A stretch of 64,000 bases of DNA from the NCBI GenBank assembly GCA_963751455.1, contig CAVVUN010000001.1, positions 352,001-416,000 of the forward strand, in the 5' to 3' direction. The position numbers and the translations under genes were made by a program. Below the pieces are notes generated by a model that saw only the letters and a program-made list of their open reading frames with translations, was not told the DNA's origin and did no database searches. Below are positions 1 to 64,000 of the stretch, piece after piece. Positions within the stretch are counted from its first letter, which is position 1. Each line of letters begins with the position of its first letter. Source of the stretch: Nitrospirota bacterium (GTDB taxonomy: Bacteria > Nitrospirota > UBA9217).

Positions 1-134
1 GCACTGTGCTAGTTTTTCAGGAGAATACCTTATTTGATTGTCAGCCGGCATTTTTTATATTATACTGACAATGAATCAGATATACAAGATCCCGACGTTG
101 CCGCAAAGACACGAAACAGACAATGATCAAAGCT

Positions 135-265
135 GATAAATCGCAAAAAATGTCTTTTAGCCACAGAGGTCACAGAGAACACCGAGAAAATCTTCGTTAT
201 TTAAATGCTTACCTCTGTGCTCTCAGTGTGCTCTGGGGCAAATCTTGACTTCTTACGAGTTTATT
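135..265. mobile_element. MITE-like non-autonomous element with ends related to the IS at 11372-13244, filled by a 9-mer-repeat palindrome
   Basis: Right end GACTTCTTACGAGTTTATT (247-265) resembles the IS right end GACTTCTTACGAATTCATC. Left end GATAAATCGCAAAAAATGTC (135-154) is an imperfect inverted copy. Interior holds CCACAGAGGTCACAGAGAACACCGAG ... CTCTGTGCTCTCAGTGTGCTCTGGGG. Confidence 0.55.
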
Positions 266-297
266 CGCGATTTCGTATTCACCCTGTGCCTTGACGT

Positions 298-705
298 ATG
301 AAACAACTTCGTGACAACGACAGCTGCTACGTATGCGGCAGCAAAAACCCGGCAGGTCTTCATGTCGAATTCGAAATAAACCGCGATACACGTTCGATTC
401 GCGCCCGGTTCACGCCAGCCGCGTCTCACCAGGGTTTTGAGGGCATCGTGCACGGAGGCATTCTTTCCGCTCTCCTCGACGAGGCCATGGCAAAGCTGGC
501 CTTTTCTCTCGGCATACCGGCCGTCACAGCCGAGATTACGGCCAAATTCAAGTCCCCTGCCGTACCGGGCGAGGAACTCATCGTTTCGGGCAGGTTGATT
601 CATGAAAGCCGCCGCCTTGTAGAGGCTGAAGCACGGATCGAACGCGGACCGGTCGTGATTGCGGAAGCAACAGGAAAGCTCTTGAGAACCCAGCAAACAG
701 AGTAG
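298..705 (+). CDS. PaaI-family (hotdog-fold) thioesterase
   Basis: N-terminal CYVCGSKNPAGL and HQGFEGIVHGGILSALLDEAM motif; 135 aa. Confidence 0.9.
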   Translation: MKQLRDNDSCYVCGSKNPAGLHVEFEINRDTRSIRARFTPAASHQGFEGIVHGGILSALLDEAMAKLAFSLGIPAVTAEITAKFKSPAVPGEELIVSGRLIHESRRLVEAEARIERGPVVIAEATGKLLRTQQTE

Positions 706-776
706 GCCGTAGACCGCAAACAGGGGTGGGCTTTTTCTCCTCACTACTGACTCTTGTCTACTGTATACTGAATTAT

Positions 777-2921
777 ATGAACTACACACATAAACAACTG
801 ATAGAACTAATCAGGACCAGGACCGGCAAGCCTGTGATGGTGCGAGAGCTGATGCGGCTGCTCAAGCTTAAGGCCACGGACCGTCATGATTTGAAGCAGG
901 CGCTGAACGAACTCGTCCTGATCGGTGAGATCGTCAAAACACGCGGAAACCGCTACGGCTTGCCCGACAAAATGGACCTCGATACCGGATTGTTCCAGGC
1001 CCACCCGTCCGGTTACGGGTTCGTAATCCCGGAGAAAAAAGGGAAACCCGATGTGTATATCGGCGCCCGGAGCCGGCTCGACGCGATGGACGGCGATAAG
1101 GTTGTTGCGCGCATATCACCGCCTCAGGGCAAAAAGAAGACCGAAGGAAAACGCGAGGGCGTGATCATCCGTATTCTCGAGCGGGCGCACACCAAAGTGG
1201 TCGGTACCTATGAGCTTCCCGAATCCGGAGCTGCCGCGTATGGCTTCGTCACCCCCTCGAACTTCAGGATCACCCAGGACGTTTTCATCAGCCGGGAGAA
1301 TGTCAGCGATGCAAAACCAGGGGACATCGTATCCGCGGAGATCATTGCGTACCCAATGCGGGGAAGACCTCCGGAAGGCAGGATCGTAAAAGTCATCGGC
1401 AAACCCGGTCAGCCCGGCATCGATTCGGAACTTATCATCGAGCAGTATGAACTGCCGGTCCGGTTTTCAGCCGCTGCACTGAGCGAAGCCGAAACGATCC
1501 CTCAGCAGGTTACGGCCCCTCTGCGCAAGGCTCGACACGATCTCAGGGAACTTCCGACAGTGACAATCGACGGAGAGAAAGCCCGGGATTTCGATGACGC
1601 GATATCGATACAAAAGACGAAATCAGGCTATAGCCTCTGGGTGCATATTGCCGATGTCGCCCAGTACGTCATCCCCGGTTCGATCCTCGACCAGGAGGCG
1701 TACCAGCGAGGCACGAGCGTGTATCTTCCGGACCGGGCAATCCCGATGCTCCCGACCGCGCTTTCAAACGGCATCTGCAGCCTGAATCCGAACGTCGACC
1801 GGCTTACGCTGACCTGCGAAATGGACATTTCCCGGGAAGGCGCCATCGAGCGGTACGATATCTACGAGAGCGTAATCAACAGTAACGAGCGCATGACGTA
1901 CACAGCCGTGCGCGAGATCCTCGTGGACAAGGACCCCCTCCAGCGAAAAAGGTATGCGGAACTGCTCACGGAATTCGAGCTCATGGAAGAGTTGATGGCG
2001 GTTCTGCGGTCAAAGCGAACCAAGCGCGGAAGCATCGATTTCGATCTGCCCGAGCCCGAGATCGTGCTCGATCTCCAGGGGCGCATGACCGATGTAATCA
2101 GGGCCGAACGGAACATGGCGCACCAGATCATCGAGGAATTCATGCTGGCTGCCAACGAGACGGTTGCCGGACATATCGAGAACAAGCAGGCCCCGTTCAT
2201 GTATCGCATCCATGAAGAGCCGGCCGAGGAAAAACTCGTCGATCTCATCGATTTCCTGAGCACGCTCGGGATCACCCTTCCTGCCGTGAAGAAACTGAAA
2301 CCCCTGCACCTGCAGAAGGCGCTGGCACGGGCCAAAGGCACGCCCGAGGAGACCCTGATCAATACGGTCCTGCTCCGGACGATGAAGCAGGCGAGGTACT
2401 CCGAGGAGAATGTCGGTCATTTCGGCCTGGCAGCGGAAACCTACACGCACTTTACTTCTCCGATCCGGCGCTATCCGGACCTCATTGTCCACAGGATCCT
2501 GAAGTCCGACATGAAGGGCAAGCTTAAGGATGCGGCCTACGTGGAACAGCTTAACGAGACCCTTCCGGATGCCGCCAAGCATTGTTCCCATCGCGAGCGC
2601 GTCGCCATGGAAGCGGAGCGCGACGTGGTTGCCATGCTCAAGATCGAATTCATGAAAGATAAACTGGGCGAGGTCTACGAGGGCATCATTACCGGGGTTT
2701 TACAGTTCGGTTTCTTCGTGCAGCTGAAAGAGTACTTCGTGGAAGGTCTCGTCCATGTGTCCACGCTTGCCGATGACTATTATCATTACATTGAGAAACT
2801 GCATTGCCTTCGCGGCGAACGTCGCAAGCGCACCTACAGGATCGGCGACCGGATAAAGGTGCGGGTCGACCGGGTGGACGCAGCGAGGAAAAGGATGGAT
2901 TTTTCGCTTGCGGAAGAATGA
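777..2921 (+). CDS. rnr: Ribonuclease R
   Basis: RNB motifs TIDGEKARDFDDAI, VHIADV, IEEFMLAAN and HFTSPIRRYPDLIVHR; C-terminal S1 domain. ATG 777 preferred over GTG 726. Confidence 0.97.
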   Translation: MNYTHKQLIELIRTRTGKPVMVRELMRLLKLKATDRHDLKQALNELVLIGEIVKTRGNRYGLPDKMDLDTGLFQAHPSGYGFVIPEKKGKPDVYIGARSRLDAMDGDKVVARISPPQGKKKTEGKREGVIIRILERAHTKVVGTYELPESGAAAYGFVTPSNFRITQDVFISRENVSDAKPGDIVSAEIIAYPMRGRPPEGRIVKVIGKPGQPGIDSELIIEQYELPVRFSAAALSEAETIPQQVTAPLRKARHDLRELPTVTIDGEKARDFDDAISIQKTKSGYSLWVHIADVAQYVIPGSILDQEAYQRGTSVYLPDRAIPMLPTALSNGICSLNPNVDRLTLTCEMDISREGAIERYDIYESVINSNERMTYTAVREILVDKDPLQRKRYAELLTEFELMEELMAVLRSKRTKRGSIDFDLPEPEIVLDLQGRMTDVIRAERNMAHQIIEEFMLAANETVAGHIENKQAPFMYRIHEEPAEEKLVDLIDFLSTLGITLPAVKKLKPLHLQKALARAKGTPEETLINTVLLRTMKQARYSEENVGHFGLAAETYTHFTSPIRRYPDLIVHRILKSDMKGKLKDAAYVEQLNETLPDAAKHCSHRERVAMEAERDVVAMLKIEFMKDKLGEVYEGIITGVLQFGFFVQLKEYFVEGLVHVSTLADDYYHYIEKLHCLRGERRKRTYRIGDRIKVRVDRVDAARKRMDFSLAEE

Positions 2922-2971
2922 ACAAGGGTGCAGGGTTCAGTAAGACCCTAAGCCCCTGGACCCTTTCTAGT

Positions 2972-4003
2972 TCACAGCTTAATCGTCATCTCCCTGTCTG
3001 CTTCCGTCAACCCCATGCTGTATTCAAGCACTTTCTGCGGTTGGTTCCTGTCGTACATCCTGGCGTAGGGATCGGATACCAGCAGTTCCCTGGCCTTGTC
3101 GACGGTCGCCTTGTCATCAAGTCCGATATTTTTCAGATGGACGCCGTCCTTCGAGACCGAGAACGCCCTGAATGAGCAGGGGTAGGTGACGATTGCGGGA
3201 TCGGATACATAGGTTATCTTCCCGACGGTTTCCACCTTTGAAGCATGGTGGTGACCGGAGATAACGAGCCGGACGTTCGGGAAACTACTAATGATGTCCT
3301 GAACTCTTGCATGATTTTTGACCATCCAGAGAGACCAGGCAGGCGTATTGTCCTGCGGTGCAGTAGGCATGATAAGCTGATGAGTAAAGATAATGATTAA
3401 TTTTTTTGATCTATTTTGCTTCAGATCGTTTTCAAGCCATTTCAGCTGCAGCAGCGACGCCTCTCCGTGCGGCTTGCCGTCCACGGTTACATCGAACCCG
3501 ATGACCCTGACGTTCTGAACAGGATTGAAAGCCCACGAGGACTGACCGGGCTTCAGACCCCTTCCGGCCCATGCTTTCAGGTAATCGTCCCGCCCGAGTT
3601 TTGAAACCCCGGTTGATGGAGACACCTCGGTATTGCCCAGCAGGATGTAGTACGGCATGTTCAGGTGCGCAGTCCATTTCTGAAATACATCAAGCGATGC
3701 CTTGTCATTCGGGCCGTAATGGATCTGGTCGCCCCCAAAAACCACGAAATTCAGTTTCGGCAGCCGTCCGAGCTGGCGCAGCGTATCGATAAAGAGCGGG
3801 ATGCTTTTCTCCCGGTATTGCCAATTGCCTTCGCCCTTGAAATCCACGTCCAGGTGAAGGTCTGTGATGTGGGCAAAGTTGAACTTGGGGACCTCCACAG
3901 CGTCCGCAAACGGTATGAAAAACTCGCCCGCGGTTTCCATACCGGCAAGGGCTGCCGCCCCGGTTGCGAACCTTTTGAGAAATGCACGCCTGTTCATCGC
4001 CAT
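2972..4003 (-). CDS. Tat-exported calcineurin-like metallophosphoesterase
   Basis: NRRAFLK twin-arginine signal; HITDLH, GGD, LGN and SGHHH motifs. Confidence 0.88.
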   Translation of the reverse strand: MAMNRRAFLKRFATGAAALAGMETAGEFFIPFADAVEVPKFNFAHITDLHLDVDFKGEGNWQYREKSIPLFIDTLRQLGRLPKLNFVVFGGDQIHYGPNDKASLDVFQKWTAHLNMPYYILLGNTEVSPSTGVSKLGRDDYLKAWAGRGLKPGQSSWAFNPVQNVRVIGFDVTVDGKPHGEASLLQLKWLENDLKQNRSKKLIIIFTHQLIMPTAPQDNTPAWSLWMVKNHARVQDIISSFPNVRLVISGHHHASKVETVGKITYVSDPAIVTYPCSFRAFSVSKDGVHLKNIGLDDKATVDKARELLVSDPYARMYDRNQPQKVLEYSMGLTEADREMTIKL

Positions 4004-4136
4004 CGTAATCCCCTATTTTATGTTGTAGATACAACCGTTCGATTAATCTGAAATCGGTTGCATAAAGTTGACATATTCCCGGCAGGATGTCAAGGGCAAA
4101 AGGCGGCCCGCTGCCATGCACGATGAAAAATCGCCG

Positions 4137-4165
4137 TTGAAATTGGAATATGCCTATGTTATGTT
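4137..4165 (+). promoter_or_regulatory. Sigma-70-type promoter of selA, probably leaderless
   Basis: TTGAAA-17 nt-TATGTT with an extended TG; the -10 box ends 6 nt before ATG 4172; no SD sequence. Confidence 0.55.
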
Positions 4166-4171
4166 ACAGCA

Positions 4172-5566
4172 ATGAAAGAACTGCTCAAAAAACTGCCGGC
4201 GGTAGATGAAATTCTGAAGGAAGACAGAACGAAGCACTGGCTTGATACATTTCCCCGCGTTCTTGTGCTGGATGCTCTCCGCACCGTACTGGACCGCAGG
4301 AGAAAAGCCATACTCAAGGCCTCGGGAGACCTCGACGAGCACTCATTATCGATGGACAAGATCCTGGACGAAACCGGGAAGGTTCTGTCGGATTTGTCGG
4401 AACCGAGCCTGAAGCCCGTCATAAACGCCACGGGTGTTATTGTACACACGAACCTTGGCCGATCGATTCTTTCGGACAGTGCGTTGCGGCGGGTTGTAGA
4501 GGTAAGCAGAAGCTACTCGAACCTTGAGTACGATATTCCGGAAGGCGAGCGCGGCAAACGCCATGTACATCTGGAGCATACGCTTAAAAGACTTACCGGG
4601 GTAGAGGCGGCAACGGCGGTAAACAACAACGCAGCGGCTGTTCTTCTCTGCCTGAACACGCTCGCGCGCGGCAAGGAAGTGGTCGTCTCCCGCGGCGAAC
4701 TTGTCGAGATCGGCGGGTCCTTCAGGGTCCCGGACGTCATGGAACGAAGCGGGGCGATACTGCGTGAAGTAGGCACCACGAACAAGACGCACCTCAAAGA
4801 CTACGAAAATGCGATCAATGAGAACACCGGGCTGCTCCTGAAAGTGCATATGAGCAATTATAAAATCGTGGGCTTTACGAAGGAAGTCTCGCCTGCGGAG
4901 CTTTCGGGTCTCGGGAAGAAGCACAAGCTTCCCGTAATGTGGGACCTGGGCAGCGGCAGTTTTTTCGATCTCTCAAGCTATGGAGCCGGGGATGAACCAA
5001 CTGTCCGTCAGGCCGTCGAATCCGGGATAGACGTGGTCACCTTCAGCGGCGATAAACTCCTCGGCGGTCCTCAGGCCGGAATGATAGTGGGCAAAAAGAG
5101 TCTTCTGGACCCCATCAGGTCGAATCCGCTGGCCCGGGCGCTCAGAATAGACAAGCTTACGCTTGCGGCGCTCGATGCCACTCTGCGTCAATACTTCGAT
5201 CCCGAAAAGGCTGCACGGGAGATACCGACAGTCTGGATGCTCACCCAGCCCTTATCGGAAATCGAACGAAAGGCCCGTCTCATGGCGGATGCGATCGGTT
5301 CCCTCGGCAACAAGGATTTGTCCATTACGCTGCAGGACGACAAATCTCAGAGCGGCGGCGGCGCACTTCCGATGGGCAATTTTCCGACCAGGACCGTGTG
5401 CATCCGTCATAAAAGAATGAGCGCAAACGAGATCGAATCGAGCCTCCGCCTGAACAAACCGCATATCATCGCGCGGATCAAGGAAGGCCTGGTCATTTTC
5501 GACCCGCGGACCCTCAACGATGAAGAGATCGGGAAAATAATCGAAGCAGTAAAAAAACTGTTGTAG
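4172..5566 (+). CDS. selA: L-seryl-tRNA(Sec) selenium transferase
   Basis: VINATGVIVHTNLGR, VNNNAAAV, SRGELVEIGGSFR and the PLP lysine motif FSGDKLLGGPQAG. Confidence 0.98.
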   Translation: MKELLKKLPAVDEILKEDRTKHWLDTFPRVLVLDALRTVLDRRRKAILKASGDLDEHSLSMDKILDETGKVLSDLSEPSLKPVINATGVIVHTNLGRSILSDSALRRVVEVSRSYSNLEYDIPEGERGKRHVHLEHTLKRLTGVEAATAVNNNAAAVLLCLNTLARGKEVVVSRGELVEIGGSFRVPDVMERSGAILREVGTTNKTHLKDYENAINENTGLLLKVHMSNYKIVGFTKEVSPAELSGLGKKHKLPVMWDLGSGSFFDLSSYGAGDEPTVRQAVESGIDVVTFSGDKLLGGPQAGMIVGKKSLLDPIRSNPLARALRIDKLTLAALDATLRQYFDPEKAAREIPTVWMLTQPLSEIERKARLMADAIGSLGNKDLSITLQDDKSQSGGGALPMGNFPTRTVCIRHKRMSANEIESSLRLNKPHIIARIKEGLVIFDPRTLNDEEIGKIIEAVKKLL

Positions 5567-5587
5567 CCCCGTGAATCTCCAAAGGCC

Positions 5588-5676
5588 TTATCCGCAGATT
5601 TCACAGATGTCGCAGATTTAATAAACAATAAATGAGATCAGGTTTAATCGGAGAAATCTGCGTAATCTGCGGATAA
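5588..5676. repeat. Palindromic element of inverted 9-mer tandem repeats
   Basis: TTATCCGCAGATTTCACAGATGTCGCAGATT ... AATCGGAGAAATCTGCGTAATCTGCGGATAA. A half copy occurs at about 20564-20591. Confidence 0.8.
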
Positions 5677-5740
5677 TATTTGGTGTTGACTAGAATTTCA
5701 AAAACCTGACTCAAACTTAAAGATCTGGGTTGTATTATCT

Positions 5741-7642
5741 ATGAAATACATCATCCTCGGCACTGCCGGACATATCGACCACGGTAAATCCAGCCTCGTC
5801 AAGGCCCTCACCGGCACGGACCCTGACCGTCTGAAAGAAGAAAAAGAGCGCGGCATCACCCTCGACCTGGGCTTTGCGTCCCTGGACCTGCCCGGCGGAA
5901 ACCGGCTCGGCATCGTCGACGTCCCCGGCCACGAAGGGCTTATCAAGAACATGCTGGCCGGCGTAGGCGGGATCGACATCGTGATGCTTGTGATCGCTGC
6001 GGACGAGGGCATCATGCCCCAGACTCGCGAACACCTCGCCATTTGCGACCTGCTGCAGGTAAAAAAAGGGCTCATCGTTCTGACCAAGACGGACATGGCC
6101 GACAAGGAATGGCTCTCGCTCGTCCAGGACGAAGTACGCGAATTCGTTAAAGGCACCTTCCTCGAAAAGTCCCCCATCGTTTCCGTCTCCTCGAAAACAG
6201 GCGAAAACCTTCCCGGCCTCGTTCAGGAGCTTGCCCGGCTCTCGAACGACGTATCTCCAAAATCTTCGAACGGCATTCTCCGTCTCCCGATAGACCGGGT
6301 CTTTACCATGAAAGGTTTCGGGACCGTGATCACGGGCACATTGCTTTCGGGAACAATCAGTACCGAGCAGGAAGTCGAGATACTTCCGAAGGACGTGAAA
6401 ACCAAAGTCAGGGGCATTCAGTCCCATAATAAAGCGGTTTCGAGATCAGTCGCGGGTCAGCGCACCGCGGTGAACCTTCAGGGCGTTGAAAAGGACCAGC
6501 TTTCGCGCGGAGATATTATCGTGAGCGCCGGATATTTCAAGCCGACGAGAACGCTCGATGTCGCACTCGACCTGTTGAAACAAGCGCCGCGCGGTCTCAA
6601 AACCGGTTCCCGTATCCGCTTCTACAACACCACTCAGGAAGCGACCGGAAGAATCACCATCCTGGGCAACGGCGAACTTGCGCCGGGCGAAAAGGCATAT
6701 GCTCAACTCCGGCTGGAACAGCACGTTCTCATCCAGCACGGGGACCGTTATATTCTCCGGTTTTACTCCCCCATGGAGACGCTGGGCGGCGGAATGATCC
6801 TGAATCCCCATCCCAGAAGACACAAGCAGGCGACAATGCAGGAGTCGCTCAAAAACCTGACAATTCTTGAAAAAGGGACAAGCGAAGAACAGTTGGCGCT
6901 CTTTATTTCAGGAAAGGGCCTCGCCGGAATGGACGAGCATGAAATCATGGGGGCCATGGCAGCAGACAAGCAGGATATTTCGGCAGCGCTCGCTTCGCTG
7001 GTGCAGAAAAAAATCACACTGAGGGTCGATACCGTCTATGTCCATGGCAGCCATATCGGGACACTGGAGAAGAAGACCCTCGATCTGGTAAGACAGTACC
7101 ATAAGGACAATCCGCTCAAGCCGGGTCTCGACAAGGAAGAGCTGAAAAGCGGACTCAGGCTCCGGCTGTCACCCAGGGTCCTCGCCGTAGCTCTTGACGG
7201 GCTCGTAAAGAAAAAACAGCTCGAAACGGAAGGATCCCGGCTGAAACTTCCCGGGTTCAAGGCTGCGCGTGGCTCGATTCAGGACGGGGTCAAGGACAGG
7301 ATCGTAGAAGCCATCAGGAAGGGCGGGACCCAGCCGCCGGTACGCGAGGAGTTTCTTGCCCTGTTCGGCCTGAATGATAAAGATGCCAGGGACCTGCTGA
7401 GGCTCCTTGCCGATGAAGGCAGGACCGTAAGGATCAACGACTCGCTTCATCTCGACCGGGAGATACTTGAGAAGATCAGAGGAGAACTTAAGAAGTTTCT
7501 CGACGAGAAGAAAGAGATCACCATGGCCGAGTTCCGCGACCTCGCAAAAACTTCACGCAAGTTTGCAGTGCCGCTCATGGAGTACTTCGATTCACAGAAG
7601 CTCACACAGCGCGTCGGCGACAAGAGAGTGTTGAGAGGATAG
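5741..7642 (+). CDS. selB: Selenocysteine-specific translation elongation factor
   Basis: GTAGHIDHGKS, EEKERGITLDLGF and DVPGHE; C-terminal winged helices ending TSRKFAVPLMEYFD...RVGDKR. Confidence 0.98.
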   Translation: MKYIILGTAGHIDHGKSSLVKALTGTDPDRLKEEKERGITLDLGFASLDLPGGNRLGIVDVPGHEGLIKNMLAGVGGIDIVMLVIAADEGIMPQTREHLAICDLLQVKKGLIVLTKTDMADKEWLSLVQDEVREFVKGTFLEKSPIVSVSSKTGENLPGLVQELARLSNDVSPKSSNGILRLPIDRVFTMKGFGTVITGTLLSGTISTEQEVEILPKDVKTKVRGIQSHNKAVSRSVAGQRTAVNLQGVEKDQLSRGDIIVSAGYFKPTRTLDVALDLLKQAPRGLKTGSRIRFYNTTQEATGRITILGNGELAPGEKAYAQLRLEQHVLIQHGDRYILRFYSPMETLGGGMILNPHPRRHKQATMQESLKNLTILEKGTSEEQLALFISGKGLAGMDEHEIMGAMAADKQDISAALASLVQKKITLRVDTVYVHGSHIGTLEKKTLDLVRQYHKDNPLKPGLDKEELKSGLRLRLSPRVLAVALDGLVKKKQLETEGSRLKLPGFKAARGSIQDGVKDRIVEAIRKGGTQPPVREEFLALFGLNDKDARDLLRLLADEGRTVRINDSLHLDREILEKIRGELKKFLDEKKEITMAEFRDLAKTSRKFAVPLMEYFDSQKLTQRVGDKRVLRG

Positions 7643-7648
7643 CACGCG

Positions 7649-7990
7649 TTATTTTGTCCGGATTCCGGCCAATTTCCGGAACAATCTCCGTATCCCGATT
7701 TCCCCTTTATCCATCAGAGTTGACAGGTATTTGGACCGGCCTGCAATTATGATTAGGCCCGGAATGCCAAGAAAAAAACCCGGAGCACCGGGAACAAAAC
7801 CGAATAAGAAACCTGCAGCAACCAGCAGGAACCCAAGCGCATAGTACAGCACGCTGATCACCGGATGCTCCTGCAGGTGTTGCTGCCGGTGTTTATGGTA
7901 ATTGATGAAACGACGTCCCGGTTTGTCATGCGCAACCTGTGACGCCGCCTCTTTGAGATGCTTGATCCTGGCTTTTATACCACCGTGCAT
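7649..7990 (-). CDS. Small membrane protein (PGPGW-like hairpin)
   Basis: 113 aa with two hydrophobic helices around FVPGAPG. Confidence 0.6.
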   Translation of the reverse strand: MHGGIKARIKHLKEAASQVAHDKPGRRFINYHKHRQQHLQEHPVISVLYYALGFLLVAAGFLFGFVPGAPGFFLGIPGLIIIAGRSKYLSTLMDKGEIGIRRLFRKLAGIRTK

Positions 7991-8026
7991 GGCAATTTTT
8001 TTTCACCCTTCTTTTCTTATTTTGTA

Positions 8027-8863
8027 TTAGTTTGAACCATGCGAAACGGGTCTCTTCCCTTCCCGGATCAACTCCGCAATCATGCCTGAAACCTCTTCTA
8101 TAGAGGAATAACTTACATCAATGACCACCAGCCCTTTGATACTTTTGAAAATGCGATGGCTGTAAGCGAGCTCTTCTCGAATGTGCGATATATCGACATA
8201 ATCCATTTCGTCAGCGTGCTTCCATCTCCTTCTCCTCAAAAAGGCCAGCCTCTCCGGTTCAATACTCAGGCCGATTTTCCGGTTCTTCAATGAAAATATC
8301 TTCTCCGGGGGCTTCATGCCGCTGATGATCGGCACATTCGCAACCTTGAGGCCGTGATTGCAGGATAGATACAGGCTCGTAGGGGTTTTTGATGTCCTCG
8401 AAACACCCAGAATAATAAGGTCCGACCTGCCCAGCGTCTCGACACCCTGCCCATCATCGTGGCTCATCGTAAAATCTATCGCTTCAGCCACGCGTAAAGA
8501 TTCCTCCCCGATTCCGCGCAGCAATCCCGGTTCAAGGACAGGGACCTGGTCCCACTGCTTTTGGATCCTTTCAATAATCGGACCAAGGAGATCGATGGCA
8601 TAAATATCGCTCACTCGGTTCTGCCTGCGGATCCACGTCCTCAAATCTTTTGAAACCAGCGAATAAATGACAATGCCTCCGGCCGAATGCGCCTCTTCCA
8701 GGACCGTCCTTACCTGCTCCCTGGTTTTGATGAACGGGAATTTCCTGAACACAGGCTTGATGTCCCTGAACTGGACCAGTGCGGCATGAATGACCATCTC
8801 CGCCGTTGTTCCGGTTGAATCGGAGATAATGAATATCGCGATTTTTTTCTTTGCCTGTCTCAT
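8027..8863 (-). CDS. PEP synthase/pyruvate-phosphate dikinase regulatory kinase/pyrophosphorylase (DUF299)
   Basis: IISDSTGTTAE, HDDG, GVSRTSKTPTSLYL and KVANVP. Start placed at ATG 8863. Confidence 0.93.
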   Translation of the reverse strand: MRQAKKKIAIFIISDSTGTTAEMVIHAALVQFRDIKPVFRKFPFIKTREQVRTVLEEAHSAGGIVIYSLVSKDLRTWIRRQNRVSDIYAIDLLGPIIERIQKQWDQVPVLEPGLLRGIGEESLRVAEAIDFTMSHDDGQGVETLGRSDLIILGVSRTSKTPTSLYLSCNHGLKVANVPIISGMKPPEKIFSLKNRKIGLSIEPERLAFLRRRRWKHADEMDYVDISHIREELAYSHRIFKSIKGLVVIDVSYSSIEEVSGMIAELIREGKRPVSHGSN

Positions 8864-9009
8864 ACTGCTTCGGTTTCTCCGTAATCCCCTTGGTATTAAT
8901 ATTAGCACCGTGCAGGGCAGGTTTTCAGAAAGGAACAGATCAGGTGATGCGATTTCTGATACATTAACCACAGAGGCATAAGGCGGAAAGAGAAAGCACG
9001 GGGTATCCA

Positions 9010-10203
9010 ATGATTACTATCGAGGGAATTCAGGATGCACGCAGGACTATCGCGAAATTCATTCACAAGACGCCTCTGACCCGTTCCGACTCGCTCAGCA
9101 GGCTTTCGGGAGCCGAAGTATACCTGAAGCTTGAAAACCTTCAGAAGACCGGCGCGTTCAAGGTCAGAGGCGCAATCAACAAAATCAGCCGCGTGGCCGG
9201 CGGGAAGGTCATAGCCGCATCAATGGGAAATCATGCGCAGGCAGTAGCCTTTGCAGCGGGAATTGCCGGGAAAGAGACAAGGATCGTAATGCCCTCCACC
9301 GTGTCTCTTGTGAAGGAAGAGGCAACCAGAGGCTACCGGGCCGATGTGGTGCTTTTCGGGGAAGGGTTTAAAGATGCCCTCGATCACGCACGGAGCTGGA
9401 AAGACCATGTTTTCATCCACGCATTCGATGATGATGACGTAATGGCCGGCCAGGGAACGATCGGTCTGGAGATACTCGAGGATTTGGACAGGCCGGACGT
9501 CGTGTTAGTCCCGGTTGGAGGCGGAGGACTTATCGCCGGGATATCAGCTGCAATAAAGTCCCTGGCGCCCCACACGAGCGTAATCGGCGTCCAGACAGAG
9601 GCCGCACCGGCTGCGGTTGTCTCCTTCATGCAGAAAAAGCCGACAGAGCTGATTCCGGCCCCTACCATCGCGGACGGCATTGCCGTGAATATGCCCGGAG
9701 AACTGGCCTTTGAGGTCATCAAAACATATGTCGATGACATACTGCAGGTGAGTGAGGACTCGATTGCCCGGGCGATTCTTCTGCTTCTTGAGAGGACAAA
9801 AATGGTTGTTGAAGGGGCCGGCGCCGTGCCGCTTGCGGCTTTAATGGACAATAGCGCCCGCTTCCGGGGAAAACGGGTGGTTCTTGTGTTGAGCGGCGGA
9901 AACATTGATTTTACCATTATGGACAGGATTATTCGCAAAGGCCTGGTAACGAGCGGAAGGATAGGAGTATTTGAGGTCACCCTGACCGACCATCCCGGAA
10001 GCCTTTGCGCAGTCTCCGGCTTGATAGCTTCTCAAAGAGCAAATATCCTGAACGTTGTCCACGACCGGCTTGCGGCCGACATTCCCTTCGGCAAGACGCG
10101 CGTCGTTTTTACAATGGAGATACGCGGAAAGCAGCATCACGATCAGATTCTGTCGGCGCTGTCGCTCCGGGGGTATGAGGTGAAGGAGCGAGCCGGAAAT
10201 TAG
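9010..10203 (+). CDS. ilvA: Threonine ammonia-lyase, medium form with one C-terminal ACT domain
   Basis: KLENLQKTGAFKVRGA, ASMGNHAQ, VPVGGGGL, VLSGGNID, followed by the ACT segment DHPGSL. Confidence 0.93.
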   Translation: MITIEGIQDARRTIAKFIHKTPLTRSDSLSRLSGAEVYLKLENLQKTGAFKVRGAINKISRVAGGKVIAASMGNHAQAVAFAAGIAGKETRIVMPSTVSLVKEEATRGYRADVVLFGEGFKDALDHARSWKDHVFIHAFDDDDVMAGQGTIGLEILEDLDRPDVVLVPVGGGGLIAGISAAIKSLAPHTSVIGVQTEAAPAAVVSFMQKKPTELIPAPTIADGIAVNMPGELAFEVIKTYVDDILQVSEDSIARAILLLLERTKMVVEGAGAVPLAALMDNSARFRGKRVVLVLSGGNIDFTIMDRIIRKGLVTSGRIGVFEVTLTDHPGSLCAVSGLIASQRANILNVVHDRLAADIPFGKTRVVFTMEIRGKQHHDQILSALSLRGYEVKERAGN

Positions 10204-10281
10204 AAGAAATAGTGATATGTTATTCTCTTTAAAAACTTGACAGTTTCGCACTAGTCTTTTCACCATAAAAAAAGAAAACGT

Positions 10282-10394
10282 GGCCGCAAAAATGCTTACC
10301 CTGCTGTCGCCATAACGCGGGCATAAACAAGAAGCTCAAGAAAAACCTCAAAAAGGATTTCTCTTTTTTGCGAATTTTGCGCATTTTTGCGGCC
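10282..10394. repeat. Palindromic element of the 9-mer type
   Basis: GGCCGCAAAAATGC ... TTTTGCGAATTTTGCGCATTTTTGCGGCC. Confidence 0.6.
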
Positions 10395-10442
10395 CAAAAG
10401 GCCTTTCATTGTTTATATTTGCGGCCAAAAGGCTGGACTAGG

Positions 10443-10907
10443 ATGCGCATCAGATATTTAGCGGACGACCCGGAAATCATACCCATTCTTGGCGCCTGGA
10501 TATACGACGAGTGGTCTTTTCTGTATCCCGGAAAAACTGCGAGATATATTGAAAGCCTGCTCAGGAAAAGGCTCAATAAAATGAAACTGCCCCTGACCCT
10601 GGTTGCGTTTCAGGGACAGGAGCCGGTCGGCACCGTATCTCTCAAGGCATCCGAAATGCGATCAAGAAGACGCTTGTCGCCATGGGTAACCAGCCTGTAT
10701 GTGACGAAATCGCGGAGAAAAACGGGAATCGGATCAAAACTGATGAACGCAGTGGAAAAAAAGGCAGCTGAGCTGAATTTTTCAAAGATATACCTGCTTA
10801 CAGCCGGGGCACTTGTTCCATTTTATTCAAGATTAGGTTGGAACGTGAAAGAAGTAGCCATATACGGTTCCTACAAAGTTACCCTCATGGATAAAGAAAT
10901 AGCTTGA
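10443..10907 (+). CDS. GNAT-family N-acetyltransferase
   Basis: PWVTSLYV..SRRKTGIGSKLM acetyl-CoA-binding motif and FYSRLGW. Confidence 0.9.
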   Translation: MRIRYLADDPEIIPILGAWIYDEWSFLYPGKTARYIESLLRKRLNKMKLPLTLVAFQGQEPVGTVSLKASEMRSRRRLSPWVTSLYVTKSRRKTGIGSKLMNAVEKKAAELNFSKIYLLTAGALVPFYSRLGWNVKEVAIYGSYKVTLMDKEIA

Positions 10908-10955
10908 ATGCTGTGAATTCCTCACCAGATGCCGGCCTACGCATTGGCCTATGAT

Positions 10956-11141
10956 TTACGGCAAGCAATCCTGGTTTTTTGAAGGGCCCGTAAAATTACA
11001 GAAGTATAAATAGCACAAGCTGTATCTCTTGCTTTTGCACAGCTCCTGGAGTTCCATCTCGCTTGGAACATAGTGATTCTCCGCGGGCGGCAGTCCTGCT
11101 TTGCAGAGCTTATTTTCTAATGTTAAAAAAGGACAGGGCAT
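10956..11141 (-). CDS. Small cysteine-rich hypothetical protein
   Basis: 61 aa, MPCPFL...C...YVPS..EL.ELCK....LC pattern; possible metal binder. Confidence 0.55.
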   Translation of the reverse strand: MPCPFLTLENKLCKAGLPPAENHYVPSEMELQELCKSKRYSLCYLYFCNFTGPSKNQDCLP

Positions 11142-11371
11142 AGTTGATAAGGGAGTAATTAATTTTCCCGCCTCCTTAGGTCATTCTAATAGTGATGAGT
11201 TTCCCAATCAATACCCCAGGGCGGGTATTTAAAGGGTATGCATTCCGTGCCGTTTTCGAACCATTGTTAGTGATGTTAATAGCATATTCGTGCTGATTTC
11301 GGCTGCATACAACAATAGAGCGCATAAAATTATCTTCGCTGACTGCGAAACTTTTTACTTCACTAATAAGT

Positions 11372-13244
11372 GATGATCTCGTAAGAACGAACTGTCGTGA
11401 TTCAGCCAAAATAAATCGCGCAAAACATCATATTTCCTTTGCAGTACAAGGGGTTTTGTGATACACAACAGCATCACCTATCGCAATCAAGGAGCCAGAA
11501 TGATCCATATCAAGGATCACAAAACCCCCGACATGTTCGATCCCTTTCCCTTCCTGGGACCTAAACGTAAACAGCGCATCGAGGGGTCCTGGGCAAAGGT
11601 ATTTCGGGAGCATATTCTTACCACGCTGCCAGTCGAGAAAATTTTCTCAAAATACGATCCGGTTTTCGGAGCGCCGACCAAGGAACTCTATTCCATGATC
11701 GGCCTCATGGTCCTCCAGCAGATGAACGACCTGACCGACGAAGAAGCCGTAGACCAGTTTGCCTATAATCTCCAGTGGCATTATGCCCTGAACATCACAA
11801 GCGCGGCGGACACCGCCGCTTATGTCAGCCCCAAGACCCTCTGGAACATGCGCGACCTCCTGATCGAACGGAACCTCTACCAAGTTATCTTTGAAGAAGT
11901 CGTCACGATGCTTGCCGATGTATTCAAAGTCGATGTCGCCAAGCAGCGCTTCGACTCGGTCCACATCTACTCCAATATGCGCCACTTGGGCCGGCTCGGC
12001 CTGTTCGTAAAGACTATTAAGAAGTTCCTGGTGAACCTCAAGCGTCACCATAAAGACCTCTATGAATCATTAGAGACGGCCATCACCGACGGGTACATGA
12101 CCAAACAGGGAGATGCCGTCTTCTCGATGGTCAGACCCTCGGAATCGATAAACACGCTAAGGACGCTGGCCAACGACGTGTTCAGCCTGGTGGAACGGTT
12201 CAGAGGAAACGAGCCAATTACCACCATGAACACCTATCAGCTCCTTGTCCGGCTGCTTAAGGAACAATGCATCGTGGAACGCGTTGATACGCATACAACC
12301 CTGGTCTCGGTCAAGGCCAACAAGGACGTGCCTTCCGATTCTCTGCAAAACCCTTCCGACCCCGACGCCGGGTATGACGGCCACAAGGGCAAGGGCTACC
12401 AGGTGCAGGTCGCCGAAAGCTACGGCACGTCCGAGGATACCAACACCCTGAATTTGATCACCAGTGTGATCGTAGAACCTGCCCACAAGCACGACACCCA
12501 TGCCACTATTCCGCTTATCGAATCAACGGAGAAGTTGGGTCTGAAACCGGAAGCGGTCATTGCCGACACCCCCTATGGCAGCGACGAGAACTGCGAGAAG
12601 GCAAAGACCATGGGAGTTGAAGTCGTTTCCCCGGTCATGGGCAACCTCGGCGAAGACAGCGTGCCATTCACGGCATTCACCATGAACAGCGAAAACGAAA
12701 TCACCTTATGCCCCGAGGGACGCGCTCCTCTCAAAACCCGGAGCAAAGACGACAATCACTCCGCGCTCTTTTCAAAAAAAGCGTGCCGTGGTTGTTCCCG
12801 AAAGAACACATGTCCGACGCTGCCCGGCAAAAAGGGCCGCTATCTCCGATACGACGATAAAGCGATCCGTCTGGCCCAGCGACGGGCTCAGGAAGACACT
12901 CCCGAGTTTCGGGACAGGTACCGCTTCCGTGCAGGGGTCGAAGGAACCATGTCTCAGCTTGACCGAATAACCGGCTTCAAGAACTTGCGCGTCCGAGGAC
13001 TGTCCGCCGTGAGCTTCGCTGCGTACTTGAAGGCTGCCGGAATCAACATTATCCGGGCGGCGGCATTCCGCAAACGGGAAAAGGAAGAGGAATCGGCCCT
13101 CATAGCCGCCCTTTCATTGCTATTTTGTGCTGTCAAAGAACGAGTGCAGCATGTTTCAGCCGCCATCGGGCGCTGGATCAGTCTCCGGCCGCTGATTATG
13201 CAGTTTAAGGTACTTTACGCCGTTTGACTTCTTACGAATTCATC
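11372..13244 (+). mobile_element. Complete insertion sequence, IS1182/IS5-like DDE family
   Basis: Terminal IRs GATGATCTCGTAAGAA (11372-) and TTCTTACGAATTCATC (-13244); 6-bp target duplication ATAAGT at 11366-11371 and 13245-13250; one transposase ORF. Confidence 0.9.
11500..13227 (+). CDS. DDE transposase (IS1182-like)
   Basis: QRFDSVHI, SLQNPSDPDAGY, ADTPYGS, Cys cluster CRGCSRKNTCP and YRFRAGVEGT; SD AAGGAG before ATG 11500. Confidence 0.9.
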   Translation: MIHIKDHKTPDMFDPFPFLGPKRKQRIEGSWAKVFREHILTTLPVEKIFSKYDPVFGAPTKELYSMIGLMVLQQMNDLTDEEAVDQFAYNLQWHYALNITSAADTAAYVSPKTLWNMRDLLIERNLYQVIFEEVVTMLADVFKVDVAKQRFDSVHIYSNMRHLGRLGLFVKTIKKFLVNLKRHHKDLYESLETAITDGYMTKQGDAVFSMVRPSESINTLRTLANDVFSLVERFRGNEPITTMNTYQLLVRLLKEQCIVERVDTHTTLVSVKANKDVPSDSLQNPSDPDAGYDGHKGKGYQVQVAESYGTSEDTNTLNLITSVIVEPAHKHDTHATIPLIESTEKLGLKPEAVIADTPYGSDENCEKAKTMGVEVVSPVMGNLGEDSVPFTAFTMNSENEITLCPEGRAPLKTRSKDDNHSALFSKKACRGCSRKNTCPTLPGKKGRYLRYDDKAIRLAQRRAQEDTPEFRDRYRFRAGVEGTMSQLDRITGFKNLRVRGLSAVSFAAYLKAAGINIIRAAAFRKREKEEESALIAALSLLFCAVKERVQHVSAAIGRWISLRPLIMQFKVLYAV

Positions 13245-13467
13245 ATAAGTGTATCACTTTATATTACCTCGGCATGGGTTTATTTCGATAAAGTCGGATG
13301 CAGATTAAAAAAGGACAGGATACCATAGGACTAAAGCACCTCACAATAAAACGCATGCGTCCTGCATCCTTTTCCGGAATTGACAGCGAATGGAACGAGT
13401 AATAGACTCATAATAAGATTGGCCTTTCATGCGGTTACACGCACTATTTCTCTGAAAGGAGACGAAA

Positions 13468-13710
13468 ATGAAAAGGATCATATTTATTATAATGACTGTT
13501 GCTCTTCTCGGATCGACCGGATGCGCCACCAAGAGCGGGAGCGCCACTGCCGGAGCAATCGGAGGAGCAGCGGCCGGGGGAGGAGCATACGAATACCGGA
13601 TGCATGAGGAACTGAAAAGGATCGATGATGAATTAAAGACCGGAAAGATAGACCAAAGGGAGTACGACATCCGGAAGGACCAGATCCTGAGGATGTCTGT
13701 TGTGAAATAA
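13468..13710 (+). CDS. Small glycine-zipper lipoprotein
   Basis: SD AAGGAG; lipobox STGC; AGAIGGAAAGGG glycine zipper. Confidence 0.8.
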   Translation: MKRIIFIIMTVALLGSTGCATKSGSATAGAIGGAAAGGGAYEYRMHEELKRIDDELKTGKIDQREYDIRKDQILRMSVVK

Positions 13711-13821
13711 AGCCGAGGAGGCGCTTAATCAGCGTGCCCCTCGCCTGTTCCTGGGACACTTCAACTCCTATGCCCGGAGAATTCCATCTTGCCTCCTTAA
13801 ACTCTGCACGTCATTTCTTTT

Positions 13822-14058
13822 ATGCATGTTGAACAGATCGATGTTATAGCGTATGCAGACCGAAAGGGTGATGAGCGGCCGAAGACGTTTGTCCTGCGAG
13901 GCCTGCGGATCGATGTTGTGGAAATTCTTGATCTCTGGATCGAAGAAGGGATCAGGAACAGGGCCAGGAAGCGGTATTTCAGGATAAAAGGAAGCGATCG
14001 GAATATACACCGCATCTATTACGATGAAACGCTTCTGGAATGGTATTACGCATCATGA
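13822..14058 (+). CDS. Small hypothetical protein (DUF6504-like)
   Basis: 78 aa, ERPKTF...VVEILDLW...YFRI...IYYDE...W pattern. Confidence 0.65.
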   Translation: MHVEQIDVIAYADRKGDERPKTFVLRGLRIDVVEILDLWIEEGIRNRARKRYFRIKGSDRNIHRIYYDETLLEWYYAS

Positions 14059-14147
14059 CAGGTATGAAGTTTTAACAGAATTACTCTTGCCATTTGTGCT
14101 TGTTTATTGTATTTTCTTGAAACCTTGCTTCCCCCAGGCCATCTCGT

Positions 14148-15359
14148 ATGATTAAAACCCTCTTTCGTTCCCTGCGCCACCGGAACTTCCGCCTTTTTTT
14201 TTCAGGGCAGCTTATCTCGCTGATCGGCACATGGATGCAGAACGTCGGCCAGGCCTGGCTCGTGCTCGAGCTGACTCATTCCTCCTTGAAGCTCGGCATC
14301 GTTTCTGCGCTTCAGTTCGCACCCATGCTGTTCCTGTCGCTCCCCGCAGGCGCTTTCATAGATTATTTCGATAAAAGAAAGATCATCATCGGTACGCAGG
14401 CACTGATGATGCTCCTGGCCTTTACGCTTGCCGCTCTGGACTGGTCAGGGGCGGTCCGCTACTGGCATGTCGTAATACTCGCAACGCTTCTCGGCATTGC
14501 CAACACCCTCGATATGCCTGCCCGCCAGGCTTTCATCATTGAAATGGTAGGGAAAGAAGATCTGATGAATGCGATTGCGTTAAACTCATCGATCTTCAAC
14601 GCGGCCAGGGCAATAGGACCGGCCGTGGCAGGGTTGCTCATCGGCGGACTGGGCACAGCAGCCTGCTTCTTTGTTAACGGCCTCAGCTACCTGGCCGTCA
14701 TCCTGGGGCTGTATTCCATGAAGTTCGCACCGCCCCCTGCCCGGCGCCTGCGCTCATACCATATGCTCGAAGATATAACCGAGTCGCTTCGCTACATAAG
14801 CAACAAGCCGGTTATTCTCACGACGATGATCCTCGTTGCCGCCGTGAGCGTCTTCGGCGCAAACTTCAATGTACTCGTCCCGGTCTTTGCACGTCAGGAA
14901 CTCCATCGTAACGCGACGGCCTTCGGTTTTCTGATGTCGTCTTTCGGGCTCGGCGCGCTGCTCGGGGCGTTCTCGCTCGCACTGTTCAGCCGGAGAGGAC
15001 CGGAACCCGTGATTCTTTTCGGGGGCGGCATCGGCTTATCGCTGGCGCTGATAATGATCGGTTTTCAGAATTCGTATGGACTCACGGCTTTTCTGCTGGC
15101 CCTCTGCGGATGGTGCCTGGTGACTTTCTTCGGCGCCGCAAATACCACCGTCCAGATGAATACGGACGACAGGCTGCGGGGCCGGGTCATGAGCACCTAC
15201 ACCTTCACGTTCGGAGGTCTTACCCCGTTCGGCAGTCTCTTCGCGGGAGCAGCAGCGCACTGGATCAAAACTCCCTTGACGTTTGCACTGGGCGGGCTGT
15301 TTACGGGTATTGTTTTTATGATCGTAATTGCGCGGCAAAGGACCGGCCGCCGGTCATGA
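14148..15359 (+). CDS. MFS transporter (MFS_3/DHA3-like)
   Basis: About 12 TM; LRHRNFRLFFSGQLISLIGTWMQ, DMPARQAF and LRGRVMS. Confidence 0.93.
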   Translation: MIKTLFRSLRHRNFRLFFSGQLISLIGTWMQNVGQAWLVLELTHSSLKLGIVSALQFAPMLFLSLPAGAFIDYFDKRKIIIGTQALMMLLAFTLAALDWSGAVRYWHVVILATLLGIANTLDMPARQAFIIEMVGKEDLMNAIALNSSIFNAARAIGPAVAGLLIGGLGTAACFFVNGLSYLAVILGLYSMKFAPPPARRLRSYHMLEDITESLRYISNKPVILTTMILVAAVSVFGANFNVLVPVFARQELHRNATAFGFLMSSFGLGALLGAFSLALFSRRGPEPVILFGGGIGLSLALIMIGFQNSYGLTAFLLALCGWCLVTFFGAANTTVQMNTDDRLRGRVMSTYTFTFGGLTPFGSLFAGAAAHWIKTPLTFALGGLFTGIVFMIVIARQRTGRRS

Positions 15360-15415
15360 TTGTCTCCTCGCTTTTACGGGTCATAATCCGTTAAATATGG
15401 TATGATAGCAATGAC

Positions 15416-17406
15416 ATGCAGAACCAGGAAATAACCATATTTCGGGAGCTCATCATTCTGCTTGCCGTATCCCTGCCTATCACGTATGTGTTCCATAAGG
15501 CAAAACTGCCGGCGCTCGTCGGTTTCCTGATCACCGGCGTTCTCATCGGTCCTTATGGCGCTGCCGTAATTACCGAAACGGAGGTCGTACAGCGGCTTGC
15601 GGACCTGGGCGTGGTCCTTCTGCTGTTCACCGTCGGCCTTGAATTCTCCATTGGGGACATTCTTAAATCGGGCAGGCAGTTCCTGATCGGCGGCGCAACG
15701 CAAGTGCTGCTTACGATCGCCGTCATTGCCGGAATCGCCGTCTTCCTGGGTTACCCCCTCCCGCAAGCGGTGTTCTTCGGATTTCTAGCGTCCCTCAGCA
15801 GCACCGCCATCGTTCTCAAGATGTACGCTGACCGTGCCGAGCTTGACTCCCCCCACGGCAAACTCGCAACCGGCATCCTGCTGTTTCAGGATATCGCCGT
15901 AGTGCCCATGATGCTGCTGCTGCCGGTGCTGAGCCAGGCCACTTCAGCCGGGGACCTGACGCCCCTCTCCATTCTCATATCCGTAGGCAAGGCGGTGCTC
16001 GGTCTGGTGGTGGTGTTCGTGTCCGCCCGCGTGGCTGTTCCTTTCTTTCTTCACCAGGTAATCCGGCTCAGGGACCGCGAGATGTTTTTTCTGCTTGTGG
16101 TTCTCCTTTGCCTCGGCACGGCGTGGATCACATACAGCCTCGGGCTATCCCTCGCACTCGGCGCTTTTCTGGCAGGTCTGATAATCTCGGAGTCCGAATA
16201 CAGCCACGAGATCGTGATTGAGATAACGCCTTTTCGTGATTATTTCGCAAGCATTTTCTTCATTTCGGTAGGTATGCTGCTGCAGACCGGTTTCCTCATG
16301 TCCCACTGGCCTGCGCTGCTTCTGATGACCGTGCTCCTTGTTCTCGTAAAAACCACGCTCGTGATCGTAACCGCTAAATTATTGAGTTATCCCATTCGAA
16401 CTGCGCTCCTTGCGGGACTCGGAGTGGCCCAGATCGGTGAATTTGCTTTCCTGCTCGCGCAGCAGGGTCATTCGCTCATGAACGAAGAGACGTTCCAGAT
16501 GTTCATCAACACTTCAATCCTGAGCATGCTTGCCACGCCGTTCATCATCCAGGCAGCGCCGCTGCTGACCTCGCGCCTGTCCCGGATCCGCCTATCACCA
16601 AGGACAAGGAACATTTCTGCTCGCTCACCGGGCACACCGTGATTGCTGGGTTCGGCTTGAACGGCCGGAACCTTGCTAAAACGCTGAAGGCCACGCATAT
16701 ACCCTACGTCGTGCTCGAAGTAAATGCGGACACAATACGCAAGGCCCGCGAGGAAGGCGAACCCCTTGTCTACGGAGACATCACGCGAAAGGAGGTGCTT
16801 GAGCGCGCCGGAGTGGATTGCGCCAAGGCGATCGTCTTCGCCATATCGGACAATGCCGCCACTCGGATCGCGGTCCAGATTGCCCGGCAGCTGAATCCGT
16901 CCATATATATCCTTGTCAGGACACGCTACTCATCCGGCGTCGAGGAGCTGTATAAGCTCGGCGCGGACCAGGTGATCCCCGAGGAGTTTGAAACGTCGAT
17001 AGAAATATTCTCGCGAGTGCTCCACGAATACCACATACCGAACAATATCATTACGAACCAGGTCCAGCTGATACGGATGGAAGGGTACAAAATGCTGCGC
17101 GGTCTTTCCCTCGACCAGGAAAACATAGGCCGTATTGCCTCTCTTCTTGCCGGCGCCACCGTTGACAATGTCCAGATCGAGCGTGAATCGTATGCCTCAG
17201 GCAAGAGCCTGCGCGAACTGGATATCCGGAAGAATACGGGGGCCACAGTAATTGCAATTGTCCGGAATGGAGAAGCGGTCCCGAATCCGGGGTCCGACTT
17301 CACCCTCGAACACGACGATATCCTTGTGGTTCTCGGCGCCCACAAGGAACTGGACCAGGCTGTAACATTGCTGACTCGCGGGACTGACCGGCAAAGTGAG
17401 AGGTAG
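15416..17406 (+). CDS. KefC-like CPA2 cation:proton antiporter with TrkA-N/TrkA-C domains, split by one frameshift near 16570-16590
   Basis: SLSSTAIV, LFQDIAVVP and AQIGEFAF in 15416-16642. The reading continues in another frame as ...CSLTGHTVIAGFGLNG...YGD... to 17406. Confidence 0.88.
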
Positions 17407-17430
17407 ACATGATCAGCGACTCAAAATAAG

Positions 17431-17459
17431 TTGCGATTCTCGATAACTTCAAGTATAAT
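17431..17459 (+). promoter_or_regulatory. Sigma-70 promoter upstream of selC
   Basis: TTGCGA-17 nt-TATAAT. Confidence 0.7.
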
Positions 17460-17630
17460 TTTAATGTTTGTACGTCTCGATGTGCTTGATTAGTGGAGCC
17501 CCCTCCGGCAGGAGCCGGAGGCTCCCTTTAATAACGCGACCTCCCGCGGACTACGGCGCATTACCCCCGGCAGGAGCCGGGGGATTGCAAGTCGCGGGAT
17601 TCAATTTTCATCAACAGAGTTTTCCCACAA

Positions 17631-17729
17631 GGGAGAGGTTACGGAGCTGGTGCCCGTCCCGGACTTCAAATCCGCTGTTTCCTGGCGTGAGCCAGGAAAG
17701 GTGAGTTCGATTCTCATGCTCTCCCGCCA
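17631..17729 (+). tRNA. selC: tRNA-Sec (anticodon UCA)
   Basis: Acceptor GGGAGAG/CTCTCCC, G discriminator, encoded CCA; anticodon loop CTTCAAA; long variable arm TTTCCTGGC-GTGA-GCCAGGAAA; T-arm GTGAG-TTCGATT-CTCAT; selA and selB nearby. Confidence 0.95.
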
Positions 17730-17805
17730 TTCTAACCTTGAATGTTCAGGCTAACCTGACAAGCTTCGTAGCAGTTCAGATGCTAAGGAATGTAAAAATT
17801 TCTGG

Positions 17806-17834
17806 TTGAAAATTAACCACTGAATGGCTATAAT
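17806..17834 (+). promoter_or_regulatory. Leaderless sigma-70 promoter bracketed by an inverted repeat
   Basis: TTGAAA-17 nt-TATAAT, 6 nt before ATG 17841; inverted repeat TGGTTGAA ... TTCAACCA overlaps both ends. Confidence 0.7.
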
Positions 17835-17840
17835 TCAACC

Positions 17841-19082
17841 ATGCTAAAGAGAAATATCACTCAGCTTGTACTGGATGCCCTCTCCGATACGCCGGTTCTC
17901 CTCCTGAACGGAGCGCGACAAACAGGGAAAAGCACCCTTGTAAAAACCATCTCGGAACATTCCCACCCGGCCCGCTATATCACGCTGGACGATGCTACTG
18001 TTCTTGCCTCTGTTAAGCATGACACAGCGGGATTCCTGTCAGGATTGGATGGCCCGGTTGTTATCGATGAAGTGCAGAGGGCTCCAGAGCTGTTTCCTGC
18101 TATCAAGGCAGAGGTAGACCGCAGCCGGCGACCGGGACGATTCCTGCTTACCGGCTCTGCCAATGTCCTTTTACTGCCTCGATTGTCGGAATCCCTGGCA
18201 GGTAGAATGGAAATACTGAGTCTCTGGCCGTTTTCCCAGGGAGAGATTGAAAGAATTCAAGAGCATTTTGTGGATAGTTTGTTTGCAACTAAATTGCATG
18301 CTGATACTCTACCTAAAGAATCTCTTGCATCACTCCATACCAGGATCATCAACGGTGGTTATCCCGAGGCAGTCAGCAGGACCAGAGAAGATCGACGCCG
18401 GGCATGGTTCGAGTCCTATATTACGACAATCCTCCAAAGGGACATTCGAGATCTCGCCAATATCGAAGGCCTTACCAGCCTGCCAAGGCTCCTAGCCATC
18501 ATTGCTTCGCGTGCTCCTGCGCTTCTCAATTTTTCAGAGCTATCGCGTACCCTTGCAATGCCGCAAAGCACCCTCAAACGGTATATGACGCTCCTGGAGG
18601 CTACGTTTCTTATCCAGCATCTGCCCGCGTGGTCGGGGAATCTCGGAAAACGTTTAGTGAAAACCTCCAAGCTCGTAATGAGTGACACCGGCCTTATGTC
18701 GCACTTGCTCGGAGCCAATAAAGAACGGATGGCAACAGGCGGCATTATCGGCCCATTACTTGAAAACTTCGTTATCATGGAATTAATCAAACAGACCACC
18801 TGGAGTTCAATCAAGCCGAAATTTTTTCACTTCCGAACGCAAACCGGGCAGGAAGTGGATATCGTATTGGAAGATCGGGCGGGCAAACTTGTGGGTATCG
18901 AGGTCAAGGCAAGTTCAACAGTGACAGCCCAGGACTTTAAAGGGCTCCGCGCGCTTGCTGAAACCACCGGCAAAAGGTTTCATAGAGGAGTTGTACTTTA
19001 TACCGGCTACGAGAGTTTACCGTTTGGTCCGGAACTCTATGCCATCCCGGTTAATGCCTTGTGGCATAAGCGGAGAAAATGA
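17841..19082 (+). CDS. AAA_14 ATPase with DUF4143 and a C-terminal PD-(D/E)XK-like motif
   Basis: GARQTGKST, IDEVQR, LTGSA, ESLAGR, GGYPE and EVDIVLE...IEVK. Confidence 0.92.
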   Translation: MLKRNITQLVLDALSDTPVLLLNGARQTGKSTLVKTISEHSHPARYITLDDATVLASVKHDTAGFLSGLDGPVVIDEVQRAPELFPAIKAEVDRSRRPGRFLLTGSANVLLLPRLSESLAGRMEILSLWPFSQGEIERIQEHFVDSLFATKLHADTLPKESLASLHTRIINGGYPEAVSRTREDRRRAWFESYITTILQRDIRDLANIEGLTSLPRLLAIIASRAPALLNFSELSRTLAMPQSTLKRYMTLLEATFLIQHLPAWSGNLGKRLVKTSKLVMSDTGLMSHLLGANKERMATGGIIGPLLENFVIMELIKQTTWSSIKPKFFHFRTQTGQEVDIVLEDRAGKLVGIEVKASSTVTAQDFKGLRALAETTGKRFHRGVVLYTGYESLPFGPELYAIPVNALWHKRRK

Positions 19083-19189
19083 AGGTGAACTCCTATTCCC
19101 GGATGCAGCCGTAGTCGGTCGTTCATGTATAATAGGTTAAGGCAAGAATTTAATTCGATGCCATCCCGCAAATTAAAGGAATAACCAGT

Positions 19190-20557
19190 ATGCAGGAAGC
19201 CCGCATAATAATCATGGACGATGAAGTCCAGGAGCGCCGCAGGATAGAGCAGTATCTTGTCCAAAAAGGGTACGATGTTCTCGCTGTGGGCAGCATCAAG
19301 GATGCCATGGCGGCCATCGAACGGGAGCGCTTCGAAGTCTTTCTTACTGACTGCAATATTCCCGGCGTGGACGCGCTTGAAACTTCCGCCGCAGTGCGCA
19401 AACTGAATCCGGATTTAGCCGTGATCATCATGACGGCCTTTGGAACGATTGAGACGGCTGTCAAGGCAATCAAGGCGGGGGCGTACGACTACCTTCCCAA
19501 ACCGGTCGACCTGGACCAGTTGCTGCTGGTAATTGAAAGAATAGTTGAACGTCAGAACCTGATCCGCGAGAACACGGAACTCAAGGAGCAGCTGCGGGAC
19601 CGGTATAAGTTCGACGAAATTGTAAGCACCAGCCATGCCATGGAGGAAGTGCTGAATCTTGCCGGCCGCGTGGCAGCGAGTAATGCCACCGTATTGCTCC
19701 GGGGGGAAAGCGGAACCGGCAAGGAACTCGTTGCAAAAGCGATCCATTACCACAGCGGGCGGGCGAACTTCCCGCTCATTAAAGTAAATTGCGCGGCCCT
19801 GCCTGAAACGCTGCTCGAAAGCGAGCTCTTCGGTCATGAAAAAGGCGCCTTTACCGGTGCGACCTCGCGCAGAATAGGCAGGTTCGAAGCCGCGAACAAG
19901 GGAACTTTGTTCCTGGATGAAATCGGGGAATTGACGCCGGGCGTGCAGGTAAAACTCCTCCGCGTGCTCCAGGAACACGAGTTCGAGCGGGTCGGCGGAA
20001 ACCAGACGCTGAAGAGCGATGTCCGCGTCATTGCCGCGACGAATCGTGATCTGGAAAAGGCGATCAGAGAGAACCAATTCAGGGAAGACTTATATTACCG
20101 TCTGAATGTCGTGTCCGTCGTAATCCCTCCGCTGAGGGAACGCAAGGAAGACATACCGGCCCTTCTGGATTACTTCATTAAGAAATATGGAGACGAAAAC
20201 AAGAAGCGGATCACGGACATTTCCAGCGAGGCGCGTGATCTCCTCATGCGCTATTCATATCCGGGTAACGTGAGAGAGCTCGAAAACATTATCGAGCGGG
20301 CAGTGGTCCTCTCCAGGAGAACGACCATCTCCGCAGCCGACCTCCCGATACATCTTCATCATGCCACCGACGACGGCAAATATGCGCCGCAGGTGTTAAG
20401 AGGCTCCCTGAGCGATACGCTCGATACCGTGGAGCGCGGTTTGATAATGGATGCTCTCAAGGAATCCGAAGGTGTACAGACACGGGCTGCCGAGAAGCTC
20501 GGGATCAGCGAAAGAGTTTTAAGATATAAGCTGAAGAAATACAAAATAAAAGAGTAA
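19190..20557 (+). CDS. Sigma-54-dependent response regulator (NtrC/AtoC family)
   Basis: Receiver domain, GESGTGKE, ESELFGHEKGAFTGA, FREDLYYRL and a Fis-type HTH. Confidence 0.96.
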   Translation: MQEARIIIMDDEVQERRRIEQYLVQKGYDVLAVGSIKDAMAAIERERFEVFLTDCNIPGVDALETSAAVRKLNPDLAVIIMTAFGTIETAVKAIKAGAYDYLPKPVDLDQLLLVIERIVERQNLIRENTELKEQLRDRYKFDEIVSTSHAMEEVLNLAGRVAASNATVLLRGESGTGKELVAKAIHYHSGRANFPLIKVNCAALPETLLESELFGHEKGAFTGATSRRIGRFEAANKGTLFLDEIGELTPGVQVKLLRVLQEHEFERVGGNQTLKSDVRVIAATNRDLEKAIRENQFREDLYYRLNVVSVVIPPLRERKEDIPALLDYFIKKYGDENKKRITDISSEARDLLMRYSYPGNVRELENIIERAVVLSRRTTISAADLPIHLHHATDDGKYAPQVLRGSLSDTLDTVERGLIMDALKESEGVQTRAAEKLGISERVLRYKLKKYKIKE

Positions 20558-20628
20558 AGCCTTTTATCCGCAGATTTCGCAGAGAGCACAGACGCCCCTG
20601 ACTCCTGTCTCCTGTCTTCTGTCTCCTG

Positions 20629-20672
20629 CCTGCACCCAGCGACTACGAGTGCGTCAGCGCAAGTGCAGGGTG
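20629..20672 (+). mobile_element. 44-bp mini-element A inserted in a 7-mer repeat tract
   Basis: CCTGCACCCAGCGACTACGAGTGCGTCAGCGCAAGTGCAGGGTG sits between the units TCTCCTG and TCTCCTC; homologous copies occur elsewhere in the window. Confidence 0.75.
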
Positions 20673-20685
20673 TCTCCTCACTGCC

Positions 20686-20907
20686 TTACTTACACCGCTC
20701 TCTCGCCCCCAACGCAAACAGAACAATGTTCATGGGGCAAAAGCCGGTCATAGCAAATACTATAAGCATTAAACCGACAAAACCTGTAAACAGGAACCAA
20801 GCCTCGTGTACGAAGTGCCCGAGCAGCGCGCTCCCGAAAACAAGGATGCCGGCAACAAGCCGGATGAGTCTTTCAAGGTACCACGATTTAGTATCTGCTA
20901 TATACAT
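20686..20907 (-). CDS. DUF2892 (YgaP-like) small membrane protein
   Basis: ERLIRLVAG...TGFCPM pattern, two TM; SD GGAGG before ATG 20907. Confidence 0.88.
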   Translation of the reverse strand: MYIADTKSWYLERLIRLVAGILVFGSALLGHFVHEAWFLFTGFVGLMLIVFAMTGFCPMNIVLFALGARERCK

Positions 20908-20948
20908 ACAAACCTCCAATTAAAATAACGCAAACTGCTCATTTCTAT

Positions 20949-21056
20949 CTCACACAAAGCCACAAAGGCACAAAGAAGGCTTAAATACTCGTGATTTTTA
21001 TAAACCTAAAGCATATAATCTTTTTCTTTCTTCGTGGCTTCGTGCCTTCGTGTGAG
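20949..21056. repeat. Palindromic element of inverted 9-mer tandem repeats
   Basis: CTCACACAAAGCCACAAAGGCACAAAGAA ... TTCTTCGTGGCTTCGTGCCTTCGTGTGAG. Confidence 0.8.
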
Positions 21057-21096
21057 TATACGTTCAGATGTTCGCGTCAATTTTGAATTGCCAGTT

Positions 21097-21837
21097 TCAC
21101 ATCCGCTCCCACTGACTGGTGTCTGGATTAAACGCCTCGCTGAATGCCGTAACCTCCTGCCGGAGGCCCACATCATAGCCCTCGTTCAATCCGAAGTTCA
21201 CGAGCATTTTGATGGCGCGGAGCGCACTGAGGCTGTTCGCTGCTATCCTGTTTGCAAGCCGTAATGCCTCTTCCTCGAGTGCGTGCGTGGGAACGATCTT
21301 GTTCACGAGACCGATGGTCAGCGCTTCTTCGGCATCAATAGCCCGGCCTGTGAACATAAGCTCCTTGGCCCGGCCGATGCCTACGGTTTTGTAGAGGCGC
21401 TGTGACGACCCGAAAATGGGCGGCACGCCGAATGTCGCTTCGGGAAACGAGAAGACCGCATCAGCGGCAGCGATGCGGATGTCCGCAGCAAGCGCGAGCC
21501 CGAGCCCGGCCCCCGTGGTCTCTCCCCTGACTGCAGCCACAACCGGGACAGGAAGGTCCTCGATATGCTTGAGCAGGTTGTAGCCCACTTCAGCAAAATG
21601 CGCTGCTTCATCCTTTGTCATCTTCAAGAACCCGGAATAGTCCAGGCCCGCTGAAAAATTTCTGCCTATTGCCTTGAGCAGGACCACCCGCAACTCGGCC
21701 TTGGACGATTTCATATCGCTCACGGTCCTGTTCAGTTGCGACAGGACTTCCTTGTCCAGATAGTTGTCAGGCGGGTTGTCAATAGTGACTATGCTGATCC
21801 GGTCTTTGCAGTACACATTGACTGTTGTGTTTGACAT
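21097..21837 (-). CDS. Enoyl-CoA hydratase/isomerase (crotonase) family protein
   Basis: FSAGLD, PVVAAVRG...GAG, FPE and AEEALTIGLVN. Confidence 0.9.
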   Translation of the reverse strand: MSNTTVNVYCKDRISIVTIDNPPDNYLDKEVLSQLNRTVSDMKSSKAELRVVLLKAIGRNFSAGLDYSGFLKMTKDEAAHFAEVGYNLLKHIEDLPVPVVAAVRGETTGAGLGLALAADIRIAAADAVFSFPEATFGVPPIFGSSQRLYKTVGIGRAKELMFTGRAIDAEEALTIGLVNKIVPTHALEEEALRLANRIAANSLSALRAIKMLVNFGLNEGYDVGLRQEVTAFSEAFNPDTSQWERM

Positions 21838-21898
21838 GATACCTCCGATTCGATTGCGGAATGCGAATTGCGGAATGGGGATTAAAATCCGAAATCCG

Positions 21899-22088
21899 CC
21901 TGCACCCAGCCTGCACCCAGTGTTTACGAGTGCATATTGCGCGAGTACAGGGTGCGCTTATGAGGTCCTTGATTCCCGTCTCGCGGTACTCAGCGAGATG
22001 GTACGACAATGAGTCTAATTATTAGCAGCACGAGCCTGCGCCCAACGAATTCGAGTGCGTCAGCGCGAGAGTAGGGTGTGCAGTGGCG
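21899..22088 (+). mobile_element. Nested composite of mini-elements: outer A containing A, B and A
   Basis: Outer A starts at 21899, inner A 21910-21954, B about 21965-22018, A 22035-22078. The whole unit interrupts the 7-mer tract AAATCCGAAATCCG|CAATCCGCAATT. Confidence 0.72.
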
Positions 22089-22101
22089 CAATCCGCAATT
22101 T

Positions 22102-25100
22102 CTACGCCTGCTCCCAGTGCTTTTTCTCGATCATATAGTAGAAAACGGGGATAACTATCAGAGTCAGGGCCGTGGAAGCCAGCATGCCGAAGATGAGCGC
22201 CATCGCCAGGCCGGACCAGACGGGGTCGCTGACAATAACAGCAGAGCCGAGAATCGCGGCTGCGGCTGTCAGAACAATGGGACGCGTCCGGATTGCGCCT
22301 GCCTCGATAAGAGCCTGCTCAAGCTGCATCCCCTCCTGTTTCTTATCAAGAATGAACTCGAGCAGCACGATCGAGTTCCTGACAACGATCCCGGCAAGAG
22401 CGATCACGCCTATCATCGAGGTCGCGCTGAAGTAGACCCCGGTCATCGCGAATCCCGGCATTATGCCGATCATCGAAAGCGGTATCGAGGCCATGATGAT
22501 CAAGGGTATCGTGAAGGACCGGAACCTGCCCACAAGCAGCAGGTAGATTGCGATCAGGGCCACTCCCATTGCGGCCCCCAGGTCCCGAAATACATCAAGC
22601 GTCAGCTTCATCTCGCCGTCCCACTTGATACGATAGCCTTCGGGCAGCGGATGCTTCCGCAGATAGGTCATCATATCGATCACCGCATACACCTGGCTTC
22701 TCGCGCCCATCTCACCGTACACATACGTAACGGGCTCGAGGTTCTTGTGATAGAGGGCCTTGTCCATCTCGGAAGGAACGACCTTCACGAGCGACGAAAG
22801 CGGCACCTGGCTGCCCTGTGCGCCGGATACATACACCTTGTCCATGTCGGAAAGGACGCTGCGCTGTCCTTTCGGCAGCCGCAGCATGATCGATACAGGA
22901 TTTTTTGCGCCGGGCCGGTGCAGCGTGGACACCGCCATCCCGGTCAACGAGAGTCGCAGCGTTTGTACGATCTGCTCGGTGGATACCCCTGCGAGGGCGG
23001 CCTTATCCTTGTCCACGAGCAGCCGGTATTTATCCTGGTTCTCCTTCACGCTGTCGTCGATATCGACGACCTGGTCGGTCCTGGCGAAAAGCGCCTTGAT
23101 CTCCTGAGCGATAGCGCGCTGCTTATTGTAGTCCGGTCCGTAGATCTCGGCGACAACGGTCGCCCGCACGGGCGGCCCCGGCGGGTCCTCGACAAGCTTG
23201 ATGTTCGCACCGTACTCACGGGCGAGTCCTTCGATATCGGGACGCATGGCAAGCACCAGTTTCTCGCTCGATTGTTTCCGCTCTTCCTTGTCAACGAGGT
23301 TCACCCGGATGTCGGCGAAGTGACTCTCTTCCCGAAACGCACCGCCCCTGAGCAGCCCGTTGAAGTCCATTACCGACCCGGTGCCTACGTAGGTCTCATA
23401 ATCTTTCACTTCGGGTATCCGATGCAGATAAGCCCCAAGCGCGCGCGCTGCACGGTCGGTGTTCTCTATGAGCGTGCCAGGCGGCATATCTATTGAAACC
23501 AGGAACGTGTTCTTGTTCGCCTTCGGCAGCATTCGAAATTGTACCCACTGGAAGAGCGGGAAACTCATTGTCACAAGAAAGACGACCGCAATGAGCCCAA
23601 GAAACATGTTGCGCCTGCGGGAAACCGCAAGAAGCGGGCCCAGTATCTTTTTATATGTCCGGTAGATAATGGTCTCCTCGAGGGAAGGCGGGTTAACGCC
23701 GTCATGATGGTCCGCTTTCATCAGCCGGTAGCTGGCCCAGGGCGTCACGATGAACGCCACAAACAGGGACGTGATCATGGCAACCGGTACATTGAACGGG
23801 ATCGGGCGCATATAGGGCCCCATCATCCCGGTCACGAAGGCCATGGGGATGAAGGCAAGCACTACCGTAACTGTTGCGAGTATCGTCGGCATCCCGATCT
23901 CGTTCACCGCAAGGATCGCCCCCTGCAGCCGGGAATGCTGCTGCAGCTTGTAGTGGCGATGGATGTTCTCGACTACCACGATTGCATCGTCCACCAGCAG
24001 ACCCAGTGATAGAATCAGGGCAAAGAGTGTGATCCGGTTGATGGTCTGGCCGGTCACCATTCCGATGGCGAGAGTGATAAAGAGCGTGAGCGGAATAGCG
24101 AGAGCCACGATGGCCGCTTCACGCCATCCGAGCGTCACAAAAAGAAGGATGATCACCACTACGATCGAAACGATAAGATGGAACACCAGCTCGTTCACCG
24201 CGTCGTTCGCTGCCTTGCCGTCGTTCCGGGTGACTGAGACCGTGATCCCCGGCGGGACTCTGGTGTTTTTCAGTTCCTCAAGTCTTGCGAGGATCTGGTC
24301 CGCAATCTTCACGGCGTTCAGCTTCTGACGTTTGGCCAGCGCTATCGTGACTGCGGGTTGTTCCTGCAGCGTCTCCGTACTCCCTGCCGCTGCATCCGGA
24401 CCTGCAGGCGCAGAGTGTCCGTCTCCGAAGGAAATGCGCGTGAGCTTGACGGTCTCTTCGAACCCGTCCGTAACGTCGGCCACGTCGCCCAGGTAGACAG
24501 GTTTGCCGTTTGAAACACCGACGATCGCATTCCTGACGTCGCTCGCTTTTTCAAAAAATCCACCCGTTTCGAGCGATAATTTTCTGTTTCCCTGCTCAAG
24601 GTCGCCGGATAGAAGATTTGCGTTGGAAACGGTGATCGCTCCTGCTATCTGGAGCGGAGACAGGCCGTACCCCGCCATCCTGAGCGGATCCAGGGTCACT
24701 CGTACCTGCGGACTTCTTCCGCCGATCACGAGGGAATTTCCAACGCCCGGCACTTTTCTGAGCTCGTCCAGAAGATGGTCTGCCACGAAGCGGAGCTGGG
24801 AATCGTCATAGTCGGCGCCCGCTGAACCCGACAGTGTAATTGCGACGATCGGCACATCATCCACGTCTATGGGCTTGACGAGCGGTTGAGACGCGCCGGG
24901 AGGCGAGAAATCCATGTTGGACATGAGCTTGTCGTAGAGCTTCACGAAGGACCGTTCTTTGTCCTGTCCCACTAAAAACTTGACGGTGACCACTGCCAGC
25001 GAGTTCATCGAGACCGAATATACGTCTTCGACGCCCGGTATCTCCCAGAGCTTTGCCTCCAGCCGCTTTGATACGAGTTCCTCCACTTCTTTTGCACTCG

Positions 25101-25275
25101 CGCCCGGAAGCTGCACCATTACGTTGGCGGCCGGCACCACGATTTGCGGGTTCTCCTCGCGCGGAGTCAACCAGAGCGCAAAGAGTCCGAGGATCGCCGT
25201 GGCCGCCATAAGCAGCACGGTAAGCTGCGAATTGATGAAATATTCCGTTATTTTGCCGCTGATATTGAGTTTCAT
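22102..25275 (-). CDS. RND efflux transporter permease (AcrB/CusA family)
   Basis: 1057 aa; GLLVDDAIVVVENI, GIVVRNSIVLLEF and RTRPIVLT. Confidence 0.96.
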   Translation of the reverse strand: MKLNISGKITEYFINSQLTVLLMAATAILGLFALWLTPREENPQIVVPAANVMVQLPGASAKEVEELVSKRLEAKLWEIPGVEDVYSVSMNSLAVVTVKFLVGQDKERSFVKLYDKLMSNMDFSPPGASQPLVKPIDVDDVPIVAITLSGSAGADYDDSQLRFVADHLLDELRKVPGVGNSLVIGGRSPQVRVTLDPLRMAGYGLSPLQIAGAITVSNANLLSGDLEQGNRKLSLETGGFFEKASDVRNAIVGVSNGKPVYLGDVADVTDGFEETVKLTRISFGDGHSAPAGPDAAAGSTETLQEQPAVTIALAKRQKLNAVKIADQILARLEELKNTRVPPGITVSVTRNDGKAANDAVNELVFHLIVSIVVVIILLFVTLGWREAAIVALAIPLTLFITLAIGMVTGQTINRITLFALILSLGLLVDDAIVVVENIHRHYKLQQHSRLQGAILAVNEIGMPTILATVTVVLAFIPMAFVTGMMGPYMRPIPFNVPVAMITSLFVAFIVTPWASYRLMKADHHDGVNPPSLEETIIYRTYKKILGPLLAVSRRRNMFLGLIAVVFLVTMSFPLFQWVQFRMLPKANKNTFLVSIDMPPGTLIENTDRAARALGAYLHRIPEVKDYETYVGTGSVMDFNGLLRGGAFREESHFADIRVNLVDKEERKQSSEKLVLAMRPDIEGLAREYGANIKLVEDPPGPPVRATVVAEIYGPDYNKQRAIAQEIKALFARTDQVVDIDDSVKENQDKYRLLVDKDKAALAGVSTEQIVQTLRLSLTGMAVSTLHRPGAKNPVSIMLRLPKGQRSVLSDMDKVYVSGAQGSQVPLSSLVKVVPSEMDKALYHKNLEPVTYVYGEMGARSQVYAVIDMMTYLRKHPLPEGYRIKWDGEMKLTLDVFRDLGAAMGVALIAIYLLLVGRFRSFTIPLIIMASIPLSMIGIMPGFAMTGVYFSATSMIGVIALAGIVVRNSIVLLEFILDKKQEGMQLEQALIEAGAIRTRPIVLTAAAAILGSAVIVSDPVWSGLAMALIFGMLASTALTLIVIPVFYYMIEKKHWEQA

Positions 25276-25300
25276 GAATTAGACCTAATGAACTATATTG

Positions 25301-25379
25301 GGACACGGATTTTCGCGGATTTTACGAATTTAAATATTGTTCTGGTATAAATCCGTAATTTCCGTCTTTATCCGTGTCC
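25301..25379. repeat. Palindromic element of inverted 9-mer tandem repeats
   Basis: GGACACGGATTTTCGCGGATTTTACGAATT ... AATCCGTAATTTCCGTCTTTATCCGTGTCC. Confidence 0.78.
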
Positions 25380-25398
25380 AAAATGATTTTGATTCAGT

Positions 25399-26484
25399 TT
25401 ACTTCTGCGCTACCACGACCTTCTTTCCGTCGATCCTCGTGTCCTGCTTGCTGACAATCACCCTGTCGCCGGCTTTCAGGCCGGTTATGGCCTCAACGTC
25501 GCTGCCCTGATCGTCTCCCAGTTGGACCATCTGGAACACGGCGCTTCCGTCAGGAGAAATGCGGTACACGCCGGTGAGACCCGCCATTTCGATCACCGCT
25601 GAGCGCGGTACCATAATCGCTTCACGCCTGCCGATGCTGAACAAGGCCCTGCCGTACATGCCGGTAATGAGGTTTCTGTTCTCCGGGATATCGATCTTTA
25701 CAATAAAGGAGTGCGTCCTTATATCGGCTGCAGGAACGATCTGCGCCACCTTGCCCCTGAGCTCCCTGCCCGGCAATGCGTCGATCAGGACTGCAACGGC
25801 CTGCCCCGGCCTGATGGACAGGATATCCTGCTCCTGCAGCGTTACCTCGAGCCGGAGATTCCTGTTGTCCTCGATCTTGAGCAGGGGCTGCCCCGGCATC
25901 GCCATTTCGCCGGGATTGATGTGCTTTTCCATGATCTGCCCTGATATCGGGGCGGTGATCGTAGTGTAGCTTTCCATGGCCCTTGCCGCGTTCAAGCCCG
26001 CTGTTGCGGATTCAAACCCGAGCATGGCCTGATCCATCTCCATCTTGGTCGCGGCATCCTCGTCAAAGAGGCTTTTAATCCGATCATGATGGAGCTTTGC
26101 GTTGTTGTAAGCTGCCTGGGCCTGGTATGCCTGCGCTCTGATTTCTCCGCTGTCTATCTTGACCAGAAGGCTGCCTTGGGAAACATGGTCTCCTTCGTTT
26201 ACCGTCACCTCTACTCTGCCCATCACCTTGCTCGAAATAACAGAAATGTTCCTGGAGTTGAGCGTTCCGGCAGCTGACACTATCGAATCAACAGTTCTTG
26301 GTTGAATCGTTGCGGCGGAGACCTCGAGCGGCAGCTCCGGCCTTGTCACGCCCGGCTCATGGGAGGTTTTCCCGAAGGTCATGCTGGAAAAGCCCGCTGC
26401 CGTGACCACAGCTATGATCAATACGCCATACATCCTCTTTTTATCAACTGTCTTTATCATTTCTTTTACAACCCGAATGTCCAT
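25399..26484 (-). CDS. RND periplasmic adaptor (membrane fusion protein)
   Basis: N-terminal TM, V..GDHVSQG..L, ITAPISG and GLKAGDRVIV; SD GGAGG before 26484. Confidence 0.93.
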   Translation of the reverse strand: MDIRVVKEMIKTVDKKRMYGVLIIAVVTAAGFSSMTFGKTSHEPGVTRPELPLEVSAATIQPRTVDSIVSAAGTLNSRNISVISSKVMGRVEVTVNEGDHVSQGSLLVKIDSGEIRAQAYQAQAAYNNAKLHHDRIKSLFDEDAATKMEMDQAMLGFESATAGLNAARAMESYTTITAPISGQIMEKHINPGEMAMPGQPLLKIEDNRNLRLEVTLQEQDILSIRPGQAVAVLIDALPGRELRGKVAQIVPAADIRTHSFIVKIDIPENRNLITGMYGRALFSIGRREAIMVPRSAVIEMAGLTGVYRISPDGSAVFQMVQLGDDQGSDVEAITGLKAGDRVIVSKQDTRIDGKKVVVAQK

Positions 26485-26535
26485 GATATCCTCCACTGCT
26501 CTTTTATTCCGCATTCTTTTTTTCGAACTTCTTAC

Positions 26536-27882
26536 TCACAGATTTCCCGTTGCCAGCTTCAGCTCAGCCTCAGCGATATTATTATCATAAAGCGCTTGAA
26601 GCGCACTGGTCCTTGCGCGAATAAGCGAGCTCTCTGCACCGAGCACATCCACGAAGGTGGTCATTCCCGTCTCGTAGCGTTTCTGCACGATCCTCAGGCC
26701 TTCTTCCGCTTCATGCACTGATGACGCTGTTGCTGCTATACGGTCCGCAGATGCGCTGAAATTATAATAGGCCTGTCGGACCTCAAGCTGGACCGCCTCA
26801 CGGAACTGTTCCTCAAGAGAGCGCATCCGGCTGCCCGCTGCATGGGCCTCTTTTATCTTCGACCGTGTTACAAGCCCGTCGAAAAGATTCCACTGAAGCA
26901 CCGCCATAACCGCCCAGCTCCTGGCGTCGTCCCCTGCAGCGCGGTCGCTGTTCCAGTCTACCTGGCCGATGAGGTTCAGTTTCGGCAGATAATCCGTCCT
27001 GGCCATATCGACGGATTTATCCGCGTTCCTGCGGTTCAGGTCCATGGCGAGCAGGTCCGGACGTTTAACGGCTGCCTCATGCAGCGCGGCATTGAGCTCG
27101 CTGTTAATTTCCTGCGGGATGAGCGAGCCCGTTATCTCATACTCGGTCTCCTGCGCAATTCCCATAGCGAAATTAAGCGAGGCAGCCGACAGCCTCACGC
27201 CGTTTTCTGAACGGGTGACCATCTCTTTCACTTCGGCATGCTGCACCTTTGCCCTCAGGACATCCGACTGCAGTACGGCGCCCGCCCTGTTTCGCAGCTC
27301 GGCCAGTTTGAGGGTTTCGGCGCTCGTTTTGAGCGATTGCAATGCTACCGTATTGTGCGCTCGTGCGAGCAGCAGCCCATAGTAGGCCTTGATAACGTTA
27401 TAGACTGTTTCCTGTCTTGTCCTGTCACGCTGCAGGACAGATGCCTCCTGGCCCAGTTTCGCCTGGGATCTGCCGATATATTCTCTTCCGCCGTTAAACA
27501 GCGGCTGCGTAACGGAGAGCCTCGTATTGTAGTTCGAAATCGCATCCGGGTTGTTCATGTTCGGCGGATTGAAATCGGACTGGCTTACGATCTCCCTGTT
27601 CAGCCTGGTGCCCAGCACCATCAGGGGATTGTCCGTCCTGCTCCAGGTCTCGGATAGGTTCACCTTCGGCAGAAACCCGGAGGCCGATCCCAGCACGTTC
27701 GCGTCAGCGGCTTCAATCCGGGCATCGGCCGCTTTGATTCCCGGATTGCTGCTCAGCGCCGTTTCGACGGCCTGTTCGAGTGTAAGTTGCTCGGCGGCAT
27801 AGCTTACGGATGCCGCTACTAACGTCAACAACACCAGCAGAAGGGCCATCACTGCTCCGATGATGATTTTACATGTCGTCAT
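26536..27882 (-). CDS. TolC-family outer-membrane efflux protein
   Basis: Signal peptide, LTLEQAVETAL, two OEP repeats and RYETG...DVL.AE. Confidence 0.93.
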   Translation of the reverse strand: MTTCKIIIGAVMALLLVLLTLVAASVSYAAEQLTLEQAVETALSSNPGIKAADARIEAADANVLGSASGFLPKVNLSETWSRTDNPLMVLGTRLNREIVSQSDFNPPNMNNPDAISNYNTRLSVTQPLFNGGREYIGRSQAKLGQEASVLQRDRTRQETVYNVIKAYYGLLLARAHNTVALQSLKTSAETLKLAELRNRAGAVLQSDVLRAKVQHAEVKEMVTRSENGVRLSAASLNFAMGIAQETEYEITGSLIPQEINSELNAALHEAAVKRPDLLAMDLNRRNADKSVDMARTDYLPKLNLIGQVDWNSDRAAGDDARSWAVMAVLQWNLFDGLVTRSKIKEAHAAGSRMRSLEEQFREAVQLEVRQAYYNFSASADRIAATASSVHEAEEGLRIVQKRYETGMTTFVDVLGAESSLIRARTSALQALYDNNIAEAELKLATGNL

Positions 27883-27884
27883 GT

Positions 27885-28220
27885 TTACGCCTTCGATATT
27901 GCCGCATGCCCGGCCATGTTCCATAGGACTATACCGCCTTCAAGATTTTTTACACTGTACCCAAGGCCCCCCAGGTAGGAGCAGGCATAGGCACTCCGAT
28001 TGCCGATCCGGCAGTACACCACGATCTCGCTGTCCCGGGGCAATTCCTTAAACCGGTGCGGCAGTTCCTGAAGCGGAACAAGATAGGAACCATCTATGGC
28101 CTGCTCGGCGTTCTCCTGCGGGGTCCTCACATCGAGCAGCAGAAACTGCTTTCCGGACAGCCTCATCTCGTGCAGTTCATCAGGTCCAATATTTTTGCAT
28201 TGATAATTATTGAAAAACAT
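27885..28220 (-). CDS. Single-domain rhodanese (sulfurtransferase)
   Basis: LLDVRTPQE, active-site loop YCRIGNRS and NLEGGI..W. Confidence 0.92.
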   Translation of the reverse strand: MFFNNYQCKNIGPDELHEMRLSGKQFLLLDVRTPQENAEQAIDGSYLVPLQELPHRFKELPRDSEIVVYCRIGNRSAYACSYLGGLGYSVKNLEGGIVLWNMAGHAAISKA

Positions 28221-28320
28221 AGCGCTTCTCCTCTTCACAAAGCCGGAACAATGGACACTGTCACTACACGGGGGATAAGATGGAATGACAGTGCCATTGT
28301 TCGCGCTTGCTCTTCACTAT

Positions 28321-28444
28321 ATCAATTGACATGCCAAAATATAAGCTTCTGATTTAGTTGGGATTTGAATTCAGGCAAGCAAATAATTTATCAAAATAAG
28401 CGGTAATCTTTGTCGAGTGTTTTCTTATTTCGACATTTATGTCG
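28321..28444 (-). promoter_or_regulatory. Putative sigma-54 promoter with IHF-like site and upstream activator palindrome
   Basis: Minus strand TTGGCATGTCAATTGAT (28337-28321; GG at -24, GA instead of GC at -12); AATCAGAAGCTTA resembles WATCAANNNNTTR; palindrome CGACATTTATGTCG at 28431-28444. Confidence 0.55.
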
Positions 28445-28580
28445 GACCACGAACATTGATTGTAATGATGAGAGTCAGGTATGGAGGAACTTCTGGCCTT
28501 CCTTCTTTACGGACTTAACAGGCGGGTAGCCTCAGGGAGAAGCAGAGCGGAATAATTATATGGATAATTCTATCGAATAA

Positions 28581-28655
28581 AAAAAACCCTCACGCCTTCG
28601 CTTGCACCCGGCGTTTACGAAAGCTCAGCGCGAGTGCAGGGTGTGAGGGTTTTTT
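28581..28655. terminator. Intrinsic terminator of the c7 gene, interrupted by mini-element A (28601-28643)
   Basis: Removing 28601-28643 gives AAAAAACCCTCACG-CCTT-CGTGAGGGTTTTTT, a perfect hairpin. Confidence 0.8.
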
Positions 28656-28672
28656 CGTGGATAAAAGCATGC

Positions 28673-28987
28673 TTACTTCTTATGGCATTTCGCGCAGCTG
28701 TCTGCTTCCTTGACACCGAACGCCTTGGTGCCGTTGTGGCAGGTGCCGCACTGTTTCCCTTCCTGCATTTCCTTCATGGTCATCTTGGCAGTACCTTTTT
28801 TCATTTTGAACACGGCTGGATGGCAGTCGTTGCATTTGTTGACTTTGTGCTTGTCCCCGTCGAATACGACTTTGCCTGCGCCGCCGCCTTCAAATTCCAG
28901 CTTCTTTCCGGGCCCGACAGCAAATGCTGAAGCTGTAAATGCCAATGTTACCATTACAACCAATACAAGAGCGATTAGCTTTCTCAT
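28673..28987 (-). CDS. Periplasmic triheme cytochrome c7 (PpcA-like)
   Basis: SD AAGGAGG, signal peptide, three CxxCH (CNDCH, CGTCH, CAKCH), G.V.F..D.H pattern. Confidence 0.92.
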   Translation of the reverse strand: MRKLIALVLVVMVTLAFTASAFAVGPGKKLEFEGGGAGKVVFDGDKHKVNKCNDCHPAVFKMKKGTAKMTMKEMQEGKQCGTCHNGTKAFGVKEADSCAKCHKK

Positions 28988-29260
28988 TGTATCACCTCCT
29001 TTCATCTCCGTCTGGTGTTATGCTGAACTTCTCTCATTTGTATAATCGGGAAATAATAAGCGGGAGCGAAATTATTCATACTCACATAAGTCGCGGTCGC
29101 ATGAGGCATATATTCGGACAGGGATTGCATGGAAAACTATTACTAGATTAATAGAAAACAATCTGGCTGTCAAGAAATCAAGAAGGGAAATGATAGTTTG
29201 AAGGAGGAGCAGCTTCGTTTTTTTGCAATTTACGGCGGAATGTTGCTGTTTTTTTCAGAT

Positions 29261-29291
29261 AAAAAAAGCCCTCACGTTTTCCGTGAGGGCT
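29261..29291 (-). terminator. Intrinsic terminator of the second c7 gene
   Basis: AGCCCTCACG/CGTGAGGGCT stem followed by a T7 tract on the minus strand; paralogous to the terminator at 28581. Confidence 0.8.
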
Positions 29292-29313
29292 GTGCTGCTG
29301 GATAATGACAAAC

Positions 29314-29637
29314 TTATTTCTTGTGGCACTTTGCGCACGAGGCTGCGTCTTTGACTCCAAAAGCCTTGGTGCCGTTATGGCAGCCGCCGCAGTTCTTGCC
29401 GGCCTCCATGTCTTTCATGGTCATGACCGCATCGCCTTTTTTCATCTTGAAGAGGCCGGACTGGTGGCAATCAGCGCACTTGTTGCCTTTATCTGCGTGG
29501 ACTTTGCCGTCGAAGATCACCTTGCCGGCGCCCTTGCCGTCAAACTCGAGAGTCTTGCCCGCCGGAACAGCGAAAGCCGAAGCGGAAAGAACGAACGATA
29601 CAACGAGCACGATCGCTACAACTAATAATTTTTTCAT
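29314..29637 (-). CDS. Periplasmic triheme cytochrome c7 (PpcA-like), paralog
   Basis: SD AAGGAGG, signal peptide, CADCH, CGGCH and CAKCH; similar to the adjacent c7. Confidence 0.92.
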   Translation of the reverse strand: MKKLLVVAIVLVVSFVLSASAFAVPAGKTLEFDGKGAGKVIFDGKVHADKGNKCADCHQSGLFKMKKGDAVMTMKDMEAGKNCGGCHNGTKAFGVKDAASCAKCHKK

Positions 29638-29721
29638 GAGATTCACCTCCTTTCATTACTCAATTGGATACGCCGTACCGGATAATAATTATGGGTATAA
29701 ATCTCCGTTACGGAAACACGC

Positions 29722-30735
29722 TTACATGAAATTCTTCGGGCTCCTGTACTCATGACAGGAGACACAGTCTTTCCTGGCGGAAGCCTCCGTGACTTTCCAG
29801 ATATGCGGCTTATGGCAATCCTTGCACTGCATGTCCATGCCGAGATGAACCTTGTGCTTCCCGATTTTCGGGGTGCCCGTATGACACCTCAGGCAATCCA
29901 TATTCTTCGGCTTTACCTTGCCCGCGGTATGCGGTTTATGGCACTCATAACAATAGAACTGCATGGGGGCGTTGTCGGGAATCTCGATCTTAACCGCTTT
30001 CTTCACGGTTGATGAATTCGGCGCGAAGAACCGGACATCCATCGTACCGTCGGCAATCAGCTCCTTGCGGACATTTTCGTCTTTGCTGTGGCAGAAGAGA
30101 CATTTTTTCCGCCCGGGCTTGAGATCTTTCGTCCTGTCGGTGTGGCAGTTGATGCAGGCCAGTCCGCCCATGCCTTCGCCGTGCACCTGCCTGTCCTTAT
30201 GGCACTTGGTGCAGAACTTTTCCGTCGGCAGGAAATGGTGAAGACCGCTCTTGTCGGGTTTTACTTCTCCGTGGCACTGAGTGCATTCGATCTGCTCCAT
30301 GTACACATGTTTCGCATGGAACAACGATTTATTGATCGGCTTGGCCTTGCCCTCGGTATGGCAATGATTGCAGTGTTTCTGGCTCACGATGACTTTATCT
30401 TTATGCCGCTCGGGCACCTTTGTGGGCCGGTGCAGGACAAAGCTGATGAGAAGCTGGTTTTGCTCGGGTATCGTGAGATGGTGACAGTCATGGCAGTTAA
30501 GCGATTTGTGCTCGCTCTGCGCCCAGGTGTCATAGGCCGGCTGCATCAGGTGACAGCCTACGCAGAATTTCGGATTGTTCTGAGTGAAATCATAAAACTT
30601 GTAGGATATAAAACCGCCGCCGCCCACAATGATGAGTAAAAGTGCTGTGATCAACAGTTTGGCCTTTAAGGAAATCGGTTCCTTCAGTCTGTTTTTGACC
30701 ACTTCAATCTGATCTTTTAACCAACCCAATGCCAT
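29722..30735 (-). CDS. Membrane-anchored 11-heme cytochrome c with NapC/NrfH-like N-terminus
   Basis: One N-terminal TM, then 11 CxxCH: CVGCH, CHDCH, CNHCH, CTQCH, CTKCH, CINCH, CLFCH, CYECH, CLRCH, CKDCH, CVSCH. Confidence 0.92.
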   Translation of the reverse strand: MALGWLKDQIEVVKNRLKEPISLKAKLLITALLLIIVGGGGFISYKFYDFTQNNPKFCVGCHLMQPAYDTWAQSEHKSLNCHDCHHLTIPEQNQLLISFVLHRPTKVPERHKDKVIVSQKHCNHCHTEGKAKPINKSLFHAKHVYMEQIECTQCHGEVKPDKSGLHHFLPTEKFCTKCHKDRQVHGEGMGGLACINCHTDRTKDLKPGRKKCLFCHSKDENVRKELIADGTMDVRFFAPNSSTVKKAVKIEIPDNAPMQFYCYECHKPHTAGKVKPKNMDCLRCHTGTPKIGKHKVHLGMDMQCKDCHKPHIWKVTEASARKDCVSCHEYRSPKNFM

Positions 30736-30781
30736 AATTTCCCCTCCCAGATAGTAGCAGAAAATACACAAAGACTTGGTG

Positions 30782-30810
30782 TTTATAGCACAGGCGAGCA
30801 AACATGTCAA
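30782..30810 (-). promoter_or_regulatory. Sigma-70 promoter of the multiheme/c7 genes
   Basis: TTGACA-17 nt-TATAAA with an extended TG. Confidence 0.7.
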
Positions 30811-31118
30811 TAGGCATGATGGTGGTATATCGGACGTTCTAACTAATTAAAAATAATCAGAATATTCTGAAAAAAATATCGGAAACTTAAAGGTCCCTGC
30901 ATAGCTATGAATAAAGTCGTAAAATGATTGATTACTGATTAGGTCGAACGGTCCGAATCAGGAAAACACGCGCAGATGATTTTCATAAATCATAAGACCT
31001 TTACAAGAGAACGGAAAATAAAATTTAGAACTGAGACCAAAGGATTTTGAATTCACGCTTCATCATTTGATGCAATGCCGCTTAAAATATTTTAAAAGAC
31101 CAAAGACAAAATCAATTT

Positions 31119-31214
31119 TCTCGCAAAGGCGCAGAGTTCGCAAAGAAAGGCAATTCATTTGGGTTTAAACCCTGATTTAAGGATTCCCTTTGCGTCCTTT
31201 GCGCCTCTGCGAGA
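31119..31214. repeat. Palindromic element of inverted 9-mer tandem repeats
   Basis: TCTCGCAAAGGCGCAGAGTTCGCAAAG ... CTTTGCGTCCTTTGCGCCTCTGCGAGA. Confidence 0.8.
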
Positions 31215-31332
31215 GATGACTTTGATGTTGGTGTTGCTTCGTCAGGCTGAGACAATGCCCTCTTAAAATATTTTATGTGTTAAGTCAATGTCAAAATCAA
31301 AACCCATTACCCTCTGTGTCAATATAAGTGAG

Positions 31333-31442
31333 ACACCTCCCGTATGGGACCGGAAGAGTACGACAATGAGTCTGAGGGTTCTCGCTTGCTAGCGAGATGG
31401 TACGACAATGTGTTTAGTTAGTAGTAACACGTATCCAGGGTG
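31333..31442 (+). repeat. Degenerate copies of mini-element B
   Basis: GTACGACAATGAGTCTGA and CTCGCTTGCTAGCGAGATGGTACGACAATG, ending in an A-like CAGGGTG. Confidence 0.6.
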
Positions 31443-31626
31443 CGGCTTCGTGTAAGACCTTTTGATTATGAAACCGCAAGAAAATCTCACTAAGACTATC
31501 CTCTCAAATTGCAAACAATCAGTTTATTATAACTGCAACTTTATGCTACGTTTTATATTGACAAGCCTTTATGCGCAGAGTTAGATAATCAGCGAGCGCT
31601 GTTTCAAAGAGCATGAAGGAGGGAAG

Positions 31627-32040
31627 ATGAAGAGACGTAACTTCCTCGGAGTCATCTTGGGATCTCTCGGGTCAATCACATTCGCATCGTTTGGTTATTC
31701 GCTGTTCAGACTTCTTACCTCGGCACCCGCCAAGGCAGTCGAATCAAAAGAAGTAATCATTGCGAAAGTTGATGTCCCCTACGGAGGGAGCAAGAACATC
31801 ACGTTTGGAGACATTCCGGTCGTGGTCATCAACCGGCCTGAAAAAGGATACATCGCTTTTTCACGCACCTGCACCCATTTCGGCTGTCTCGTCGATTTCA
31901 ACAAGGACCGTCAAAAGATCATCTGCCCCTGCCACGCCGGCACCTATGATCTCGACGGAACCGTATTATCGGGTCCGCCGCCCAAACCGCTGACGCGCAT
32001 TCCTGTAAAAATAGAAGGAGAAAACCTCATTGTAGGGTGA
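31627..32040 (+). CDS. Rieske 2Fe-2S subunit of a bc-type complex (CbcV-like)
   Basis: Tat motif KRRNFL, CTHFGC, CPCHAGTY and SGPPPKPL. Confidence 0.95.
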   Translation: MKRRNFLGVILGSLGSITFASFGYSLFRLLTSAPAKAVESKEVIIAKVDVPYGGSKNITFGDIPVVVINRPEKGYIAFSRTCTHFGCLVDFNKDRQKIICPCHAGTYDLDGTVLSGPPPKPLTRIPVKIEGENLIVG

Positions 32041-32044
32041 GCTT

Positions 32045-33148
32045 ATGTGGAAAAAAATAAAAGAATGGCTTGATGTACGGTTCGGTCTGAATGCAATCCT
32101 GGAGACACAACTCCGCGAACAGGTCCTCGACTACCGCATCCCGAAGAATACGAATATCCTCTACACGCTCGGTTTTCTCACGGTCGTCGCGTTTTGCATT
32201 CAGGTGTTCACGGGAATCATTCTCCTGACCTGCTACATTCCTCACCCCGACCATGCGTTCAGCAGCGTACAGGACATCATGACGAAGGTCCCCTTCGGGT
32301 GGCTCTTCCGAGAGATGCACTCAATCGGCAGCAACCTCCTGATTACCATCGTTCTGCTGCACATGGTAACTGTGTTTCTCATGGGGAACTACAAGCGGCC
32401 GAGAGAACTCACCTGGGCCGGCGGCGCACTTGCCCTCATAGTCGTAATAACGTTCGGCTACAGCGGCCATCTGCTGCCGTGGAACCAGATGAGCTACTGG
32501 TCGACCACGGTGGTAACGTCGATGCCGACCGCGTTCCCCGTTATCGGCGAGACCATCGCCCGCCTTCTGAAGGGCGGCGACCATATCACGGGAGTGACGC
32601 TGAGCAGGTTCTTCGCGCTGCATATCGCCATTCTGCCGTCCATCTTTGTGGGACTGATCGCAGTCCATCTCTTTATGATCTACCGCACGGGAATCTCGGC
32701 GACCCCTTTCGGGATGTCGGATACGGAAGGACGCCCCGGTTCGGAATATATACGAAAAAACCACCCGGACGGGTATCCTTATTACCCCGCCTTTTTTAAG
32801 AAGCAGATGTATATGATGATGGCGTACTTCGCGGTCCTGTTCTTCATCATGACGTTCATGCCCACGCTGTATAATTCCCCGGGCGACATGATTGCGGCTG
32901 ACCCGTATAAAACCCCTCCCGGGATACGGCCCGCATGGTACCTGGTCGCGCAATACCAGTTCCTGAAACTCATTCCGAACAAATTTCTCGGCATAGCCGT
33001 TCAGATCATCCTGGTATTCGCTTTTATTGCCTGGCCTTTCCTCGACAGGCAGGAGGAAAAAAATCTGATGAAACGGCCCCTCCTGAGAGGCGTATTCATA
33101 GTCCTGCTTGCCGCATGGCTTCTTCTGCTGTTTTGGGGGAGGAACTAA
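32045..33148 (+). CDS. Cytochrome b subunit (b6 fused to subunit IV; CbcW-like)
   Basis: GWLFREMH, LLHM, YKRPRELTW, LSRFFALH, AVHL and the Qo motif variant RPAWY. Confidence 0.95.
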   Translation: MWKKIKEWLDVRFGLNAILETQLREQVLDYRIPKNTNILYTLGFLTVVAFCIQVFTGIILLTCYIPHPDHAFSSVQDIMTKVPFGWLFREMHSIGSNLLITIVLLHMVTVFLMGNYKRPRELTWAGGALALIVVITFGYSGHLLPWNQMSYWSTTVVTSMPTAFPVIGETIARLLKGGDHITGVTLSRFFALHIAILPSIFVGLIAVHLFMIYRTGISATPFGMSDTEGRPGSEYIRKNHPDGYPYYPAFFKKQMYMMMAYFAVLFFIMTFMPTLYNSPGDMIAADPYKTPPGIRPAWYLVAQYQFLKLIPNKFLGIAVQIILVFAFIAWPFLDRQEEKNLMKRPLLRGVFIVLLAAWLLLLFWGRN

Positions 33149-34033
33149 TGAAAAACGCAATCATTGTCCTGGCGATCATATTCCTTCTGCCCGCTGCAGC
33201 ACGCGCGGGATACCGGGAGGATTTCGAAAATGAATTTATGACAAAAACGTGGGCAGGCCTGCAGATGGAGGAAAATCTCTGCATCTCCTGCCATGCTTCG
33301 GAGCAGATGAAGCCGGAATATCGCCAGATCACCCAGGCGTGGCAGTCGAGCTGGCATGCCCGGAACAATATCTCATGTGAGAATTGCCACGGCGGAGATC
33401 CGAAGGACGCCGCGCTCGCCATGTCCCGCCAGCGGGGCTTTGTCGGAATACCGAAATATGAGGATGTCCCGGAGTTCTGCGGAAAATGCCATATCGGGAT
33501 TCTTGCGAACTTCCAGGACAGCGGCCACGGCAAAGCGCTCAAGTCAGGAAGAGTTTCAGAAAGCTCTGCGGCGATCAAGACAGGTAAAAAAGCTCCCAAC
33601 TGCATCACGTGCCACGGTACGCATGATATTCAGAAGGCAGGCATCGACATCATCAACGAACAGCTCTGCACAAAGTGTCATTCGTACGAGCGGGCGAAGA
33701 TCATGAAACAGGCCCTTTTCCTGACCGAAGAAAAGATCGGGCTGCTCGAAGAAAAAGCTGGCTGATCTGAAGCGGGAAGGGATCTATTCCCAGGCGGATG
33801 AGAAAAATCTCTTTAGCACCGAAGCGGAATTCCGTGCCCTTTTCCATACGGTTGATGTGAACGTGGTGAAGGAACGGACGGACGAGTTTACGAAACGCTT
33901 GAACGTGATCGACAACAACATCAAGGCAACCTATCGGGAATTGAGATTCAGGAAAAACTTCTCCGGCTTATTAATGCTGGCCTTTGCCGGAATGGGTATC
34001 GTCATATTTCTGATGCCCAATAAAAAGGAATAG
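33148..34033 (+). CDS. Pentaheme cytochrome c with C-terminal membrane anchor (CbcX-like), frameshifted in an A-run at about 33752-33756
   Basis: Signal peptide; CISCH, CENCH, CGKCH, CITCH, CTKCH. The +1 frame continues LADLKREG...FRALFHTVDV...GLLMLAFAGMGIVIFLM to TAG 34033. Confidence 0.85.
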
Positions 34034-34190
34034 TATTTCTGTTGGGGCAATGTTTCATGTCACATAAGGCTGCATGATATTTTCCTCCACCCTTCCCCTC
34101 CTCTACGGAGATGCTCTCCCGCCGGCTCCCTCTCCCTGAAGAGAGAGGTTTTGCCGGGACAAGCGGGCGGTGTACGACACGGAGACAAAC

Positions 34191-34703
34191 ATGAAGAAAC
34201 TCAAAGCAGGACCGATTCTCCATCTCATCATACTTGCAGGGATCACCGTCTTTGCAGGGATTGCCCATGCCGAAGATGATGATATCCCGAAAAGATTCTT
34301 TGTAGCGCCCCCGCCCTTTTCTTCCGGAATATTTCCCTGTTCTCAGTGTCATTCAGGCATGCCTGCTGACCGGAAACAGCGCAAGCTGAGCATGCATGAG
34401 GACATCGTTCTGAAACACATGCCTGGCGGGTGGTGCTTTGACTGCCACAATCCGGACAACCGGGACAAACTCCGGCTCGCAAACGGCAAGCAGGTCAAAT
34501 TCGAGGAATCGTACATCCTGTGCGGGCAGTGCCACGGCACGGTCCTGCGCGACTGGAAAGCGGGGCTCCACGGCAAGAGAACAGGAAGCTGGAACGGCGA
34601 AAAGCAGTATCTCCTCTGCGTAAGCTGCCATTGGCCCCATGACCCGCCGTTCAAAGCGATAAAGCCCTTGCCTCCGCCGATGAGGCCTGCGGACATTAAA
34701 TAA
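34191..34703 (+). CDS. Tetraheme cytochrome c (CbcS-like)
   Basis: Signal peptide; CSQCH, CFDCH, CGQCH, CVSCH; DWKAGLHGKRTG. Confidence 0.9.
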   Translation: MKKLKAGPILHLIILAGITVFAGIAHAEDDDIPKRFFVAPPPFSSGIFPCSQCHSGMPADRKQRKLSMHEDIVLKHMPGGWCFDCHNPDNRDKLRLANGKQVKFEESYILCGQCHGTVLRDWKAGLHGKRTGSWNGEKQYLLCVSCHWPHDPPFKAIKPLPPPMRPADIK

Positions 34704-34746
34704 TGAATGAGGCAAGCCTCAGACAATTAAAGCGAAACGCCGTTGA

Positions 34747-34853
34747 ACCGCGAAGGCGCGAAGGACGCGAAGAAAACCATACGACAAAATCTTTTTCTGG
34801 TTTTTAACCCGATTCAAATCTTGCATTCCTCGCGTCCTTCGCGCCTTCGCGGT
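34747..34853. repeat. Palindromic element of inverted 9-mer tandem repeats
   Basis: ACCGCGAAGGCGCGAAGGACGCGAAG ... CTCGCGTCCTTCGCGCCTTCGCGGT. Confidence 0.82.
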
Positions 34854-34938
34854 AAATGCTTTTTTGTTTTTATTTTGCAGAAACTTGATTCAAAATTTAA
34901 TACCGGTTTGTAAGTATTTATAGAGAACTACGAGGCGA

Positions 34939-35865
34939 ATGATGGGAAAAATAGAGAAAAAAAAGGGCGGCGTGCATTTCGACCGCAGGACGTTCATGAA
35001 AGGCGCCGCCCTCGCCCTGGGCGGTCTGACGATTCCTCTCAAAGCAGACGCGGGATTCTGGGAATCGTTCTTTCAAAAGCGCTTCACGGAAATGAACGAC
35101 GCGGAGAAAAAGCAGGTGATTACACGGCTCGAACAAGAGTACGGAGAAAAATATAAAAAGGCCATTACAATCGGCAATGAAAACGCAATCCCGGGCGTGC
35201 TCTTCGGTTACGGCCTGGATCTGTCGAGATGCATCGGCTGCAGAAAGTGCGTGTACGCCTGCGTCGACGAGAACAACCAGTCCAAGGACCCGCAGGTCCA
35301 CTGGATATCGGTCCTTCGTTTCAAAAAGGGCGAAAAGTGGGTGGACCTCGAAGAGTCCGAAAAATATTACAACCCGGAGCTGGTCCCCGAGGAAGGGTAT
35401 TTCACGATGCCGGTACAGTGCCAGCAGTGCGAGGACCCGCCCTGCGTCCGCGCCTGTCCGACCCAGGCCACCTGGAAGGAGCCGGACGGGATCGTGGTCA
35501 TCGACTATAACTGGTGCATCGGCTGCCGCTACTGCATGGCCGCATGCCCCTACGGCGCGCGCCACTTCAACTGGGCCGAACCGGGCCGCAAGCCCGAGGA
35601 GCTCAACCCCAACACGCATTATCTCGGGAACCGGCCGCGGTACAAAGGTGTCGTCGAGAAGTGCACGTTTTGCATTCAGCGCACCCGGAAAGGGCTCTAT
35701 CCCGCATGCGTGGAGGCCTGCCCTGTCGGGGCCAGGAAGTTCGGAAACCTCCTCGACCCGAAAAGCGAAATCCGGTACGCTATAGAACATAAGAGGGTCT
35801 TCCGCCTGAAGGAAGACCTGAATACGAATCCGAAGTTTTATTATTTCTTCGCATACGGCAGGTAG
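34939..35865 (+). CDS. Tat-exported 4x[4Fe-4S] NrfC/DmsB-like subunit (CbcT-like)
   Basis: DRRTFMK; CIGCRKCVYAC, CQQCEDPPCVRACP, CIGCRYCMAACP and KCTFC...ACVEACP. Confidence 0.94.
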   Translation: MMGKIEKKKGGVHFDRRTFMKGAALALGGLTIPLKADAGFWESFFQKRFTEMNDAEKKQVITRLEQEYGEKYKKAITIGNENAIPGVLFGYGLDLSRCIGCRKCVYACVDENNQSKDPQVHWISVLRFKKGEKWVDLEESEKYYNPELVPEEGYFTMPVQCQQCEDPPCVRACPTQATWKEPDGIVVIDYNWCIGCRYCMAACPYGARHFNWAEPGRKPEELNPNTHYLGNRPRYKGVVEKCTFCIQRTRKGLYPACVEACPVGARKFGNLLDPKSEIRYAIEHKRVFRLKEDLNTNPKFYYFFAYGR

Positions 35866-35876
35866 GAGGTCCTTTC

Positions 35877-37163
35877 ATGGGCAGCGTGATCAAAAACTTT
35901 TTCATTGCCTTGCGCCAGGTCTTTATAGGGAGCCGGGCTTATTATCTCTGGATTGCGTTCCTGTCCCTCTTCATTCTGCTCGGGTTCAGCGCATACGCCG
36001 ATCAGCTCCAGCAAGGACTCATCACGACCGCAATGCGGGACCAGGTCTCCTGGGGCCTGTACATCTCGAACTTCACCTTCCTTGTCGGCGTGGCCGCGGC
36101 GGCGGTGCTCCTTGTCGTTCCGGCGTACCTCTACAACTTCAAACCGATCAAAGAGATCGTGCTGTTCGGCGAGCTGCTCGCCGTGACCGCGATCACGATG
36201 TGCATCCTGTTCATCCTGGTCGACATGGGACAGCCGATGCGCGTATGGCATATCCTGCCGCTCCTCGGGGCCATGCACTTCCCCGCATCGCTGCTTGCAT
36301 GGGACGTGGTCGTATTGAACGGGTATCTCGCCATAAACGGCATCATTGCCTTCTACGTCCTGTACCGGCTGTCGATCGGCAAGGAATACAGCATGTCCGT
36401 GATCGGTCCCCTGATCATTCTCTCGATCCCCTGGGCCGTGAGCATCCATACCGTGACCGCGTTCCTCTACAACGGCTTATCCGCACGGCCGTTCTGGAAT
36501 GCCTCGATCCTGGCCCCCAGATTTCTTGCTTCGGCATTCTGTTCCGGGCCTGCGATCATGCTGGTCCTGTTCCAGATCATCAGGAAACGCTCCGAGGTGG
36601 AGATCGACAACCGGGCCATTTTTAAAATAGCTGAATTGATCGCCTACGCAATGGCTATCAACCTGTTCCTTCTGGGCGCAGAGGTGTTCAAGGAATTTTA
36701 TTCAGGCGCGGTCGACAGTTATTCTATCCGGTATCTCTACCTGGGTCTTCACGGGAAGACCAGCCTGGTGCCCTGGATGTGGGCCGCAACCTTCATGAAC
36801 ATTACGGCGTTCTTCCTGTTCCTCTTCCCGAAGACCCGGGAGAATTTCACGACCCTCAATATCGGATGCATCCTGATCATCATGGGCGTGTATATTGAAA
36901 AGGGCATGGGCCTGATAGTCCCCGGCTTTGTTCCGGACAGCCTCGGGGAAATTTATGAGTACTCTCCTACCACGTCGGAGATTCTGGTAACGATGGGGAT
37001 CTGGGCCTGCGGCGCGCTTCTGTACACGGTGCTCCTCAAATTTGCCGTACCGATTTATACCGGGAAGCTCAGGTTCGAAACGAAGGAGAGGACAGGTTAC
37101 AACAACCCCATAGCAGGACACACAACAGCAGAACACACAGCAGGATCGCACGGTAGGAACTGA
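35877..37163 (+). CDS. NrfD/PsrC-family quinone-interacting membrane subunit (CbcU-like)
   Basis: WGLYISNFTFLVGVAAAAV, VDMGQP, SLLAWD, SIHTVTAF and RFLASAF. Confidence 0.93.
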   Translation: MGSVIKNFFIALRQVFIGSRAYYLWIAFLSLFILLGFSAYADQLQQGLITTAMRDQVSWGLYISNFTFLVGVAAAAVLLVVPAYLYNFKPIKEIVLFGELLAVTAITMCILFILVDMGQPMRVWHILPLLGAMHFPASLLAWDVVVLNGYLAINGIIAFYVLYRLSIGKEYSMSVIGPLIILSIPWAVSIHTVTAFLYNGLSARPFWNASILAPRFLASAFCSGPAIMLVLFQIIRKRSEVEIDNRAIFKIAELIAYAMAINLFLLGAEVFKEFYSGAVDSYSIRYLYLGLHGKTSLVPWMWAATFMNITAFFLFLFPKTRENFTTLNIGCILIIMGVYIEKGMGLIVPGFVPDSLGEIYEYSPTTSEILVTMGIWACGALLYTVLLKFAVPIYTGKLRFETKERTGYNNPIAGHTTAEHTAGSHGRN

Positions 37164-37196
37164 CGAGACGATCATATCAAACATCTTCTCTCTGTT

Positions 37197-37245
37197 GTCA
37201 CCTTTCTTGCGCGCCCAAGAAAGGTGACCCAAAGAAGGGCACCCG
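37197..37245. repeat. Strong hairpin, probably the end of a MITE/REP-like repeat
   Basis: GTCACCTTTCTTG-CGCGCC-CAAGAAAGGTGAC followed by CCAAAGAAGGGCACCC. Confidence 0.55.
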
Positions 37246-37466
37246 GCGGAAATCCTTTACGGCATGCTTGGTCGTCCTCAGTACGATAGAAATCTCAAAC
37301 AGTCCGAAATGCTTAACCCTCGGATAGCCTGTATTCGCGCATGTGCACTCATAATCACCGGCCACGAGTTCGGTCACATGCCTAGATTTTCGCATGGGAA
37401 AGAACAACAAGCTACCACACAAAACCCGGAAGATCCAGATGTTCTACTTACTCCAGAATTGACTCA

Positions 37467-38033
37467 TTACGCATCACGAAGTCTGCTCTTTATCGCTTCC
37501 CATATTTCAATCAGGCCCAGGCGCCGCGCCCAATCGGTTATGTAGGCCATATCAATCGCTTCACCGCTGACCTTGAGAATGCCCGTAATATCACGAAGAT
37601 GCTTTTCTGACCCGCCGTCACGGTAATACTCCATTTTCTTGATAATGACGTCCTCCGGAGCCGCAAAATTTGCCTGAAAGGTTTCGGCGGGATTTATTCT
37701 CCTGATACGGCTGAATCGGCTCGCGTCAAATGCTGTGTCGCTGCTGACTATCACGTCTACCTTGAGGCCGGATGCAGGATGAATGATATTGAACTGGCCA
37801 TGAGCTCGTATCGCCTCCCTGATCATGTCACCGTCAATGTAATAGTTATCCGAAGGAAAGGCAGCGAGCAACCCCGGAATGTGCCGTACCCCAAGCACTG
37901 CCACGATATCTACGTCATTCGTAAGCCGGGGTTCGCCGTAAGCCATTGCGGCCACAGAACCCGTAACAAGATAAGGAACAGAAAGCCGTTCGAAGACATC
38001 AACAATCTTGTGCAGAAGCTCAAACGGCTCCAT
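37467..38033 (-). CDS. Nucleotidyltransferase-fold protein, putative toxin
   Basis: TGSVA...YGEPRLTNDVD (GS...RxTxDxD), PEDVIIKK and KHLRDI. Confidence 0.85.
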   Translation of the reverse strand: MEPFELLHKIVDVFERLSVPYLVTGSVAAMAYGEPRLTNDVDIVAVLGVRHIPGLLAAFPSDNYYIDGDMIREAIRAHGQFNIIHPASGLKVDVIVSSDTAFDASRFSRIRRINPAETFQANFAAPEDVIIKKMEYYRDGGSEKHLRDITGILKVSGEAIDMAYITDWARRLGLIEIWEAIKSRLRDA

Positions 38034-38247
38034 GCGACATCCTCCTCGCGACTTCGCCGTAAAGCTGTTCGTCGGACCAAACAGGGTGCTCTCTCCGCAA
38101 ATGCGCGATGAGCATCGTACGTGCCGCGGTCCAAAGGCCAAAGCCTATCGCGATCCGTTCGGCCGGCGTTTTTCGCCGCAGTACAGCCGCCATTGCGTCG
38201 TCAACGATCTCGATTTGTCCTTTATCCAGCCGCAATGTTTTTGACAC
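38020..38247 (-). CDS. Small partner protein, putative antitoxin
   Basis: SD GGAGGAG before GTG 38247; 75 aa with KTPAERIAI...HPVWS..L..EVARR; overlaps the NTase start. Confidence 0.75.
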   Translation of the reverse strand: MSKTLRLDKGQIEIVDDAMAAVLRRKTPAERIAIGFGLWTAARTMLIAHLRREHPVWSDEQLYGEVARRMSHGAV

Positions 38248-38366
38248 GACTCCTCCGCGTCTTTTATGAGTTATCAACAAATCAAGAAATAAGGTTTGAT
38301 CCTGATCCATCAATTACTGGTTAGAATTTTAGCATAGTTTGAAATGAAATACGATGATTTTGAGCA

Positions 38367-38964
38367 AAAGGAATGGGGCTGATCGTCCCCGGCTTTGTTC
38401 CGGACAGCCTCGGGGAAATTTATGAGGCCCCTGATTCCCGCCTGCACCCAGTCGGTTACGAGTGCACTGCGCGAGTGCAGGGTGTCTCGCGATCCATAGC
38501 GAGATGGTACTACAACGAGTCTAAGAATTTCCCCTGATTCCCGTCTGCACCCAGCGTTTATGAGGTCCTTGATTCCCGTCTCGCGCTTCTCAGCGAGATG
38601 GTACTACAATGAGTCTAAGCAGTCGGCACTGCGCGAGTGCAGGGTGTCTCGCGATTCATAGCGAGATGGTACGACAACGAGTCTAAGTATTATGCGACAG
38701 CGGGAATTCAGGGCGGAACTGCGAACTCGCGACAGCGAGGCTCAACCGAGCCACGCGCGAGTGAGCGGATAGATTTTTCATTGTCCACTACTCCTTCTCG
38801 ATAGATTTATCTTTGTCCATCTGCCCCTCGCCCTCCAGGGAGAGGCTGGGGTGAGGGTGGGTCTTCTGAGAAGGATGGGATGAGGATGGGTTCCACCCCG
38901 GCGGAGCCGGGGGAAGCCAAGGCGCGGGATAACGATGGGAATCTGGGCCTGCGGCGCGCTTCTG
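38367..38964 (+). pseudogene. Displaced 3' fragments of the nrfD-like gene, split by repeat elements
   Basis: 38367-38426 matches about 36900-36959 (KGMGLIVPGFVPDSLGEIYE) and 38930-38964 matches 36988-37022 (TMGIWACGALL); the differences I aligned are synonymous. Confidence 0.8.
38427..38713 (+). mobile_element. Nested cluster of mini-elements A and B
   Basis: B contains A (38441-38484). A second B contains A (38544-38646), which itself contains B (about 38565-38618). Confidence 0.78.
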
Positions 38965-39957
38965 CTATCTCGTCTCTTTTGGAATTCCGACATAATATAG
39001 ATCGAATCCGCCTTTACCGCCGGTGCGGTTGGAAGAAAATATCATTAAATCATTTGAATAATCCGGCGCATAGATCACGATGGGGCGGTATTCATCATAC
39101 GCCGTATTGATGGACGGACCAAAGTTCACCGGCGCTGACCATCCGTTCTCGTATGTTGAATAGTATAAATCGTATCCGCCATACCCGCCCGCTCTGTCCG
39201 ATGTAAAAACGAGAAGCTTACCATTTATGTACGGACATTTGTCATTATTCAAGGTACTCAAGACGTCGGCCCTTGTTATGATTGCATTACCCTCGCCCGC
39301 TAGCCACGTCGGTATGTCTACCCCGTCCGGGATAGCAGCCTGATAGATGTCGAAATCCTCCCCTCCTCTGTTCGAGTTGAAGTAGATCGAGTTGTCCGGA
39401 CCAAACGTGGGATATGCGTCAGCAGATGTCGAATTCAGGACAGCGGAAAGATAGGCGATCCCGTCTCCCGGGTTGACGACTGCGTGATAGATGTCGAGAT
39501 TGTCATTCAGATCGCTTGCATAAAGATAGACCTTCCTGCCATCGGGCAGGTCTTCGATGACCGGACCGTATTCGTTTGACGGAGAGTTGACCCCCGGCCA
39601 GGCTGAATCGAAGAACCATCCAGTCATGCTGAAATTGCCCGTATTCTGGTTGAACATTACGTTTACATTCATGCTTTCGATATCGAATGTGCCGCCTTGA
39701 GTGGATCTATTCGACGAAAAATAGAAAGGGAAAGCCAATTGGAGCACCGGTGTTGCTCCAGAGTTGAAATCGTCGAATTCACTGTTCGCATCGTCAAAAG
39801 GCGTTACGATTTCAGGGATGGAGCCGACCGGATAGTTGATCTTCATGTTATCGTAACCCTTGCTGTCTCTATCCTGGCACGCAAAGAGATTGAAAGCTGT
39901 CAACAGCACCAGGACATAATGCAAGTATTCGGTAAAAATACAAATGCCAGTCTTCAT
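38965..39957 (-). CDS. Lipoprotein with PD40 (TolB-like/WD40-like) repeats
   Basis: Lipobox LFAC; repeated FSSNR.GG.G..DLY, YFNSNRGG and FTSDRAGG motifs. Confidence 0.85.
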   Translation of the reverse strand: MKTGICIFTEYLHYVLVLLTAFNLFACQDRDSKGYDNMKINYPVGSIPEIVTPFDDANSEFDDFNSGATPVLQLAFPFYFSSNRSTQGGTFDIESMNVNVMFNQNTGNFSMTGWFFDSAWPGVNSPSNEYGPVIEDLPDGRKVYLYASDLNDNLDIYHAVVNPGDGIAYLSAVLNSTSADAYPTFGPDNSIYFNSNRGGEDFDIYQAAIPDGVDIPTWLAGEGNAIITRADVLSTLNNDKCPYINGKLLVFTSDRAGGYGGYDLYYSTYENGWSAPVNFGPSINTAYDEYRPIVIYAPDYSNDLMIFSSNRTGGKGGFDLYYVGIPKETR

Positions 39958-40265
39958 CGTCGACTCCTATTAAGATCGTTATCCGTGGTTTCCAGCTGTG
40001 CTTTCCGTTGAGCAGCGCAGCGGGAAATGATTGATGGAAGTTTTTCGGCGAAATGGGAAAATTTACCTGCTGATAGGCGAGCGTACTATATTTTAGCGAC
40101 AGGGGCAAGGGAATTGTGTGAAGCAGACGCGAGGCGATGAAACTTGTTAGGTATTTCCATAACTCGAAGTACGATTTCGTTCATAGGAAGTCCTCTTTCC
40201 ATCCCATTATTACTGGTTAGAATATTAGCATACTTTCTTCATGCTTTAAGAATCGACGAGTACAA

Positions 40266-40421
40266 TCAAGCAAAACGCACGGAAAGTTGGCCGGTCTTTC
40301 TAGATCGAGATGCTGTCTTAACCACGATTTGCACATCGCGCCCAAGCAGTGTTAAGCACTCAATCATTTTAGTTTCCGAAATGCCCCGAAACCGGCCACG
40401 AAGCAGGTTGGAGAGCTTAGG
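40266..40421 (-). pseudogene. C-terminal remnant of an XRE/HTH_37 (HigA-like) antitoxin cut by IS3
   Basis: Manual translation PKLSNLLRGRFRGISETKMIECLTLLGRDVQIVVKTASRSRKTGQLSVRFA*; N-terminus missing at the IS end. Confidence 0.7.
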
Positions 40422-40450
40422 CAAGCAGGGATGTTAAGTGGACCCCTCTG

Positions 40451-41374
40451 TCAAGACAATAAAGGGGTGAGATTAAGATGGTAACCGACCAAGCCGCAGC
40501 TGCATGGCGCTGCCCCGGTTTCTACCTCTCCCTGAGGTTCTTTTCGCTCTTTGAATTTATCCACAATCCTTGCTCCACCGCCGTTCGCTGTTCGATAGAT
40601 CACATCCGGTGTGCTGTAGTCCAATGATTGATGTGTTCTTTCCGTGTTGTAGAACATAAAGTATTTCGTCAGCCCCAGTTGCGCTTCAGGTACTGTGGCG
40701 TACCCTTTTAAATATACGTCTTCGTGCTTTACGCTCCGCCATAGCCGTTCCACGAAGATATTGTCCAATGCACGGCCGCGGCCGTCCATGCTGATGTTAA
40801 TGCAGTGCGCCTTGAGCACGCCGGTGAAGGCCTCAGAGGTGAACTGGCAGCCCTGATCGGTGTTGAAGATCTCGGGGATGCCGTATGTCTGTAATGCCTG
40901 TTCTAGGCAGTCCACGCAGAAGCTGCTATCGAGCGTGTTTGATAATCGCCATGCCAGCACTTTGCGTGAGTACCAGTCGATCACGGCCACCAGGTACACA
41001 AATCCCCGCGCCAGGCGGATGTAGGTGATGTCAGTGCTCCATACCTGATTGGGTCGTGTCACCGATACGCCTCTGAGCAGATATGGATAAACCATGTGCT
41101 GCGGGCTGGGGCGGCTGGTGTTCGGTCCCGGTGCCATGCCTGCAAGCCCCAGAATGCCCATTAGCCGCTGTATCCGTTTTCGGTTGACCTGATGCCCTAT
41201 GCCGCACAAGTACACGGTTATTTTGCGGCTGCCGTAGAACGGATGCCGGGTGTATTCGGCGTCGATCTCACTCAGCAGGGTCAATTCCAGCTCGTCCGGG
41301 TCGGTAGTCAGATGCGGCGCATAGAAAGTGGACCGGTTGACACCTGCCAGTTCGCATTGTTTGGTCAGCGCCAA
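40451..41374 (-). CDS. IS3 transposase OrfB (rve integrase core)
   Basis: YGSRKI, NQVWSTDITYI, FNTDQGCQF and DNIFVERLWRSVK. Confidence 0.95.
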   Translation of the reverse strand: MALTKQCELAGVNRSTFYAPHLTTDPDELELTLLSEIDAEYTRHPFYGSRKITVYLCGIGHQVNRKRIQRLMGILGLAGMAPGPNTSRPSPQHMVYPYLLRGVSVTRPNQVWSTDITYIRLARGFVYLVAVIDWYSRKVLAWRLSNTLDSSFCVDCLEQALQTYGIPEIFNTDQGCQFTSEAFTGVLKAHCINISMDGRGRALDNIFVERLWRSVKHEDVYLKGYATVPEAQLGLTKYFMFYNTERTHQSLDYSTPDVIYRTANGGGARIVDKFKERKEPQGEVETGAAPCSCGLVGYHLNLTPLLS

Positions 41375-41409
41375 GGGGTTTTTGGTATCTACCCAGTGCC
41401 GCCGGTCCG

Positions 41410-41703
41410 CTATAGGCTGATCCCGGACTTTTTTTTAAGCCAGTCCAGTTCCATCTTCAGCCGTCCGATCTCGGAGTAGAGCCGCTCCGAACTGGCAGCA
41501 GGATCTACCGGCGCGGGACCGCGCGTAGTGTCAAATATGCCCGCAGCCTGATCTTGCAAAACCTTTTTCCACTGCCCCACTTGCGTTGGATGTACGCCGA
41601 ACGCCTGGGCAATTTCGGTTACTGTCTTGACACCTCGGATCGCCTCAAGCGCGACCTTGGCTTTGAACTGACTGCTGAAATTTTTGCGCTTTTTTTCGCT
41701 CAA
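41410..41703 (-). CDS. IS3 transposase OrfA (HTH)
   Basis: FKAKVALEA...IAQAFGVHPTQVGQWK...LDWLKKKS. Confidence 0.93.
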   Translation of the reverse strand: MSEKKRKNFSSQFKAKVALEAIRGVKTVTEIAQAFGVHPTQVGQWKKVLQDQAAGIFDTTRGPAPVDPAASSERLYSEIGRLKMELDWLKKKSGISL

Positions 41704-41769
41704 AACCTGCTCCTTTTTAACGGCAGGTTACCATCTTAAACTATTGTCCGAAAATTGGGGTCCACTATA

Positions 41770-42042
41770 GTGGCGACGATTGTAATATTGAGCATACCAG
41801 GTTAATTGCTTTCTCATTACATCGGATATTCCCTGCTTTCCACTTTTAAACAGAAGGTGGACATGATTCGTCATGAGCACCCAAGCGTATATCTTCGCAT
41901 TTGCCGCTGTAATGTTCTTTTCTAGTCGGCTCAGAAACAGGGCGCGGTCCTGGTCGTCATCAAATATTGTTGCTTTATTTATCCCACGCAACATGAGGTG
42001 ATGAAGCGCTCCAGGTGCATCAAGTCTCGCTTGCCTTGGCAT
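41770..42042 (-). pseudogene. Y1 HUH tyrosine transposase (IS200-like/RAYT group) truncated by IS3
   Basis: MPRQAR...HHLMLRG...IF...YAWVLMTNHVHLL...YAQYYNRRH; interrupted by the IS3 end before the catalytic Tyr region. Confidence 0.88.
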
Positions 42043-42266
42043 GGTGCGAGTCTATATTATTCATATAATACTTGTCAACACCATTTGTCCATTTCGGTCA
42101 CTACGTCCCCTAAGTTATCTTTGACCGGAACTTTCGCCACGAGTGCTGGATAGGCGTGAAAGGTTTCGTGTGTGAAAGCTTTGTCAACGATGTCCGCGAA
42201 CCTTGAACAGTTGTATTCGCTACTTCGATTTATTGTTGGGTCGCCTGATCTCATATTGTTTTGAAG

Positions 42267-42325
42267 GTATAACCAGCGCCTGACGCGCCGTCTTTGGCGC
42301 GTCGCTGTCCAGGCGCTTGTTGGAA
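42267..42325 (-). other. Integron attC site
   Basis: Minus strand TTCCAAC-AAGCGCCTGGAC...GTCAGGCGCTG-GTTATAC: R'' and R' boxes, L boxes with an extrahelical base, central hairpin. Confidence 0.8.
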
Positions 42326-42398
42326 TTTTCATCTGATCGTCATCTTGAGAATCTATTGTCAACACCAAAGATTCGACCCCCAATACGTTCCCAAAAAG

Positions 42399-42529
42399 AT
42401 AATCCCGGGGCTGAGCCATGACCCGTAGGGTCATTGGTCTCGTGCCCGTTGTTCTCCCGGCGGTTCGTGCCGGGAGATGGGCACATGGCTCAGCCCCGGG
42501 ATTCTCGCGGCGCGAAGCGCCGGGAGAAC
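42399..42529. repeat. Structured non-coding repeat, copy 1
   Basis: Long stem CCCGGGGCTGAGCCAT/ATGGCTCAGCCCCGGG with internal hairpins; second copy at 43002-43141. Confidence 0.85.
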
Positions 42530-42584
42530 GCGAAGATGAGCCCTGTTTCGTGGGGGTCGATCTTTTGGTTGGATCATTTCTGTT

Positions 42585-42929
42585 TTATTGAGGTGGAGCT
42601 ATGCGTGATTTTTTTCGTATATCATTCTTGGACTGTGGTGTCTCTTTCTTTTCTATTGGATTCAATTGGTGAGATTGCACCTTATCAGGAGGTACGGCCA
42701 TTGGAGTAGATGGTGTTTTATGAAAAAACTCAGAATACACAAGGGCGAGAGTTAAAATGAGAATGATAGCGGTCATGTATAGCATAAGCTTATCGTTTCT
42801 AATTTGCCTTCTATTAAATTCTGATCGAGCAGCAGTCCTTACATCATTGGGGTATTTGTTAAAATCTGTTGAATTTATGATTTCAATTAACTGATGATCA
42901 TGTTTTTTCGTCCAATTATGATCAGTCAT
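42585..42929 (-). CDS. Hypothetical single-TM protein, cassette-like
   Basis: SD AGGAG before ATG 42929; AT-rich; TM LMLYMTAIILILTLALVY. Confidence 0.65.
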   Translation of the reverse strand: MTDHNWTKKHDHQLIEIINSTDFNKYPNDVRTAARSEFNRRQIRNDKLMLYMTAIILILTLALVYSEFFHKTPSTPMAVPPDKVQSHQLNPIEKKETPQSKNDIRKKSRIAPPQ

Positions 42930-43001
42930 GATGCTGTCTCCTGTGTTTTTTGATGTTGTGGCCAGCTCAGCGGCGAAGACCGACTGGAGCCCGTGGTTGG
43001 A

Positions 43002-43141
43002 ATAATCCCGGGGCTGAGCCATGAATCCGAAGGATCATTGGTCTCGTGCCCCTGGTTTCCCGGCGCGCCTTTAGCTTGCGCCGGGTTAGGGGCACATGGC
43101 TCAGCCCCGGGGATTCTCGCGGCGCGTAGCGCCGGGAGAAC
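43002..43141. repeat. Structured non-coding repeat, copy 2
   Basis: Same architecture as 42399-42529 with compensatory stem changes. Confidence 0.85.
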
Positions 43142-43191
43142 ACGCGGGTAACTCGCCGCAAGGCGAGTCGATGTTGACGCGCTAGTTATGC
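43135..43191 (-). other. Integron attC site downstream of the HNH gene
   Basis: Minus strand GCATAAC-TAGCGCGTCAAC...ACTCGCC-TTGC-GGCGAGT-TACCCGCGT-GTT. Confidence 0.7.
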
Positions 43192-43210
43192 ACTCGGCAA
43201 CCGTAGCCAA

Positions 43211-44209
43211 TTAGATAATAATTCTCTTGCTTACTGACATGAGCTTACTAACTTGTTTTGTTTCAATATCAAAATGATGGCCTGATTTGAGAGGTATCCA
43301 AATGCCGCTAAAATTATCGCAAAGAGTCACGCCATAAGTATAAGTGTTAAATAAACTAACTTTACTAAAAAGTTTGCTGTGATTCCATTCGACGGTGATC
43401 AGATGTCCGTTAGTTGTTTTAATTTTCATCGTTTGGTCATAATAGAGTATGGGAGACTGGTTCACATTTAAATATCGGCGGCAATCACCTTGGTCATATC
43501 TAATAAATCGTCGTATTTCGTGGAAGTTTTCAGAGAACATGAAATGTTTTCCAGCAACATAGGCGAGATAATTGAAGGCGATTTTGCAGAAGCCTCTCAT
43601 TATCACGCGATCAATCGTTACTTCCATTTCTATAGGTATTCTCCCGTCTGGTAGTTGCTTCTTTTCTAAGTAATCCTTGTCAGCGATTTCGATGCCTTTT
43701 CCTCGAAGCAATGATATTAATTCATCTATTTCTCGACCTTCTTCCGCGACAAGCCAAATCGTGGTTCCTTTCTTTAGATAGCCCCGTTCGATAAGCTCTT
43801 CCTTTGAGGGAATATTATCAGGAGTAAAATAATGATACTCGTCTTCATTGGCATTATAGAATCCCACTTGAACGGATTTCTCTACCCCTAACTCATTAAC
43901 TCCACAAGGTCGTTCTTCTACAACGAGCCCCTTCCAGTCACCCTCTTTTATTTTACTTTTTACTCTTCTTCGCCTAGCAAGCGGAGCTTTGGGCTTTAAA
44001 CCGTGTCTTAATCGTTCGACACCCTCAAATGAATCTCGTCCCAAAAACAACTCTATTTTGTCACCGAAATATTGATTGCAATCATCACAAATGGTCTCAT
44101 ATAGGAGAAGATTATCTGGGGAGAACAGTCCGAAAGACTGCGGAATCACATGTTCTCTTTTTTGAAAATCAGATTTCTTCTTGTCCTCTAAACAATATAT
44201 GCATCGCAT
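43211..44209 (-). CDS. HNH endonuclease (HNH_5-like N-terminus), gene cassette
   Basis: CIYC...REHVIPQSFG...ICDDCNQYFG and KIAFNYL; AT-rich; bounded by attC sites. Confidence 0.88.
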   Translation of the reverse strand: MRCIYCLEDKKKSDFQKREHVIPQSFGLFSPDNLLLYETICDDCNQYFGDKIELFLGRDSFEGVERLRHGLKPKAPLARRRRVKSKIKEGDWKGLVVEERPCGVNELGVEKSVQVGFYNANEDEYHYFTPDNIPSKEELIERGYLKKGTTIWLVAEEGREIDELISLLRGKGIEIADKDYLEKKQLPDGRIPIEMEVTIDRVIMRGFCKIAFNYLAYVAGKHFMFSENFHEIRRFIRYDQGDCRRYLNVNQSPILYYDQTMKIKTTNGHLITVEWNHSKLFSKVSLFNTYTYGVTLCDNFSGIWIPLKSGHHFDIETKQVSKLMSVSKRIII

Positions 44210-44222
44210 AAGCGATATCTCA

Positions 44223-44281
44223 GTACAACAATGAGTTGAGCCCCGCGCTTTAAAGCGCGGGACTCGAACGAGTCGTTAACA
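44223..44281 (-). other. Integron attC site
   Basis: Minus strand TGTTAAC-GACTC-GTTCGAG-T-CCCGCGC-TTTAAA-GCGCGGG-G-CTCAAC-TCATT-GTTGTAC; lies 10 nt after the stop of the 44292-45362 gene. Confidence 0.85.
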
Positions 44282-44291
44282 CTTTCTCTTC

Positions 44292-45362
44292 TTAATCCGC
44301 CGTTCGAACGCTCGCCACGATGGAACGCAATAAACCTTCGTCTATTTTTCCCATTTCCCCTGGTTGACTGATGAAGAATTGCATTCCACGCTTTTTATAG
44401 GCAATTATGATTTCCGCGACTGATTTATTTCCTCTGATACCCTGTAATACAATCCCTCTCAAATTAACGCTGTAAATCTCGTACACTTTAGCGTCCAACA
44501 GATTTTTAAAAAAGGTAGAATTATTAAGTCTCGGAATGAGGCCATACCTTGCGTTGTATCCCAAGCGAAAAAAATCAAAATCATCCCGAATTCCTACTAC
44601 ATAGGCAAGAAATGTTCTCCATTTGATATCCGAATCTTCTAGCAAACCGGGGCCGACCTTGATCCTCATTTTATTTCGACTATCTTCAAAAGAATGCCAC
44701 GATTTTTCTTCTTTCGTTTCCACTAAACTGACAGGCAAAGTGAAATAGAAACCGTTAACTTGATAGCGATTGCCAACAATAGGTTTTACTTCGGTCAACC
44801 AATCTTTTTTCTCAACAGTAACATCCTCAGAAGGGCCAACTTGGTTCATGGTGTAAAAATAATTTCCCAAGGCGATAACGATTAACAGTAAACAAATGGA
44901 GGTAACAATTACGAGCCGTTTTCGATATGATTCTTTATGGATAATGACGGATGGAAGACGGTTTTGAAATTCATTTTCTGCATGTACAGCTTGTTCTGGG
45001 CTTAACCCCATCGCCAATGAATAAATCTGGAGCTTGCCTGTCTTTACATTTACATTAAACCCTCTCAAAACATGATTTATAGAAATCGATTGTATTTTGT
45101 CGTACGGAATCCGTACCCGAAAAGATTTTAAGATCAGCTTTTTATCATCGTCAAATTCAAAATAGTTGGTTAAGCGGGTTAGTGCTAAAGCGATAAGATT
45201 CACAGCGGTCAATACTATAAATATCATTGCAAATAAATGAACAAAGGCTGTTCCCATAATCGGGAACGAAAATAAGAACGCGAAGATAGCAACGAATACA
45301 ATACTTTCTTTGATTGAATAAGCATTACCAAGTATTTTTTCGCGATTTGTCTGATTTGACAT
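44292..45362 (-). CDS. Hypothetical membrane protein (3 TM), gene cassette
   Basis: 356 aa, AT-rich; preceded by GTTAAC at 45382-45387, complementary to the R'' of its own attC. Confidence 0.8.
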   Translation of the reverse strand: MSNQTNREKILGNAYSIKESIVFVAIFAFLFSFPIMGTAFVHLFAMIFIVLTAVNLIALALTRLTNYFEFDDDKKLILKSFRVRIPYDKIQSISINHVLRGFNVNVKTGKLQIYSLAMGLSPEQAVHAENEFQNRLPSVIIHKESYRKRLVIVTSICLLLIVIALGNYFYTMNQVGPSEDVTVEKKDWLTEVKPIVGNRYQVNGFYFTLPVSLVETKEEKSWHSFEDSRNKMRIKVGPGLLEDSDIKWRTFLAYVVGIRDDFDFFRLGYNARYGLIPRLNNSTFFKNLLDAKVYEIYSVNLRGIVLQGIRGNKSVAEIIIAYKKRGMQFFISQPGEMGKIDEGLLRSIVASVRTAD

Positions 45363-46038
45363 TTAGACCTTTCAGAAAGGAGTTAACAAGTATTTGAAGG
45401 GACGGAAACCGTCCCGGCATTTCCGAAAATCCTGTAATACTGGGGTGAAAAGTTATATCATGACGCACTATATTGCAGAAGCCGGCAGGTAATAATCGAT
45501 CGTAAAAAGTACGGAAATTCGGATTTACTGGGATGAACATTATTCAACTTTATCTTCGGGAAGTATATTTTATGCGAGTCTGAGTGTCAAGGTGAAGTTT
45601 GAAAGTTCCATTCAATAGGGAATGTTCGATATAAATTTTTGAATGAAACCTTCATGGTTGCGAGGTCTTGAAACACCAAAATTTCAGGAAGAAATCTATA
45701 TTTATCCGAAATAACGGTCAACAGGATGAAGTGTGAAGAGAGGCGCCTGAAGGCGGATGATCGAATGTCTGGATTGTGGCGAACAGCATTCGCTCAACGG
45801 GGCTTCTTTTTCTTTATCTCTGCAAGCACGCCTGCAGGGATGGGCCGTCATCCGCATTTTTTGGCGTGTGCCGCATGCCAGCGTATTCTTTCTTCAAGTG
45901 AAGCCTTCTGAGGCATCTTATTCGCCGTATGCCATTCTTTATTCATCACCGACTCTCCTGCATTCGCTGCGAATTGAAACACTTAACGAGGCAAAGTCTC
46001 AGACCCGCTGAAGTATGAATTCAAGATCAAAAGCGGTC

Positions 46039-46128
46039 TCTCGCAAAGCCGCAAAGGTCACAAAGAAACCCTTTTTTGGTCTGGATTTTAAAATCAAATG
46101 ATTGGGCCTTTCTTTGCGGCTTTGCGCC
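46039..46128. repeat. Palindromic element of 9-mer repeats, right arm truncated
   Basis: TCTCGCAAAGCCGCAAAGGTCACAAAG ... CTTTGCGGCTTTGCGCC. Confidence 0.65.
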
Positions 46129-46245
46129 TGGTTTTATGATTGATTCAAAAACTTGACTTAAAATTAAAGATCTTGGTTTTTAAAATACTTTAACACTCAA
46201 TCAGTGGACATCATTTATGTATGAACAGGGAAAAATAATTGACGG

Positions 46246-46665
46246 CTACGGAGAACCGGACCACGGATTAATGACCTCAAGACCAGGGTAATCGAAATCC
46301 TTGACGTTATGCGTCACGAGCCGCAAGTCGTGATGCAGCGCGGTAGCCGCAAGAAGGCTGTCTATTGTGGGAACCGATCTTCGAACTTCCGCCAGCAGAC
46401 GCCCCCAACGGTCGGCGACCGCAAGGTCGACCGGGAGGACCCGTTCCTCAAACCATCCCGGAAGTTCGTGATCAAACCAGATTCGCAGCTTTTCACGACG
46501 TTTCTTGTCCGTCAACGCCTCGATGCCTTTGCTTATCTCTCCCAGCGTGAGCACGCTGATAAAGAGCGCTTCACCCGGGACCTGGTCGAGCCATGCTATC
46601 ACCGCCTTGTCCGGGTTGCGCCTGACAGCCTCCGACACAACGTTCGTATCCAGCAGAAAGCTCAT
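46246..46665 (-). CDS. vapC: VapC (PIN-domain) toxin
   Basis: FLLDTNVVSE, SVLTLGEI, DSLLAATA and LVTHNVKDF. Confidence 0.95.
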   Translation of the reverse strand: MSFLLDTNVVSEAVRRNPDKAVIAWLDQVPGEALFISVLTLGEISKGIEALTDKKRREKLRIWFDHELPGWFEERVLPVDLAVADRWGRLLAEVRRSVPTIDSLLAATALHHDLRLVTHNVKDFDYPGLEVINPWSGSP

Positions 46666-46913
46666 GCGACATCCGCCTCCCGCGTGAGCGTTTGTTGACG
46701 TTCGATATCAAGCTCCACACCGTAAAGCGGCGAGCGTCGCATGAATTTCAGAAAGCTCTCCGGCGGATGCTTGAGACGTTCATACTCCTTGCTCGAAATG
46801 ACAACGGCACTCGGTTCCCCGTGAACAGTGATCATCTGCGGACCGTCCTTCACGGCCTTCTTGATAACCTCGCTCAGGCGGGCCTTTGCTTCCTGCAGCT
46901 GCCAACTGGTCAT
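46662..46913 (-). CDS. Phd/YefM-family antitoxin
   Basis: WQLQEAKARLSEVI...GPQMITVHG..AVV; ATGA overlap with vapC; upstream TTGACA-17-TATTAT and SD AGGAGG. Confidence 0.94.
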   Translation of the reverse strand: MTSWQLQEAKARLSEVIKKAVKDGPQMITVHGEPSAVVISSKEYERLKHPPESFLKFMRRSPLYGVELDIERQQTLTREADVA

Positions 46914-47110
46914 ATACGCCTCCTATTTTGGTCAGTCTAGTCAGACTCAATAATAGCACCGGGATTGAGAATTGTCAAGACCGCGGATGCCGGGTATGGA
47001 GAACGGAATTACAAGAGATAGGGTCAAGGGTCAAGCAGGCAATCAGCAGGAACCGGTTTGTATCGCGAACATGAAATAGTAAGATCAACCACGGATTGAT
47101 AATGTCAAAA

Positions 47111-47447
47111 TCATAGTCCGTTCAGAAATTGCGTCACAACCAGCAGGACGGTGAGCGCGATGAGAATGTAGACCGTGGTCCAGGTGATGATGTTCATCCG
47201 TCTGGAGTTGACGTTCTCTCCCATGATCGATTTGTCGTTCACAAGCTTGAGCATGATGATCAGCACGACCGGCAGGAGTATCCCGTTAATGGTCTGGGAC
47301 ACGAACATGATCTTGATGAGCGGCGCTCCGGGCAGAAGGATCGCTCCGGCGCCGATCACGATAAATGCCGTATAAAAAACCGAGAAACTGGGGCGCTTCC
47401 TTGAAACTCTTGCTGACCCCGGATTCCCAGCCGAAGGCCTCTGACAG
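47111..47447 (-). pseudogene. Displaced 3' fragment of the Nramp gene
   Basis: Near-identical to 48589-48924, with mostly third-position differences and one extra A at about 47374-47379. Confidence 0.9.
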
Positions 47448-47688
47448 TAATATCGTACTGATCTGGCTTGATCTGAAAAACAACAGCAAATGGGAATGTC
47501 ATCGTAAGACAGCGGCGAACGCCATCTTCGATTTCAGGGTATAGGAGAGGATTGATTTGGATTCTGTTGAGGGCGTCTTGAACTAACGTAAGAAAGCGCT
47601 TCCCGAGGTCCTTCTGCTGGCTCTCGTAAAACTTGGCCGCAGAAATCATCTCGGCCTCGGCTTCAGGATGGAAGCGAACGGGTTTCAT
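47448..47688 (-). CDS. RelE/ParE-family toxin, C-terminus fused to or truncated by the Nramp fragment
   Basis: MKPVRFHPEAEAEMISAAKFYE...LGKRF...NP..YP...RRC...FPFAVVF; the usual C-terminal A..H..R.P motif is absent. Confidence 0.8.
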
Positions 47689-47915
47689 CCGAGGGCTGCA
47701 AAGCCTCTGGCAAATACATCCGCGGCCTCACGCAACTCTACTGATCCTTCATCTATCTCGCGACAGCGCTTGCGTATTTCGTCTCGCCATGCAGACGACA
47801 AAGTAAATTCATGTTCGGAATCGAGGCTTTCGATAAGTTTTTCCGCTACGAAAGCACGCGCTTGCGGGGAAAGAGAAAGAACTTCCGCTATGATTTCATC
47901 AATCGTTGTTTTCAT
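47685..47915 (-). CDS. Addiction-module antitoxin component
   Basis: LSLSPQARAFVAEKLIESLD...AWRDEIRKR; overlaps the toxin start; leaderless promoter TTGACC-17-TATAAT (47950-47922). Confidence 0.88.
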   Translation of the reverse strand: MKTTIDEIIAEVLSLSPQARAFVAEKLIESLDSEHEFTLSSAWRDEIRKRCREIDEGSVELREAADVFARGFAALG

Positions 47916-48098
47916 AGGAATATTATATACCGGTACTCCGCGTAGGTCAAACGTTTTAAGTGGAGAGTGTTTTCAAGGATACTGCTCCTTGTATCGCGCC
48001 ATTTCGCCTCCGTTACATGGGGTATTGATGATTCCTTACAGCGTACGGAATTACAGATCGCTACCCTTGGAACGGCCATCGGAGACATGAACAACGGA

Positions 48099-48500
48099 CT
48101 ACTTCTGTTTCAGCACATCCCTGATCTCGGCAAGAAGCACTTCTTCCCTGGACGGAGCATGAGGCTGTGAGGGCGCCTCTTTTTCCTGCCTCTTGAGTGA
48201 GTTCATGCCTTTGACGACCATGAAGATCGCAAAGGCAATGATGACGAAGTCTACGAGTGACTGAATGAACTTGCCGTAGTTCAGCGTAACAGCCGCGGCG
48301 TCTCCGGTCGCCTCCTTCAGGGTGATTGCAAGGTCTGCGAAATTTATCTTGCCGAGCAGCATGCCGATAGGCGGCATGATGACATCGGCGACGAGCGACG
48401 ATACGATCTTTCCGAACGCTGCACCGATAACGATACCTACTGCCATATCGGCTACGTTGCCTCGCATGGCAAATGCCCTGAACTCTTTTATCATTCCCAT
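48099..48500 (-). CDS. mscL: Large-conductance mechanosensitive channel
   Basis: [46 protein letters not shown] and LLAEIRDVL. Confidence 0.97.
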
Positions 48501-48588
48501 GATTTTACCCTCCTCAAGTCGACACGACCTTACCGGGTTAGACTAAGACAACAACCAGAAAGTTCGGTTTTACACGGCCACAGACAGA

Positions 48589-49845
48589 TCATAGTCCGTC
48601 CAGAAAGTTCGTCACAACCAGCAGGACGGTGAGCGCGATAAGAATGTAGACCGTGGTCCAGGTGATGATGTTCATCCGTCTGGAGTTGACGTACTCTCCC
48701 ATGATGGATTTGTCGTTCACGAGCTTGAGCATGATGATCAGCACGATCGGCAGGAGTATCCCGTTAATGGTCTGGGACACGAACATGATCTTGATGAGCG
48801 GCGCTCCGGGCAGAAGGATCGCTCCGGCGCCGATCACGATAAATGCCGTATAAAAGCCGAGAAACTGGGGCGCTTCCTTGAAACTCTTGCTGATCCCCGA
48901 CTCCCATCCGAAAGCCTCTGATAGCCCGTACGCAGTTGCCAAAGGCAGCACGAACGCGGCCAGAACCGAGGCGTTCAGGAGGCCGAGAGCGAACAGGTGC
49001 GAAGCAAAATCGCCGGCCAACGGTTCAAGCGCCCGGGCAGCGTCCTCGGCCGAGTTAACGATGACTCCGGCAGGATGAAGTATGGTCCCAGTCGCAAGAA
49101 TGATGAAAAAAGCGATGAACACGGTCATGAACGACCCGGCATACACGTCGAACCTTGCAAAACCGTATTCCTCTATGCGAACGCCCTTGTCCACGACGGC
49201 GGACTGAAGATAAAACTGCATATAGGGCGTAATCGTGGTCCCGACCATGGTGATAAAGAGCAATATATAGTCCTTGTCCATTCTGATACTCGGCACCGCG
49301 ATCTGCTTGGCGACTTCTGACCAAGCCGGCTTGGCCATGAACCCGGAAACCACGTACGTAAGGTAAATCAGGCTGATTCCGATGAGAAATCGTTCTACCT
49401 GCTTGAAGTTACCCTTCACGACAACAAACCAGACGATAAAGGCGGAGGCCGGAACGGAAAGGTATTTGCTCACATGGAAGAGTTCCATGCTTGCGGCAAT
49501 CCCTGCGAATTCGGCTATGGTTACGGTGAGATTGGCGAATATGAAAAGAGCCATTACGGCAAGCGTAACTTTGACGCCGAATTGTTCGCGTACGAGGTCG
49601 CCGAACCCCTTCCCTGTCACGACGCCCATCCTGGATGACATCTCCTGAACAACTGCAAGAGCAACCGTAATAAGTACGAGCGCCCACAGGAGTCCGTACC
49701 CTTCACGGGCCCCGACAATCGAATACGTTGCTATGCCGCCGGCGTCATTTCCCGCGTTCCCGGCAATGAAACCCGGCCCGATTATGCCGAATAGCACAAT
49801 GATTCCGGGAAACTTCATATTTTTGATTCTCTCGAGCAGTTTCAC
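48589..49845 (-). CDS. Nramp-family divalent metal transporter (NRMT-like, probably Mg2+)
   Basis: GPGFI..NAGNDAGGIATY, QEMSSRMGVVTGKG and GTTITPYM; about 11 TM; SD GAGG before GTG 49845. Confidence 0.92.
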   Translation of the reverse strand: MKLLERIKNMKFPGIIVLFGIIGPGFIAGNAGNDAGGIATYSIVGAREGYGLLWALVLITVALAVVQEMSSRMGVVTGKGFGDLVREQFGVKVTLAVMALFIFANLTVTIAEFAGIAASMELFHVSKYLSVPASAFIVWFVVVKGNFKQVERFLIGISLIYLTYVVSGFMAKPAWSEVAKQIAVPSIRMDKDYILLFITMVGTTITPYMQFYLQSAVVDKGVRIEEYGFARFDVYAGSFMTVFIAFFIILATGTILHPAGVIVNSAEDAARALEPLAGDFASHLFALGLLNASVLAAFVLPLATAYGLSEAFGWESGISKSFKEAPQFLGFYTAFIVIGAGAILLPGAPLIKIMFVSQTINGILLPIVLIIMLKLVNDKSIMGEYVNSRRMNIITWTTVYILIALTVLLVVTNFLDGL

Positions 49846-49883
49846 GCAAACCTCAGAGGGCAGCCTTTGGAAGAGAAAAACTT

Positions 49884-49955
49884 GCATAGCGCAGAGCGCA
49901 TGGCGCATGGGGTAAATCTGCAATATTTGGCGCTCTGCTCTATGCTCTATGCGCT
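49884..49955. repeat. Palindromic element of inverted 7-mer tandem repeats
   Basis: GCATAGCGCAGAGCGCATGGCGCATGG ... GCGCTCTGCTCTATGCTCTATGCGCT. Confidence 0.78.
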
Positions 49956-49967
49956 TACAGTTTATCT

Positions 49968-51233
49968 TTACATTTTTCTTCGTTTTTTCCTGGATGCAGG
50001 CGGCAGGAGGAAATCCATTACGTCATCAACAGTCACAATGCCTTTCATGACCCTGTTTTCGTCGACAACGGGAGCGGCCAGGAGATTATATTTAGAGATG
50101 AATTCAGCGACATCTTCCTGCTGTATCTCCAGGGGAAGTGTTTTTACGGGAGTCTTCATGACATCACGCAGCCTTGCATCGGGTGCTGCCAGGATAAGGT
50201 TTTTAAGCGACAGAATACCCATAAGGCGGTCTTCTTCATCGAGAATATACAGGTAATAGATCGTTTCAACGTTCGGCGCCTCAAGCCGGAGTTCCCTGAT
50301 GGCTTCCTCCACGGTTATATCCGGCGGGAAGGAAAGATATTCCGTGGTCATGAGACCGCCGGCAGTGTCTTCTTCATGCTCAAGCAGTTCCTGGACATCC
50401 TCAGCCTCCTCTTTTTCCATCAGGTTGATGAGTTCCTGGGCTTTGGCCTCGGGAAGGTCGCCGAGCACGTCCGCCGCCTCGTCGGGAGGCATCCGTTCCA
50501 GGATGTCCGACGCCCGCTCCTTGGACATATCATCGATGATGTCCGCCTGGACGCTCGGTTCGAGCTCATGAAGCGCCTCGGCTGCGGTGTCGACGTCGAG
50601 ACTGCCGAAGATCGCGGTGCGTTCCTTCTGAGACACCTCGCTGATGATCTCGGCGAGATCCGCCGGATGAAGACTGGCGACTTTCTGGCGCGCAATCGTG
50701 AGCTTCAGGTTGGTCAGCTTGGGTTGTATCGGCTGAAGATAGTGCCAGCCGATCAGCCTCTGTTGGAGCTTACGGTTGAATACGGACATCACTTTCTCAC
50801 CGCGCGCTTCCAGGCCGAGCCTTCGCAGGATCCCTCCCAGTCCTATGTCGGCAGCCACAAGACAGAGCTTACCCTTGATGTCCGCCAGTTTCAAATCATT
50901 GACCCGGACCAGTTTTGCGCCATTGATGTCCACGATCTGCTTGTCGAGCACGTCGCGGCAAATGAGTATATCGGTCGGGGCGGGTATGGCGGGAACCAGG
51001 GTCGAAATGACCGCATTTACGGAAATGACACGACGATTGAAGAGATTTACGAGTTCCCAGGGGAGGATGTAGTTGTTCCTGCCCGAGACAACCAGGAGCG
51101 AAATGACGGCCGGAAAACGCTCTCCCATGCCGACGATGAGATCCCTGAGCTTGCCGATCTCCTCGCCGGTTTGATCAAGCACCGGTTTTTTGTAAACCTC
51201 GCTGATAAATATCGTTCCGGCAAGATACGGCAT
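49968..51233 (-). CDS. MgtE intracellular N-domain/CBS protein with PRC barrels, no membrane domain
   Basis: LDKQIVDING..VRVND, LHPADLAEII, EDTAGGLMTTE and GIVTVDD; promoter TTGACA-17-TATAAA at 51295-51267. Confidence 0.92.
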   Translation of the reverse strand: MPYLAGTIFISEVYKKPVLDQTGEEIGKLRDLIVGMGERFPAVISLLVVSGRNNYILPWELVNLFNRRVISVNAVISTLVPAIPAPTDILICRDVLDKQIVDINGAKLVRVNDLKLADIKGKLCLVAADIGLGGILRRLGLEARGEKVMSVFNRKLQQRLIGWHYLQPIQPKLTNLKLTIARQKVASLHPADLAEIISEVSQKERTAIFGSLDVDTAAEALHELEPSVQADIIDDMSKERASDILERMPPDEAADVLGDLPEAKAQELINLMEKEEAEDVQELLEHEEDTAGGLMTTEYLSFPPDITVEEAIRELRLEAPNVETIYYLYILDEEDRLMGILSLKNLILAAPDARLRDVMKTPVKTLPLEIQQEDVAEFISKYNLLAAPVVDENRVMKGIVTVDDVMDFLLPPASRKKRRKM

Positions 51234-51417
51234 GGCGGCTCCGGCGCAGTTTTTTGAATGCATTTGTTTATACCAGCGCTCCTCAGGTATGTCAAGAAAA
51301 AACCCGTAAACAACAAGAAAAATATGCTACAATAGAATCAAGGTTTGGCGGTTTTCGAAGAATGCGTCGTCCACGTCGTCCACAATGATATCGTATGCAC
51401 GAAAGGAGATGAGAGGC

Positions 51418-52020
51418 ATGGGGGAACAGACTATAAAAGATGTCAAGAAAGAAATATACCTTATCATGCATAAGTCTCTTGAGATGCTCGAGCTGACTGA
51501 TGAAGGGTTTGCCAGGAACAAGCTGTCGTCTCTTGACAGGGCCGATGAACTTGCAAAGGAAATCCAGGTCAAAGAAGACATGTTGACAGCGATGCTGGCG
51601 AAAATGGCGTCCGTAAACAGCGAAGCACGGTCTCTTTTGGTTGTCCCGTCGCATATTGAAAAGATCGCGACCAGCATTAAGCGAATAACCCAGAACAGCC
51701 GGGAACGGATCAAGGAAGGCATGCTGTTCAGCGACAAGGCGATGGTGGAAACGGCAAATTTATTTGCAAAAACAAAAGAGGTGCTGAAGAAAGCTGCTGA
51801 ATCCGCCGTAACCGGCGCAAAAGCCACGATCGAAAGTACCATAGAAGCCGGCATCGTAGTTGAACGAATGGCAAATGAATTCGCTACAGCGCACGAGGAG
51901 CGTCTCGTAACAGGAGAATGCTCCCCGAAATCATCTTCAACATATTTGTGCATTCTGTATGCATTCGAGGACGTGAGCGCCCACATCAGGGACGCTACCC
52001 GCAGACTGGCAGGTCAATAA
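51418..52020 (+). CDS. PhoU-like helical domain protein
   Basis: Two helical repeats; HIEKIA...FSDKA..E...HEERL..GEC.P pattern. Confidence 0.7.
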   Translation: MGEQTIKDVKKEIYLIMHKSLEMLELTDEGFARNKLSSLDRADELAKEIQVKEDMLTAMLAKMASVNSEARSLLVVPSHIEKIATSIKRITQNSRERIKEGMLFSDKAMVETANLFAKTKEVLKKAAESAVTGAKATIESTIEAGIVVERMANEFATAHEERLVTGECSPKSSSTYLCILYAFEDVSAHIRDATRRLAGQ

Positions 52021-52036
52021 ATTCCCTTCGCTGAAC

Positions 52037-52065
52037 GGGCAGGTTTAAAACCTGCCCCCGATTTT
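52037..52065 (+). terminator. Probable intrinsic terminator
   Basis: GGGCAGG-TTTAAAA-CCTGCCC followed by a short T tract. Confidence 0.55.
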
Positions 52066-52122
52066 CATCCGGCAACCGCCATCAGGTGCACTTTCAAGGC
52101 GTCATTACTAATGCCTCATGCC

Positions 52123-52256
52123 GTCATTCCGGACTTGATCCGGAATCCAGGGACTTTTCAAGAAAACTCTGGATTTCTGCGCCTCGACTGAGCGACTCGA
52201 CTGAGCTCGTCGAAATCTCACGCCGAAGTCTCGTCGAAGTCTTTCGCAGGAATGAC
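52123..52256. repeat. RPE/REP-like palindrome carrying nested 24-bp insertions
   Basis: GTCATTCCGGACTTGATCCGGAATCCAG ... CTGGATTTCTGC[insert about 52181-52241]TTTCGCAGGAATGAC. Confidence 0.8.
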
Positions 52257-52486
52257 GATTGGTGAGGCTTTACTACTGTAGGCCTTACTATTGTTCCCTT
52301 CCACACAAGTCCCCTCTTTTCAATGCAAACCCGGTAATGCTTTTTTATACTTTGTTCTTTAGACATGTATTTGAAAAGCGTTACAGTACGTGTTACTCTT
52401 ATACCAGCCGTTCGGAAAAGTACATGCAAGATTTGAACTCGCCTTTCTTCGGCGCGTCTTCCTCACCGATATTTACGGAGGGCTTC

Positions 52487-54949
52487 ATGGAACGCTTTAT
52501 CTGCATCCACGGCCATTTTTATCAGCCGCCCAGGGAGAATCCCTGGCTCGAGTTCATTGAGGTCCAGGACTCTGCGTTTCCCTATCATGACTGGAACGAA
52601 CGGATCACGGCTGAATGCTATGCACCGAATTCAGCATCGCGCCTCCTGGACGGCGAGGGCCGCATCACCAACATCGTCAGCAATTATGAGAAAATCAGCT
52701 TCAACTTCGGCCCTACGCTGCTCAGTTGGATGGAGAAACACGCAGCCGAACTTTATGCGTCAATACTTGAAGCGGACTCCAGGAGCGCCGAACGCCATTC
52801 CGGCCACGGAAATGCTATGGCTCAGGTCTTTAACCACATGATCATGCCGCTTGCCAATTCACGGGACAAACGGACGCAGATACTCTGGGGAATCACCGAT
52901 TTCCAACACCGGTTCAAGCGATTTCCTGAAGGCATGTGGCTATCGGAAACCGCAGTGGACCTTGAGACGCTCGAGATGCTCTCCGAGCACGGGTTAAAAT
53001 TCACGGTGCTCGCGCCGAACCAGGCGTCAAAAGTCAGAAAAATCGGCGCCGATAAATGGGAGGACGTAACAGGGGGGCATATCGACCCGACCCGTGGCTA
53101 TGTCTGCAAACTCCCTTCCGGCAGGAATATCAATATATTTTTCTATGACGGTCCCATATCCCGCGCGGTTGCCTTTGAAAAACTGCTCGGCAGCGGAGAA
53201 CATTTCGCAAACCGCCTTGTTACGGGTTTCTCCGATGCCCGTGCGTGGGATGAGATCCTGAATATCGCGACTGACGGGGAATCCTACGGACATCATCACA
53301 AATACGGCGATATGGCGCTGGCATATGCGCTCGATTACATAGAAAAGAAGAATCTTGCGAAGCTTACTAATTACGGCGAATATCTCGGCAAGCACCCTCC
53401 CGGATACGAAGTCCAGGTGCATGATAATTCATCCTGGAGCTGCATCCACGGCATAGAACGCTGGAGGAGCAACTGCGGCTGTAATTCGGGTGGCTACTCC
53501 GGCTGGAACCAGGAGTGGCGAAAGCCGCTCCGCGAGTCCCTTGACTGGCTCAGGGACCTGATCGCCCTGCTTTTCGAGGCAAGGGCTGGAGAATACCTGA
53601 ACGATCCCTGGATAGCCCGGGATCATTATGCCGAGGTGCTGTTGAACAGATCTGAAGACCGGATCCGGGCTTTTCTCATAAAACATGCGCGCCGGGACCT
53701 GAACCAGGCTGAAAAAACGATTGTTCTCGAGCTTATGGAGCTGCAGCGGCATTGCATGCTGATGTACACCAGTTGCGGCTGGTTTTTTGACGAGCTTTCC
53801 GGTATCGAAACGGTGCAGGTGATATTTTACGCCGGACGGGCCATACAACTGGCCGAAAAAATATTCGGTCTTGAGCTCCAAAACCAGTTCAAGGAGAAAA
53901 TAGCAAGGGCGAAGTCGAACATTCCCTACTGGAAGGACGGGGCAAACATCTATGAACACACCGTAAAGCCTGTGGTCGTTGACCTGAAAAAAGTGGCGGC
54001 GCATTTTGCGATCAGTTCCTTTATCAGCGACTACCCTGAGACGTCCACTATTTTCAGGTATACCATAAAGAAAAACGATTTTCATGCGCTGCAGGCCGGA
54101 GAAGCGAAACTTCGAATCGGCAAAATAACCGTCAGGTCCGAAATAACGCTCGATTCAGCAGAATTCGCGTTCTCGGCCGTCCATCTCGGCGGCCATATTT
54201 TCAATGCGGGAGTAAGATATTTCCAGGACGACAAGACGTATGAAGCGCTCAAAAATGAAATGACCACGATGTTCCAGAAGGGCGATCTCGCAGATGTTAT
54301 ACGCTACATGGATCAGGAGTTCGGCGTGGAAGCCTTCTCTCTCATGGATATGTTCAGGGATGAGCAGCGAAAAATCATCAACATTGCGCTGGCCGAAACA
54401 TCGGAAGATTTTGAAGATGCGTACCGCCATCTGTACGAGGACCACCGCACCCTGATGGGCTTCATGAAAGACTCGGGGATGCCTGTACCAAGGGGCTTTA
54501 TGGCCGCGGCCGAATTTTCCCTCGTAGCCGAGATTAAAAAAGAGTTCTCGAAACAGAAAATAGACGCTGAGAGGATAAAACATATAATCAGTGAGGCAGG
54601 CAAATGGAACATTACGCTCGACAGCGGGCTGGAGTTTATGGTGCGACGCAAAGGGGAAGACCTGGTCGACCGGCTGAGGAGGTCCCCGTACGATAATGTG
54701 CTTCTTATGGAGTTTCTCACACTGATGGAACTTTTGAGGACGATGCCTGTCGAGATAAATTACTGGATCATGCAGAACGCGTATCTCGAAATTGCAAAGA
54801 GCGTTTACAAGGAATTGCGGGACAATGCCAAGCTCGGAAGCGAGCCCGCCGCCAAATGGATCGAGGCCTTCAGGCGCACCGGAAATCTTCTTTTCTTCAA
54901 CATAAATGCGATACTTCCTGAGGATGAAAAGCAGGAGAAGGCGGCATGA
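52487..54949 (+). CDS. Glycoside hydrolase family 57 protein with DUF3536
   Basis: ICIHGHFYQPPRENPW, GMWLSETAVD, ATDGESYGHH and MYTSCGWFFDE; SD GGAGG before ATG 52487. Confidence 0.93.
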   Translation: MERFICIHGHFYQPPRENPWLEFIEVQDSAFPYHDWNERITAECYAPNSASRLLDGEGRITNIVSNYEKISFNFGPTLLSWMEKHAAELYASILEADSRSAERHSGHGNAMAQVFNHMIMPLANSRDKRTQILWGITDFQHRFKRFPEGMWLSETAVDLETLEMLSEHGLKFTVLAPNQASKVRKIGADKWEDVTGGHIDPTRGYVCKLPSGRNINIFFYDGPISRAVAFEKLLGSGEHFANRLVTGFSDARAWDEILNIATDGESYGHHHKYGDMALAYALDYIEKKNLAKLTNYGEYLGKHPPGYEVQVHDNSSWSCIHGIERWRSNCGCNSGGYSGWNQEWRKPLRESLDWLRDLIALLFEARAGEYLNDPWIARDHYAEVLLNRSEDRIRAFLIKHARRDLNQAEKTIVLELMELQRHCMLMYTSCGWFFDELSGIETVQVIFYAGRAIQLAEKIFGLELQNQFKEKIARAKSNIPYWKDGANIYEHTVKPVVVDLKKVAAHFAISSFISDYPETSTIFRYTIKKNDFHALQAGEAKLRIGKITVRSEITLDSAEFAFSAVHLGGHIFNAGVRYFQDDKTYEALKNEMTTMFQKGDLADVIRYMDQEFGVEAFSLMDMFRDEQRKIINIALAETSEDFEDAYRHLYEDHRTLMGFMKDSGMPVPRGFMAAAEFSLVAEIKKEFSKQKIDAERIKHIISEAGKWNITLDSGLEFMVRRKGEDLVDRLRRSPYDNVLLMEFLTLMELLRTMPVEINYWIMQNAYLEIAKSVYKELRDNAKLGSEPAAKWIEAFRRTGNLLFFNINAILPEDEKQEKAA

Positions 54950-54966
54950 TTTTTGACCGGAGCAAG

Positions 54967-54997
54967 GCACCCGGGGACGGCAAAGCGCCCCGGGTGC
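54967..54997. terminator. Hairpin between convergent genes
   Basis: 10-bp stem GCACCCGGGG/CCCCGGGTGC. Confidence 0.6.
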
Positions 54998-55010
54998 AAA
55001 TAGGAAATCG

Positions 55011-55493
55011 CTATCGTATTAAGTGTGCGTGAGCTTCAGTTCCTCCCTCATACGGAAGGCACACTGTTGATTCATCGACTGCCATTCCAAGCACGTACAC
55101 CATATGCCCTCCAAGCCAGCCTGACACCCCGATAAAAAGTACGCCGACTATTGATAGGATAAACGGAAGGACCGTCTCAGGCGCTCCTCTGCGAAGGAAG
55201 AAATCGAGCGTAAACAAAACAAGCGCGCCGACGTTTATGAGCATGTGCCATAGAGCGATCTTTTTCGTCCGGGACGGTTTCATGGCCAGGTAATCCAGAA
55301 AGCCGGGCACCGCGGCCACTATTGCCCCGATGATTCCGCCCGCCAGCGAATAATACGCTACCGTCGCCCAGTTTGCGTTACCGCCAAGCCGGTATATGAT
55401 ATCTGCTACAAGTGAGAAAACCCACAGTCCGATCGGAAACGGAATAAGCATCGGATGGACCGGATGATTGACGACTCTAACTTTGTCTTTCAT
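55011..55493 (-). CDS. DUF2231 membrane protein
   Basis: HPVHPMLIPFPIGLW, AAVPGFLDY, H..IN and GWLGGHMVY..G. Confidence 0.88.
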   Translation of the reverse strand: MKDKVRVVNHPVHPMLIPFPIGLWVFSLVADIIYRLGGNANWATVAYYSLAGGIIGAIVAAVPGFLDYLAMKPSRTKKIALWHMLINVGALVLFTLDFFLRRGAPETVLPFILSIVGVLFIGVSGWLGGHMVYVLGMAVDESTVCLPYEGGTEAHAHLIR

Positions 55494-55732
55494 GCTTTAC
55501 CTCCTCTAACTCCGGAAAAAACCGGGCTGAAACACCCCGATTTTACCGCAATTCAAAGCCGCAATTTTACGGCGCCTCCCACAGTTCAAATATACCATAT
55601 GTTGCGCATATCAACAAGTTTGGACATTCTTCGAGCCAGTCACAATATATGATTATCCCCGTTCTTCTAATAATTATTACTGATGAAATCGTAAGAAGGC
55701 CGCGTAATATATGGCTCTTCTATGCATCATTT

Positions 55733-56053
55733 CTAAAACGTTTTCAGAACATATTCAGCGATTTTTTTCGCGTCCGCGTCGGGCACTGATTTTGTGTCGA
55801 ATTTCGTCATACCGGGTCCCGGGTTCCTCATGTTTTTGACAATGTCTGCCGCATTTATTATACCATTGGCCTCACGGGCTTTCTTGTGAAGTGTTTTCGC
55901 GGGATTAATGATATTGCCCCCGTCAGGGTGGCACGAAGCGCAAAACTGTTTATAGAGCGCCTCACCCGTCTTCACCTCTTCTTTCGCAAACCCTGCTGAG
56001 CCGAATACGAAAACAACAAGGGAAAGCATGATAGCTGCCATAATTTTCTTCAT
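55733..56053 (-). CDS. Monoheme class I cytochrome c (c6-like)
   Basis: SD AAGGAGG, signal peptide, GEALYKQFCASCHPDGGNII and the axial Met in PGPGM. Confidence 0.9.
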   Translation of the reverse strand: MKKIMAAIMLSLVVFVFGSAGFAKEEVKTGEALYKQFCASCHPDGGNIINPAKTLHKKAREANGIINAADIVKNMRNPGPGMTKFDTKSVPDADAKKIAEYVLKTF

Positions 56054-56183
56054 TTTTGTGTTCCTCCTTCGATCAATACGAATTTGATTTAACCGACGAA
56101 TCACCTTTGTGGTTTTATGTAATTGTGTGGTTAAATTTTTTCCGGTTTTTCGTCTTACCCGATTTTTAGCCCGCCGAAAAACG

Positions 56184-58220
56184 CTATTCCCCTGTGTTAA
56201 CGAGGCATCTCAGGACCTCACCAACACTCCAGGCCTGTGCGATACAGCCTCTCGGGTAAAAGGGCTTTTCCGCGTCGAACACCTCGCTGATTGAACCGAT
56301 GCACGCCTCGTTGAGATGCTTCTGAAAGCCTTCCAAAAATAGGCGTGCGCCGGCAAGGTCGCCTGGATTTACTTTTAACCATGCATCGATAAAAGGACCA
56401 ATAAGCCATGCCCATACAGTGCCCTGATGATAGGCTGCATCCCGGGCACGAAGATCTCCGAAATATTTGGATTTGTAATCAGGATGTTCGGGAGCAAGGG
56501 AGCGCAGACCAACAGGCGTCAGCAGCTTCGCTTGAACGGTGTCCACAACCGGCTTCCAGTGCGCGGGATCCAGGACCGGATGCGTGAGCGATATCGCGAA
56601 CAGCTGGTTCGGCCGGCAGGCAGGATCGTCCCCTTGTTCTCCGTCCACAACATCATAGCAGAATCCCAGAGACTCGCTCCAGAACCTCCTGTTGAAGGAC
56701 AATCTGGCCTGCTCGGCGTATTGCGTGAAACGGCCTGCTGCGGCTTCCCCCTGCTCTTCCCGCACCCATCCTTCGAGCAGGCGCAGGGAATTGTACCACA
56801 GCGCATTAATCTCGACGGCCTTGCCGCGGCGCGGTGTGACCACCCAGTCGTCGACTTTCGCGTCCATCCAGGTAAGCTGGCAGCCCTTTTCGCCCTGCTT
56901 CAAAAGCCCGTCTGCCGGATCAACGCCGATCCCGAACCTGGTCCCGCGAACGTGGTGGTCCACGATGTCGATGAGTTTCGGCAGCACGAGGCGAAGTGTC
57001 TCACGGTCAGCAGTTGCGTGCAGATACCGGTGCAGCGCATGAAAGAACCAGAGCGTGGCATCGGCCGTGTGATAGAGCCCCCCTTTCCGCCGTTCAGGAA
57101 AAAGATTGGGAATAAGGCCGTCATGGATGTAGTGAGCGAAGGTGCGTAAGATGTATCCGGCCTCCGTATGCCTTCCGGTGGCAAGCGTAAGCCCTTCCAG
57201 GCTGATCATTGTGTCCCGCCCCCAGTCGGTAAACCAGTGGTATCCCGCGATCACTGTCCGGACCTCGTCCCCGGCTGCCCGCGCAACCACGTCCTCGGCC
57301 CGTCCCTCCGGGGTTATCAGGAACTGATCGGCGGCAAGGACGAGTTCGGCAGCCAGGCCTGCCCGGGCATAGGAATGGGCAGTAAAGAGAAGGCGCCGGC
57401 GGCGTTCGCGGTCGGCATTGATTGCGTCCTGCGGCGCAAGGTCGGCGATCGTGTCCCATGACTCGGTGGATGCGACCAGGGTCGCATCGCGCCCCTCTTC
57501 AAGATCGACAGCGAAATATCCGGGGCTCCAGAGCTCCCCGGTGCTTTCGTAGCCCCTGCTCTCCTCAATTCTGTAAAGAAGCTGCCGGATTTTTTTCCCC
57601 TCGATCGTAAACGCCACTCTCTCTCCGTGCATGAGCATGTGCAGCGCGGGCAGGATCGAACCGGTCGACACCTCGATCCGGCCGTTTACCGAGGTAAGCA
57701 CGTACGGGTCCGTAATCGGTATATCCGTCGGCATTTCATGAGGCCGGAAATGCAGCGACGGCCTGAGCTTCAGCCGTACCCGCCCCTGACCGCTGAGAAG
57801 ACGGTAAGTAACATGGACCGTATTCTGCATGTGCGGCATGATAATACGCTTCTCGAATACGAATCCGCTTATTTCGTAGCGCCACACGGGAATTCCCATC
57901 TCCAGCCGGAATTCCTTTAAAAAATGAGGGTTCTCCAGTTCGAGCAGCCCGCCTGCAAATTCTTCTCCTGCGAGCCGCAGCACCATTTTATCGGGCAGCC
58001 GCAGCTGCTCGGACAGATGACTGAACATCAGGATACGGCCGAGAGGCGCGGGCAGGGCCGCAATCAGCAGCCCGTGATATCGACGGGTCACAACGCCCGA
58101 AATGGTTCCCGACGCGTATCCGCCGAGACCGTTTGTGACGAGCCATTCCCGCGTCAGCAAAGGCTCCACATCGGAAGAATCCGTATCCGGCCACGGAATT
58201 GAGCGGACAGGATCAGGCAT
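56184..58220 (-). CDS. Amylo-alpha-1,6-glucosidase (glycogen debranching enzyme)
   Basis: REWLVTNGLGGYASGT, AGYHWFTDWGRDTMI, LTWMDA, AYHQGTVWAWL and CIAQAWS. Confidence 0.94.
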   Translation of the reverse strand: MPDPVRSIPWPDTDSSDVEPLLTREWLVTNGLGGYASGTISGVVTRRYHGLLIAALPAPLGRILMFSHLSEQLRLPDKMVLRLAGEEFAGGLLELENPHFLKEFRLEMGIPVWRYEISGFVFEKRIIMPHMQNTVHVTYRLLSGQGRVRLKLRPSLHFRPHEMPTDIPITDPYVLTSVNGRIEVSTGSILPALHMLMHGERVAFTIEGKKIRQLLYRIEESRGYESTGELWSPGYFAVDLEEGRDATLVASTESWDTIADLAPQDAINADRERRRRLLFTAHSYARAGLAAELVLAADQFLITPEGRAEDVVARAAGDEVRTVIAGYHWFTDWGRDTMISLEGLTLATGRHTEAGYILRTFAHYIHDGLIPNLFPERRKGGLYHTADATLWFFHALHRYLHATADRETLRLVLPKLIDIVDHHVRGTRFGIGVDPADGLLKQGEKGCQLTWMDAKVDDWVVTPRRGKAVEINALWYNSLRLLEGWVREEQGEAAAGRFTQYAEQARLSFNRRFWSESLGFCYDVVDGEQGDDPACRPNQLFAISLTHPVLDPAHWKPVVDTVQAKLLTPVGLRSLAPEHPDYKSKYFGDLRARDAAYHQGTVWAWLIGPFIDAWLKVNPGDLAGARLFLEGFQKHLNEACIGSISEVFDAEKPFYPRGCIAQAWSVGEVLRCLVNTGE

Positions 58221-60164
58221 ATATACGTTCTCCTCGTGATCGCGCCTTAAGGACGAGTGCTGCTTCTCCGGGAATAACCAATGTCTCATCAGTGTCGACA
58301 TGCGACGTGCCGTTACCGCCATACGCCGGGTTTTCACTGGACCAGACGATTTCCCATAAGGAGCCTGCCGGGGGGGCAAGAAGCGGTTCAGGGGCAGGAC
58401 TCAGGCGGCTGTCCCGGCCAAAGTTGACGATGACTAAACGGTCATCGCCGCGCTCTCCAAAATATCGCAGCACGAACGAGTCTGCGCCAAGCACAGCGCC
58501 GTCCACGCCCCTTTCACCCTGGGTTCTGAAGACAGGATCTTCGCGCCGCAGGCGCATCAGGTCGCAATGGAGCGCCAGGTCCGCGCCATGACGTTCACGT
58601 TCCGAGAAATCCAGTTTAGAACGAAGAAAGGTGCGGATGTCGGTGGGATCATCGAAACGTTCCTGCATGTCAGGGGAAGCCAGGCTCGGAAATTGGGCCA
58701 GGAACATGCGGCGTCCCTTCTTGATTTCCTCTCCCAGCTCGGGCTTGTGATCCGCAAAGTACAGGAACGGCGAGGAGGCAGAAAATTCCTGTCCCTGAAA
58801 GAGCATGGGAGTTCCCGGCGCAAGCAGCAGCAAGGCAGTCATGGCCCTCAACCTGCCCGGACTGGTCAGGAAATGGAGACGCCTGCCGCTGCCGGAGTTT
58901 GCCACCTGATCATGGTTTTGTATGAACAAGATAAATGACTCCGGCTTCATGCCCTCGGTGGACGCTCCCCGCCTTTTTCTCTGCCAGGTATAATACTGGC
59001 CCTGGAATAAGTAACCTCGTTTAACTGCCGAAATGAATTCCTGCGGCGTCCCTCGATAGTCACTGTAATATGCCTCGTTGCGGCCGGTCAGCGCGACCCG
59101 GGCGGCATGATGGAAATCGTCATTCCACAGCGCGTCCATACCGTACCCGCCCTGGTCGATTGGCCGGGCGAGCATGCTTTGCTGTGGTTCGTTCTCCGCT
59201 ACCACGACCGTACTGCGGGAAGAAGAAGCGTGCCTCACAGTCCGCGTGATCGCGGCAAGAATGTGCTCCGGGGACTGGTCGAAAATAACCTGTGTTGCGT
59301 CGAGTCTTAAGCCGTCGAGATGGAATTCCGAGATCCAGTAGCCTGCGTTCGAGAGAACGAATTCCCGTACCGGCGCCGGAATTCTCTCCATCAAAATTGA
59401 ACGCACGGCCCCACTCGGTAGCATAGCGATTCGTGAAATAGTCGTTTGAGAATTGGGAGAGATACGATCCATCAGGCGCTTCGTGGTTGTATACTACGTC
59501 AAGTATGACAGCTAGGCCGGCGCCATGAGCCGCATCGACGAAATTCCTGAATTCGTCCGGTGTGCCGTAGAGGCGTGTCGGTGCGAAAAAATCGACACCG
59601 TCATAACCCCATCCGAAGCGGCCCGGGAAAATCGGCAATCGGCATGAGCTCGAGCATGGTAAGTCCGGAAGCTGCTATATCAGGCAGGAGAGCGCGTGCA
59701 ACTTTCCAGGTTCCTTCCGCCGTGAACGTCCCGATATGCATCTCGTAAATGATCTGGCCACGGATCCGTGCGCCTTGCCATTCACGGTCAGTCCAGAGGA
59801 ATTTGCCAGGGTCTATGACCTGAGAAGGACCATGGGGTCCGAGAGGCTGGAACCGGGAAGCAGGATCCGGAAAAAGCGACTGACCGTCATCGAGGCAATA
59901 CCGGTACAATGTGCCGTCGGACGCCTCGGCTGCCCACCCGGAAAAATACCCGTCTGCTTCCGGTTTCAATTCGACAGTGGAAGTCCGCCCGTCCCGCAGA
60001 TGACCCGGTCCTCCCTCGATAACCACGAAGACCCTTTTGCGAAGAGGCGCCCATACGCGGAAATGGATGCCATCCGCAAAGGCCTCAGCACCTATTGGAA
60101 GCCTCCTGTGAAACTCAGCAACCCTGGCTGCCGGTTCCTGGTGTTTTTTCTTGGTGCGTATCAT
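58213..60164 (-). CDS. treZ: Malto-oligosyltrehalose trehalohydrolase, split by two frameshifts (about 59623 and 59375)
   Basis: [19 protein letters not shown] and YEMHIGTF; then WGYDGV and LDVVYNH; then [23 protein letters not shown] and PMLFQGQE, across three overlapping ORFs. Confidence 0.9.
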
Positions 60165-60226
60165 TGACCCTTCTCATTGTCGATGTAAGCAAGAAGTCTG
60201 AAGTTGCGCAGGTGTATTGAAATTTG

Positions 60227-61806
60227 CTAAAGATCGCCGCCCGACTTCGTCACTTTTTCCACGATTGGCGCTGTTCCGACTTTTTTAACGGACAGCTGCG
60301 CCAGTATCCGGCCGGCCTCCACCAGGACCCGCCAAAGGTTCTCGCTTCCACCCAGCCCCACCTTAATAAGATGATAGCAGATGCTGAGCATCGTGCGGGC
60401 TCTAAATAGTTCTGCCTGAGAAAGAAAATCAATATCCGCTTCCGCTGCGTTATGAAGATATGCCTGCAGAAACATTTCTTCAGATACTTTTGAATAGACC
60501 TTCTTGTTGCCGTAGAACTGGTTGCTGAACTGGGCCATAAACGTGCCGACATCAAACGCCGGAGGCATGGCATAGGAACTGTTGAAATCAATCGCAGCCA
60601 CGAACGTCGTGGTTGAAACATCATCTTGATTATCCCGGCCTATAAAAATATTCTTTGGATGGTAATCTCCATGGCCCTGCACAAACTTCTCGCGCTGGTT
60701 CGCATAGAGCGTATTCTCCATCTTGAGGACCATATCCATGATTTCCTGCGCGCGGCGGGTATGCGGATGGTTATGCTCGTAAAAAGCGGAAACATAGAAG
60801 CGCAGTCGATTGGGCTCGTCATGCAGAAATTCGTCAGGAGAAGATATTCTCAGCCTGGCATTGTGCAGTTCAGCAAGCCATTCAGCGGCCATCCGAAGAG
60901 AACGGAGGGCTTGTTCAGTGCTGCTATGGACCAGAACGTCAAAGAGAGTTTTACCGCTGATGCCTTGTTCGATCACCGTAAGACTTTTTTCGTCCTTTGC
61001 GAACGGTTTCGGTACTCGATATTTTCCTTGTCCGAATCCATGCCGCACCATCTCTTCCATAATGTATTCGGTACGCGCTGCAGAGCGCCATGTCTCGAGA
61101 TCCTTGTGCTTCTTGATTACGTACTGCTCCGGCTTCGTTCTGCCGCCTTTTGTCCCTATCGTTATCTCGGTAACCCTTGTGCTCGAAGTCCCTGAACGGG
61201 GTATCTCTTTAAAATATGGACGGCACCGTCCCGCCTTTATTTCGGCTGCCAGTTCCTCCAGAGAAGAAACAGGGTGATCGAAGATCAGTCGGATAGAGGC
61301 CCGTATAACTGATGGCATGAGTATCCGTTCCCGAAAGCGCCTTGAATTTATATTGATGCCAATCGTCCAGTGCCCTGTTGTTTTCCGCTGCCGTATGGTT
61401 CGAATTAAATATTTCAACAGCATCAATCAGCGGATGCAGCAGTTTGTTGACTGACGGTATTTTTTCATCTCGATACGGATGCGCCCACACAAGCGCTGCG
61501 CCTGGAAATCGCTCGCGAATTTTTCTTAACGAGGCGCCTCTTTCGATTGATCCGTCCGCGCCGTAAACAAGGATATGGCCGAGTTCCCGGGATTCAACCT
61601 CCTGGCCTGCAAGAATGAGAAAATGATGAGGGACTTTAAGCCGGGACCGCAGAGTCGCGGATATCCTCAAAGGACCACAGGTAATGATGGTCCGTGATCA
61701 CGATCCCCTGCAGCCCTTTGTCGAAAACGCTCTGGACGAGGTCCGCAGCCTGTACGTTGCTGCACGCGGAATGTTCTAATGTATGGCAATGCATTTCAAG
61801 AATCAT
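60227..61806 (-). CDS. PHP-domain phosphoesterase fused to an APH/kinase-like phosphotransferase, split by two frameshifts (about 61652 and 61287)
   Basis: EMHCHT..HS and ITDH; then GQEV, GHILVYG, AHPYR and GTDTH; then HGDYHPKNIF, IDF and FDVGTF. Confidence 0.8.
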
Positions 61807-61891
61807 GGCAATAATTCCGGGTCCCTGTTTCACATTTGCATTGGAATTTGTTTCTGAATAATGTGCTTGCGAGCACAGGTTCATCTTGAGC

Positions 61892-62011
61892 AAATCCCAA
61901 ATTTCAAAGCCCAAATCCCTAATAAGCTCCAAAACCGAAATTCCAATGTCTCAAACGTTTCGAATTTGTTTTTTGTTTTTATTTGAGATTTGGTGCTTGT
62001 TATTTGGTGCT
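61892..62011. repeat. Palindromic element of inverted 7-mer tandem repeats
   Basis: AAATCCCAAATTTCAAAGCCCAAATCCC ... GAGATTTGGTGCTTGTTATTTGGTGCTT. Confidence 0.7.
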
Positions 62012-62024
62012 TGTACCATGGTCT

Positions 62025-64000
62025 TCAATACATCCCCTCCCACGGGTCCTGATTCATGTGTTTAAACCGGGCCGCTGCGTTTCTTACCGTAATAGGATGG
62101 GTAAAAAGGTCTTCGGTCAATTCGGTTTCTGAAACGGGGAAGGCTATGCGAGCGTCGGCTGCAGCGCGCGTGGAATAGGGCACGATCGTGCTTGCTCCAA
62201 GACCGTTCCTCATATAGTCAAGCAGGATCTTTCCGGTGCGCCGTCTCTTCGATACCGTGGCTACAAACCATGAAGGTTTCCGCCTGACGAGGTCGAGCGC
62301 AATCGCCTTTGACATTTTTTTTAATTCGTCCCAGCTCAGAACAGGCTTGATCGGCACTACGATATGGATACCTTTGCCACCCGTCAATTTCAGGAACGGT
62401 TTCATGCCGTTTTGTATAAGCCAGTCTCTAATATAAAAGGCGGCTTCGATCAGCCTCTCGCTCGACACTTCCGGCGCCGGATCGAGATCAAGTATCATCC
62501 GGTCCGGGTGGTCAACATCATCTGCCCTGGAACCCAGCATATGGATCTCGAGAACTCCAAGTTGGACCAGCGACAAAATGCCGTTCAAATTATCCACAAC
62601 GGGGTACAGCCCGGGCTGCCCTTTCTCTTCTACAACAACGCTTCTGATTGCCACGGGAATATCGTCCTTCAGGTGCTTCTGAAAAAAACAGTCTTCCCGC
62701 ATACCGCGCGGAATGCCTTCCGGGCAGCGCACCAGCACAAGCGGCCGATTCACGACCTCCGGCAGCATCCGGTGCGCCACCCGCATGTAATATTCGGCCA
62801 GGTCCTTCTTGGTCAGGCCCTGGTCCGGATACATGATTCTGTCGGGGTTGGTAAGCTTTATCGGTATAATTGGGACTGGAATTACATCATCACCTGAAGC
62901 AGGAGCGTCATCCGGGGGGGGCGCTTCTTTCTCAAACGTTATCTCTTCTGCTTTCTTATCCTCCCTGATTCCTACAAAAGAGGGATGGCGTAAATTCCCC
63001 CCTTCTGTCCAATCTGAAAATTGAACTTCCGCAACCAGCCGGGGAGCTACCCAGCGCACGTCCCGGCTGCGCGGGTCGTCAATCGGTCCTGCAAAAGGAG
63101 AAGCAGGCTGCTCGATTTTTTTCAGTTGCTCGTAGACGGTCTTAATGGTCTGTTCGTTAAAGCCCGTGCCGACGTTTCCGCAATAGACAAGTTTACCCGC
63201 ATCATTATAATAGCCGAGAACAAGCGACCCGAAAAAGGACCATGCCCCTTTCGGCGCCGTAAATCCGCCAATGACGAATTCCTGGCGGTTGATGCATTTT
63301 TTCTTGACCCAGTATTTCGTTCTCTTCTGCAGATATGGGCTGTCCGTTCGTTTTGAAACGATCCCTTCGACAGAGTAGCGGCAGGCGTCGCGGAGCACCT
63401 GGTCGCCGGAGCGTTCAATGTGTTCACTGAAACGGATGGCAGGTATCCGTTCCTGGTATGTTGTAAGCAGTTCCCGAAGCACGGTTTTCCGCTCCAGAAG
63501 CGGCACATCCGATAAGTCCCTGCCCTGATAATAGGGAATATCGAATGCGTAATAGACCAGACCTTCGTCGTTGGGATGCTTCAGAATATTTTGGAGCTTT
63601 TGAAAGTTGGTGGTGCCGTCCGGATTCACGACCACAACCTCTCCGTCGAGAATCGCGCTTTGCACAGGGAGCCGCGACAATTGCCGGGCAAGCGTGGGGA
63701 ATTTATCGGTCCAGTTTTGACCTCGTCTGGTGGTTAATCCGACATTCCCCTTATTGATCCGGGCAATCAGACGGTACCCGTCAAATTTTATTTCGGACAC
63801 CCAGGCAGGACCCTCCGGCAGACGGGATACTAGGGTGGCAAGCTGCGGCAGAAATGAATCAGGCCACGGTGCTGTCTGTCCTATTGCGGCAGGCGGTTCG
63901 GGCGGCTTTTCGAATAAAGATTTTCCTGTTTCCCGACGTGCCTTCCCAGAAAGCGGATCTCTGTGCAGTAATCTCTTCCAGGGATCTGCCTGTCTTGGCG
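62025..64000 (-). CDS. ligD: NHEJ DNA ligase D (ligase and polymerase domains; 5' part outside the window)
   Basis: PQLATL, EIKFDGYR, LDGEVV, EGIVSKR, LRHP, RCPEG, FFQKH, DLDP, TGGKGIH and DYMRN. A KTGRSLEEI motif lies in another frame near 63970, suggesting one more indel. Confidence 0.95.
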   Translation of the reverse strand, partial: PRQADPWKRLLHRDPLSGKARRETGKSLFEKPPEPPAAIGQTAPWPDSFLPQLATLVSRLPEGPAWVSEIKFDGYRLIARINKGNVGLTTRRGQNWTDKFPTLARQLSRLPVQSAILDGEVVVVNPDGTTNFQKLQNILKHPNDEGLVYYAFDIPYYQGRDLSDVPLLERKTVLRELLTTYQERIPAIRFSEHIERSGDQVLRDACRYSVEGIVSKRTDSPYLQKRTKYWVKKKCINRQEFVIGGFTAPKGAWSFFGSLVLGYYNDAGKLVYCGNVGTGFNEQTIKTVYEQLKKIEQPASPFAGPIDDPRSRDVRWVAPRLVAEVQFSDWTEGGNLRHPSFVGIREDKKAEEITFEKEAPPPDDAPASGDDVIPVPIIPIKLTNPDRIMYPDQGLTKKDLAEYYMRVAHRMLPEVVNRPLVLVRCPEGIPRGMREDCFFQKHLKDDIPVAIRSVVVEEKGQPGLYPVVDNLNGILSLVQLGVLEIHMLGSRADDVDHPDRMILDLDPAPEVSSERLIEAAFYIRDWLIQNGMKPFLKLTGGKGIHIVVPIKPVLSWDELKKMSKAIALDLVRRKPSWFVATVSKRRRTGKILLDYMRNGLGASTIVPYSTRAAADARIAFPVSETELTEDLFTHPITVRNAAARFKHMNQDPWEGMY

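Follow-up and report, generated by a model that had tools for sequence, protein, structure and literature searches.

By what route repeats of fewer than 50 bases (REP, SDR, SMR) come to be scattered through bacterial genomes has long been an open question. It is raised again by the window analysed here, a stretch of 64,000 nucleotides from a Nitrospirota bacterium that holds several copies of one such repeat, element A. A sequence-only reading had placed seven copies in the window, each with a preceding G and a following pyrimidine, and all seven are present in the sequence (Table 1). It had also put every copy on the + strand, which was wrong, as an eighth copy lies on the − strand and both strands are used genome-wide. 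The outer copy starting at 21899 proved real, with its extent now running to 22088.

Table 1. Copies of element A and associated copies of element B in the 64-kb window
Feature	Position	Strand	Description
Element A	20629..20672	+	44 nt; inserted where the 7-mer tract 20597-20628 ends; empty junction once elsewhere in the genome
Outer element A	21899..22088	+	Heptamer tract host; split by three later inserts (A, B, A); right arm longer by one base
Element A	21910..21954	+	45 nt; nested in outer A (21899..22088) after arm+AG; target −9 to −3 matches bulge at 6/7
Element B	21965..22022	+	58 nt; placed in loop of outer A (21899..22088)
Element A variant	22035..22078	+	Bulge GAGAGTA; nested in bulge of outer A (21899..22088)
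Element A	28601..28643	+	43 nt; cytochrome c7 gene 28673-29005 carries it in its terminator; no A in homologous terminators
Element A, eighth copy	37325..37368	-	Compensated arms TGGCC/GGCTA; preceded by A, not G; host is a repeat, with its empty form on contig C12
Element B	38427..38528	+	Ends approximate; split by A 38441-38484
Element A	38441..38484	+	44 nt; inside B; empty junction eight times in the genome
Second element B	38531..38690	+	Ends approximate; split by composite A 38544-38646
Composite element A	38544..38646	+	103 nt; B in its loop
Element B	38565..38622	+	58 nt; in loop of A 38544-38646; A-loop site of this type occupied by B 29 times in the genome

Copies, boundaries and empty sites

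Element A is real and mobile. An nhmmer profile built from 84 seeds gave 170 genome matches at E≤0.01, including copies beyond the loci first listed, and an interior-anchored pattern recovered 220 distinct copies from the genome and the fetched loci; with the genome reversed, neither search matched anything. Element A measures 31–45 bases, including a 31-base short form, and the 126 complete copies comprise 122 distinct sequences. It was restricted to one Nitrospirota family, being present in 35 of 60 genomes at strongly varying copy number; a single-contig genome (G032) held four true copies, most of them in one host repeat. A Betaproteobacteria label on five of 80 A loci was rejected, as most flanking genes matched those of this genome with up to 86% identity. 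One copy carries an Acidobacteriaceae label.

Excision had been predicted to restore a recognisable empty site, and this held. For 44 of the 126 complete copies, the 16-mer left at the junction without A was present exactly elsewhere in the genome at register (0,0); further matches (22, 46 and 26) lay on the equivalent diagonal, and off-diagonal registers gave 0–4 empty junctions, except where the shift equalled one heptamer (8 and 10). The A-ending copies fix the register and show that the G ahead of the junction is a target base. The c7 terminator was free of A in 40/40 c7 genes of relatives. Target duplication was absent in 110 of the 126 copies, the two longest being tandem tracts, and the source genome contained 78 independent junctions. 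These paralogous and orthologous empty sites, the patchy copy numbers and the nesting bear out the early view of A as a very small, non-autonomous mobile unit that inserts without duplication into repeats, hairpins and itself.

The two rules for the flanking bases fared less uniformly. A G directly preceded 186 of the 220 copies, and 27 more when a fifth tail base was allowed, but neither applied to seven, so that the rule is strong and not absolute; the pyrimidine rule held at 84 of 102 non-self sites and failed at the rest. Strand bias leaned slightly away from the lagging-template expectation for IS200/IS605 elements (41 against 61, p=0.06), the trend being opposite for the + strand. Several copies were common to one host repeat, and some have also multiplied passively within larger repeats. 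Others lie in frame within genes, including nitrogenase-cofactor and cobalamin genes, and A thus reshapes the genes of its lineage.

Fold and choice of target

The fold of element A comprises an invariant 7-base bulge (GAGTGCA), a short inner stem, a terminal stem and a 5′ tail of 4–5 bases. The tail was CCTG in 168 and CTTG in 37 of the 220 copies, with TTTA in short forms. When the arms were left free (n=220), pair 1 of the terminal stem was C-G in 174 and T-A in 31, pair 3 was C-G in 194 and G-C in 18, and pair 5 was C-G in 211 and A-T in five. These compensatory changes show that the shape of the arms, rather than their sequence, is kept. Of the two end pairings considered by the sequence-only reading, CACCC/GGGTG covaries, whereas CCTGCAC/GTGCAGG is mostly lost in TTTA-tailed copies. 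Within the inner stem, C-to-T changes exceeded G-to-A changes.

The preference for structured DNA was borne out in part, a repeat or hairpin hosting 42 of the 78 independent sites compared with 398 of 2000 intergenic G sites, but sequence complementing A's own bulge is a sharper determinant of the site. At 102 independent non-self targets, positions −9 to −3 could form on average 2.87 of 7 pairs with the bulge, compared with 1.88±0.12 for alternative G sites drawn from the same empty context (highest of 2000 draws, 2.33); the mean match is thus below 3/7, and one site in the window scored 0. The enrichment was seen separately in the source genome (49 targets) and in other genomes (53), and the 31-base form gave it in the same register (2.80 compared with 2.03, n=20, p=0.005). 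Bulge against −9 to −3 was the best among 1184 pairs of element window and target window, with a nearly equal fit (2.84) for a second GAGTGC in the A loop that is missing from the copy scanned in those pairs. At −4, T, as expected from bulge pairing, was found 59 times and C, as expected from likeness to the left end of A, 23 times. A −8 to −2 register for short forms disappeared after removal of self-targets, and a spacer-dependent register, with too few cases (n=5), was set aside. Covariation between bulge and target was not found when bulges were permuted among sites (p=0.58), between the long and short classes (p=0.33) or for the loop copy (p=0.23).

Enzyme search and possible routes of movement

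We tentatively favour, at somewhat less than an even chance, a reading in which A inserts after G without duplication and moves as a folded single strand through an HUH-type enzyme (IS200/IS605- or RAYT-like) acting in trans, with the bulge pairing to the target at −9 to −3. The best model is a collapsed IS200/IS605-like single-strand element. Its ends would be joined as a single-strand circle, in which the 4–5-base tail becomes the loop closed by the terminal stem and the joined ends lie on the 5′ side of that loop. If the circle were cut where its ends meet and the target after its G, exchange of strands would reproduce the junctions exactly as observed, and the invariant bulge would serve as the guide. 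IS200/IS605 elements are described in PMC6006769 and PMC8266576 as combining guide-directed site choice, single-strand DNA circles and insertion without duplication, and an ends-only PATE of 52 bp may be mobile according to PMC3119063.

The enzyme gene carrying A ends that the sequence-only reading proposed to look for did not emerge. A ends flanked 0/33 Y1 and 0/4 IS110 reading frames in the source genome, and 0/20 and 0/14 further Y1/RAYT loci, which cover part of the family's RAYTs; among the Y1/HUH, IS110, RT, integrase and nuclease genes examined, none had A ends. Neither Y1 nor IS110 tracked A across 64 genomes. Pfam Y1 was found in 22/30 A-carrying and 32/34 A-poor genomes by a search that overlooked a RAYT in one genome (G090), and no Y1/RAYT match was found in the single-contig G032 with its four true copies. 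In another genome (G018), the REP of a RAYT persists and that RAYT was not found, which suggests that cognate enzymes can be missing from repeat-carrying genomes. The RAYT whose REP often hosts A had close homologues in only four of the 64 genomes.

Wider searches gave no candidate. Clustering of the genes neighbouring 195 matches revealed no enriched mobility gene, and parsing of orphan ends with a pairing limit of ≤260 bases revealed no gene enclosed by A ends; long pairs of ends were nested elements or chance pairs, orphan ends being judged by eye. There was no common gene beside B arrays among the matches listed, and no obvious partner of A was seen in paralogue clusters read by eye. IS91 Y2 was found in 0/5 genomes, with the control likewise lacking any match, and GIY-YIG was in all five genomes tested, including the A-free G027. 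A resemblance of the left end of A to TIRYT inverted repeats was not supported, and in no case was TIRYT flanked by A.

It is unlikely, in our judgement, that A is moved instead by a nuclease–ligase of local repeats, for example a GxxExxY protein of the PD-(D/E)XK type, reading the target directly, with the bulge as a protein-binding motif and the match as a by-product. The lack of detectable bulge–target covariation would fit such an enzyme, as would the distribution of GxxExxY genes (28/30 A-carrying compared with 21/34 A-poor genomes, p=0.003, with kin not independent; 9/9 compared with 1/6 in genus g19) and of four-helix-bundle genes (26/30 compared with 20/34). However, both families may only mark genomes rich in A-hosting tandem repeats, and neither was enriched beside A. 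We know of no strand-transfer activity of these proteins, and a literature search found no paper on it.

Movement via an RNA copy appears improbable. The bulge would pair with the target like the exon-binding site of a group II intron, and an RT would complete the insertion; group II introns do pair with upstream target bases and insert precisely without duplication, the genome has six RT matches, and the C-to-T excess in the inner stem fits one folded strand. Against this, RT was found in only 12/30 A-carrying compared with 24/34 A-poor genomes, the copies showed no sense-strand bias (31 sense, 46 antisense, p=0.11), the sole Rfam match in the window was tRNA-Sec, and 31 bases is, to our knowledge, below the size of any ribozyme core.

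Two recombinases are more doubtful still. Palindromic repeats are targets of IS110 elements, and the absence of duplication and the short microhomology across the junction seen in the diagonal registers would suit an IS110-type recombinase whose bridge RNA moves A via a 1–3-base core around G; we give this little credence, as IS110 was found in 16/30 A-carrying compared with 21/34 A-poor genomes, none of the four IS110 frames in the source genome is flanked by A, the A-ending copies share no core base, a double-stranded circle of 31–43 bp is implausible, and a covarying stem speaks for a single strand. Equally remote is an integron integrase. This enzyme acts on folded single strands, recombining them after a G, and would place A at secondary sites. 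Its co-occurrence with A was the strongest found (22/30 compared with 10/34 genomes, p about 0.001), but attC is larger than A, A lacks an AAC/GTT core, there was no A in 30 integrase loci, and the integrase matches of the source genome are partial. Moreover, T occupied +2 at only 6/102 A sites, whereas the secondary sites of the integrase are given as G-W-T in bioRxiv 2022.09.11.507474. That A is immobile by itself and is carried about solely within larger repeats or copied by gene conversion, as the copies sharing one host repeat, in G032 among others, might suggest, is very improbable and as a sole route largely refuted by unique-site insertions, given the 78 independent junctions, the terminator target empty in all 40 c7 genes of relatives, the insertions within genes and the 122 distinct sequences among 126 copies.

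For transfer of a folded single strand in trans, as favoured above, the model predicts that altering the seven unpaired bulge bases should shift the landing site. If true, A would amount to a system of minimal size for scarless insertion guided by DNA. A wider proposal, which we regard as doubtful though conceivable, is that A guides itself, as a mobile DNA of only 31–45 bases uniting both ends and a 7-base programmable guide in one fold and served by an undescribed enzyme class; the same design may explain tiny nested elements of other phyla and cyanobacterial SDRs. For such questions, the family offers clean junctions in their hundreds, empty sites at orthologous loci and a fold backed by covariation.

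Comparison with known systems

On the best model, A works like PATE, REP and SDR elements, yet it matches none of those tested. No description of the family was found in the literature searched, outside which most subscription journals lie. Six motifs compared with the searchable text of the first 12 supplementary files gave no match to the Geobacter multicopy families of PMC2996986 and only one unrelated CRISPR spacer in PMC2700814.

The 52-bp PATE, a terminal-only form of ISHwa23 (Dyall-Smith et al. 2011, PMC3119063), is, like A, non-coding, palindromic, very short and nested with other elements, without terminal inverted repeats or target duplication, and its mobilisation in trans is likewise an inference. 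PATEs come from recognisable IS605 ends, whereas A is smaller (31–45 bases), has its putative guide in a 7-base internal bulge, and resembled no IS200/IS605 ends on inspection of the source genome and 34 fetched loci. Known IS200/IS605 guides are 4-base and lie 5′ of the hairpin foot; that of A would lie in the 3′ bulge. SMR-A of Haloquadratum also inserts without duplication into palindromes of other elements, but is about 110 bp, archaeal and bounded by terminal inverted repeats (PMC3119063).

SDR1–8 of Nostocaceae (Elhai et al. 2008), compared here through citing descriptions (PMC5861425, PMC4390886, PMC2884548, PMC3116915), share with A a very small size and precise insertion in a fixed context; they differ in being about 20 bases long and reported only in Nostocaceae, with SDR5 targeting HIP1, and the original paper may already discuss target pairing. 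REP/REPIN elements with TnpA_REP (RAYT) resemble A in having a bulged hairpin with a 4-base tag on its 5′ side and in their many intergenic, lineage-restricted copies, some in frame, but their tag is GTAG, GGAG or CGTC rather than YYTG or TTTA-like, and their junction is at C|T rather than after G (PMC3733652, PMC6006769, PMC8266576). Unlike REPs, A has no flanking RAYT, and single A units insert precisely into other REPs. Rickettsia palindromic elements, likened to A by description, insert in frame within protein genes, RPE-1 being longer than A (PMC3733652). Finally, A differs from a DDE-mobilised MITE in having its stem offset by a 4–5-base tail and in lacking target duplication in 110/126 copies.

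Copies, boundaries and insertion of element A

The seven copies of element A (the folded element of 31-45 bases) listed by the sequence-only reading were all present in the window (G000:C1:352001-416000; G000, the genome under study, is a 5.72 Mb assembly of 15 contigs). The same reading held that every copy lies on the + strand and follows a G. The first claim was contradicted by an eighth, minus-strand copy, and the second held for the seven but not for the eighth, which is preceded by an A. The proposed whole-genome scan, using a profile from 84 seed copies, gave 170 matches on both strands (E≤0.01), far beyond the listed loci, and 0 in the reversed genome. An Rfam search of the window returned a selenocysteine tRNA as its sole match.

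To define the boundaries, element A was removed in silico from 126 complete copies, and in 44 cases the restored 16-mer had an exact match at another place in the genome. Empty-junction matches numbered 22, 46 and 26 at equivalent diagonal registers and 0-4 at other registers, save 8 and 10 at one-heptamer shifts. Eleven copies end in A; four of them have an empty site matched exactly over 16 bases, and these fit only one register, in which the G stays in the target. Flanking duplication was absent in 110 of the 126 copies, as the sequence-only reading had claimed; 13 showed two bases, and the two longest apparent duplications were tandem tracts.

Filled and empty orthologous sites were then compared. 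At 28601 a cytochrome c7 gene has its terminator split by a copy of A, whereas A was absent from the terminators of all 40 c7 genes found in 28 loci of relatives, 39 of which had an intact hairpin as judged by eye. These homologous terminators often lie directly upstream of a sequence resembling the selenocysteine tRNA. In a nifE-nifN fusion gene, one site was filled in G000 and empty in the related genome G061, and a second was filled in both by different A variants. Element A inserts precisely, without duplication and after a G, and we have little doubt that it is mobile.

Fold and target bias

Element A has a conserved fold with two stems, a terminal one of 5 pairs and an inner one of 3 pairs, together with a 4-5-base tail, a variable loop and, on the 3' side, a 7-base bulge that is nearly invariant. 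Among 220 distinct copies with the arms left free, terminal-stem pair 1 was C-G in 174 and T-A in 31, pair 3 C-G in 194 and G-C in 18, and pair 5 C-G in 211 and A-T in 5, with mismatch tolerated at pair 2 (A-C, 58). As the subfamilies are related, these compensatory changes represent few events, not hundreds. The folding energy of single copies was modest (z -0.1 to -2.3). A 31-base short form of the same plan occurred 13 times, and 80 fetched metagenome loci held at least 81 short-form matches, chance matches included (58 of the 81 preceded by G). If the ends were joined, as in a putative circle, the terminal stem would close with the tail as its loop.

Target positions -9 to -3, counted from the insertion junction, are biased towards complementarity to the bulge. 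After 23 sites in A itself or in element B had been dropped from 125, the 102 de-duplicated sites averaged 2.87 Watson-Crick pairs; other G sites in the same empty context averaged 1.88±0.12 and same-strand sites 2.05. The complementarity was present both in G000 (49 sites) and in other genomes (53 sites), and this combination ranked first of 1184 element-window by target-window pairings (z 7.7), target windows touching the fixed G being left out. Short forms behaved similarly in the same register (2.80 vs 2.03 pairs, n=20). Most of the signal came from -4 and -3; T outnumbered C at -4 by 59 to 23, which favours pairing with the bulge over likeness to the left end of A. The guide idea came from the same data on which it was scored. 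Bulge-target covariation was not found by permuting bulges among sites (p=0.58), between long and short classes (p=0.33) or with the loop copy (p=0.23), and this second motif copy in the loop, absent from the copy used in the 1184-pairing scan, fitted the targets almost equally. A short form with a TTTA tail has inserted repeatedly at one site into the antisense strand of the 43-base A; there the -8 to -2 register fits well and -9 to -3 poorly.

Host sites and element B

Independent A sites fell within a tandem tract, hairpin or multicopy repeat in 42 of 78 cases, compared with 398 of 2000 intergenic G sites. Nesting of A in A occurred at three sense sites (8, 8 and 3 of 126 copies) and never, among the same copies, at the antisense bulge site. 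The length was divisible by three in 10 of the 13 copies well inside long frames, compared with 44 of the 113 others. Among the genes with in-frame copies are, judging by sequence similarity, cobalamin genes, nifEN, a radical SAM gene and a deacetylase-family gene.

Element B (58 nt, 68 pattern matches) shares the plan of A, with a terminal stem, 3' bulge and inner stem, and also inserts after G. It was found inside the loop of A 29 times, across seven arm variants; copies of B are also nested in one another and stand in head-to-tail arrays with a period of 58-59, the units of which carry one extra base.

Coordinates of features in the window and in G000 (C, contig; L, fetched locus)
Feature	Location	Strand	Remark
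Eighth A copy	window 37325-37368	-	after an A; host repeat's empty form on contig C12
Element B	window 21965-22022, 38427-38528, 38565-38622; G000:C14:28106, C15:1572032, C15:1354538		
Short form in antisense A	G000:C3:124344, C12:411207, C15:249169; L224-L288		
nifE-nifN fusion gene	G000:C15:1051931-1054897; L136		two repeat-filled loops, one with different A variants in two genomes
Cobalamin operon	G000:C9:84000-98000		at least 7 A copies; four in frame, within three genes
Multicopy host repeats, 200-300 bases	G000:C3:220150-220650, C15:249050-249800, C15:1174350-1175450	both (inserts)	several A, short-form and B inserts
Selenocysteine tRNA (Rfam)	window 17631-17725		
224-residue frame	window 37467-38141		no Pfam match; between two intergenic regions bearing A
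TIRYT-type Y1 frames (subclass 2.1)	G000:C1:546104, C15:1291667, C3:253155 and others		about twenty; terminal inverted repeats, often then short tandem repeats
TIRYT remnant	C15:213598		A in frame
Truncated Y1 (TIRYT-like) gene	window 41728-42042		apparently interrupted by the insertion sequence of the adjoining rve-domain transposase (40451-41374)
Integron-type integrases	L333-L362		open frames of ~480-500 residues in 32/64 family genomes; G000 matches partial

Candidate enzymes, distribution and known relatives

The search for an enzyme gene carrying the ends of A, suggested by the sequence-only reading, came out negative at all 33 Y1 and 4 IS110 frames of G000, which also has 6 RT matches and whose RAYTs are flanked by REPs of their own. 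Strand bias, raised by the same reading, was weak (31 sense and 46 antisense to genes; 41 vs 61 by GC skew). We divided 64 genomes, most of them incomplete and with kin not independent, into 30 with at least 5 A pattern matches and 34 with fewer. Y1 (by Pfam) was present in 22/30 and 32/34 respectively, IS110 in 16/30 and 21/34, RT in 12/30 and 24/34, a four-helix bundle in 26/30 and 20/34, GxxExxY in 28/30 and 21/34, and integron integrase in 22/30 and 10/34. Absence of an enzyme gene is weak evidence, since a RAYT of one relative (G090) escaped the Pfam search and another relative (G018) kept a REP whose RAYT was not found. An integron integrase is unlikely to be the enzyme of A, to judge by the targets: integrase secondary sites are G-W-T (bioRxiv 2022.09.11.507474), and +2 was T in only 6 of the 102 A sites.

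The strict A pattern occurred in 14 of 36 same-family genomes and in none of the 24 genomes taken from outside the family; the wider pattern occurred in 35 of 60 family genomes and in 3 of 190 others, with one match each, which is the control rate. A scan of a species-representative collection gave 85 stretches; among the 80 listed, 74 were labelled Nitrospirota, 5 Betaproteobacteria and 1 Acidobacteriaceae. The Betaproteobacteria label seems doubtful, because most flanking genes match those of G000, at up to 86% identity. Element A was also present at three viral loci, which lie on two contigs. Copy number ranged from 0 to 53 in genus g19 and from 0 to 55 in g11, which points to separate expansions. 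Element A is a real, family-restricted and very small mobile element.

We propose, tentatively, that A inserts as a single-stranded DNA circle, on which an HUH-type enzyme acting in trans would make two cuts and exchange strands, with the bulge as target guide; the whole model is plausible, if somewhat doubtful. The value of A lies in the testable prediction of the bulge as a guide. The model follows IS200/IS605 logic as outlined in PMC6006769 and PMC8266576. In the literature search the A family was undescribed; the SDR paper and some supplements lay outside that search and may bear on novelty. Element A works like the PATE of 52 bp that has ends only, like SMR-A repeats (both PMC3119063), like bulged REPs and like cyanobacterial SDRs, the last as described in citing papers. 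It differs from REPs in the tag and from MITEs in duplication; at the loci examined it also differs from REPs in the cognate gene and from PATEs in end homology. Element A is a fresh variant within a loosely known kind of very small mobile elements.

Follow-up and report, generated by a model that had tools for sequence, protein, structure and literature searches.

Two short intergenic repeats of a Nitrospirota genome, A (44 bp) and B (about 60 bp), each forming a single hairpin, are very probably mobile elements that nest within each other (probability of about 0.9). Reciprocal nesting was originally predicted from the window, i.e., the whole 64,000-nucleotide stretch analyzed here (positions 352001 to 416000 of contig C1 of the source genome, labeled G000), and it proved to be genome-wide. 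G000 contained 140 intact copies of A (≤3 mismatches) and 73 matches to the left end of B, one of which was a chance match inside a gene; a shuffled genome yielded none of either, which excludes chance. Further analyses of A used the 127 copies with ≤2 mismatches, and uninterrupted B copies numbered 69. Mechanically called open reading frames of ≥200 residues, which make up 72% of the genome, contained 36 of 218 A/B loci, many of them loose half-motif matches. Adjacent left ends of A and B lay on a common strand in 64 of 64 cases.

The nest in the window and its alleles

The nest at positions 38427 to 38930 is real and, on a base-by-base parse, has five levels, deeper than first described. A MITE-like host repeat, C, contains an outer A, which held two B units; each B is split by an A, and the second of these As contains a third B. 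The first unit, B1 (38427 to 38530), is split by A1 (38441 to 38484), an intact 44-bp hairpin element inserted between TTCCCG and TCTC. The second, B2 (38531 to 38692), is split by A2 (38544 to 38646), which is itself split by B3 (38565 to 38622), an intact B inserted after TTATGAG of A2. There follow two parts that had been overlooked, namely, the right half of the outer A (A0; 38693 to 38715) and the right half of host C (38716 to 38930), which is interrupted at 38768 to 38890 by other DNA that contains one more hairpin repeat. All of these features lie on the forward strand. Other copies of host C, empty or A filled, were found at G000:C3:344557, C3:324779, and C6:203476 and on C15 and C9; the family is MITE-like, about 150 bp long, with hairpins at both ends and a further internal hairpin module.

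Host C and the outer A have both lost their left halves, and a duplicated nrfD coding fragment (38366 to 38426, forward strand) is fused to the nest; this fragment ends in TTTATGAG and is identical at 57 of 61 positions to 36899 to 36959. A second nrfD fragment (38930 to 38964, forward strand) matches 36988 to 37022 at 34 of 35 positions. We infer that a deletion through the 8 shared bases made the joint between nrfD and the nest. The predicted left ends of B at 21965, 38427, 38531, and 38565 were confirmed, as was TTATGAG in front of three of them (21958 to 21964, 38420 to 38426, and 38558 to 38564); the copy at 38420 is a rearrangement junction. Because the two A-in-B cases of the window share derived bases, they look like one tandem duplication of a B[A] unit (a B holding an A), of which B1 is the first. 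The proposal that A enters B at one fixed position thus did not hold, and four other copies lie in the apical loop of B. The left half of A2 is unlike that of its sister A1, as if it had been patched from a donor A[B].

Elsewhere in the window, a second nest occupies an AATCCGC heptamer array (21899 to 22090), where an outer A holds an A (21910 to 21954), a B (21965 to 22024), and another A (22035 to 22078). Solo copies of A lie in a TGACTCC/TGTCTCC heptamer array (20629 to 20672) and in a short inverted repeat (28601 to 28643), and the degenerate B copies noted near 31358 to 31410 turned out to be two degenerate right halves of B (31357 to 31420), all on the forward strand. A solo variant with a T:A closing pair is on the reverse strand in another intergenic repeat (37325 to 37369). 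The window also carries a cluster of mobile- or defense-type genes at 40451 to 48500 (IS3-type integrase core, truncated Y1, HNH, PIN, and ParE) and a 268-bp duplication at 47110 and 48588.

Contigs from public runs X1, X2, and X3 carried pieces of the locus at 94 to 99% identity with differing nest contents; these contigs have low depth, come from related strains in three or four runs, and include some joints with short sides. The X3 allele reads nrfD fragment, empty B (the B of B1 without its A), and then B[A]. The X2 contig bridges the junction between nrfD and B and has a shorter nest, the X1 allele includes a further B unit, attached at the ACGAG of B itself, and continues into the unique downstream sequence, and an X5 allele is devoid of the hairpin repeat at 38800 to 38867. 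None of the public-run matches was a single read or contig across the whole nest. Composites of both kinds, A[B] and B[B], were also present in another genome, and A[B] was present in metagenome contigs. We therefore rejected an assembly artifact as the origin of the nests, and misassembly of the window nest is unlikely.

Structure, hosts, and insertion sites of A and B

A consists of a leader of 4 or 5 bases and an imperfect hairpin, with its last base closing the basal stem. Among 248 pooled copies, the leaders were CCTG (198 copies), CTTG (19), ACTTG (12), and TCTTG (7), so that C[C/T]TG accounted for 217. In 23 aligned copies, 93.9% of the hairpin cells were paired, a value reached in 0 of 500 shuffles, and both sides had changed in 8 of 13 pairs. 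Base 6 covaries with the last base (C:G in 220 and T:A in 22 of the 248 copies) and base 19 covaries with its partner (C:G in 197 and T:A in 42), counts that are inflated by related copies. The consensus hairpin of B comprises 14 pairs and a 9-base bulge, with compensatory change in 3 of the pairs (22 copies); B also has a variable tail of 5 to 7 bases. The one Rfam match for A/B was due to chance (E value of 4.2), and a K-turn in the inner loop of A was dropped because, by covariation, two pairs separate the bulge from the GA pair. No description of either family was found in literature searches run without Nitrospirota as a term and with subscription papers mostly outside their reach.

The hosts of A include heptamer arrays, RAYT-flanking REPs, the MITE-like C, A itself, and B. 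Repeated DNA flanked A in 78 of 127 cases, compared with 693 of 3,000 random noncoding motif sites. The idea that each element supplies the target of the other was correct for B, with about 33 of the 69 copies in A (27 by script and 6 on inspection), about 13 in tandem after another B, 8 inside B, and the rest elsewhere. It was incorrect for A, with 105 of the 127 intact copies in other hosts, 17 in A (three sites), and 5 in B (two sites). Identical A copies in unrelated flanks were rare in G000 (5 of 83 sequences were shared, mostly between sister hosts).

Several side observations concern these families. A GTAG-led REP-like element lies inside A at G000:C15:229906, C15:249233, and loci L169 and L222; together with A in RAYT-flanking REPs, this suggests that reciprocal nesting may reach a third family. 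A shortened form of A, which differs in its apical stem, is frequent in genome G018 (loci L061 to L063). Head-to-tail arrays of B with units of 58 to 59 bp were found at G000:C15:1354196-1354539, C14:28105-28288, and C15:1002594-1002721, the units being near-identical within an array and without unique spacers. Two paralogous loci with the same two flanking genes carry different B arrays, i.e., six tandem units at C15:1572031-1572329 versus a short nest at C10:5039-5158; this difference may reflect a mixture of strains in the assembly, for which contamination is 5.4%.

In silico removal of A left a site that was present elsewhere for 56 of 127 copies, compared with 2 of 2,000 random intergenic deletions. 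Most of these empty-site twins restored a single G, and a minority restored another base or two; therefore, A stands 3' of a G without target duplication. The consensus target, TYYG/TG (the slash marks the insertion point), was the same in G000, in 110 copies from metagenome and viral contigs, and in the pooled set, where position -1 was G in 241 of 248 copies, -4 was Y in 197, -3 was Y in 199, +1 was Y in 221, and +2 was R in 198. These twins and this consensus bear out the predicted insertion 3' of a short motif without duplication. Guide-like covariation between A and its target was absent (nothing above 0.13 bits), and the left target base was mostly G even when base 6 of A was T, which argues against base 6 as a guide. 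Host hairpin stability was similar at empty A sites and random motif sites (-7.4 versus -6.9 kcal/mol). Of 111 scorable copies of A, 69 had the better-folding strand on the C-rich strand and 42 on the other, a weak bias (p = 0.013; background of about 50:50; 16 copies in flat regions left out). By inference, this strand is the leading-strand template, opposite to the preference of IS608.

Among relatives, A is patchy. Pattern searches detected A in 10 of 24 genomes of the family and in none of 16 others, and a covariance model detected it in 15 of 27 and 0 of 123; in the model, the three apical pairs were shifted by one column and no more than 39 candidates per genome were scored, so its counts give presence and not copy number. 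Presence varied within genera (e.g., G018 and G122 were positive, versus G104 and G111). B was detected in 1 of 40 relatives (G011), and one exact B pattern matched 9 loci in one Nitrospirota metagenome-assembled genome plus one unrelated locus in a genome collection. A was also seen in three viral-collection contigs (loci L280 to L283), within host-type repeats.

Proposed modes of mobilization

We tentatively favor, at somewhat less than even odds, a reading in which A and B are nonautonomous elements moved as folded single strands by a trans-acting HUH-type enzyme, with conversion adding to the B-in-A cases. Such a single-strand cut-and-join enzyme would excise and insert the folded A or B strand, presumably cutting after the last base of the element and after the target G before joining the strands. 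A filled A would keep its ends and then could travel or be duplicated as a composite. Nests would thus grow because A has three usable sites, retains its ends when filled, and moves or duplicates as a composite. HUH transposition fits best with the folded strand, the 5' leader, the paired terminal base, the lack of duplication, and tandem amplification. The accessible parts of PMC3333891 and PMC8266576 describe IS200/IS605 TnpA and TnpA-REP proteins as strand specific, as recognizing a hairpin that carries a 5' tetranucleotide, and as associated with tandem amplification. The empty-site twins, the target consensus, the covarying structure, the single strand, the alleles, and the patchy presence of A all argue for this reading. 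Against it stand the absence of an enzyme from our searches, the distribution of Y1 genes, the Y1-free genome G086, a leader that is not GTAG, junctions that are not at CT/CA, the few identical copies, the junctions of B, which are ragged by 2 to 6 bases, the weak C-rich strand bias, and the failure of base 6 to guide target choice.

The search for an enzyme covered neighborhoods and genomes. No gene was enclosed by unmatched A/B ends within 6 kb in G000 (one pair was spurious) or in 10 stretches between close A copies in four other genomes. A recurrent neighbor gene was considered and rejected, the neighbors being large common families (response regulators and ABC ATPases). No intact A or B lay within 700 bp of the 33 Y1 or 4 IS110 matches in G000, and no intact A was found in 16 Y1, 32 IS110 (4 own and 28 listed), or 30 GIY-YIG loci. 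A search for IS91 Y2 transposases in G000 gave no match, and its controls likewise gave none. Across 36 relatives, TnpA/RAYT, IS110, reverse transcriptase (RT), and integron integrase (IntI) do not track A: the counts in A-positive versus A-negative genomes, which come from nonindependent kin and many fragmented assemblies, were 16/20 versus 15/16 for Y1, 8/20 versus 9/16 for IS110, 9/20 versus 11/16 for RT, and 13/20 versus 5/16 for IntI (p = 0.09). Parentage by an IS200/IS605 or IS110 element, as first suggested, was therefore not borne out, with no gene-bearing element that has A or B ends and neither enzyme tracking A. The single-contig genome G086 has 7 A matches and is without Y1, IS110, RT, and IntI; its inspected copies are in one host family and so may be old passengers.

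Two further observations were made in these searches. Among 6 RT loci, one had an A upstream of the RT gene: this copy (L016:1107-1150; G000:C2:443058-443099) is about 350 bases upstream of the RT match, which is probably inside a group II intron, and near an integron integrase gene. A family of Y1 proteins of about 300 residues in G000 (C1:184811, C1:546104, C15:1291667, and about 10 more) is bounded by short terminal inverted repeats (GGGTCA...TGACCC), carries small tandem repeats on one side, and includes one direct tandem at C1:184811-186036.

How B reaches A bears on the strongest alternative, in which no dedicated transposase exists: after a nick or stall, a host repeat would be repaired by annealing or template switching to a short single-stranded donor, and microhomology would paste in the hairpin. 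Tabulation of the bases upstream of B, as originally proposed, placed TTATGAG in register before 27 of 69 copies. A T was present in 25 of 26 B-filled A copies compared with 16 of 75 solo copies. The motif is not a sufficient target, contrary to the original prediction, since 96 noncoding TATGAG/YR sites outside A (versus 9 inside) are unused. As predicted, B's own 3' AYGAG can precede another B, a B left end following 2 of 63 B right ends. In solo A, the T of TTATGAG pairs with an A on the other arm in 39 of 42 copies. This base pair is broken by the T in 11 of the 19 filled copies whose right half could be called, the 11 retaining the G of the C-type on the other arm, compared with 3 of the 42 solo copies (pooled p = 4e-5; in another 12 filled copies from G000, the right half was not callable). 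The T thus often arrives with B, as in co-conversion. A preference of B for T-G-M-G is real as well, against a pure passenger reading of the T: in one host, B stands after a TGCG that is present even in the empty copies of this host.

Insertion of B into A is far commoner than the motif explains and often comes with the flanking base, so that short-homology conversion from an A[B] donor is likely part of the spread of B; tandem B arrays are likely due to local amplification. As the whole explanation, repair without a transposase is nonetheless unlikely. It gains from the imposed T, from YGAG microhomology junctions at 38426 and in run X1, from G086, and from one B[B] insert of a tandem array that replaces 6 host bases; homology cannot account for the one-base precision of A in unrelated hosts with one consensus.

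We judge it quite unlikely that small single-strand nucleases linked to the host repeats, of the Ssn GIY-YIG, DUF559, and GxxExxY types, open the sites and that A and B are captured during repair. The hosts are nuclease- or RAYT-flanking repeat types, G000 holds 6 GIY-YIG and 10 PF13366 matches, and SsnA cuts single strands beside its hairpin in the part of PMC11893778 available. One consensus over many host families, however, points to one enzyme, the 30 GIY-YIG loci contained no intact A, and GIY-YIG occurs in 35 of 36 relatives, UvrC included, and so does not discriminate.

The conserved crossover G, the one folded strand, and the lack of duplication would also suit an integron integrase or related tyrosine recombinase that puts a folded hairpin into degenerate G/TN sites, and the right flank (YR) can lengthen the basal stem by two pairs. 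We consider this distinctly unlikely, even with the IntI counts leaning its way: 7 A-positive genomes show no IntI, the last base is A in 25 of 248 copies, and attC-like hairpins near G000 integrases are unlike A or B. The RYYYAAC and GTTRRRY boxes given for attC sites in the accessible part of PMC12901181 are absent from both elements.

RNA-mediated spread, in which the hairpin would be transcribed, enter RNA or DNA, and become fixed through reverse transcription, is improbable; the G:T pairs and tandem G:A-like loops are RNA-like and G000 has 6 RT matches, but RT is no commoner in A-positive relatives, the elements show no sense bias (21 sense and 31 antisense), and Rfam gave no match of note. 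Derivation of A and B by deletion from an IS110-family element recombining at a core of 1 or 2 bases is very improbable, given that the ambiguity of junctions by 1 or 2 bases is offset by the absence of A/B ends from all 32 IS110 loci, the relatives' IS110 counts, and targets of A that are too degenerate for one IS110 guide. REPs are known targets of IS elements (PMC3333891, in its accessible part), a point on the side of that derivation.

Beyond the HUH-type reading that we favor, a bolder and doubtful proposal is that A and B are the first well-delimited hyperparasites of 40 to 60 bases, a 4-base leader plus a hairpin, that parasitize all other repeat families of the genome and each other. 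Their mover would be an undescribed or housekeeping enzyme, as the lack of Y1, IS110, RT, and IntI in single-contig, A-positive G086 suggests.

Comparison with known small repeats

A and B work like REP- and IS200-type elements yet fail on tag, doublet, partner gene, and ends. Like REPs, REPINs, and BIMEs with their RAYTs, they are intergenic and multicopy, with a 5' tetranucleotide, an imperfect hairpin, and one active strand; A itself combines a tetranucleotide with a palindrome of 20 to 50 bases in many intergenic copies. REPs also form tandem arrays conserved within a locus, and some REP families lie within other palindromes, according to the accessible parts of PMC3116915, PMC3333891, PMC8266576, and PMC3733652. 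Unlike REPs, A has a C[C/T]TG leader and not GTAG or CGTC, inverted doublets are absent (all 64 adjacent pairs being on the same strand), no RAYT is flanked by A/B, and A inserts into RAYT-flanking REPs. Like IS200/IS605 elements and their MITEs, A and B insert strand specifically on the 3' side of a short motif, no duplication results, and a terminal base pairs with an internal one. In contrast to these, A and B are one hairpin and not two ends with guides, the target is a degenerate TYYG and not a fixed tetranucleotide, no tnpA/tnpB partner shares their ends, and no lagging-template bias is apparent.

Other systems share fewer features. The NTS repeats (NTS-SRM) of Ssn nucleases are oriented hairpins handled as single-stranded DNA, whereas no ssn gene lies beside A, and the accessible part of PMC11893778 describes no precise insertion of NTS into repeats. 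Integron attC sites share the folded strand, the crossover after G, and the lack of duplication (PMC12901181, in the part available), whereas A and B have no R boxes, genes, or arrays at an integrase. With IS110/IS1111, A and B share no ends of a DEDD recombinase element.

A and B most resemble the small dispersed repeats (SDRs) of Nostoc, tiny structured repeats inserted precisely into other repeats. Elhai et al. in 2008 (Genome Res 18:1484) reportedly described SDR1 to SDR8 as 21 to 27 bp long, self-nesting, and hosted by heptamers. A and B are likewise short, keep their structure by compensatory change, insert precisely, and nest (SDR nesting being as reported). They differ in being longer (44 and about 60 bp), in belonging to a Nitrospirota-like family, in nesting reciprocally, and, for A, in occupying many host families. 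The TGACTCC heptamer that hosts A is also present in a Nostoc plasmid. A search of one Nostoc plasmid gave no match to an A-core motif. SDR5 is precisely inserted at a fixed point of HIP1 (cited in the accessible parts of PMC5861425, PMC4390886, and PMC3116915), and the part of PMC3116915 available names the spread of the SDRs as unexplained.

How repeats of fewer than 60 bases, such as these SDRs, spread has been open since 2008. For this question, A offers ends defined to the base, a consensus target drawn from 248 copies, a structure supported by covariation, alleles with and without an insert, and genomes of one genus that differ in the presence of A (e.g., G018 and G122 versus G104 and G111). 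Should a single enzyme place this 44-base hairpin, whose apical loop is tolerant, precisely behind a G, the insertion system would be very compact. A and B look like neutral passengers of intergenic DNA, with no host function implied.

Follow-up and report, generated by a model that had tools for sequence, protein, structure and literature searches.

The window, our term for the whole 64,000-nt stretch analysed here, carries on its minus strand an array of genes and attC sites among which stand two copies of a short structured unit. Read 5′ to 3′, the array begins with a 356-aa gene, an attC and an HNH_5 gene whose cassette (43211–44209) ends in a second attC (43135–43191); the crossover G of this site, at 43141, immediately precedes copy 2 (43006–43140). 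Copy 2 is followed directly by an attC-like site without the GTT of R′ (42952–43002) and then by a 121-aa gene, the cassette of which ends in an attC (42523–42574) with its crossover G at 42529, next to copy 1 (42403–42528). Beyond copy 1 lie 75 nt of ORF-less DNA (window 42326–42402), a complete attC that ends this stretch (42267–42325) and a Y1 (PF01797) gene (41728–42042) that is truncated after about residue 92 by an IS3 element (40451–41770). The original prediction had placed an attC-like site after each copy: the site at 42325 has all its parts, with those 75 nt between it and copy 1, and the site at 43002 retains R″ and the L boxes without the GTT of R′. The incomplete site leads into a gene leader, and its homologue in a relative (L211, G022:C82:404-467) is also without R′; in G033 (L200), the cassettes that come after units are smaller still and consist of an attC only. 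Around the array we observed three toxin–antitoxin-type pairs (37467–38313, 46246–46913 and 47356–47915) and a partial duplication of the end of a transporter gene (47110–47447 and 48588–48924), and the window also contains REP-like dispersed repeat families (D2, D4, D5 and D9; at 20628, 21916–22079, 28607, 31391 and 38440–38700).

Both copies contain the parts first described for them, namely a 16-bp closing stem, a TGGTCTC linker, a GTGCCC/GGGCAC arm and a terminal hairpin with a GAA or GTA loop. As had been proposed for copy 2, its start coincides with the R′ crossover of the attC upstream, and the same holds for copy 1. The earlier lengths of 131 and 140 bp need correction: from crossover to crossover, the copies measure 126 nt and 135 nt, each starting with the TT of the upstream G|TT and ending at an A|TT. 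A feature missed at first, present in both copies, is an attC inside the unit itself. In copy 1, hairpin A (42502–42528), which has a C-GAA-G loop on the bottom strand and a 5′ arm that is also complementary to the bases preceding the embedded R″, is followed by segment B (42485–42501), an inverted copy of the right arm of the embedded attC (L′, spacer and crossover base) that forms the closing stem, and by segments C and D (42458–42484), an inverted copy of the left arm plus an inner hairpin. The embedded attC (42397–42457) then comprises R″ (42457–42451), a spacer, L″ (42445–42439, carrying an extrahelical C and then an A), L′ (42415–42410) and R′ with its A|TT at 42403. Copy 2 has the same plan, with hairpin A at 43114–43140 (GTA loop on the bottom strand), the putative masking arms and inner hairpin of segments B, C and D at 43062–43113, and the embedded attC at 43000–43061 (R″ 43061–43055, L″ 43049–43043, L′ 43018–43013, R′ A|TT 43006). 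Folding z-scores ranged from −8.1 to −11.9 for both copies on both strands with DNA and RNA parameters (200 dinucleotide shuffles), and 0/200 shuffles were as stable as the window copies in any of these comparisons.

This anatomy recurs in 52 distinct full-length homologues, which remained from 60 parsed rows after removal of 3 that were misparsed or internally deleted and 5 identical duplicates. On the top strand, the unit consists of hairpin A, segment B, segment C and a hairpin D that ends in R″, followed by the rest of a canonical attC, which makes up the 3′ half of the unit (R″, a 5-nt spacer, L″ with extrahelical bases, L′ and R′). Segment B is an inverted copy of L′, the spacer and the crossover base, and segment C of the left arm, both without the bulged bases; the inverted half of the unit always lacks the terminal loop as well as the extrahelical bases. 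The determinants of the embedded site are well kept: R″ carries AAC in 46/52 homologues (and ATC in three divergent members, which begin with AT accordingly), the 5-nt spacer is found in 51/52, six of six L-box pairs form in 24, five in 23 and four in 5, an extrahelical C or G is present in 46/52, and an A follows L″ in all 52. A departure from the usual site is a right-hand spacer of 7–8 nt in 3/52. The cassette start is complementary to the unit's own R″ (89% of cells paired). The crossover base is A in 42/52 and G in 10/52, A forming a G·T pair with R″ on the bottom strand; it follows segment B rather than R″, being complementary to the first B base in 52/52 homologues and in 82 of 91 cores recovered by architecture alone. 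In 41/52, the bottom strand of hairpin A closes with a C-GAA-G loop; the loops of hairpin D are rich in A when read on the top strand, which would fit D being hairpin A in inverted orientation. Short forms without B, C and D, consisting of a hairpin and an attC, also exist (L097, L011, L053 and L067). Larger, divergent structured cassettes with a similar hairpin-plus-anti-arm design were seen at L265 (G340:C11), L208 and L209.

The surroundings of the units place them at cassette borders. Among 95 testable upstream contexts, 58 contained an attC by a strict test (shuffled control, 52/1,900 or 2.7%), 11 an attI-like motif and 26 were unclassified, several of which look attC- or attI-like by eye; the attI-like calls are mostly by motif only, tblastn and Pfam placing IntI upstream of few such sites in the short loci. 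The bases 3′ of the unit resemble cassette starts (purine in 52/56 and 42/56), and in the source genome the same cassette start occurs once after a unit and twice after a plain attC. At the 17 TT-bearing sites of one attI-type motif, a complete unit comes next in 3, remnants or a divergent relative in 3 and gene cassettes in 11; unit and gene cassettes join the motif at exactly the same base, and one of these sites lies beside a full IntI. A second attI-type motif is followed by a unit at 1/7 sites. Units and gene cassettes thus interchange at attC- and attI-type borders, and the unit behaves as a cassette. Movement independent of neighbours is indicated by seven cores with 2–5 different downstream flanks each. 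We therefore consider it very likely that the unit is an integron cassette. Among the relatives examined, no exact counterpart site without the unit was found for either window copy; sites of the same attC type are followed there by a gene in one case and by unit-like elements in two, and lack GTT in one. Units do not accompany every cassette but are interspersed among them, and enrichment at the first position was not seen in G274 (3/10 TT-bearing attI-type sites). A few units occupy secondary sites, as at an A|TA inside an integrase-like gene (L074 and L124). Separately, we noted group II introns in the attC upstream of one unit (L029, G000:C1:23841) and inside hairpin A of another (L238, G274:C83:1386), and we observed that G274, G340, G087 and relatives contain many attI-type motifs per genome, with promoter-like DNA upstream and mostly no intI in view.

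The source genome contains 14 loci, about ten of them complete, and its complete integron carries two divergent units in tandem (G000:C1:550370-550113; L142 and L204) near an IntI gene (C1:554176-555288). A covariance model built from the 52 distinct full-length copies matched 26/151 genomes of the phylum (17/27 in the family) and 11/151 genomes from the phylum to which a Desulfuromonadales record belongs. Exact-pattern searches added Ignavibacteriales and Desulfonema records, one phage record and 60 metagenome loci, about a quarter of which are chance matches in coding DNA or without a unit. The family therefore spans Nitrospirota, Desulfobacterota-type and Ignavibacteriales records, plus one phage. 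Across 278 loci, a detector based on architecture alone recovered 91 distinct cores, with none recovered from shuffles, and distant members have a common layout and little sequence in common. Copy numbers reach 21 in G274; G087 has six near-identical copies and one partial copy, and G163 has four equal-scoring copies, of which the two that were read are identical. IntI was found in the source genome and in 4/5 multi-copy genomes, with no IntI match in G087 (seven copies; assembly 83% complete). No unit was found in 72,556 plasmids or in GenBank phages, and an exact long pattern gave 0 matches in viral contigs. The phage record (G091, 83 kb; L040 and L205) carries three divergent units, two of which follow a different structured repeat of about 130 nt that has no Rfam match.

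Copy 1 has a Y1 gene 360 bp away, genes of the RAYT type abound in these arrays, and hairpins with GNA triloops suit HUH enzymes. These points suggested a REP/REPIN- or IS200-end-like element, targeted to attC and mobilized by the neighbouring Y1, as the original prediction had offered as one possibility. The wider comparison makes this barely credible. The window gene is a truncated bystander, and an intact homologue that is 91% identical (G000:C9:160374) has no unit within 100 kb. In the source genome, Y1 genes occur within 2.5 kb of 2/14 units, compared with 8/47 plain attC sites and 2.7% of random positions, and a Y1 is nearby in 5/95 homologue rows, which have short flanks; RAYT-type Y1 genes are thus common in arrays and enriched near attC, yet not tied to the unit. 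A GTAG tag at the unit ends was found in 0/52 homologues and a target duplication in 1/52, and terminal inverted repeats are absent (the first and last 10 nt match at no more than four positions in 51/52), so that the unit resembles neither REP/BIME elements nor IS ends; its borders obey the crossover rules of IntI.

The unit can adopt two mutually exclusive folds, and the alignment of the 52 homologues bears the mark of both. In the masked fold, a three-way junction that corresponds to the structure first described, 89% of cells are paired and 239 are double-change cells, compared with 62 in shuffles (0/500); in the attC fold, where R″ pairs with the cassette start as it would in a circle, 88.5% are paired and 80 are double-change cells, compared with 19.4 (0/500), these counts being of sequences rather than of events. 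Both folds exceed all slid controls as well as the 500 shuffles. A caveat is that inverted repeats can be homogenized by template switching without selection. The mismatches of the attC fold are G·T on the bottom strand in 41 cases and on the top strand in 3 (48 and 2 in 90 cores), a bias reported to be general for attC sites (PMC5027507), whereas wobbles in the masked fold favour neither strand. The embedded attC fold thus prefers the bottom strand of DNA. The isolated attC had no stability advantage there, being more stable on the bottom strand in only 20/52 homologues. Within the linker, the bases that the junction leaves unpaired show covariation with L′ (GAG/CTC 40, AAG/CTT 19, AAC/GTT 4), and the outer stem, the B/G helix, is 95% paired with no conserved bulge.

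These strand preferences also bear on a role in RNA, in which the transcribed top strand would block or insulate expression of the downstream cassette, or act as a small RNA. The predicted RNA fold is stable (about −91 kcal/mol), most units have a gene immediately 3′ of them, attC hairpins are reported to affect downstream translation and some gene-less cassettes to be regulatory (PMC8876359), and promoter cassettes of Vibrio offer a precedent (10.1101/2023.11.21.568050). We nevertheless find such a function highly unlikely. The C-GAA-G loop of hairpin A is on the bottom strand in 41/52 homologues, the wobbles of the masked fold favour neither strand, the conserved unpaired bases are attC determinants and the downstream genes are unrelated. 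Neither copy contains a promoter- or terminator-like site, including sigma70-like ones, and searches of Rfam 15 returned no family for the unit: the best score in the window region was 21.7 bits against a threshold of 90, and the 14 loci of the source genome gave only a tRNA. Of the original proposal that the unit is an ORF-less cassette encoding a structured RNA or single-stranded DNA, the cassette and the single-stranded DNA are supported by the crossover borders, the unit's own attC, the GNA loops on the bottom strand and the wobble bias; an RNA product found no positive sign in the sequence.

With DNA parameters, the three-way junction is favoured over the attC in 50/52 homologues, by a median of about 10 kcal/mol, leaving 2/52 predicted to be unmasked. 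We computed the recombinogenic fraction with an equilibrium model after Loot et al. (PMC5371416). The predicted value falls from 4.7e-3 for the isolated site to 1.6e-11 in the whole unit, with 51/52 units below 1e-5, and is 1.3e-2 for 37 plain attC sites of the source genome; in the circle it is 3.6e-12, and in a modelled short form 0.2. The effect is predicted to reach the neighbouring junction as well: hairpin A competes for the AA of R′ of the upstream attC and lowers its R-box pairing in 27/32 cases (median 0.05 versus 0.42). When the bottom strand is exposed 5′ first, the attC is predicted to remain unmasked for a median of 38 further bases. These folding predictions suggest, with moderate confidence, a self-masking role. 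We propose that the unit is a gene-less integron cassette whose inverted attC arms would mask its own attC, and that it is probably a self-locking passenger moved by IntI.

A different assignment of the recombination site starts from the same junction. The outer closing stem could itself be the site, an attC of unusual build that lacks extrahelical bases and has the junction as its large terminal structure, the inner attC being a relic or a second site. The predominant crossover base A, which follows B, fits the outer stem better and is a point against the inner attC, as is the complementarity to the first B base noted above (52/52 and 82/91); the outer-stem fold dominates in 50/52, and some attC sites are reported to be active on both strands after deletion of the extrahelical bases alone (PMC5027507). 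However, extrahelical bases are missing from the outer stem and its spacer is paired throughout, a combination that in the VCR lowered recombination 8.5e4-fold (PMC2727003). A mismatch between partners at the first base cost 1e3–1e4-fold in the fully paired mutant sites of PMC2811028, among which the G·T wobble does not figure, and 37/47 A-type units are preceded by G, which would be non-permissive for a fully paired site; the inner site therefore fits better than the outer stem. The covariation of the unpaired linker bases with L′ and the presence of short forms without B at cassette positions also count against the outer stem, and we regard it as unlikely to be the recombination site.

Returning to the self-masking passenger, a predicted fraction of 1e-11 would at equilibrium forbid mobility, yet copies multiply; the two are hard to reconcile unless kinetics, supercoiling or IntI binding come into play. 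Recombination of the inner attC by IntI, on the bottom strand, may be confined to a brief period, which could arise when that strand is exposed 5′ first and the attC folds before the masking arms emerge about 38 nt later, or when the attC fold is trapped by IntI or supercoiling. Excision would then be rare yet non-zero, and copy-and-paste reintegration, which is common (PMC8024014), would accumulate copies. Sites with a low pfold are reported to excise rarely (PMC5371416), and the masked fold is likely to reduce both the loss of the unit and the excision of flanking cassettes, which would favour persistence and hitchhiking.

The geometry of the long form is exactly that of a short form inserted in inverted orientation at the R″ of another copy and then trimmed. 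We suggest that the unit arose in this way, when a short form (hairpin A and attC) entered the R″ of another copy, conceivably by recombination of a top strand with a bottom strand and subsequent loss of the duplicated terminal loop; recombination of the top strand is reported to lead to inversion (PMC5027507). Because some short forms clearly derive from long ones by deletion, the order from short to long is unproven. The same geometry, a minimal cassette dimerized in inverted orientation, could also be a neutral by-product, with self-complementarity kept by template switching or gene conversion, copies spread by drift and copy-and-paste, and masking unselected. Chimeric copies in G274 point to conversion-like events. 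So does the crossover base of the upstream attC, which is A in 10/58 sites before units (for example, G000:C12:98975) and in one plain attC of the source genome; either conversion by hairpin A or a target preference could place A there. Yet collapsed and truncated copies are common, marking the palindrome as unstable, and the intact layout is nevertheless kept across wholly different sequences in several phyla, with the terminal loop and extrahelical bases always missing from the inverted copy. A purely neutral origin and maintenance therefore appears distinctly unlikely.

A stronger version of the self-masking reading is possible, although we hold it to be doubtful. The unit might be a selfish, MITE-like integron parasite with a conformational switch in DNA, recombinogenic only if the bottom strand is exposed 5′ first, that upon insertion locks itself together with the junctions on either side; it would have arisen by wrong-strand recombination by IntI, would represent the first 'anti-attC' from nature, would regulate the turnover of cassettes and would account for roughly a fifth of the cassette junctions in some genomes. 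Integron cassettes are generally held to persist through their cargo, and the activity of an attC to be set by the fold of the site itself. A cargo-free family with 14–21 copies per genome, a distribution across phyla and an anti-attC of its own would imply either true selfish passengers of integrons or arrays frozen junction by junction. The unit bears on three open points, namely the kinetics of attC folding in single-stranded DNA at the fork, the tolerance of G·T at the crossover base and the birth of cassettes by top-strand recombination, and tools that take GTT for granted when detecting attC would overlook or miscount it. Units also follow aadA-type attC sites of environmental cassettes (L109 and L235, the latter at G274:C44:64143), the gene upstream of L109 having no plasmid match, and they are absent from the plasmids searched.

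We found no description of the unit, or of any cassette with a built-in anti-attC, in the openly accessible literature searched; the unit is a real, widespread and apparently undescribed variant of the gene-less integron cassette. With the attC sites aadA7 and VCR (PMC2727003, PMC5027507 and PMC5371416), it shares the R″/L″/L′/R′ layout, 5-nt spacer, extrahelical bases, G·T bias on the bottom strand, GNA-type loops and G|TT-type crossover, whereas it differs in having its arms repeated in inverted orientation beyond the site and in the mostly A|TT form of R′. In VCRs, a low pfold is due to a long terminal structure within the site itself (PMC5371416); in the unit, it is predicted to result from a dedicated anti-site. 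ORF-less cassettes of Treponema, Xanthomonas and Vibrio resemble it in cassette position, 3′ attC and lack of an ORF, but those described carry promoters or small RNAs and span hundreds of bases, with Vibrio size controls of 450–650 bp (PMC8876359; 10.1101/2023.11.21.568050), whereas the unit is 118–136 nt long, 66% GC, fully structured, free of promoter-like sites and present in near-identical multiple copies.

The unit also resembles elements that hitch onto other machinery. Like the MITEs and CALINs described as hitchers (PMC11389934), it is non-autonomous, short, non-coding, multi-copy and dependent on an enzyme supplied in trans, but it uses the integron crossover and has neither terminal inverted repeats nor a target duplication, and is thus MITE-like in its working without being a MITE. 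REP and REPIN elements with their RAYT (TnpA-REP) are likewise GC-rich palindromes, with a Y1 nearby in the window, whereas the unit lacks the tetranucleotide tag and the Y1 association and is confined to cassette borders. Group II introns at attC sites are also attC passengers, two of them beside or inside units, but the unit has no reverse transcriptase or domain V, is 126–135 nt in the window, keeps cassette orientation and is inserted at R′, leaving the site unsplit. The DUF1874 motif (Weinberg 2017, PMC5737381) is, in the main text of that paper, likewise a multi-stem structure repeated between genes and proposed as a possible attC beyond a hairpin; the unit differs from what is described there in having no Rfam match, in following an ordinary attC rather than replacing it and in being found beside IntI.
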